Source of the DNA: Bilabrum cf. latius
Lineage: Eukaryota
Assembly (NCBI GenBank): GCA_965178125.1
Contig: OZ237766.1
Span: 789,628 to 809,627, forward strand
DNA: 20,000 nucleotides
Direction of reading: 5' to 3'
Part shown: positions 1 to 20,000 of the stretch, in pieces
Position numbering within the stretch: the stretch's first letter is position 1
Layout of the letters: every line of letters begins with the position of its first letter
The notes under the pieces: generated by a model
Seen by the model: only the letters and a program-made list of their open reading frames with translations
What the model was told of the DNA's origin: nothing
Databases searched by the model: none
Position numbers and translations under genes: made by a program

Positions 1-279
1 TCGGAGGATGCGCACTTCCTGCACTACAGCTACAAGTGCTGGCGCGAGATTTTCCTCCAAAAGTTCATGGGAAGGAACGGCGTCCTGGACTGGAAGTACG
101 ACCCATCTAAAGTATCACCAGACAAGCCGATTCAATCGTACGTGGATGGAGGGAGGGCAGCCACCGTCAGAGACACGTCCTTTCGAGACGCGAAGAAGTT
201 GGTTTAGGCTGGCTCAGTCCCCGTGCAGTTGGTCCTGCCACCGTTTTCTACGGAGCCTGTTGCAATGACGTGTACATGA
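1..279 (+). CDS. 3' end of a probable glycosyltransferase (GT92/GT2-like C-terminus), truncated by the window edge; one in-frame TAG
   Basis: Frame 1 reads SEDAHFLHYSYKCWREIFLQKFMGRNG...FRDAKKLV(TAG 205-207)AGSVPVQLV...MTCT-TGA(277-279). The 'HY..K....F..K..GR' pattern resembles the C-terminus of GT92/Glyco_tranf_2_4-type enzymes. The family call is weak. Confidence 0.5.
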
Positions 280-380
280 AACGTATCAGCTGGTAGGATG
301 CATACAGGCCTAATGAATGACGATGATCAATCCGCGGCGCCAGTAGTGGCAATGCCAGTCACGGTGCCACCAGTGGTTAC

Positions 381-497
381 GGCAGTGGACCCAGTGCTAC
401 TGCAGTGCCAGACCTGCTCTGATCGAGCGGTGATCAAGGCAAGGCACCGGGCCTCTGGACAGTGGGGCTGGACGATTTGCCTTTGCTTCAGCTGAGT
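381..497. repeat. Short copy of a dispersed repeat (possible non-autonomous or internally deleted element)
   Basis: 381-424 matches 13740-13783 (42/44 nt) and 456-497 matches 14638-14679 (40/42 nt), in the same order and orientation. Confidence 0.85.
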
Positions 498-564
498 GTA
501 CAGTGGGCCCAAGAATACATCCAAAGGCAATCTCAATCCATTCACGACAAGTTGTAAGCCCAAG

Positions 565-1694
565 TTATGCGCCATGGTCCTGCCTCACCGCCACCGCATC
601 CACCCGAATGTCGCTCCAATAGGTCCAGAATCGCAGCGAAAACCCGCTGTCTTCCAGCCATTGGGCGAGAACAGAAGGCCACACCATCTCATCCACAGGC
701 TATGCCATGGCCCGCCCTTCGTTCCAGATACGCAGCTAGGTCTCCGCTGCGGGTATGGAGAAGAAAACACGGGAGCCTATCTTGGTATGCTTGCGAAGGA
801 CCGCAAACATGTCCTTGTACAGCTCCTTCGGGATGTGCTCGAAGGAGTCCACCATGGTGATCACGTTGAAGGTACGCCCCAAGTCAAGCGTCGTCGCGTC
901 GTGCTGGACGAACTGGATGCCCGGGCTGTGCTCCCTGGCAGCAGCTAGCAAGCCCTGCGACAAGTCAGACCCGACCAAGTCCTTCACGTGCAGCTCATCT
1001 CGAATGAAGCGCGTCGTAAGACCGTTACCACAACCTAGATCAAGCACGCTCTCTGTGGACTTGATACGCACCACGTCCCTAAGCGCCTTATGGTATGCTG
1101 CAAACGCGCCGGCAGCTTGCCAGGCTCGTACCACTAGTTCATCCGTCTTTTCGCATTCATAGTGTAGAAGTCCCCAATTTTATCCATGTCCTTGGACTTT
1201 GTGTCGTGCTCATACAAGTTTGCACGGCCCAGCTTGCTCCATTCGCTGCTTGGTAGCGACTGAGTGGCAGAGGTTTTAGCTTGAAGGGCTCTGTGTTGAA
1301 GATCAGATCATTGTCTTTCTCGGAGCCTGCAGATTTGGCTGAAGTGCCTTTGGCATCACACTTCTCCGGAGAAGGACACACGGGCCAAGCATCTGCACGA
1401 GCAGTGGCGTACTAACACACGCACGGCGCACAAGATGGAGATTGCTCCTGTTCGCCAGACCGAAGTAAAACGGCTTGCCGCTACTGCGCACGCGAGTATG
1501 ACTCATGCCGGTACGAATGAGTGTGCACTCTAGAACCACATGATTAAATATCGGCTGTCCTTCGAAGCCTCTGGCCTTTCCGACGGTTCAGGCCCATCTC
1601 CCATCAGGTTACAAGCCACAAATCCGAAGACTACACCTACAGTGCCAGTGATGATGAGGTGAAGTATAGAAAAGCGGTGGTTATTGCTCCGCAT
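565..1694 (-). CDS. Class I SAM-dependent methyltransferase with N-terminal signal anchor; frame-disrupted (indel and/or intron, possibly a pseudogene)
   Basis: Core motifs VLDLGCGNG, LVGSDLS, FVQHDA, FNVITMVDSFEHIP. The frame reads through TAG at 736-738 and 700-702 (ET*LRIWNEGRAMA*PVDEMVW...FWTYWSDIRVDAVAVRQDHGA) to TAA at 565-567. ATG at 1694 gives MRSNNHRFSILHLIITGTVGVVFGFVAC (TM). Joining the parts needs a frameshift near 1100 and bypass of TGAs at 1503-1505 and 1308-1310. Confidence 0.7.
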
Positions 1695-2145
1695 GGATTC
1701 TATGGCGTATTCTTAGGCTGTGGGAGGCAACCGTTCGGCGCCGGGTTCCGGCGGCGGTTTTAGTCTTCAAGAAGTTCTTCTTGAAAGTTCAACACGCTAC
1801 AAAGGACCTTTGCAAACCCCCCGCCCTAATCAGTCATTTCGCGCACGTTTCGCAGGCCTGGTGTCAGCACTCTATTGAGAAACCTTAACCACTGCATGCT
1901 CCGCGTTCACGACATTCCTGAAGTTCGCGGGACTAAGTGAAATTGACGGCATCACACCATCCTCCGGCGGCGGTCGCAACCGGGAGATGCGACCACTGGC
2001 AAGTTGGTCGCACCAAGACAACGGATTGCAGTGCTGTATCCAGGAGAGAGGCGAAGATCGGGTGATTTCTTTGTGGCATCGCTCGCAATCCATTTGATAT
2101 ATTGCCCCTTTATCGTGGGGACGATCGACCTGCGAGGCACGAAGG

Positions 2146-4056
2146 ATGAAAGTCAGGCAAGCCCGTTCAAGACATGGACCTCCCAAACAATACTTGTCAA
2201 TGAAGGCATGGTACCTGGTGCTAGTGACAGTGGGAGTGTGCATCGCAATTTTTGTGGCAATTGTATAGGTTGCTCCTCCTGGTAGCTCTTGGACTCAATG
2301 TAGTGGAGCAAATTGTAGTCCCACCACGCAGGATTTGGCAGATAAAGACTCAATTATAAGCGCGTCAGAGCCTTCGAAAGCACATATCCTGATGTCGTTT
2401 GATGGCCCTGATGTAGCTGGCTTCCCAGTGGCCGCAAGATCGATCTTGATGGCCACGGCAGACCCCGCGCTGGTTCATTTCCACCTGGTCACGCCGCAGG
2501 CATCTGCCGCCAAGGTGCGTTAGGCTTGCACGTCTTGTCTTGACGGCATCGGCGGAATCGATTCATCAGGCGCAGCAGCATGCAGCACTGGGTAGCCGCA
2601 CCAAGGGGTGTTTTGCTGCGAAGACCAAGTACACTTCCTCCGCGGCGTGGACACAAGTACGACCACGGCTGTGGGTATCGCGGCCAAGCGGGTCTCCTCC
2701 CCTTTCAATGCGGCCCGGTTCGCAGGGATGGATGCAATGGTGGATGTGGCAGACCGTTTTGTGTACATGGACCCCGACATCGCAGTCGCAGGTGATGTGC
2801 AGGAGCTGGTGCACATGGACCTGGGGGGTTAGGCCGCCGCCCTTGCACGGATCCTGCACGTCAAGGGCGAGCAGAAGCAATCCATGTGCTCGGTAAAGGT
2901 GGGAGTGGACTGTAACGGACCTGGCGTGAGAGAGCGTTTGCTGGGGCTGGGAGTGGATACCAAGAAGCTGTCCAAAGAATGGGTGGGTAACGCTGGGATC
3001 GTGGTGATCGATGGAGCCAAATGGGGGCAGCAGCGGCTCGGCGACGCCTCCCGCGAGTGGATGGCCAGGAATGAAGGGGGCAAGATGTGGTAGCTGGGCA
3101 CGCAGCCGCCCACAAACCTGGCACTCCTAGGAAACAGGGCGGAGATAGATCCTCGTTGGAACACGCCTTGGATACGGCTTGGTCGCACGTCAGAAGGGGA
3201 TGAGGCCCCACTGCTGATGCATTTCCCCGGAGAAGAGTATAAGGCATGGCGGACTAGCCCAAAGAACATGGCCAAAGTCATCAAGGGGCACTGGGCCGCC
3301 CAGCGTTACTACGACCTTAGCGTCCTGTACCACCGCGCGTGTTTCGTGGGGGTGGGCAGCGAGCCGGCACCAGAGGCAGGGGAGGGCACCCGGCGATGGG
3401 GCTGGGATGCAAAGACAGGGATACGGGTACCACCACGGGAAGCTGGGGTGCTCTCACGGAGCGCAGACCCGTTCCGCTTTCGCCGCGAGCCCGCTGTGCT
3501 TGTGGTGGTTGCTCTGGATGGGGAGGAGCGGGAAGTGGCAAATCTGATTGTGGGGGCCGAGAAGAGCCTGGCCTCGCCCTGGCCCTGGACCGCGCTGCAG
3601 GTGTTTGTGGCCGCGACGAGTGAAAAGGTGGTCAATGTGGTACGAAGGAAAGCTGATTGCATCCCGGGAGGCACGGGCGAGGGCGAAGAGTTATCGATGG
3701 AGACGTGCAGGTCCATTCGTGGAGTTGTCATGGGCACCCCGATGCAGCATGGCGACCATGGGGGTGGGCTATAGATAACCGGTGCATCGGTTGTGTGTCG
3801 CGATGGTGGCGAGTGGGACCCGTAGGGGGCTAGACCGCTAAGGGCTGGCATTTGGCGGGAGACCCAAGGGGCCTACATGCGCGGAGGTGCACCAGACAGG
3901 CTGGGCGATCGGTTTGGAGCAGTCGAAGGTGCCCTTGGAGAGCTGCCCAGCTATGTGACGAGGGCCATCGTGGTGCCGTGGCCAGGTGGCGGGACCGTGG
4001 TGGGTGACGCGTGGGAGGCACTGCATGGGCCTGGCTCGTGCTACCAAGCAGGCTAA
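2146..4056 (+). CDS. Glycosyltransferase family 8 (GAUT/GATL-like) type II membrane protein, 636 aa with TAG read as sense
   Basis: One frame from ATG 2146 (MKVRQARSRH...WYLVLVTVGVCIAIFVAIV TM) through TAGs at 2266, 2521, 2593, 2830, 3091, 3772 and 3823 to TAA 4054-4056. Motifs FVYMDPDIAVAGDVQEL (DxD), GNAGIVVID, LGTQPP, MHFPG...KAW. Collinear with the paralogue at 14941-16884. Confidence 0.9.
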
Positions 4057-4282
4057 GCTCATGTAGCCCACCGTTTGGTTGGGTTGCGGTTCAACAGGGG
4101 CTCCATGTACGTGCAATGGCCACAAGTGATCTACCCCGTTACAGTACACTACAGTCCGAGGGTTCGTAGCAAGTCACCTTCTCTGTATCTCCCCACAGCT
4201 GGTACAGGCTGGTTGTACCACTCCTTTACCGTGTGCATCTGGAGTAGAACAAGCTGCTCCGTGGTGATGACCTACGCGCTGG

Positions 4283-6658
4283 TCAGTGGCGTTTCTTGTG
4301 CAACCGCTTGAGCTGCTCCGTGGTGATGGCCTCCGGGTCATGCTTGGTCAGCGGCTGCATCGCCTGCGTCACCTGCTCCTGGGTGAGCACCGTCCCGGCA
4401 GGTACCCCGAGTCCAGAGTCCCAACCGTCCGGTACTACTGGCTGCGGCAGGTGGTGCGCCACGATGCGGCCTCCGATGGCCTCGAGCGCCATCGGCTCCA
4501 CTGGGGCATGCGCACCCCTCGGTGTGTACGTCATCTCCCCCACATATACCTTGCCGTTCACCTCGAACAGATCCACGCGCACAAACGGGAAGGGCTCCGA
4601 GAGCTGCTGGGCGATGCGCACCATCTCTGCCAGCTTGGATGGGGGTTGAGAAGCTTCCTTTGCTGGGTACGGGTACTCGAACTCAACCACGTCTGGCAAG
4701 AAGGTCCAGTCGGGCAAGTAGAACCCCCGCTTATTCTTGCCTTGCTCGAAGCGCCCGTCCACTTCTTGCACGTAGATCACGCTGCCTCGGGAGCAGAAGA
4801 ACTTGTAGTCTGCTGGGATGGCGCCCCCTTCGTACAGCCGCTCCAGGATCATCGACCGCCGCACATGGTCATACTGTTTCTCGCGGCCGTTGCCCTGGCG
4901 TCGTTTTGTCACCTTAGATAGGACACGGTCGAATATTTCGCCGGAAAGCCCCTGCCCCTTGCAGCCCGGCAAGCCAAGCTCTTTAGCCACGTTTATGAAG
5001 TAGCCTTGGCAGATGATCATCTTGCCATCACGCAGGATGGCATTGACGCCAGCCAAGTTGCTGGCCTTGAACGCAAAATCAGACAGCCCGTCCACCGGAG
5101 GCCGGAAATTCGCAGCCACCTCTGGAAATACCACGCCCAGTGTATCCACAGAATGCCCTTCCCCAATCGCTAGGCGTGCAAAGTGCTTCACAGATGCCTT
5201 GTCTGTGAAGGGGGCATAGTTGGTTTGTCCCTAAGACGCTCCCATTCGCACGGTGAGGTCGGTCAAGCGGATGCCATCTGCCCTGGGAGGCTCCCTCGGG
5301 TTGCTGCGCACCTCCCCAACAGGCACAGATGGACGAATGGGCCCTGGATGGAACCAGTCTCTGAAATAGCGGTAGTACCACACGTACTGCAGTCGCTCAT
5401 ACTCCACGGACTCCATCCCGGGCCTAGCCACATACCTGCACTCCAGCAGGCGCAGCGTCTCCTGCTTCACCGTCAGAGGGTTCGGGTCACCGCCAGGAGG
5501 ACATACAGCCAACTCGACCCCAGCACTAGATGGTGCACGCTGCCCCGGCACCGGCAGTCCCTCCCACGGCTTGATCCTGTCCACTAGCCGCAGCAGCACG
5601 GGCGGTGAGGGAGCCATGGAGCTTCCTTGCCTGACTGAGGCCGGACAACCAGGAGAGGAGATTCGCAGGGCACCCTGGCCTGCCTCTGCTTCCCGCAACA
5701 GGCCCACTGAGACTGAGTCCATGGGTTGCACAATGATACTGGAGGGGAAGAATTCGGTAACAGATCCCTGGGTCTAGGTCAGGGCATCCCTTTGCCCCCC
5801 TTCATTCAGAGGGCACCTCCAATCTGACCCTGCCAGTCTCCACCGCTATCCATGCACGAGCAAGACCTCAGCACTAGCCGCGCCAGCACCAACTGGCATG
5901 GATGAACCCCTTACTCTCGATGACATCCCGCCCCCGGAAAGCACAACTGGCCTGGTGGTCCCGTAGCCGTCTTCATCCTCGAAACCCTACATGAGCTGCA
6001 TTGGATCCCGTGACGCTATCAGATGGGGATCCGGCAGCACCAGCACTGCCCCCGGTGCCGGCTGCTGCTCCTCTTCCTATCCGGTGGCAGGCAGAGAGGC
6101 GCACGAGGCCAGGGACACGAGCACACGGCGGTCAGCAGCCGAGCGGGTGTCGTCCTCCCACCGAGCTGGGGCGCGAGAAGCGGCGGACCGAGTCGTGGAC
6201 TGCTTCCCCTCCTTCCTAGTCTGCTGGTCCGCCACTCGAATGATGGAGTCGCAGGTACCGGTGGGCAGGTAGCACGGGCACGAGCCCTGAATCTCGGTCC
6301 AGGCAAGGTCGTCTGCCAGCACGGCAAAGCGGATGTCAGAGCTACGCGAAGCTCTCTCATACAAGGACCGTGCACCGATCAGGAAGCTAGGTGTGTTCGC
6401 ATAATCAACAGGGGCAGCAACCAGAAGGGTCAAAGCCGTCTGGTCAGCCTGTGCTCGTCTGAGCGTAGGCTATGATCTCCCCAGTATCGCCCATCCTGCA
6501 GCCACACAGACAATAGCAATCAAAACGCTATTTGTGTAACGACTAGCCACGACGCTGCAGCAAGAAGTGTACACCTGCGTGGCCGTGGATCCAACAACTC
6601 GTCGCAGTGATTGCTGTTTCTCCTTGCCTTCTCTAGAACCAGTGTGTCGACGTTGCAT
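4283..6658 (-). CDS. Fusion of signal anchor + degenerate GT8-like domain + TupA-like ATP-grasp, 791 aa with TAG read as sense
   Basis: ORFs 6470..6658, 6077..6433, 5231..5731 and 4283..5191 share one frame, joined only through TAGs (6470, 6077, 5987, 5846, 5774, 5231), ending at TGA 4283-4285. TupA-type motifs FTDKASVKHF, FAFKASNLAG, MILERL, DYKFFC, FPFVRVDLF, YVGEMTYTP. The N-terminal half resembles the neighbouring GT8s (FLIGARSLY, VLPDPHLIASRD, LLVHG*RW). Confidence 0.85.
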
Positions 6659-8168
6659 GCTCCAGCTGATGTGCGAGGAGCCTCGTGGAACAGTTTGTAT
6701 ACTCTCTGGTGCTGGATGCTAGCGCACTACTAGGACTCCCCAGGGTGCAACCGGTAGCACGCTCTAAAAGTCTGCTAGTGGTAATAACAGAAGAGACTTA
6801 AAATTTGCTAGACATCTGGCCAAAAGAGGAGCTGAATCGAACATTACGTTAAGACACGCGCGCCAGCATGAGATATGCAATGCAACTTCGGGGCGCAGTC
6901 TCGAGCCCAAACGGAAAGTACAACTCAGGCATATGCAAACCATTTAAATGGCCCGTCTTACCTTTGTAGGGCTAGCGTCTACTTGAGTTTCCGAAAGGGT
7001 CGAATAGTGCGTTGGGAACCCAAAATCACCCACAAAAGGTAAGGTAACGTGCACTTTCCCCCGTCGGCCCGTCGGCCGAGTCCGGTCGCATAGGAAGGAT
7101 GTGGTCGCACTGGGTTGCCAATGTAGTCGTCCAAAATGTGGCATCAGCTGGACAGTTGCTGAAGGCTGGTCCTAACGATAAGGTTGCAGTTCGACAACAG
7201 GGGGAACATGAGACGCAGGCCACCAACGAGCTGGGACGAGGTGGCAGCGGGCAGCGGACAGGCCAATGAGTAGGGGAGGTGATGGAATTTGCAGTCAGGT
7301 GGGGAGGTCTGATGTGCCCAGAGATGATCACGAAGGCAGGCTGCTGCTGGAAGTGTAGCGCTGAGAATGATTTGGGGGGAGGGAGGGAAGTGTGGCAGAG
7401 ACGAGTCAGCACCGTGCTCTGCACATAAGCTTAGCGTGTCTGTTAATTGAGAAGCGTGTTATATGGTTGGCAGCGAACGGATTCCCGCACAGTCGATCCG
7501 GAGTCCGGACGGGAGGCATGAAGAGGTGGAGTGAGACGGGCCTCCGCATTTCTCTACTTTATTGGAACCATCGCAACTGACGGCGATCGGGCCCGGATCT
7601 GACCATGTGTAGGCAGGAGTAACAAAGTCAATTGTATCAGAGTTCATCGCAGTTGTGCCAGCCACACCAACCCAAACCACTGGTGGATTGGCCATTGCAG
7701 GGCATTGCCACTTTCACGCATGAGCACCTTGCTTCAGGCTACCACCCACTGGAGTAGTACCAGTGCCACTAGCACGACATAGCAGTGTTTACCATACAGC
7801 GTAGGTGCCGTGCAAGAAGTATATTTCAGCCGCTCTTGCGTATTGCACGGTAGAAGCTGGTGCTATTCGCAATTTGAAGTTGAGCATAATACATGTCAGT
7901 GAGGAGCCGAAAGACCCACATGCCGGAAAATCATGTATTAGCTGTAAGCTACGGTACACAATGCGAATTCAATGCCCGCCTTCTGTTTCAGGAGTGTCTC
8001 CAACTATAAGTTTGCAGGTAGCGTCAGTTGGTCCCTGTCACTTGTTGCCCCCGATTCACCCAAAGGTTCTTTTTCCCGATTATTATTTAGTTTTAATGTT
8101 AGCAGGTACTTCATTGGTGTGGGGTGACTTGCAGGTCGCTTGGTCATCGTTTTGCCCAGAGACAACTG

Positions 8169-11100
8169 ATGGCAGCCATGCTATTCGCCGGAGCTGTTCT
8201 AGTCTTGGTGGCGCTCTTCGCGAGCAATGTAGTTCTGCCGTCTGTAGCTAATCGAGTTAAGCTAAGTCCTCCTGGCGCTACGCGAGGCCAACAGCCAGCT
8301 GTCCGTGTCGCTGTGCCGGGCGAAGCCCCGAGCACAGGAATAGGCCGGGGGTGCCCCGCCGAAGAGCAATCGCACGTGCTCTTCTCGTTTGATGAGCTGG
8401 ACTTGCCGGGCTTTTTCATCGCCACTTCCTCTGTGTTTGCCAACACCAAGCGGCCGGAGTGCATCAGGGTGCATGTGCTGTGCCCCTCGTAGGCCGAGGC
8501 AGACATCCGGGCCTCGTGCGCCTGCTCCATGCCTCCCTAGGCCTGCGCCTCCCTGCACTTTGTGCGCACGCGGCCCTTGACCAAAACAGTCACTGGCTCC
8601 AACACCCGCGGCAAGCACCTGGACTCCCCGTACAACCTGGGTCGGCTGGAGGCTTTCGACGCACTGGCCCCTTCTGTGGGCAGGATCGCCTACCTGGACT
8701 CTGATGTACTCGTGCTGGGGGATGTGCGGGAGCTCGTGCAATTTGATCTGCAAGGTACCGCGACTGCCTTCGCCTGGGAGCAGGACAGGTCTATGTGCAA
8801 CCCATGGGGGGTCAAGTGCGGTCACCCCGCTCTGAAGCAGGCAGGCCTTACGAAACAGTTGCTGCAGCGCAAGATGGTGGGCAATGCAGGGATCATGGTG
8901 GTGGATCTACAAGAGTGGAGGAAGCAAGATCTGAGCAGACGGGCCCGGCTCTGGTCTCACCTGAACCGCGACGGGGAGCTTTTTCTCCTCGGTTCGCAGC
9001 CGCCCATTATGCTGGCCACCATCAACAGCCGGGCTCAGCTGCCCACTGCCTGGAACCAGAAGAATGAGAAGAAAAACGACACGCAGCTCGTGCACTTTGC
9101 GGGCCCGGATAGGCCCTGGCGGGTGGATCGCCCCGGCCCGTACGCCGAGGCCAAGGCATTCCTGCGATGCCGCATGGGCTACAAAGAGGCCTCCACCTCG
9201 CGTGACCGCAATATGGTGGCTTATTCGAGGTATATGGCGGAGTACGGCGTCAGGACGGAGGGTGAGGCGCTGCCGCAGACCGTCAAAGACGTTCCTCTGC
9301 GTGACCTGCTAGCCTGGCGTGCAAGGCAGCCAGTGGCACAGCGGCTGGGCGTGTTTATAGACAGGGCAGCCCAGAAGCACTACGTCAGGACGGTGCTGGG
9401 GCAAGAGGGGTACTCAACGGAGACGCTCGCTGTGCTTGAGGCAGGACCACAAGGGGATGTAGGCGCGCTGGACAGGGACCTGCTGCCCCGAGGGCTTCTG
9501 GCGAGCTCGTCCTCCTCCACGGTGAGGGGCGGTGGCGGACTAGGTGCCTCGCCGGGGTCTATGCATCTCATCGTGCGGCCGCTGCACATGCCTGATCTGG
9601 TGATACACGTGACGGATGGCGCCGTGGATTCATCCCCCTGGAAGAAGGATGTGGGCCAGGCTGTGACGGAAGGACTGATCCGTAAGTGGCTGGGCGTGGT
9701 GACCCAGCGGTGCCATCGCTGCGAGACAGAGCTACAGAACGCGGGTGTGACGAGGGGGCTGATTGTGGAGAGGGAAGAAGAGTCGCTCGAGGGGCAAGAG
9801 GGGGTGCGCCTGCTGCATGACGGCCTCAAGATCTGGTGCACGAGGGGGGTGCCCATGCTGGTGGAAGTCGAGACGCGTGGAGGGGGCGGCAAAGGGCGCC
9901 GCAGATCGTTCTACACCCCCGGATGGGACCCCCTCCGAGTCAGCAAAAAATACCCGATGGATCCAGCGGCCAGCTCTCGCTAGGCCCCTCTGTTGCTACC
10001 AGAGGCCCTTCGGGTGGCTGCCGAGCTGAGCAAGCCCTTCTCCTTCGTTCGGGTGGATCTGGGCTCGATAGACAACCGCATCGTGGTGCAGCGGTTCTCT
10101 TTCGTGCCAGACGGGGTGGACGGCCCCACCTTTGAGCCCCCTGCCTTTGGATACGCTCTATCTCGGCTCGTGCAAGCCCCCCCTTCGCATGCTGCTGCCA
10201 AAGCCGCCATGCTGCCCTTTGTCAAACAGCAGGAGTGCAGCAAGACCTTGGTGACGGGCGCGGCCGGATTCATCGGGAGCCACTTGTCCAAGGAGCTGCT
10301 GGACAGTGGGCGCCCCGTGGTGGGGATCGACTCGTGGAATGCGCTGGACGAGGAGCACAGCGCGCTGATGGACGCTCGGGTGGCGGGGCTGGAGAAGGAC
10401 AAGGGCTTCCACCTCGTGCGATCAAGCACCTGCAACGTGCATGCCATGGTGGCTCTGCTCAGGGAACACAGGGTCTGCGACATCGTGCACCTCGCAGCGC
10501 AGCCGGGGGTGAGGCGGTCCACTCGCAGGCCCATGGAGACGGTAGAACTCAACGTGGGCTGCTTCGCCAGCATCCTCGAGGCTGTAGCTCGGTTCAACTC
10601 CACCATCCGGGTCGTGTACGCCTCCAGCTCCTCCGTGTACGGGGCCAATGCGGTGTCCCCCTTCGTGGAGACGGCATACCCCGTACCAGCCAGCATATAC
10701 GCCGCTTCCAAAGTGGCGGACGAGGCGTTGGCGCAGTCGTACCGTAACGTGCACAAGCTGAACCTGCTGGGCTTGCGGTTCTTCACCGTGTACGGGCCCC
10801 GGGGCAGGACGGACATGGCTGCGTACATGTGGGCGCGGGCCATCGAGGCGGGTGAGTCCATCAAGGTGTTCCAGACTCCTTCGGGGGTGGAGATGGCCAG
10901 AGATTTCACGTACGTAGGAGACATTGTGAGAGGTATCCACGGGGTGCTGCCTCGACGGGACGTGACGGGCGTGCTCAACATCGGTAAGGGCAGTCCAGAC
11001 AAGGTGTCAGACCTGATCGGCGAGCTGGAGGTGTGCTTCGGCAAGAAGGCCGTGCTGGACAAGGTGCCGCAGCCGCCGGGCGACGTACCGATCACCTACG

Positions 11101-11240
11101 CGGACACGACCAAGATGGCGAGGCTGGTGGGATACCGCCCTGAGGTGAGCTTGTAGGAGGGCATCCGGCGCTTCTGTGAGTGGTTTAAGTCGGACGAGGC
11201 CAAGGCAGTGAGGCGCAAAGCAGCGGTGGCTCTTGGCTGA
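8169..11240 (+). CDS. Triple fusion of signal anchor + GT8 + TupA-like ATP-grasp + UDP-glucuronate 4-epimerase-like SDR, about 1023 aa with TAG read as sense
   Basis: One frame from ATG 8169 through TAGs at 8490, 8538, 9981 and 11154 to TGA 11238-11240. GT8: IAYLDSDVLVLGDVREL, GNAGIMVVDL, LGSQPP, HFAGPDRPW. TupA-like: FIDRAAQKHYV, LKIWC, FSFVRVDL. Epimerase: LVTGAAGFIG, HLAAQPGVR, YASSSSVYG, YAASK, LRFFTVYGPRGRTDMA, RDFTYVGDIV, SL*EGIRRFCEWF. The exact start is uncertain. Confidence 0.9.
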
Positions 11241-11430
11241 ACACATGGAATGAAGTGCTCACCTCAGGATCCGATACTGATCTCGGTTGGGATTAAATCA
11301 ATTTTGGAATTGACATGACTTCGTGGTATCAATACTGTTGGGTCTAAGGTTAGCTAACCGTGGCCAGGTGGTACAGCGGGGGGATTAGCAAGCGTGCGGA
11401 AGGGCTCGAGGTTGTTGGGTTGGACGATGG

Positions 11431-11451
11431 TCTAGACTCTAGACTCTAGAC
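11431..11451. repeat. Tandem repeat (TCTAGAC)x3 between convergent gene ends
   Basis: tctagac-tctagac-tctagac read directly from the sequence. Confidence 0.9.
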
Positions 11452-11723
11452 GTCATGATTGTACAACTAGTGGGTGCGTAAACTGTAAGTTTTGCTACTC
11501 TAGATCGTTGGTTCACCATGAGTCGGCTGCCTAGGCTCGGGCATGCACGGCCTGCACTCGTACTTGGTCGATCCTGCACTGTTGCATTACCCGCAAGCCC
11601 AAGAACGGCACTGCTGTTGCCACAAGTATGTGTGGTCTAGGCTAGCCGTTCATCGAGACCTCACAAGAGCACTCCATGGCACGCGGAATCCGGTTGAACC
11701 CCTCTCTCTGCCCCAGAGGAGGC

Positions 11724-13508
11724 TCAAAGTGGATCTACATGTGCCCTACCTTGCGACTTAACAGTGCCTTGCTCCACATAATTCTTGGTGATCGCAGCCC
11801 TGAGTATATCCACGGCAGAGGGACCCGTGAAGTCCGCTCGATACAATGCGTCTGTAGGCCCACGAGCCACGCCGTAGAAATTGAGCATCTCGGCAATCGC
11901 TCGCACTCCCTCCATCATCTCTCGCACCTTGCTGTCGGGAATCGCGCGCAGAATCGGAAGCAGCTTGCCTTGGCGAAACATCGCGTAATTGACACGCACG
12001 CTGGCCAGGTGCCAAGGGATGAATTCTCGAAACGGCATCTCCACATTGTCTTGCACGACGGCAGGGACACATCCAGATACCAGCATGTCTACCAGCCGGT
12101 GACTCCACAAGTTCGGATGCCACCCGGGGAGGTACAGACAAAACTTGGACCGCTTCAGCAAGTCCATGTATCCAGATACTCTGCCGTTTACGTAAACGAC
12201 ACCATCCGTCTCCTCGTTCATGTGCCCGTACAGCCGAAGGCCTGACTGACGCACTCCCTGCGAGTACGATGAGGACTCATGTTTCGGATATAGTACAGAG
12301 CCCACGAAGGTCATCGTGACGGGCCGGTTCTACAGGGGGGGCCATCGGTGCGTGGACTTCAATGCGTACCTCCCTATCGTGCCCACATCTTTATGCGCCC
12401 GGAACCCTAACCCTAGAGGGTAGCTTGGTGCAACGGTGGCAAAGATTGCGCCATGAAGACCAAAGACGTGCTGCATCCACGTCCTGCACGTCTTGAGATC
12501 TCGCCACGCCCACTTTGCGTGATCGATGGCCCACTCCCTCCAATCCATACCGGATGACGCGAGATGCTTCGCGGTAAGGTTCCAGCCAGCGCCTGCCTTC
12601 GGTGTCTGTGGAATATCTGTTTGCATGCCGAGCAAGACTTCGTTGAGGCTCCTCCCTCCCCCAGTGACTATGATGAAGTCTGCGCCGCCAGATTGCTCCC
12701 ACCGGCGTGCGAGATATGGACGCCGCAAGACACGGCGAACCACATGAGCCATGGTGTCTGCACACACACGGGTCTTGATCGACGGGGACATGGGTACCTC
12801 GGCTGTCCTCTCGATCTTCAGGGCCGCAAGGGCGATCGACTGCGTGTGCAGAGGCAGCACAATCAGGTCGGCCTGCTCCGGGCCCGCAGCCCACCCTGTG
12901 GTAGCAAGTGCACTGCTCGAAGTCTTCGTCGCAACTGACGATCTCAGAGCGGCCGCTTGCTGCCGCTGGAGGGCATCAAGTATTGCCCACTCGGATGCAA
13001 ACCCTGCCTCTGCCGTTATGGACGTTCGGAAGTCCTTTGGTAGCATACCGATACCAGATAAGCCTTTGGGATCTCGTAGATCCGCAAAACCGGCTGCTGC
13101 AAAATAGCCGGATTGATCAAGCGGGCTTGTGCCCCACTTCTTGCAATTATCCTTCGTAGGCTTCGTGCGCATACATGTAGTAGGGCACATGCGGGATTCT
13201 TCTCTTATTTCTTCCCCAAGCACGAAAAACTGCAGCTGCCCACCGGCTTCAGTCGCAGCAGCGTTCAGCCGCTGCTGCACTACACGTACGACTTTGTCGT
13301 AGGGCTGTTCTCCCCGCACCTGCATCGGTGCTTGTGTTGAGACTACTGTTTCTTTTTGCCGAATTAATTGCTACCCATTTGGGCTACTGGCACCGCGCGA
13401 TGGGATATAGGCAGCCATAAGCAGCGCAAGTGCTGCCACTACTGCTACTACTGCAAGAAGAAATAAGGCTAGACGGGAGCGATTTTTCATCTTGGCTCTA
13501 GCAGGCAT
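11724..13508 (-). CDS. Exostosin-family (GT47) type II membrane glycosyltransferase, 594 aa with TAG read as sense
   Basis: ATG 13508 (MPARAKMKNRSRLALFLLAVVAVVAALALLMAAY, TM), in frame through TAGs at 13371 and 12330 to TGA 11724-11726. Motifs EQADLIVLP, RWEQSGGADF, FRAHKDV, RSKFCLYLPG, SHRLVDMLVSGCVPAVVQDNVEMPF. Confidence 0.9.
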
Positions 13509-13739
13509 TTTGTTTATTATTTATTCCTGATTGCGGCTCTCTTCTCTTCCAACTATGCACAAGATTGTGGCAAGGTACCTGATTCGCGTCCATTCGTAAA
13601 TGATAATCACACACAACAAAACCTTCAACTTTCGGCGCCGGTATCCGTCTAAAACTTGCGCTACTCCCGAGTCCGCCATATTGACTATATTCCTGGGCGC
13701 TTTGTCAGCATCCTGCCCCTGCTGAAGTCCATTGGAAGT

Positions 13740-14679
13740 GGCAGTGGACCAAGTGCTACTTCAGTGCCAGACCTGCTCTGATCCGGATCGATCGGTGACA
13801 AGAGGGAAAGGACCTAAGCCCACCACTCATAGGTCTGGAGATGGGAGCGGGTGGCGGGCTGGGTAGCGGGAGTGGAGAGCTGTCGTCGCGTGCCGGGGGT
13901 CGCAGCCTGGCGCAAGCGATGCCAGTGGTCGCAAGCAGCAGAGTGTCAGGCACAATGGGCGTGCCTGCCACGTTGGAGGTCACACAGAGTCAGGAGCTGC
14001 ATCTGAATCGTTGGCTGCAACTAGCTGCCGCCGTGATGCTTCGCGCTGTTGCTGCCATGGTGCTCGGGGGGCCAGCTAGCAGTTCTGAGCGCGATCCGAG
14101 CTCACGAGGCACAGAGCGCATGCCGGCGATCGGCGGCGGCGATGGGATATATCATGAAACGCTCCATAAAGTCGTTTGTGGCGGCACATCGCCGTCTCCC
14201 CGAATCCTGGATCGCTCTCGCGGTCGGCTTGCGCTGCGGTAATGTGGAGGGAGGGAGGGCGAGCAGGCCGCTTGGAGTCCTCACTCCCCAATCGAGCCGG
14301 CAGTACACGCATGCAATCGAATTTATTTCTTAATTGGTTCCATTCAAAGCGCTGTTGCATCTGCGATAGGAGCTAACTGGAGTGCTGACGCGTTGTGCCT
14401 CGAGGCTGGTGGCGTTGCAAGCTGCTGTTGGCCCGCTCATTCGACTCACCGATGCTATGTCGCCTATCTCATCATGAAATTGCATGTTTCATACTCAATC
14501 AAGTAGTATTTCGTGGAATCACTGCTGCGGGCATTGAGCTTGCAATTGGAGGTGACAGTATTCGCGCGCCTACGCCCGCAAGGCCCCTAACTAATACCCC
14601 GCCCGGACGCCTTTTAGTATTACTATTTATGTTAGTATGGACAGTGGGGCTGGACGATTTGTCTTTGCTTCTGCTGAGT
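13740..14679. repeat. Long copy of the dispersed repeat seen at 381-497, with about 850 nt between the conserved ends
   Basis: 13740-13783 matches 381-424 and 14638-14679 matches 456-497. The interior is unassigned. Confidence 0.7.
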
Positions 14680-14940
14680 ATAAGATCGATGGCGACAAAA
14701 CCAAGGATGCCAGCGCGGGGGTGAACCGGTGGGAAATCAAATTTACTACAAACATCAGGTCAAATACTAAGACTAAACACGGCGATGCATGCAGTAGAGG
14801 TGGATCCGGGGGCCCTCAGCTCCGGCTGGGAGGGGCGCGGGTTGGCGGGAGAGCCCGACTGAAATAGACTAGTCTACCTTACGGTTGGCAGGCAATGGCT
14901 CTAAGGGTAATTCCGGACCCGCTTTGCCGCGACCCCCTAC

Positions 14941-16884
14941 TCACTATGCTCGGGGGCACAGCGCGATGCCGGCTGGATCTACCTTGAACTACACCTCTGG
15001 ATGCACGAGCACGATGGCTGCCCGCACGTACTTCCACACCTTTCGGAGGCCCTGCCGCGCCATGGTAGCTCGTTTCTCATAGCGGTCACCCGACTCCCGC
15101 CCCTCCTGCCACTCGTTCTACTAGTTTTGCTAGGGCCCCCTCAACCCTGTGCCAGCGAAGTGCCGCAACTCATCCTACCCCAGCATACGAAAGGGCAGCA
15201 GCTCCTCCAGTCCCTGCCCTCCAACCTGTCGGCACGCCACGAACGGCTCACGCCCATTGATACTTATCTCTCGGCTTGCATGTTTGGTTGGCAACATCAG
15301 CGAAGCACGCGTGGCCACCCCTTGCCCACTCTCCTTGTATTCGGGAGCAGCGCTAATCCTCTCGATGGCCCTGCATGTCTCGTTCGAAGGGCCACTCACT
15401 GACCGCAAGCACGCCTACACAGCATCCTCGTACACTTCCTTGGAATCAGTAACCGCCATCACATGCAGCGCCGTCCACGGCCAGGGTGCTTCCAGCTGTC
15501 GCTCGGCACTCCTCAGAGCCATAAGGAATGCCTCGCCATCTCCTCTCAGCAGCACCATCACAAGCACCACGGGCTACCTCCTCCAATCGAAGGGGACCGA
15601 CTGCCGCGACACAACTCCTGCTGCGGCTGCAGGCACTCGGGTCCCAGTCGCTGGGTCCCACGTCCAGTACACGCTGGATGCCACCCTAGGTGCAGGCGTG
15701 CTGCCCGAACCCACGAAGCAAGCCTCGTGGTACAGCACGCTCAGGTCGTAGTAGCGCTGCGCTGCCCACCACCTCCGCTTCCCCACCAGACGCATGTTTT
15801 CCACACTAGCCCTCCACGCCTTGTGCGAGGGTCCCTTGAAATGCATAAGCTTCGGGGCCTGATCGACACCATACACTAACCCCGCCATGTTCCAACCCGT
15901 GTTCCACGTTTGCGGGATGCGGGCCCGCCTGCCCAGCAGCGCCAGGTTCGTGGGCGGCTGCGTGCCCAGTGTCCACATCTTGCCCCCCTGGTTCCTGTCC
16001 ATCCACGTCTTGGCCTCATCGCCGATGCCCTGCTGCACCCATTTTTGCGTATCGATGACCATAATCCCAGCATTGCCCAGCCACTCTTTCTCGAGGCGTG
16101 ACACGGACATGCCCCAGCTCTGCAGGGACTCCTTGACACGCCGGTTCTTGCAGTCCAAAGCGGCCAGCGCGAAGCACATCGTGGGCCACTTGGTGCCCCG
16201 ATGGCCAGGCCTGGGGCACATGGCAGCCGGCTGGCCCTCTAGCTCCATCCAGACGAGCTCATGCACGTCCCCGATCACAGCGATATCAGGGTCCAAGAAC
16301 GCAATCCTGCGGGCATGAGCGGCCATGGCGTTGATCGCATCAAACCTTGCTGCGTTGAAAGGAGACTTGATTCGCTCCGCAGCCGAACCCACCACGGTTT
16401 CACGGTCCGTGCTGATGCCATCTAGGAAGTGCAAGTGTACGTCGCAGCAAAAAGCGCCAGGCTTGGGTGGATTGCAAGCTGGGCCTTGCAAGCCTAGCCC
16501 ATCTAGGCACCGGGTGCAAGCTCTTCGGACAATATCGTTTGCGCGAGGAGACACGACCAAATGGAAATGGATGAGTGAGGGGTCAGCGGCAGACTGCAGG
16601 ATGGAGCGGGCGGCCACTGCGAATCCTGGCGCATCGGCCTCATCAAACGACATCAGGATATCTACCTACTCTCGAGGTTTTGGTGCTACCTCCAGCCCAA
16701 GTCCGGGTGGCATTGGAGATTTGATAGCCTCTGTAACCCCAGCGCGGTGAGATATTGACAAGGCTATCGTAATGGTAGCCGTGACCAGCACCAAAAGAGC
16801 TATCAAGACGCGGTGCTGGACGAAAACTGCAACCCACCGCGACCTTGCCTGTGGTGACCGCCGCTTGCTAGAGCTTTCCATCAT
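14941..16884 (-). CDS. Glycosyltransferase family 8 type II membrane protein, paralogue of 2146-4056, 647 aa with TAG read as sense
   Basis: ATG 16884 and TM VLIALLVLVTATITIALSI. One frame through TAGs at 16666, 15574, 15415, 15175, 15130, 15121, 15118, 14989 and 14944 to TGA 14941-14943. Motifs IAFLDPDIAVIGDVHEL, GNAGIMVID, LGTQPP, HFKGPSHKAW, and WAAQRYYDLSVLYH (identical in the paralogue). Confidence 0.9.
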
Positions 16885-17690
16885 CAAAAAGCCAAAATAT
16901 GCCTGTGGAATCCCGTGGAACTACACTGCCGCTGCACGTATTGTGGCGACGAGATGCTTCCAACCGCTGCGACGCCGCCTCCACTGCTTGGCCGACCAAA
17001 GCTTTGCAAGCCCAGCACCTCGTAATGAAAGGTTGTTATTCTAAACCGTGTCGGGAAGAAGTAGTTGAGCGCGGGAATCCAAACAGGGAACTCCGAGATA
17101 ATCATTCCTACTTTGCAGCATAGTAACGTGTGGTTTTGTATATCAGACGCATACTGCCACAAGCATGCTCAGCCCAAAGCTAGGGAGGACTTCGCCAAAC
17201 CGGCGGACAATCCGTTTATTCAACTAGCTATTATTGCTCATGCGTTTTTGATCCAGCCATGGCTTCAGTCTCGGCCGCGGCCATACGCTCTAAGATGCTG
17301 CGAGTACTTGCGAGAACCGCACCTGATGCGTCTTGCTTGCGGATACCTCGAACTGCGCGACAGTTCTCGCCACCGCACTTACGTCGGAAACCCCGATTAT
17401 GTTGCTACAACAGGCTTTGCACATTTTGGCTGGATCGGATGGCCAGGGCTTGGCGCGCTCTCGATCCACCTCCGTTTGTTGCCGATTGCAAGCCAAGCTG
17501 AAGTGGTTGCAACTTCAAAATTAGCAATTCTGTGGCATGTTGCGTGCTATTTTGAGCGCTGAATGACATCGAATTGGTCCCCGCTGCACAGGAGCGGAAC
17601 GACCGTGAGCTGGGTCGGGCTCAATAAAGTACTGCTTCATTTTTAGGTACTGCTCGAGTGCAGCTCCTGGTTATATCAATTTAGCTCGCA

Positions 17691-19007
17691 ATGCCGTCGC
17701 CCGCCCTTCCGCGGCCGCTGCTGAAATCTACTTCCCGTCAGGTGATCGTTATCAGCGTCTTGGTTCTTGCTATTGTCACGCTCCCGTTGGTGATTCCATC
17801 ACTAGCAGGGTTTCGTGTGAACCGGGGCTCGCAGTACGCTGTGCAAGTACCGACAGAGCCGCCAAGCGCTTCCGTTGATTCGCCTGTCTCGTCGGGCTAG
17901 GGAGCACAGAACCTCGAAGGTCCAAAACCTCCATTACAGTTAAAGCGGGACGGAAAATGGAGAGGCGACATGTCGGTGCGGGATGAAGGAATCACAGTGG
18001 TCCTGTTGAACTTTAAGCGTCCCGAGCATCTCAAGAAGATCGTACGGGCTTACCTCGAGATGCCAGAGGAATTCATCCGCGATGTTTACGTGTTCAACAA
18101 TGACGATATTGATTTCCGGGATATGTTCGACCCCTTGCAGGGAGGGAGCTCTCGGGTGAGGGTAGTGGACGCCCACGCCAACCTTGGCATCGGGAATTCA
18201 CGATTCTTTGCTGGGACCCTGGCGCGGACTAGGGCCGTCCTGACGCAAGATGATGACTTGCTCTTGACTAGGTAGGGAGTGGAGCGTTTGTACGAGCATT
18301 GGAAGCGGGAACCGGACCGCATCCATGGCGCCTACAGCCGAGGCCCAACTCTGAATCGTAAGGCTGGGAGCAGCAAAAGGGGCGCATCCGTGCTCTCGAC
18401 CGACGACGCCTCCCCCGTCGAGGAGCGCATGGCCCGGAAGGTGCGGTACGAGATGTACAACCACCATCTTACGGAGGGGCAGTATCGAAGGCAGAAGCAG
18501 CGGGTAGAGCAGCTGCACAGCCAGGCAAACGGCGCAAACAGTGTGTGGGTCAGCGGGTCCGCCTGGAACGCGCCCTCGATGCCTCTCCGGTACGATGGCA
18601 TGACAGAGGAGGAGGATCTCGCCTCTGCCTGCCCCATCCTAATCACGAGGGTGGTCATGTTTGACCGAGCGAGGGCCTACCAGTACTTCCGCTGGGTCTT
18701 GGAGATGCAGGACACGGTGCCACAATAGAAGCCCTTTGGTCACGGGGAGGACCTATTGCTGAGCCTCCTGTCGATCCGCGAATCGGGGGGCAAGCTGAAC
18801 CGCGCTTGGAGGGACGTCTCCAGTGAAATCTCGGAGCTGCCGCAGATGAAGGTTGGCGTGTCTACTGTGAACAGCGACCACCTTGACTTCCGAACCATGT
18901 TCCTGCAGCTGGCGTGCGACAGGTTAGATTTGCCGTGCTGGGACTGGATCATGCTGGACATACCTACCGCGAGGAAGAAGCCCAAGCCCACCACTCAAGG
19001 CTAGTGA
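17691..19007 (+). CDS. GT64-like (EXTL2/EPC1-type) GT-A glycosyltransferase, type II membrane, 438 aa with TAG read as sense
   Basis: ORFs 17691..17900, 17970..18275, 18279..18728 and 18756..19004 share one frame, separated only by TAGs (17898, 18273, 18726, 19002), ending at TGA 19005-19007. TM VIVISVLVLAIVTLPLVI. Motifs ITVVLLNFKR, VYVFNN, NSRFF, RTRAVLTQDDDLLL, WKREPDRIHG, GEDLLLS. Confidence 0.85.
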
Positions 19008-19093
19008 TTAGAACCTCCTGACGGCAGACTGGGAGGTGTTACGTTGGGAGCTTTCTGTCACGTATGACATCGTGACTTCCATGAAAGCTTCTT

Positions 19094-20000
19094 TTACAGA
19101 CTCAACCACCCAAATACAACCAGAAATGGCATCGAACACAGAGCCGTCGCCATGTGCCTGAATCCACCGATGGATTTGTCCATCAGCGGAGACACACAAC
19201 GAATTCTCCATATCTTACCGTATCTTCCATCCAGGGTGGTCGCAGTGGGTGGTCTCGTTGAAGCAACGCAAAGTATCTCCAAGTTAGTTGGGATTAGCTG
19301 GACGCCCGTGCTTGAGAGCGCGGCCTGTGGGGCTCGCTGCAGCTCAAGGTGCCTCCAACCAATATCGATCGCGGGCAGCCCGTCGGCCTCCTGCCGAATG
19401 TAGGTGTTCATGCTCTTTGTGGATGACCACCGTCCAAGACGCTGCGCAATGCCGTGCTCGATGCCCAGCCGCACCATCGTGGTGGTGCTGGTGATGCGGA
19501 AGCTGTGCCCATGCAACCACTCGCGTCATCATGGCGGCTTGCACAGCGCCGCACCAGCCGTACCATGTGCCGCATCTTGCGGCGACCGTACAATGCGATC
19601 TCCGGGAACTACAACACCTGACTGTCGTGACAGGCGTGGTGCAGGTCGCGTGGTGAGGTAACTGGGATACCTGCTGCGGTCAACGTCGTCACGACGTGCC
19701 GGACAAGAAGGTGGACGGGGCAGCATGTGCTACCCTGGACACCATATGTATTCACCGACACGGGGAATCGAGCTGTAATTGCCACCGTGGCAGGCCCACC
19801 CGCCTTGGTGAACCGCAGGTGCAGGGAGCAGCTGATCACCTTGTTGTCCTCGATTGCCCAGGATACATGCCTGGGGCGGTGCGGGGCAGAGGCAGCCCGG
19901 GCCTCTCCCGTTGCCTCACCCAGGGGCATAGTGCCCCCAAACGCCAGTGCACCAGCCAACTAGGCTGCACTTTCGCCGGGGGGTGGATGGCTGGAACTCG
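19094..20000 (-). mobile_element. Decayed tyrosine recombinase of a DIRS/Ngaro- or Crypton-like transposable element, running off the window edge
   Basis: Motifs in the expected order: ALAFGGTMPLGEA (R-box, with Pro in place of Arg), LHLRFTK, CCPV, GHSFR, LGRWSS...YIR. A frameshift near 19520-19530 separates the CPV-containing and HSFR-containing frames. Confidence 0.8.

What the first reader, a model, noticed from the sequence alone, without database searches (positions are those of the whole stretch)
1..20000. Non-canonical genetic code: UAG read as sense (most likely Gln) throughout the window
Seen: the six complete genes contain 32 in-frame TAGs (7+6+4+2+9+4) and no internal TAA or TGA. 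More TAGs occur in the partial gene at 1-279, the methyltransferase and the recombinase. TAGs fall inside conserved domains and between the TM anchor and the catalytic domain, with the frame intact on both sides. Evidence for Gln: DLGG*AAA (2830) aligns to paralogue ELEGQPAA; VHG*RW (5846) aligns to IDTQKW and VDLQEW; the run P*QN**NE (15118-15135) reads as PQQNQQNE; SL*EG (11154) and RR*PV (15574, paralogue RREPA) fit Q or E. Other sites align to R and T, so Glu is not fully excluded. Established: UAG=Gln with UAA retained as stop (translation table 15 type) is rare in nuclear genomes (Iotanema spirale, some phyllopharyngean ciliates) and is also found in some phages. Inference: a GC-rich eukaryote with Golgi-type GT8/GT47/GT64 genes and a DIRS-like element may be a further independent origin.
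Basis: partly seen in the sequence, partly recalled or inferred. Interest (0 to 1): 0.97.

Follow-up and report, generated by a model that had tools for sequence, protein, structure and literature searches.

The report
UAG read as glutamine, eukaryote unidentified
An unidentified GC-rich eukaryote reads the stop codon UAG as an amino acid, most likely glutamine, and keeps UAA and UGA as stops, which adds one more organism to a rare but already known kind of genetic-code change.

Summary
With start codons trimmed, six glycosyltransferase-type genes carry 32 in-frame TAG in 4,143 codons. They carry no internal TAA or TGA, where about 74 would be expected by chance. A methyltransferase gene adds two more TAG. 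All seven genes end in TGA (5) or TAA (2).

Nine TAG lie inside Pfam domain envelopes. Three runs that behave like RNA keep T-A-G. They show gene-wise depth and GT..AG joints that the DNA run lacks. 30 of the 34 TAG lie in listed contigs with no differences. This rules out introns, editing, assembly error and pseudogenes.

Glutamine is the best-supported residue:
- At 8 TAG sites covered by 69-86% identical relatives, the relatives have Q, Q, Q, K, T, W, S, S.
- Three of three relatives' fragments end where the window has CAG.
- One relative's gene is split exactly at a window TAG.
- A likelihood test gives Gln a posterior of 0.998. Its control recovers sense codons in 98.7% of trials.

TAA is not sense: 14.8 would be expected and 0 are seen.

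The organism is unidentified, and no tRNA or eRF1 could be examined. An independent origin is therefore open. Verdict: real, a new member of a known kind.

The parts
1..279 (+). 3' end of a gene cut by the window edge, 92 aa, 1 in-frame TAG, no Pfam match
565..1179 (-). Class I SAM methyltransferase ORF (204 aa stop to stop). TAG at 736-738 and 700-702. Ends in TAA at 565-567.
   Evidence: Methyltransf_25 E=8e-16; the Methyltransf_23 envelope 38-182 spans both TAG
2146..4056 (+). g1: type II membrane GT8 glycosyltransferase, 636 aa. It has 7 TAG, starting at 2266, 2521, 2593, 2830, 3091, 3772 and 3823. Ends in TAA.
   Evidence: Glyco_transf_8 E=1e-19 with envelope 180-369 spanning 2 TAG. The start codon is shared with relative P0130. 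The X5 contig 2058-4616 shows 0 differences.
4283..6658 (-). g2: degenerate GT8-like N-half plus TupA-like ATP-grasp, 791 aa from the likely start (frame open up to 6943). It has 6 TAG, with low coordinates 6470, 6077, 5987, 5846, 5774 and 5231. Ends in TGA.
   Evidence: ATPgrasp_TupA E=3e-17; coordinates; the X5 contig 4610-6706 shows 0 differences
6772..6961 (-). Intron in the 5' leader of g2 (CT..AC on + strand, i.e. GT..AG on the gene's strand)
   Evidence: The joint 6771>6962 is seen in X6 and X7 and not in DNA run X3
7899..8105 (+). Intron in the 5' leader of g3 (GT..AG); an alternative donor gives 7944-8105
   Evidence: Joints 7898>8106 (X5) and 7943>8106 (X6); sequence read
8169..11240 (+). 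g3: fusion of GT8, TupA-like ATP-grasp and an NAD-dependent epimerase (UDP-glucuronate 4-epimerase-like), 1023 aa from the ATG at 8169. It has 4 TAG, starting at 8490, 8538, 9981 and 11154. Ends in TGA.
   Evidence: Pfam: GT8 2e-20, TupA 9e-7, GDP_Man_Dehyd 1e-47. The epimerase part is 45% identical to proteins named UDP-glucuronate 4-epimerase by JGI.
11724..13508 (-). g4: GT47 exostosin-type glycosyltransferase, 594 aa. It has 2 TAG, at 13371-13373 and 12330-12332. Ends in TGA.
   Evidence: Exostosin_GT47 E=1e-22; the X5 contig 11477-13553 shows 0 differences
14941..16881 (-). g5: GT8 paralogue of g1, 646 aa from the likely start (frame open up to 17121). It has 9 TAG. The last sense codon is TAG (14944-14946), followed directly by TGA.
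   Evidence: Glyco_transf_8 E=4e-20; relative P0121 is 78% identical; the X5 contig 14722-19093 shows 0 differences
17691..19007 (+). g6: GT64/GT2-like glycosyltransferase, 438 aa. It has 4 TAG. The last sense codon is TAG (19002-19004), followed directly by TGA.
   Evidence: Glyco_transf_64 E=2e-9; coordinates
19094..19998 (-). Frame-broken tyrosine-recombinase-like remnant inside repeated DNA
   Evidence: Phage_integrase E=0.004, below cut-off. Its X3 contig shows 9 differences and the flank has raised depth.

Best explanation
The window comes from the nuclear genome of a GC-rich eukaryote (58% GC, GC3 69%) in which UAG is an ordinary sense codon. It is most likely decoded as glutamine. UAA and UGA still end translation. 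This is the pattern of NCBI table 15.

Shown here:
- UAG sits in frame in every gene of the window, at 0.8% of codons. If it means Gln, that is 17% of Gln codons.
- It is kept in the RNA.
- It lies inside conserved domains.
- It is shared at one site with a related organism.
- Across close relatives it exchanges mainly with CAG.

Inferred, not shown: a tRNA-Gln with anticodon CUA, one base change away from CUG, reads UAG, and eRF1 has lost or weakened UAG recognition.

Two of the seven genes end in TAG-TGA. I read these as leftovers of former UAG terminators now backed by an adjacent UGA.
For: 1. Frames: 32 TAG, 0 TAA and 0 TGA in 4,143 codons of six genes, against 73.7 expected TGA+TAA.

2. 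Domains: 9 TAG lie inside Pfam envelopes. These are g1 GT8 (2), g3 GT8 (2), g3 epimerase (1), g4 GT47 (1), g6 GT64 (1) and the methyltransferase (2).

3. RNA:
- Runs X5-X7 have depth that follows the genes. In X5, depth is 33-106 over genes and 2-6 between them. DNA run X3 is mostly flat at 39-67.
- X5-X7 carry GT..AG joints that X3 lacks.
- The listed X5 contigs with 0 differences cover 30 of 34 TAG.
- None of the 28 places with other letters falls in a TAG.

4. Residue:
- At 8 of the 34 TAG sites a relative of at least 60% identity covers the site. The relatives read Q, Q, Q, K, T, W, S, S.
- P0121, P0122 and P0123 each end one residue before a window CAG (3 of 3).
- P0130 ends exactly at g1 TAG-150 and P0122 resumes 5 codons later. 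Both are recorded on a contig of 1886 nt.
- Likelihood gives Gln a posterior of 0.998 on 8 sites. With 11 sites the gap to Ser is about 20 log units.
- In the control, each of 56 sense codons was treated as unknown using 8 random sites. The true residue was recovered in 98.7% of trials on average.

5. TAA: 14.8 TAA would be expected if TAA:TAG followed CAA:CAG (49:106), and 0 are seen (P = 4e-7). g1 ends in TAA and g5 in TGA, each 4 residues after a cysteine that aligns between g1, g5 and relative P0178.

6. No fixed context: 24 different codons follow the 34 TAG.
Against: - Only 3 of the 8 ortholog-covered TAG sites show Q. Both sites covered by P0123 (69% identical to g3) show S. More distant relatives also show S at three further sites (g2-63 and g2-271 in P0277 at 38%; g5-489 in P0178 at 32%).
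- At g1-316 the ortholog and the paralogues all have T in a conserved motif.
- A code with UAG=Ser and UAA/UGA kept as stops exists in the green alga Scotinosphaera (PMC8271138, passages read).
- The relatives' DNA was not seen. That their fragment ends are TAG codons, rather than contig ends or other stops, is inferred.
- 26 of the 34 TAG sites have no close relative aligned.
- No tRNA gene is in the window, and no genome, eRF1 or peptide data could be examined.
- The RNA label of X5-X7 is the tool's guess (for X5 'probably DNA'). I rest it on depth and splice joints only.
Confidence: 0.85

Rival explanations
1. UAG is a sense codon but stands for another amino acid. Serine is the most serious candidate (as reported for Scotinosphaera). 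Lys, Glu, Leu, Tyr or Trp are also one base change away from UAG.
For: - P0123 has S at both g3 TAG sites.
- Distant relatives have S at g2-63, g2-271 and g5-489.
- T sits at g1-316 in the ortholog and the paralogues.
- K and W each occur once.
- The pattern 'UAG sense, UAA and UGA stop' with Ser is described in PMC8271138 (passages read).
Against: - The closest relatives (78-86% identical) show no S at 6 sites, and Q at 3 of them.
- All 3 fragment ends face CAG.
- Likelihood puts Ser at 0.001 on 8 sites and about 20 log units behind Gln on 11. Lys, Thr and Trp score lower.
- L, E and Y appear at none of the 8 ortholog sites.
Confidence: 0.08
2. UAG has two meanings: sense inside genes and stop near the 3' end, as in the context-dependent codes of Condylostoma or the karyorelict ciliates. 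On this view g5 and g6 really end at their final TAG.
For: Two of the seven genes have TAG as their last sense codon, directly before TGA. The chance of this at the in-frame TAG frequency is P = 1.3e-3.
Against: - The 3'UTRs look ordinary in length. The RNA-like contigs of X5, X6 and X7 begin at 14722-14724, about 219 nt past the g5 stop, and those of g4 lie 225-247 nt past its stop. That is unlike the very short 3'UTRs I recall for the ciliates with such codes.
- The g5 tail carries six further TAG upstream of the last one. The tail aligns with P0178 and g1 up to the last few residues, so translation passes through these TAG close to the 3' end.
- The sample is only seven genes.
Confidence: 0.06
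3. The genes are dead copies, for example through C-to-T decay of duplicated genes. Alternatively, the TAG are removed or changed before translation, by introns or by U-to-C RNA editing, or they are assembly errors.
For: Four of the genes are paralogues, which some repeat-directed mutation systems target. CAG to TAG is a C-to-T change.
Against: - Decay would also produce TAA from the 49 CAA codons and TGA from TGG or CGA. Neither is seen.
- The single-copy g4, g6 and the methyltransferase carry TAG too.
- Relatives keep 69-86% identity over 149-469 aa fragments with few, in-frame gaps.
- The RNA-like contigs are colinear with the genes and keep the T.
- Four runs from three studies agree at every TAG they cover.
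Confidence: 0.01

Closest known systems
Nuclear codes with UAG=Gln and UAA/UGA kept as stops (NCBI table 15 pattern). They are reported for the fornicate Iotanema spirale and the ciliates Protocruzia tuzeti, Hartmannula sinica and Trochilia petrani (PMC11687900 and PMC5304391, passages read).
   Same: Only UAG is reassigned, Gln is the best-supported meaning, and UAA and UGA terminate genes.
   Different: The genes here are 58% GC and their coding regions have no introns. They lie on long contigs (up to 212 kb in DNA run X3) with 5'UTR introns. They encode GT8, GT47 and GT64 type II membrane enzymes. Nothing ties the window to ciliates or fornicates, but its lineage is not established.
Scotinosphaera (Ulvophyceae): UAG=Ser, with UAA and UGA as stops (PMC8271138, passages read)
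   Same: The same codon pattern (UAG alone is sense) in a eukaryote that could plausibly carry plant-like GT8, GT47 and GT64 genes. Some TAG sites here face Ser in relatives.
   Different: Ser is about 20 log units less likely than Gln on the 11 informative sites. The closest relatives never show Ser. No TGTAA motif lies within 200 nt downstream of any of 7 stops except one (g2, at +139). That this motif is the chlorophyte poly(A) signal is recalled, not tested.
UAR=Gln codes (table 6): many ciliates, Dasycladales, Cladophorales and Trentepohliales, diplomonads, oxymonads. Amoeboaphelidium is also listed as cited in PMC5304391 and PMC11687900.
   Same: A stop codon is reassigned to Gln, and UGA is the main terminator (5 of 7 genes).
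   Different: TAA is never in frame (0 seen, 14.8 expected) and ends two genes. The two Amoeboaphelidium genomes are 40% GC (PMC10608142, Table 1 read). Accession numbers of their NCBI proteins are quoted in that paper, yet none of the hits whose source names I saw was a near relative of the window's proteins.

Membership tests
UAG=Gln nuclear code with UAA/UGA stops (table 15 pattern) | In-frame UAG in genuine, expressed protein-coding genes | tested here: met
   There are 34 TAG in 7 genes, 9 of them inside Pfam envelopes. The TAG are kept in RNA-like contigs that carry splice joints.
UAG=Gln nuclear code with UAA/UGA stops (table 15 pattern) | UAG codons correspond to Gln in homologues | tested here: met
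   Q occurs at 3 of 8 ortholog-covered sites, and CAG faces 3 of 3 relatives' fragment ends. The Gln posterior is 0.998, and the control recovers sense codons in 98.7% of trials. The sample is small, and 26 of the 34 sites are uninformative.
UAG=Gln nuclear code with UAA/UGA stops (table 15 pattern) | UAA and UGA are not used as sense codons and do terminate genes | tested here: met
   There are 0 internal TAA or TGA in 4,143 codons. Five genes end in TGA and two in TAA. Under a UAR=Gln code 14.8 TAA would be expected.
UAG=Gln nuclear code with UAA/UGA stops (table 15 pattern) | UAG no longer serves as a terminator | tested here: inconclusive
   g5 and g6 end in TAG-TGA. ORF logic cannot tell which of the two codons stops the ribosome.
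UAG=Gln nuclear code with UAA/UGA stops (table 15 pattern) | A tRNA-Gln with anticodon CUA | not testable with these tools
   The window holds no tRNA gene (ARAGORN; Rfam), and no genome is held.
UAG=Gln nuclear code with UAA/UGA stops (table 15 pattern) | Changes in the eRF1 N-domain that weaken UAG recognition | not testable with these tools
   eRF1 is not in the window and no genome is held.
UAR=Gln code (table 6) | UAA is also read as Gln | tested here: not met
   0 TAA in frame against 14.8 expected (P = 4e-7). TAA ends g1 and the methyltransferase gene.
UAG=Ser code (Scotinosphaera type) | UAG sits where homologues have Ser | tested here: not met
   S occurs at 2 of 8 ortholog sites, both in the 69% relative, and at 0 of 6 sites covered by the 78-86% relatives. 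The Ser posterior is 0.001.
UAG=Leu codes (rhizarian exLh, TARA phyllopharyngean ciliates) | UAG sits where homologues have Leu | tested here: not met
   L occurs at 0 of 8 ortholog sites and is not among the six best residues.

The most novel reading that the evidence does not exclude
The window organism and at least one related organism known only from unnamed read-archive contigs form an undescribed, GC-rich, non-ciliate eukaryotic lineage. That relative shares an in-frame stop at g1 codon 150. A second, more distant relative has a fragment end facing another window TAG. On this reading the lineage reassigned UAG alone to Gln independently of Iotanema and the ciliates. The TAG-TGA gene ends would then be fossils of the former UAG terminators, which could give a way to date and order the steps of a stop-codon takeover.
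Probability: 0.4. Interest if true: 0.75.

Novelty: new member of a known kind. Interest (0 to 1): 0.62.

Why it matters
Cases where UAG and UAA have parted ways are few. The papers I read list one fornicate, an uncultured rhizarian, Scotinosphaera and a handful of ciliates. These cases bear on why the two codons usually change together.

A GC-rich organism is the expected setting for a UAG-only change, because UAA is rare there. A culturable or assembled example outside the ciliates would allow direct study of the tRNA and eRF1 changes.

There is also a practical consequence. Any annotation of this assembly with the standard code will break most genes into fragments. That is how its relatives already appear in public protein collections (P0130 and P0122; P0277 and P0274).

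Tried and rejected
- Whole-genome look-up: no genome is held for this window.
- Distant homologues as a guide to the residue: the columns are too variable, both for 120 epimerases and 138 GT8 proteins.
- g6 found no homologue at E <= 0.001 among proteins of 240-767 aa.
- Organism identity:
  - Close relatives are Logan-only fragments without names.
  - Among 10 further GT8 hits, only three listed proteins (two clusters) carry names. These are Pelagophyceae sp. CCMP2097, at 27% identity, and a JGI 'lipopolysaccharide biosynthesis glycosyltransferase'.
  - The Atlas search with P0121 gave only generic GT8 clusters.
  - Two scans of metagenome contigs gave nothing or three loci at 25-30% identity. 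I did not study those loci.
- Aphelid hypothesis: dropped because of GC content (40% against 58%) and the lack of named NCBI hits.
- No listed holder run is on record as RNA. The RNA reading of X5-X7 is mine.
- The weak joint 3595>3706 in g1 (depth 2, one run, 110 nt, which would shift the frame) was treated as cryptic or noise, because X5 at depth 33 is unspliced there.
- tRNA and Rfam scans of the window found nothing.
- Literature: seven searches listed no report of UAG=Gln in a GC-rich non-ciliate, non-fornicate eukaryote.

Full report
**What is in the window.** The window is 58% G+C. Under the standard code its longest ORF is 473 aa. Reading TAG as sense opens six ORFs of 449-1038 aa. Pfam identifies all six:
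- g1 (2146-4056, +): GT8.
- g2 (4283-6658, -): a degenerate GT8-like half plus a TupA-like ATP-grasp.
- g3 (8169-11240, +): a fusion of GT8, ATP-grasp and an NAD-dependent epimerase. The epimerase part is 45% identical to proteins that JGI names UDP-glucuronate 4-epimerase.
- g4 (11724-13508, -): GT47.
- g5 (14941-16881, -): GT8, a paralogue of g1.
- g6 (17691-19007, +): GT64/GT2-like.

There is also a class I methyltransferase ORF at 565-1179 (-), the end of a cut gene at 1-279, and a frame-broken recombinase-like remnant at 19094-19998 (-). The remnant's Pfam match (E = 0.004) is below the cut-off.

**Checking the observation.** The six maximal ORFs hold 37 in-frame TAG and no TAA or TGA in 4,329 codons. 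Their other five frames hold 297 TGA, 181 TAG and 88 TAA. Trimmed to the likely start codons, the counts are 7, 6, 4, 2, 9 and 4, which makes 32 TAG in 4,143 codons. At the off-frame rate, 73.7 in-frame TGA+TAA would be expected and none is seen. In-frame TAG (0.8% of codons) is as common as off-frame TAG, so the codon is not avoided at all.

Nine TAG lie inside Pfam envelopes. The seven genes end in TGA (5) or TAA (2).

**Are the TAG really in the message?** Seven runs from three studies hold the stretch. I laid one DNA run (X3) and three runs that the tool guesses to be RNA (X5, X6, X7) on the whole window.
- X3 has mostly flat depth of 39-67 outside the repeats.
- X5-X7 have depth that follows the genes. 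In X5, depth is 33-106 over genes and 2-6 between them.
- X5-X7 carry GT..AG joints that X3 lacks. These are 7898>8106 and 7943>8106 in the leader of g3, 6771>6962 in the leader of g2, and 14360>14450.
- I therefore treat X5-X7 as RNA. This is my inference, and the tool itself calls X5 'probably DNA'.
- The listed X5 contigs with no differences and no gaps cover 30 of the 34 TAG (coordinates).
- None of the 28 places where any run reads another letter falls in a TAG. The nearest is 3094, one base past the TAG at 3091-3093.
- No joint removes a TAG. The only joint inside a coding region (3595>3706 in g1) has depth 2 in one run and would shift the frame, while X5 at depth 33 is unspliced there.

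Introns, RNA editing and assembly error are thereby excluded for the sites covered. The introns also show that the organism is a eukaryote.

**Which amino acid?** Distant homologues do not help. The column under the epimerase TAG is E 40, A 25, Q 13, K 10, R 9, S 7, T 6, D 5, G 4, H 1 of 120. The GT8 columns are just as mixed.

The searches did find close relatives. All are unnamed fragments predicted from read-archive contigs:
- P0130 (83% identical) and P0122 (86%) match g1.
- P0121 (78%) matches g5.
- P0123 (69%) matches g3.

At the 8 window TAG sites that these fragments cover, the relatives read W, Q, K, T (g1), S, S (g3) and Q, Q (g5).

The reverse view is cleaner. P0121, P0122 and P0123 each end one residue before a position where the window has Gln, and all three codons are CAG. 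P0130 ends exactly at g1 TAG-150 and P0122 resumes five codons later. Both are recorded on a contig of 1886 nt. So the relative appears to carry the same in-frame stop and hence the same code.

I did not see the relatives' DNA. That these ends are TAG codons is inferred from the coincidence. Three of three random positions being Gln has a chance of about 1e-4 at the 4.5% Gln-plus-TAG frequency of these genes (my arithmetic).

**A small likelihood test.** The test uses the closest ortholog residue per site, together with an identity-scaled BLOSUM62 model.
- It gives Gln a posterior of 0.998 on the 8 sites (Ser 0.001, Lys 0.0004).
- With the three fragment ends added, the gap to Ser is about 20 log units.
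- As a control, each of 56 sense codons with at least 8 such sites was treated as unknown, using random sets of 8 sites. The true residue was recovered in 98.7% of trials on average. The worst codon was GTA, at 48%.
- Gln codons are themselves poorly conserved in these proteins. CAA faces Q in 41% of its sites and CAG in 61%, so 3 of 8 for TAG is not out of line.

**Evidence that cuts the other way.**
- Both P0123 sites are Ser.
- Relatives at 32-38% identity show Ser at three more sites.
- g1-316 faces Thr in a conserved motif.
- Scotinosphaera is reported to use exactly this codon pattern with UAG=Ser (PMC8271138, passages read).

I therefore put Gln at roughly 0.85-0.9, not higher.

**UAA and UGA.** CAA:CAG is 49:106 in these genes. 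If TAA were Gln in the same proportion to TAG, 14.8 in-frame TAA would be expected. None is seen (P = 4e-7). g1 ends in TAA and g5 in TGA. Each stop lies 4 residues after a cysteine that aligns between g1, g5 and relative P0178. This speaks against the UAR=Gln code of table 6.

**Does UAG still stop anywhere?** The codons after TAG are diverse (24 different codons after 34 TAG), so no read-through context is needed. However, g5 and g6 both end in TAG-TGA. Two of seven genes having TAG as the last sense codon has a chance of 1.3e-3.

I read these as former UAG terminators now backed by an adjacent UGA. A dual stop/sense use cannot be excluded from seven genes.

Two things argue against dual use. 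The g5 tail carries six more TAG upstream and aligns with P0178 and g1 up to the last few residues. The 3'UTRs also look ordinary, at about 220-250 nt judged from where the RNA-like contigs stop.

**Dead genes?** C-to-T decay of duplicated genes would also turn CAA into TAA, and TGG or CGA into TGA. Neither occurs. Single-copy genes carry TAG too, the relatives keep long in-frame similarity, and the genes are transcribed. This rival is rejected.

**Who is it?** This is unknown.
- No genome is held.
- The best named GT8 hit is a pelagophyte protein at 27% identity.
- The Atlas gave generic GT8 clusters.
- The metagenome scans gave nothing close.
- Amoeboaphelidium, the non-ciliate with a stop-to-Gln code that I first suspected, has 40% GC genomes (PMC10608142, Table 1). 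Accession numbers of its NCBI proteins are quoted in that paper, yet no named near relative turned up among the hits whose source names I saw.
- No TGTAA lies within 200 nt after six of the seven stops. That this motif marks chlorophyte poly(A) sites is my recollection.

**Comparison with what is known.** UAG-only reassignment to Gln is described for Iotanema spirale, Protocruzia tuzeti, Hartmannula sinica and Trochilia petrani. UAG-only reassignment to Leu is described for a rhizarian and for TARA ciliates, and to Ser for Scotinosphaera (PMC11687900, PMC5304391 and PMC8271138, passages read). The window fits the first group in every feature I could test. The tRNA, eRF1 and peptide evidence could not be tested.

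Seven literature searches listed no report of this code in a GC-rich eukaryote outside those groups. The library is incomplete and supplements were closed, so this is a weak negative.

**Verdict.** It is a new member of a known kind of code variant, in an organism that still has to be placed. Whether it is an independent origin is open.

Noticed in passing
window 14944-14949 and 19002-19007: g5 and g6 both end with TAG directly followed by TGA. Two of seven genes having TAG as the last sense codon has a chance of about 1.3e-3 at the in-frame TAG frequency. These may be fossils of former UAG terminators.
   Followed up: partly
window 370-500 versus 13729-13783 and 14638-14682: Two short direct repeats (87% and 93% identical) lie 30 nt apart in one copy and about 855 nt apart in the other. 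The stretch between them in the long copy (13788-14663) is covered by an RNA-like contig with a minus-strand intron at 14361-14449. It has no Pfam match. It looks like a small repeated or mobile unit with a deleted copy.
   Followed up: partly
window 1809-1964 and 19059-19125: Depth in DNA run X3 rises to 491 and 748 against about 45 elsewhere, and contigs of all runs break here. High-copy repeats flank the gene cluster.
   Followed up: no
window 6772-6961, 7899-8105 (alternative donor at 7944): There are introns in the 5' leaders of g2 and g3, while all six coding regions are colinear with the RNA-like contigs. A weak joint 3595>3706 (depth 2, one run) lies in g1, next to the residue where relative P0122 ends.
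   Followed up: partly
window 8169-11240: g3 is a single 1023-aa frame that joins a GT8 domain, a TupA-like ATP-grasp and a UDP-glucuronate 4-epimerase-like domain. The epimerase part is closest (41-47% identical) to proteins that are bacterial wherever the source names an organism. g2 pairs a degenerate GT8-like half with the same ATP-grasp.
   Followed up: no
relatives P0277 and P0274 (one contig length, 2911 nt); P0121 and P0276 (7376 nt): In related organisms, the g2-like and g5-like genes also appear as several standard-code fragments on contigs of the same recorded length. P0277 ends exactly opposite the window's TAG at g2 codon 295. A g2-like fragment is recorded on a contig of the same length as a g5-like one, so the cluster may be partly conserved.
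   Followed up: partly
window 19094-19998: The tyrosine-recombinase-like reading frame is broken between two overlapping ORFs and lies in repeated DNA.
   Followed up: partly

What the first reader, a model, noticed from the sequence alone, without database searches (positions are those of the whole stretch)
4054..4056. UAA is decoupled from UAG and still appears to act as a stop
Seen: the GT8 gene at 2146 meets its first TAA at about the aligned position where its paralogue ends in TGA (636 vs 647 aa; GDRFG...YVTRAIVV vs GDRYE...YVRAAIVL shortly before both ends). Reading through would extend it to 4311, overlapping the convergent gene that ends at 4283. The methyltransferase also ends at TAA (565-567). 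No internal TAA occurs against 32 TAG, although CAA is used freely. Established: in most eukaryotic reassignments (table 6: many ciliates, hexamitin diplomonads, some ulvophyte algae) UAA and UAG change together, so a split is the unusual case.
Basis: partly seen in the sequence, partly recalled or inferred. Interest (0 to 1): 0.85.

Follow-up and report, generated by a model that had tools for sequence, protein, structure and literature searches.

The report
UAG codes glutamine, UAA still stops
In this stretch of a GC-rich eukaryote the stop codon UAG is read as glutamine inside every gene while UAA and UGA still end genes, a rare but already described kind of genetic code.

Summary
Seven genes fill the window: a methyltransferase, three GT8 genes (one fused to an ATP-grasp and an epimerase), an ATP-grasp gene, GT47 and GT64. 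Together they carry 34 in-frame TAG, 0 TAA and 0 TGA in 4333 codons. Five end in TGA and two in TAA.

TAG is a sense codon. It lies inside Pfam domains, and 25 of 34 TAGs sit unchanged in contigs of a run that also shows a spliced GT-AG intron. Close relatives carry Q opposite 5 of 10 window TAGs. Three of four premature ends of their ORFs fall on window CAG.

TAA acts as a stop. The methyltransferase orthologue ends at the same residue as the window gene that ends in TAA. GT8a ends where its paralogue ends. If TAA followed TAG, 5 to 16 in-frame TAA were expected.

This code (UAG=Gln, UAA and UGA stops) is in print for Iotanema spirale and two phyllopharyngean ciliates. Here the genome is GC-rich and TGA is the commoner stop.

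No genome was held, so tRNAs, eRF1 and genome-wide tallies remain untested. Two genes end TAG-TGA, which is unexplained.

The parts
4054..4056 (+). TAA that ends GT8a (the finding)
   Evidence: It is the first in-frame TAA or TGA after 636 codons. The paralogue ends at the matching place. Read-through would add 84 codons to 4311 without a coding-like GC1 (0.48 against 0.65 in the gene).
2146..4056 (+). GT8a gene, 636 codons, 7 in-frame TAG (2266, 2521, 2593, 2830, 3091, 3772, 3823)
   Evidence: Pfam Glyco_transf_8 E 1.1e-19 across TAG229 and TAG316. TAG positions. Orthologue fragments P0123 and P0121 are 83-86% identical.
565..1134 (-). Methyltransferase ORF (last exon or whole gene), 2 in-frame TAG (736, 700), ends in TAA at 565-567
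   Evidence: Pfam Methyltransf_25 E 6.9e-16. Orthologue P0272 has Q opposite both TAGs and ends at the same residue...HGA. No ATG start lies in the ORF, so an upstream exon is likely (inference).
4283..6658 (-). TupA-like ATP-grasp gene, 791 codons, 6 in-frame TAG, ends in TGA
   Evidence: Pfam ATPgrasp_TupA E 2.7e-17. X7 contig 4175-6771 has 0 differences. Counts.
6772..6961 (-). GT-AG spliceosomal intron upstream of the ATP-grasp coding region
   Evidence: An X7 contig joins 6771 to 6962. The skipped ends CT..AC on the plus strand read GT..AG on the minus strand. DNA run X1 is colinear across it. Sequence.
8124..11240 (+). GT8 / TupA-like ATP-grasp / NAD-epimerase fusion gene, 4 in-frame TAG, ends in TGA
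   Evidence: Pfam hits for all three domains. Orthologue fragment P0124. RNA-like contigs start at 8106. The likely ATG is at 8169 or 8178 (inference).
11724..13508 (-). GT47 (exostosin-like) gene, 2 in-frame TAG, ends in TGA
   Evidence: Pfam Exostosin_GT47 E 9.9e-23. Contigs 11499-13552 (X7) and 11477-13553 (X6) have 0 differences.
14941..16884 (-). GT8b gene, 647 codons, 9 in-frame TAG; the last sense codon is TAG, followed directly by TGA
   Evidence: Orthologue fragment P0122. X7 contig 14724-17074 ends below the ORF's first ATG at 17121, so the start was set at 16884.
17691..19007 (+). GT64-like gene, 438 codons, 4 in-frame TAG; the last sense codon is TAG, followed directly by TGA
   Evidence: Pfam Glyco_transf_64 E 1.6e-9.. 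X7 contig 17597-19018.

Best explanation
The window comes from the nuclear genome of a GC-rich eukaryote that decodes UAG as glutamine and keeps UAA and UGA as its two terminators. The TAA at 4054-4056 is the true stop of GT8a. The likely mechanism is inferred from the published cases, not shown here. A tRNA-Gln with anticodon CUA, derived from tRNA-Gln(CUG), pairs with UAG but cannot pair with UAA. The release factor eRF1 has lost or weakened its recognition of G at the third stop position while still recognising UAA and UGA. New TAG codons then arise mostly from CAG by C-to-T change at tolerant sites. Shown here: UAG is sense, glutamine is the best fit, UAA and UGA are absent in frame, and two TAA and five TGA gene ends are present. 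Inferred: the tRNA, the eRF1 change, and that the rule holds genome-wide.
For: (1) All 7 genes carry in-frame TAG: 34 TAG, 0 TAA and 0 TGA in 4333 codons. Pfam domains run across TAGs. (2) The TAGs are in RNA. Run X7 has a spliced GT-AG joint at 6771/6962 that DNA run X1 lacks, and its listed contigs cover 25 of 34 TAGs with 0 differences. This excludes editing and assembly error for those sites. Four studies hold the stretch. (3) Glutamine. Of 10 window TAGs that have an aligned residue in orthologue fragments of close relatives (76-86% identity), 5 face Q, 2 S, 1 W, 1 K and 1 T. Canonical Q codons face Q in 30 of 48. Of 4 premature ends of the relatives' standard-code ORFs, 3 fall on window CAG and 1 on a window TAG. 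Q scores best in 5 of 5 standard matrices. (4) UAA as a stop. Orthologue P0272 of the methyltransferase ends at the same residue as the window ORF that ends in TAA. PDB methyltransferases of 215 aa leave about the same tail after the last aligned block. GT8a ends within a few residues of its TGA-ended paralogue after a shared motif. In-frame TAA is 0 against 15 and 23 off-frame, and 5.3 to 15.8 were expected if TAA were coupled to TAG. (5) Under table 6 only GT8a grows at its 3' end. The GT47 5' extension gained by reading TAA lies outside the RNA-like contigs, which start at 13552/13553. (6) The same code is documented elsewhere: PMC5304391 (abstract, sections 7 and 9) and PMC11687900 (abstract, sections 4 and 10).
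Against: Only seven genes and two TAA ends could be examined. With the most conservative codon-bias assumption the absence of in-frame TAA is only P = 5e-3. No DNA of relatives could be fetched, so the codon at the relative's conserved methyltransferase stop is unknown. No orthologue fragment covers the GT8a C-terminus (none of 261 candidates scored). The 3' end of the GT8a transcript was not mapped: the one contig across the TAA (X6, 2058-4616) is of uncertain kind and runs on into the convergent gene. For the amino acid, a crude matrix built from the same alignments favoured K (logL -29.6) over Q (-33.4). The single TAG in a well-conserved distant-homologue column (epimerase codon 1011) faces E in 75 of 120 and Q in 6 of 120. 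The GT8 TAG columns are variable and uninformative. Two genes end TAG-TGA, so it is not shown that UAG never terminates. No tRNA gene is in the window and no eRF1 was available.
Confidence: 0.8

Rival explanations
1. UAA is reassigned together with UAG (a table 6-like code with UGA as the only stop). TAA is merely very rare because the genome is GC-rich, so the two TAA 'ends' are read through.
For: The frame after the GT8a TAA stays open for 84 codons to 4311, and the frame after the methyltransferase TAA has no TGA for at least 80 codons. A-ending codons are disfavoured (A/G ratios 0.16 to 0.46). The sample is small.
Against: CAA is used 51 times against 110 CAG, so 5 to 16 in-frame TAA were expected and none is seen. 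The methyltransferase orthologue stops at exactly the same residue. The GT8a paralogue stops at the matching place. Chance alone gives about 0.2 for 84 open codons at the window's TGA and TAA frequencies (my estimate from the counts). GC1 drops from 0.65 to 0.48 after the TAA.
Confidence: 0.06
2. UAG has a dual, position-dependent meaning: glutamine inside genes but still a (leaky) terminator at gene ends. UAA and UGA are plain stops. The TAG-TGA pairs at the ends of GT8b and GT64 would be working tandem stops.
For: In 2 of 7 genes the last sense codon is TAG, directly followed by TGA, both within a TAGTGAnTAG string. Given 0.78% TAG per codon, the chance of two or more is 1.3e-3, although this test was chosen after seeing the data.
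Against: The same pattern is expected if these are relics of former UAG stops that survived the reassignment only because a back-up stop followed, costing one extra Gln. GT8b has another TAG only 15 codons before its end, which dual-meaning codes tend to avoid near true stops (PMC11687900, section 4). No protein or ribosome data are available.
Confidence: 0.12
3. UAG encodes an amino acid other than glutamine (Glu or Lys being the next candidates), with UAA and UGA as stops.
For: Epimerase TAG1011 faces E in 75 of 120 distant homologues. A crude matrix built from the alignments themselves ranked K above Q. One orthologue residue opposite a TAG is K.
Against: Of 10 orthologue residues opposite TAG none is E and only 1 is K, while 5 are Q. 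In 3 of 3 cases where a relative's internal stop lies opposite a window sense codon, that codon is CAG. Q is best in 5 of 5 standard matrices, by wide margins.
Confidence: 0.04
4. The in-frame TAGs are not translated at all: the genes are pseudogenes, or assembly errors, or the TAGs are edited to CAG in the RNA. The TAA question is then moot.
For: Nothing beyond the general possibility. Distant homologues show the TAGs at variable columns.
Against: There are 34 TAG against 0 TAA and 0 TGA in frame. The same sequence appears in runs of four studies. 25 of 34 TAGs are unchanged in contigs of the run that shows splicing. Relatives have in-frame stops at other glutamine sites of the same genes.
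Confidence: 0.02

Closest known systems
Nuclear code of Iotanema spirale (Metamonada: Fornicata): UAG = Gln, UAA and UGA stops (PMC5304391; abstract and sections 7 and 9 read)
   Same: The same three assignments: in-frame UAG at glutamine positions, no in-frame UAA or UGA, and UAA used as a terminator.
   Different: In Iotanema UAA is the main stop (104 UAA against 15 UGA ends in 126 genes, section 7), and UAG was never seen at an inferred gene end. Here TGA ends 5 of 7 genes, the sequence is 53-64% GC, and two genes end TAG-TGA. Whether the organisms are related is unknown. No marker gene is in the window.
Phyllopharyngean ciliates Hartmannula sinica and Trochilia petrani: UAG = Gln, UAA the preferred stop (PMC11687900; abstract and sections 4 and 10 read)
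   Same: UAG alone is reassigned to Gln. UAG makes up 18.5-31.8% of Gln codons there against 17% here (34 of 195). Most or all genes contain it.
   Different: In those ciliates UAA ends over 85% of genes and UGA 8-13% (section 10). Here the locus is a 20-kb multi-gene stretch with roughly 1-kb spacers, repeats and a GT-AG intron, at 58% GC, with TGA the commoner stop. Ciliate macronuclear genomes are AT-rich by my recollection, which no call tested.
Rhizarian exLh and three TARA phyllopharyngean genomes: UAG = Leu, UAA stop (PMC5304391 abstract; PMC11687900 abstract)
   Same: UAG is decoupled from UAA, and UAA is kept as a stop.
   Different: The amino acid is leucine there. Here no orthologue residue opposite TAG is L (0 of 10) and Q is the best fit.
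NCBI table 6 lineages (many ciliates, hexamitin diplomonads, some ulvophytes): UAA and UAG = Gln
   Same: UAG is read as glutamine.
   Different: The defining in-frame UAA is absent here (0 in 4333 codons) and TAA ends two genes.
Code 15 (TAG = Gln) of crAss-like phages (PMC9523058; only the search listing and start of the abstract seen)
   Same: The same formal table: only TAG is reassigned, to Gln.
   Different: Those are bacteriophages. Here the genes have eukaryotic features: a spliced GT-AG intron and GT47/GT64 families.

Membership tests
UAG=Gln / UAA+UGA=stop nuclear code (Iotanema-type) | In-frame UAG inside conserved coding regions of expressed genes | tested here: met
   34 TAG in 7 of 7 genes. 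Pfam domains span them. 25 of 34 are unchanged in contigs of a run with a spliced joint.
UAG=Gln / UAA+UGA=stop nuclear code (Iotanema-type) | UAG corresponds to glutamine in homologues | tested here: met
   Q faces 5 of 10 TAGs in close orthologues, against 30 of 48 for canonical Q codons. 3 of 4 internal stops of relatives fall on window CAG. Q is best in 5 of 5 matrices. Against: E at 75 of 120 distant homologues for one column, and a crude matrix that favoured K.
UAG=Gln / UAA+UGA=stop nuclear code (Iotanema-type) | No in-frame UAA; UAA marks conserved C-termini | tested here: met
   0 TAA in 4333 codons where 5 to 16 were expected if coupled. The methyltransferase TAA lies at the orthologue's end. 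The GT8a TAA lies at the paralogue's end. Only two TAA ends were examined.
UAG=Gln / UAA+UGA=stop nuclear code (Iotanema-type) | UGA is kept as a stop and never occurs in frame | tested here: met
   0 in-frame TGA against 93 and 71 off-frame. 5 of 7 genes end in TGA.
UAG=Gln / UAA+UGA=stop nuclear code (Iotanema-type) | UAG is never used as a terminator | tested here: inconclusive
   GT8b and GT64 end TAG-TGA. Sequence alone cannot tell whether TAG or TGA terminates.
UAG=Gln / UAA+UGA=stop nuclear code (Iotanema-type) | tRNA-Gln with anticodon CUA present and no tRNA with anticodon UUA | not testable with these tools
   No tRNA gene in the window, no Rfam hit, and no genome held.
UAG=Gln / UAA+UGA=stop nuclear code (Iotanema-type) | eRF1 N-domain changes that weaken UAG recognition | not testable with these tools
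   No eRF1 gene is in the window, and no other sequence of the organism could be fetched.
Table 6 code (UAA and UAG = Gln) | In-frame UAA at glutamine positions, with UGA as the only stop | tested here: not met
   0 in-frame TAA. A TAA sits at a conserved terminus.
Context-dependent stop/sense codes (Condylostoma, karyorelicts, Blastocrithidia) | The codons that terminate also occur in frame as sense codons | tested here: not met
   Neither TAA nor TGA occurs in frame. A dual role of TAG alone stays open (see the rival explanation).

The most novel reading that the evidence does not exclude
This is an unrecognised, independent origin of the UAG-only reassignment in a GC-rich eukaryote. UGA, not UAA, is the main terminator, so UAG was probably not a rare stop when it was captured. 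That would fit an ambiguous-intermediate route better than codon capture under AT pressure. The TAG-TGA ends of two of seven genes would then be either fossils of former UAG stops rescued by a back-up stop, or a sign that UAG still terminates at gene ends (a dual meaning restricted to one codon).
Probability: 0.2. Interest if true: 0.7.

Novelty: new member of a known kind. Interest (0 to 1): 0.45.

Why it matters
Codes in which UAG and UAA have different meanings show that the eukaryotic release factor can tell the two codons apart. They are used as natural models for freeing UAG for genetic-code engineering (PMC5304391, conclusions in the abstract). Every case read for this report has UAA as the dominant stop. 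A GC-rich organism with UGA as the commoner stop, and with both DNA and RNA-like public runs, would be a contrasting case. It could be used to test how UAG was captured, and to find the tRNA(CUA) and the eRF1 changes directly. For annotation the point is practical: standard-code gene callers cut these genes into fragments, as the Logan-derived fragments P0121 to P0124 of the relatives show.

Tried and rejected
- More DNA of the organism or of relatives was sought and nothing was found. The scans were metagenome contigs with the GT8 alignment (152 pattern matches, 0 confirmed), genome contigs (44 matches, 0 confirmed), viral contigs (77 matches, 0 confirmed), and an exact 24-nt piece of the multi-copy repeat in metagenome contigs (0 matches).
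- No orthologue fragment covers the GT8a C-terminus (261 candidates, none scored at E <= 10).
- No listed holder of the stretch is on record as RNA. X6 to X8 are only guessed to be RNA. X7 is treated as RNA-like here because of the spliced joint.
- Contigs cannot show transcript ends, so the 3' end of the GT8a transcript remains unmapped.
- No tRNA and no Rfam family is in the window.
- ORFs in the repeat-rich spacers gave no Pfam hit (0 of 6).
- Distant GT8 homologues (146 used) place all the TAGs in variable columns, which is uninformative.
- Named distant homologues are too scattered to place the organism: Closterium, a pelagophyte, Sphaerothecum, Chlorella sp. A99, diatoms and others.
- Literature searches turned up no GC-rich eukaryote with UAG-only reassignment. 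This covers only the held library, and supplements were not consulted.
- A green-algal type TGTAA poly(A) signal was looked for by eye downstream of GT8a and the ATP-grasp gene and was not seen. No conclusion was drawn from this.
- Searches were my own coordinate slips, corrected.

Full report
**What is in the window.**
The 20-kb window is 53-64% GC. Read with TAG as a sense codon, it holds seven genes on both strands, about 1 kb apart:
- a SAM methyltransferase (565-1134, minus strand);
- GT8a (2146-4056, plus strand);
- a TupA-like ATP-grasp gene (4283-6658, minus strand);
- a GT8 / ATP-grasp / NAD-epimerase fusion (8124-11240, plus strand);
- a GT47 exostosin-like gene (11724-13508, minus strand);
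- GT8b (14941-16884, minus strand);
- a GT64-like gene (17691-19007, plus strand).

Under the standard code each of these falls into pieces. No tRNA and no Rfam family is present.

**It is a eukaryotic, expressed locus.**
Eight listed runs from four studies hold the stretch. Contigs of X1, X5, X6 and X7 were laid on the window.
- One X7 contig joins 6771 to 6962. The skipped ends read GT..AG on the minus strand, which is the strand of the ATP-grasp gene. DNA run X1 is colinear across this stretch.
- I therefore treat X7 as RNA-like, and 6772-6961 as a spliceosomal intron upstream of the coding region (sequence).
- X7 and X6 contigs begin and end close to gene borders: 11499-13552 and 11477-13553 for GT47, 14724-17074 for GT8b, and 17597-19018 for GT64.
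- I used these borders to trim 5' ORF extensions. Five of the 39 ORF-level TAGs lie in an intron or in untranscribed or untranslated leader sequence.

**The observation.**
- At ORF level there are 39 TAG, 0 TAA and 0 TGA in 4518 codons.
- With trimmed models there are 34 TAG, 0 TAA and 0 TGA in 4333 codons, and all 7 genes contain TAG.
- Five genes end in TGA and two in TAA: GT8a at 4054-4056 and the methyltransferase at 565-567.
- By frame within the ORFs, TAA occurs 0 / 15 / 23 times, TGA 0 / 93 / 71 and TAG 39 / 53 / 27.
- Under table 6 only GT8a grows at its 3' end, to 4311. That is 29 nt into the convergent gene.

The only difference is 34 (or 39) TAG in place of 32.

**TAG is translated, and as glutamine.**
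- Pfam domains run across TAGs: GT8 across codons 229 and 316 of GT8a, the epimerase domain across codon 1011, and the methyltransferase fold across codons 133 and 145.
- 25 of 34 TAGs lie in listed X7 contigs with zero differences. RNA editing and assembly error are thus excluded for those sites.
- A search of 1.84 billion representatives found standard-code ORF fragments of close relatives, all from Logan assemblies and unnamed. P0123 and P0121 match GT8a at 83% and 86% identity. P0122 matches GT8b and P0124 matches the fusion. A further search found P0272, the methyltransferase orthologue at 77% identity.
- Ten window TAGs have an aligned orthologue residue: Q five times, S twice, and W, K and T once each. 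P0271, a cluster twin of P0122, was not counted separately.
- The window's canonical Gln codons face Q in 30 of 48 cases, so 5 of 10 is what a Gln codon should give.
- The relatives' ORFs break off four times in the middle of conserved protein. Three breaks fall on a window CAG and one on window TAG150. The relatives therefore carry in-frame stops at glutamine sites too.
- Q is the best amino acid in 5 of 5 standard matrices.

Three results go the other way or do not help.
- A crude matrix estimated from these same small alignments ranked K above Q. I attribute this to zero counts in the small sample.
- In the epimerase domain the column of TAG1011 holds E in 75 of 120 distant homologues and Q in 6.
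- The GT8 TAGs lie in variable columns of 146 distant homologues.

Since none of the ten orthologue residues is E, I keep glutamine.

**TAA is a stop.**
- The methyltransferase orthologue P0272 is uninterrupted. It carries Q at both window TAG sites and ends at exactly the same residue (...VRQ[D/T]HGA) as the window ORF that ends in TAA. Solved methyltransferases of 215 residues leave a tail of similar length after the last aligned block.
- GT8a and GT8b are 45% identical. They share the YVTRAIVV / YVRAAIVL block and end 26 and 21 residues after it, GT8a with TAA and GT8b with TAG-TGA.
- The 84 codons after the GT8a TAA lose the coding-type GC1 (0.48 against 0.65). At the window's TGA and TAA frequencies, an open stretch of that length has a chance of roughly 0.2 (my estimate).
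- If TAA shared the meaning of TAG, 15.8 in-frame TAA were expected from the CAA:CAG ratio, or 5.3 from the most extreme A/G ratio. None is seen, giving P = 1.4e-7 to 5e-3.
- The 5' extension of GT47 that appears when TAA is read as sense lies outside the RNA-like contigs.

The limits are clear. There are two TAA ends and seven genes. No orthologue covers the GT8a C-terminus. Transcript 3' ends are not mapped. There is no tRNA or eRF1 information.

**How it most likely works.**
This part is inference from the published cases (PMC5304391, section 9; PMC11687900, section 4). A tRNA-Gln with anticodon CUA, one change away from tRNA-Gln(CUG), reads UAG but not UAA. A UUA anticodon would read both codons, which is why the two usually change together. 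eRF1 must have lost UAG recognition while keeping UAA and UGA. The orthologue residues W, K and S opposite TAG could each be one base change from TAG (TGG, AAG, TCG). This fits TAG evolving as an ordinary codon at tolerant sites, but the relatives' codons were not seen.

**Comparison with what is known.**
The abstract of PMC5304391 states that UAG and UAA can be decoupled. Iotanema spirale uses UAG = Gln with UAA as its main stop (104 UAA against 15 UGA ends, section 7). The rhizarian exLh uses UAG = Leu. [quoted passage not shown] In all of these UAA is the preferred stop (section 10). The window's code is thus a known kind. It differs in base composition and in stop usage, with TGA at 5 of 7 ends. 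UAG supplies 17% of Gln codons (34 of 195), close to the 18.5% reported for H. sinica. The organism could not be placed, because named homologues are distant and scattered. Four literature searches found no GC-rich eukaryote with this code. Supplements were not consulted.

**Unexplained.**
GT8b and GT64 both end ...TAG TGA, within a shared TAGTGAnTAG string. Given the TAG frequency, two or more such ends among seven genes has P = 1.3e-3, although I chose this test after seeing the data. Either these are relics of former UAG stops that were tolerated because a back-up stop followed, or UAG still terminates at gene ends. Sequence alone cannot decide.

**Verdict.**
The phenomenon is a new member of a known kind, not a new kind. 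My confidence in the full explanation (UAG read as glutamine, UAA and UGA as plain stops) is 0.8; for the narrower point that UAA is a stop while UAG is sense it is about 0.85. Interest is moderate (0.45), and would be higher if the organism proves to be an independent, GC-rich origin.

Noticed in passing
14941-14946 (minus strand) and 19002-19007 (plus strand): Two of seven genes (GT8b, GT64) have TAG as their last sense codon, followed directly by TGA. Both lie within a TAGTGAnTAG string. The chance estimate is 1.3e-3, from a test chosen after seeing the data. They may be relics of former UAG stops or working tandem stops.
   Followed up: partly
6772-6961 (minus strand): A GT-AG intron lies in the leader of the ATP-grasp gene. 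It is seen as a joint in an X7 contig but not in DNA run X1. The other six genes appear intronless over their coding regions, except that the methyltransferase ORF lacks an ATG and probably has an upstream exon.
   Followed up: partly
1335-2001, 13341-14674, 18677-20000; also 370-500 against 13729-13783 and 14638-14682: The spacers hold multi-copy repeats. Contig depth in X1 is 5 to 20 times the single-copy level, with many variant letters. Two short direct repeat pairs are 87-93% identical. ORFs there gave no Pfam hit.
   Followed up: partly
8124-11240 (plus strand) and the whole window: One gene fuses a GT8 transferase, a TupA-like ATP-grasp and a UDP-glucuronate-4-epimerase-like domain. The window as a whole is a cluster of sugar-modifying genes (GT8 three times, GT47, GT64, ATP-grasp twice, one methyltransferase). 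Such clustering is unusual for a eukaryote. The closest epimerase homologues are only 36-45% identical.
   Followed up: no
GT8a codons 41 and 229; fusion codons 123 and 139: Where close relatives do not have Q opposite a window TAG they have W, K, S and S. Each could be one base change from TAG (TGG, AAG, TCG).
   Followed up: no
11154-11156 (plus strand): TAG1011 in the epimerase domain sits where 75 of 120 distant homologues have Glu (motif SL-E-EG). It is the only TAG in a well-conserved column and it is not a Gln column.
   Followed up: partly

Follow-up and report, generated by a model that had tools for sequence, protein, structure and literature searches.

Can a glycosyltransferase, an ATP-grasp and an epimerase sit in one polypeptide, and if they do, which of them still work and what would they make? 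We asked this of a gene in a 20,000-nucleotide stretch of DNA, the whole of which we call the window. An earlier note on this DNA had proposed that TAG codons are read through here to give a single polypeptide, and we found exactly such a frame: under table 15, 8169-11240 (+) is a single stretch of 1023 codons with TGA at its end. The TAG codons in this frame are 108, 124, 605 and 996 (positions 8490, 8538, 9981 and 11154). Pfam and hydropathy of the table 15 translation bore out the proposed domain order of membrane anchor, GT8, TupA-type ATP-grasp and UDP-glucuronate 4-epimerase-type SDR, with Glyco_transf_8, ATPgrasp_TupA and Epimerase all above cut-off. Residue numbers are counted from ATG 8169. 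The features of the fused gene are:

7893-11240, + strand: fused gene with corrected start (ATG 7893, intron, main exon 8106-11240; 1046 or 1061 amino acids)
7899-8105, + strand: GT..AG intron by the start codon (joint in X5, skipping 207, and in X6, skipping 162; alternative donor 7944)
8181-8237, + strand: single hydrophobic segment, residues 5-23, putative type II membrane anchor (mean hydropathy 2.5, next best 1.1)
8376-9122, + strand: GT8 domain, residues 70-318 (PF01501, 74 bits, cut-off 24.3)
8490-11156, + strand: four in-frame TAG codons, read as Gln (frame; MCM motif; CUA tRNA; same letters in run contigs)
9345-10172, + strand: TupA-type ATP-grasp, predicted catalytically dead (PF14305; K to R399, K to R470, Y to N524, D to G552, E to R642, T to S644)
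10242-11198, + strand: UDP-glucuronate 4-epimerase-type SDR (alignment to 6ZL6, B. cereus UGAepi, E 2.4e-42)

We compared contigs from four public runs over 4000-14000 (X5-X7 are RNA by guess). The X3 and X5 contigs agree with the window at all four TAG sites and run across both domain junctions without a single differing letter. Run contigs tile the fused gene, a tiling that by itself is no proof of one transcript; the stretch 7006-7673, where X5-X7 give no cover, was not taken as evidence. A second full copy of the fused gene, P0122, lies 16 kb upstream (G000:C32:781179-784448). Its protein is 80% identical to that of the window over 1005 columns, its TAGs stand at different codons, and it has zero TAG from codon 454 to the end, the ATP-grasp/epimerase junction included. 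The second full copy and the matching X3 and X5 contigs exclude chance or assembly error: the three-domain fusion is real.

GT..AG joints connect 7898 to 8106 in X5 and 7943 to 8106 in X6 (X3 is without them), and both splice forms keep the frame open from ATG 7893 to the TGA at 11238. Because the two joints bring ATG 7893 into frame, the gene probably starts there and not at 8169, and its product is a protein of 1046 or 1061 amino acids in which a short tail precedes the anchor. The hydrophobic segment is a probable type II membrane anchor, which would give the domains a luminal topology. Between the two copies, dS is 0.17 in the 5' part of the epimerase (10242-10913, compared with L013) and 0.7-1.4 elsewhere in the gene, which suggests gene conversion between the copies.

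We wondered which of the three domains could be active. The Epimerase match (residues 694-939) scores 150 bits, and alignment to 6ZL6 confirmed that the extended-SDR motifs GxxGxxG (G697-G703) and YxxxK (Y844, K848) are intact, as the earlier note had stated. P779, R782, S821, Y844, K848 and R880 correspond to P85, R88, S127, Y149, K153 and R185 of UGAepi, and the carboxylate and phosphate binders of that enzyme (P85, R88, T126/S127, R185) are matched by P779, R782, S820/S821 and R880. Every UGAepi catalytic and carboxylate-binding residue that could be mapped is kept, the residue roles being those given in the accessible text of PMC11519531 and PMC12338863. The genome encodes a UDP-glucose dehydrogenase, and its only close GAE-type matches, among at least 6 matches, are the two fused copies. 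On these residues we consider it quite likely that the domain makes UDP-GalA. The epimerase is divergent, however: of 210 GAE-like sequences, only 4 have the derived motif VRRS and only 4 have GRTDM, no sequence besides the two copies and the homolog P0020 combines the two, and thus the substrate may have shifted. Plant GAE is ∼40% identical, and the fused epimerase forms a long branch outside the plant clade. Plant GAEs carry an N-terminal anchor, as the fused protein does; unlike plant GAE and the B. cereus UGAepi, the epimerase here stands behind a GT8 and an ATP-grasp in the same chain, and VRRS and GRTDM are derived.

The fused GT8 has intact DxD (D177, D179), NAG, GSQPP and HxxG..W motifs; in its KPW motif, Arg replaces Lys in the window copy and Lys is present in P0122. 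It matches LgtC with E 8e-4, and dN/dS between the two fused copies is 0.19 in this domain. Among named GT8s, the nearest are dinoflagellate proteins that carry a GAUT annotation by similarity, and the GT8 tree contained zero plant sequences. Plant GAUT/GATL proteins are GT8s that have NAG as the fused GT8 does, and they carry a G-x-[QL]-PP-type motif, a type that the fused GT8 matches. The donor is not readable from the sequence; by association with the epimerase fusions, GalA is a plausible one.

A working ATP-grasp in the fused protein, however, is not supported. The ATPgrasp_TupA match (PF14305, residues 522-649) is partial, with 29.2 bits for a cut-off of 25, and reaches 45 bits in P0122. 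We scored conservation over 17 bacterial TupA domains (14 of 27 plasmid matches plus L078, L154 and L156), with the family definition drawn from the accessible secondary literature. Six positions are invariant in 17/17 bacterial TupAs. All six are changed in both fused copies; all six are kept in both copies of the neighbouring gene described below and in the homologs P0016, P0020, P0147 and P0148. The invariant Lys, Lys and Asp and the metal-binding Glu-x-Thr are absent (R399, R470, G552, R642, S644), and the Glu after the RVD strand (position 642, here Arg) is the residue that binds Mg in ATP-grasps. Nevertheless, dN/dS between copies is 0.24-0.27 in this domain, which is purifying selection. 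With six residues lost and purifying selection still acting, the fused ATP-grasp is very likely a retained pseudo-enzyme. A PDB sequence search with TupA domains gave zero matches.

The gene next to the fused gene shows the opposite pattern:

4283-6658, - strand: head-to-head paralog with anchor, decayed GT8, intact TupA ATP-grasp and no epimerase (Pfam, splice joints, alignments)
5558-6436, - strand: its decayed GT8 (PDP in place of DxD, no NAG, KPW kept; zero Pfam GT8 match)
4454-5227, - strand: its intact TupA ATP-grasp (PF14305, 63.5 bits; all six invariant residues)

We place the start of this neighbour at 6658 because ATG 6943 sits inside a spliced leader intron (6772-6961). Its second copy lies at G000:C32:784535-786865. 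The N-terminal halves of both neighbour genes have no Pfam match; hhalign of the neighbour N-terminal half against GT8 gave probability 90 and E 1.6e-6 over 61 columns, and the homology is firm over these first 61 columns only. The upstream gene pair aligned as one piece (653 columns, 25%, E 1e-26), and the window pair gave separate GT8 (E 5e-7) and ATP-grasp (E 2e-20) matches. By alignment, then, the fused gene and its neighbour are shown to descend from one GT8-ATP-grasp ancestor. The simplest history is that this ancestor was duplicated, that reciprocal loss followed, and that the pair was then duplicated. It is this reciprocal dead-domain pair that makes the locus unusual: a natural, clean case of two paralogs, each without the other's activity. 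Their mirror-image defects suggest that the two may share work.

Both genes lie in a contig-end cluster (G000:C32:757000-809627) of at least 14 glycan genes, which contains all of the genome's 4 TupA matches and its 4 strongest GT8 genes. GT92 and GT15 genes are also found there, and the window holds the following further cluster genes:

2146-4056, + strand: anchored GT8, related to the fused GT8 (PF01501, 71 bits; alignment)
11724-13508, - strand: GT47, exostosin-type (PF03016, 81 bits)
14941-17121, - strand: anchored GT8, paralog of 2146-4056 (50% identical; PF01501, 73 bits)
17691-19007, + strand: GT64/GT2-like (PF09258, 38 bits)

With GT47, GT64, GT92 and GT15 genes around it, the fused gene would seem to serve a single step in the making of a mixed glycan. 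Interleaved with the cluster genes are a repeated element and a reverse-transcriptase ORF (L012:1-2403), and 13686-14000 is a high-depth repeat with many variant contigs.

The best explanation as a whole, and one that we think reasonably probable, is a secretory type II protein with an active GT8, an active epimerase and a dead ATP-grasp, its work being split with the neighbour. The fused protein would belong to the secretory pathway as a type II membrane protein, and its C-terminal SDR would turn UDP-GlcA into UDP-GalA, as the intact active-site residues suggest. The GT8 would pass a sugar, most likely that GalA, to a surface glycan built with the cluster glycosyltransferases; GalA transfer by this domain is somewhat probable in our judgement. 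The fused ATP-grasp would no longer ligate and may now serve for structure or binding. Labour would thus be divided, the fused protein having kept the GT8 and the neighbour the ATP-grasp. Amidation of a uronic-acid carboxylate would be the probable chemistry of the neighbour ATP-grasp, by analogy with Campylobacter jejuni Cj1438, and on whether it takes place we are evenly divided. The locus would offer a pathway, open to testing, by which a lineage of bacterivorous flagellates may make surface glycans that are acidic and possibly amidated.

Cj1438 consists of a GT2, a linker and a TupA-like amidoligase that amidates the C6 carboxylate of GlcA (PMC11800379). It is the closest precedent, with a glycosyltransferase, a linker and a TupA-like ATP-grasp in one chain, and its cluster makes a uronic-acid surface polymer. 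As described in the accessible text, it differs from the fused protein in being bacterial, in having a GT2 and not a GT8, in having no epimerase, and in that both of its domains are active.

Do the two paralogs work as one complex? The fused protein and its neighbour could form an obligate heterodimer in which dead domains brace live ones, as CHPF does for CHSY. The losses are mirror images in both gene pairs, the pair was duplicated together, and both dead domains are under purifying selection (dN/dS 0.24-0.29, the decayed GT8 having 0.29 with dS near saturation). CHSY-CHPF and EXT1-EXT2 heterodimers (PMC13389171; 10.1101/2022.06.19.496623) are precedents, being paralogous multidomain glycan synthases with inactive domains; in the accessible text of these sources both activities lie in one partner, whereas here the losses are reciprocal and the binding is putative. 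A dead domain may, however, be retained in its own chain as a spacer or to bind acceptors, and the pair orientation differs, head-to-head in the window and tail-to-tail upstream. We regard an obligate heterodimer as conceivable but rather unlikely and hold physical pairing of the two proteins to be just as tentative. GAUT1:GAUT7, where an inactive paralog is the partner, is a possible likeness. More doubtful again is a eukaryotic Golgi complex in which two paralogs, their dead domains being reciprocal, together make UDP-GalA and both transfer and amidate GalA, which would be uronamide chemistry of the bacterial-capsule type on a protist surface glycan.

Slightly less likely than the heterodimer is an uncoupled arrangement, in which all of the cluster would draw on the UDP-GalA (or another 4-epimer) from the epimerase, while the fused GT8 would transfer a different sugar. 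The donors of GT8s number five, UDP-Glc, -Gal, -Xyl, -GalA and -GlcA (PMC6571792, accessible text), the window has two further intact GT8s, and the epimerases among the homologs have many fusion partners (GT1, GT2, GT47, MUCI70 and UDP-glucose dehydrogenase). However, this type of epimerase has repeatedly been fused to GT8s with the same motif. GT8 and epimerase are also joined in P0016, P0149, the sponge Geodia (P0019), a JGI cluster (P0018) and Salpingoeca helianthica (P0080); the fusions of P0016, P0149, P0019 and P0080 fall in separate epimerase clades, and their GT8s share a G(S/T)QP motif. Such fusions give a hint of which donor a GT8 clade outside plants uses, animal-lineage members included. 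If the Golgi complex described above exists, the sponge, choanoflagellate and marine-metagenome fusions would mark this clade as non-plant GalA transferases. P0019, P0018 and P0080 (sponge, choanoflagellate) have the order epimerase-EGF-GT8, a hint that GalA may be transferred in the animal lineage too.

That all three domains are active, so that a single enzyme would supply UDP-GalA and then both assemble and amidate a galacturonan-like chain, we consider very unlikely. All three Pfam domains do exceed their cut-offs, the fused ATP-grasp still has E534, K554, R628 and D630, and P0016 and P0020 keep the catalytic Glu. The structure prediction called for by the earlier note succeeded in part: a low-confidence model of the middle domain, guided by intact homologs (pLDDT 56), has a Ddl-like fold (Foldseek to Ddl, E 2.8e-4), but the full-length AlphaFold2 model from 4 sequences reached only pLDDT 43. 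Against activity, the six invariant residues, the Glu after the RVD strand among them, are gone from both of the genome's own copies. In the TupA-like CfmP, mutation of a conserved Glu, presumed and not aligned to be equivalent to position 642, abolishes function (PMC12632600, accessible text). An intact ATP-grasp adjoins the fused gene, and a homopolymer such as homogalacturonan would be hypothetical.

How new is the three-domain architecture? The suggestion that it was novel stood in part: it is rare, and our literature searches (subscription papers and supplements lay outside them) gave no paper on it, but it is not unique. The order GT8-TupA-epimerase occurs in 2 of 120 listed homologs, P0016 and P0020, both uncharacterised (431 matches, 8000 candidates scored). 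In a profile search of 1.84 billion representatives, P0020 alone spans the profile among the best 150 of 145,092 matches, and TupA was found in 0/21 further entries scanned. P0020 comes from Logan and P0016 from ENA, Tara and GenBank (MBN21134.1). P0020 is anchored and shares VRRS and GRTDM, and its GT8 has NND for DxD; both homologs are ∼30% identical to the fused protein and, unlike it, keep the ATP-grasp Glu. In the epimerase tree, the window epimerase has P0020 as its sister (SH-aLRT 99, long branch) and P0016 branches elsewhere, our trees being quick ones with long branches. Because the two epimerases branch apart, the three-domain order may have arisen twice. A GTDB scan gave nothing but a stand-alone epimerase match, a metagenome scan gave 80 loci that match essentially to the epimerase alone, and a TupA scan of 401 genomes gave one strong match. 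The parts are all of known kinds, and the GT-TupA fusion already has a precedent. P0016 and P0146-P0150 form a marine modular GT8 family mixing TupA, epimerase and methyltransferase domains, one member of which derives from a 0.1-0.22 um fraction, while another is binned with a bacterial MAG. They are possibly giant-virus genes; no viral locus was found for P0016 or P0149.

The fused frame depends on how TAG is read. All six long window ORFs contain in-frame TAG (36 codons in total, counted from the first ATG) and end in TGA (5) or TAA (1), and in-frame TAG is also present in Prp8, MCM, HSP70 and eRF1 on other contigs. It is barely credible that the TAGs act as true stops or are errors, with separate or broken genes for the domains: the frame does break into pieces under table 11 and databases do hold a cut form, P0308, but the TAGs in these many genes and the TAG-free run of P0122 across the ATP-grasp/epimerase junction argue against it. 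P0308, a Logan protein 92% identical to P0122, terminates exactly at P0122 TAG453 and has Gln at TAG377 and Glu at TAG410. Standard gene calling thus cuts such fused proteins at TAG, and they get missed.

Which amino acid does TAG encode? At the MCM 'EQQ' motif, the genome's own loci have TAG in 2/8 and CAG CAG in 6/8, and homologs have QQ in 116/120, the other 4 being outside the pattern; few conserved Gln sites were used. One copy of a CUA-anticodon tRNA was found (G000:C23:907607-907679, which is L020:1501-1573, - strand), with a clean cloverleaf. Its acceptor stem is like that of tRNA-Tyr (50/73 identical, ungapped), and its D-arm and discriminator G73 resemble tRNA-Gln(UUG). No Gln-CUG tRNA was seen among the 63 of 780 candidates scored and the 27 loci scanned. 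In the copy-versus-copy alignment, the 32 TAG columns stand opposite Gln 4 times, Arg 7 times and aromatic residues 0 times, counts that are ambiguous by themselves. From these sequence comparisons we conclude that TAG is Gln genome-wide, with UAA and UGA as stops; loci noted for this code are L061, L065, L070 and L054. We also considered TAG=Tyr, which is ruled out by the 0 aromatics opposite 32 TAG columns and by QQ in MCM, and UAR=Gln, which is needless as one window gene ends in TAA.

The best named full-coverage match of MCM7 is Cafeteria roenbergensis (52%), with higher scores in two named rows of lower coverage and one unnamed row, and a quick MCM tree of 31 rows paired the host with Cafeteria (SH-aLRT 89). 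By match and tree, the host is a Cafeteria-related stramenopile. Nuclear UAG=Gln with UAA as a stop is described for Iotanema, Hartmannula, Trochilia and Protocruzia (PMC11687900). Their code is the same as here; the host here is a stramenopile, and the accessible text of that paper names none. In the literature searched, we found no stramenopile nucleus with UAG=Gln and UAA/UGA stops. Such a code in the nucleus of a stramenopile, together with a CUA tRNA of hybrid appearance, could prove as important as the fusion itself.

The eRF1 gene (L016:3550-5423, + strand) itself carries two in-frame TAGs, one of them at human Leu69, a site linked to UAG recognition (PMC5304391, accessible text), and the host eRF1 has TAVNIKS where TASNIKS is expected. 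Two unlike 18S genes, 77-83% identical, are present: L018 (C12) is a tandem array of 1700 nt and L017 (C95) a single copy of 1802 nt, which possibly reflects a second organism in the assembly. A UCA-anticodon tRNA (L019:1022-1095) lies on the tRNA-dense, 38 kb C111, which is probably mitochondrial, and suggests that TGA is read as Trp there.
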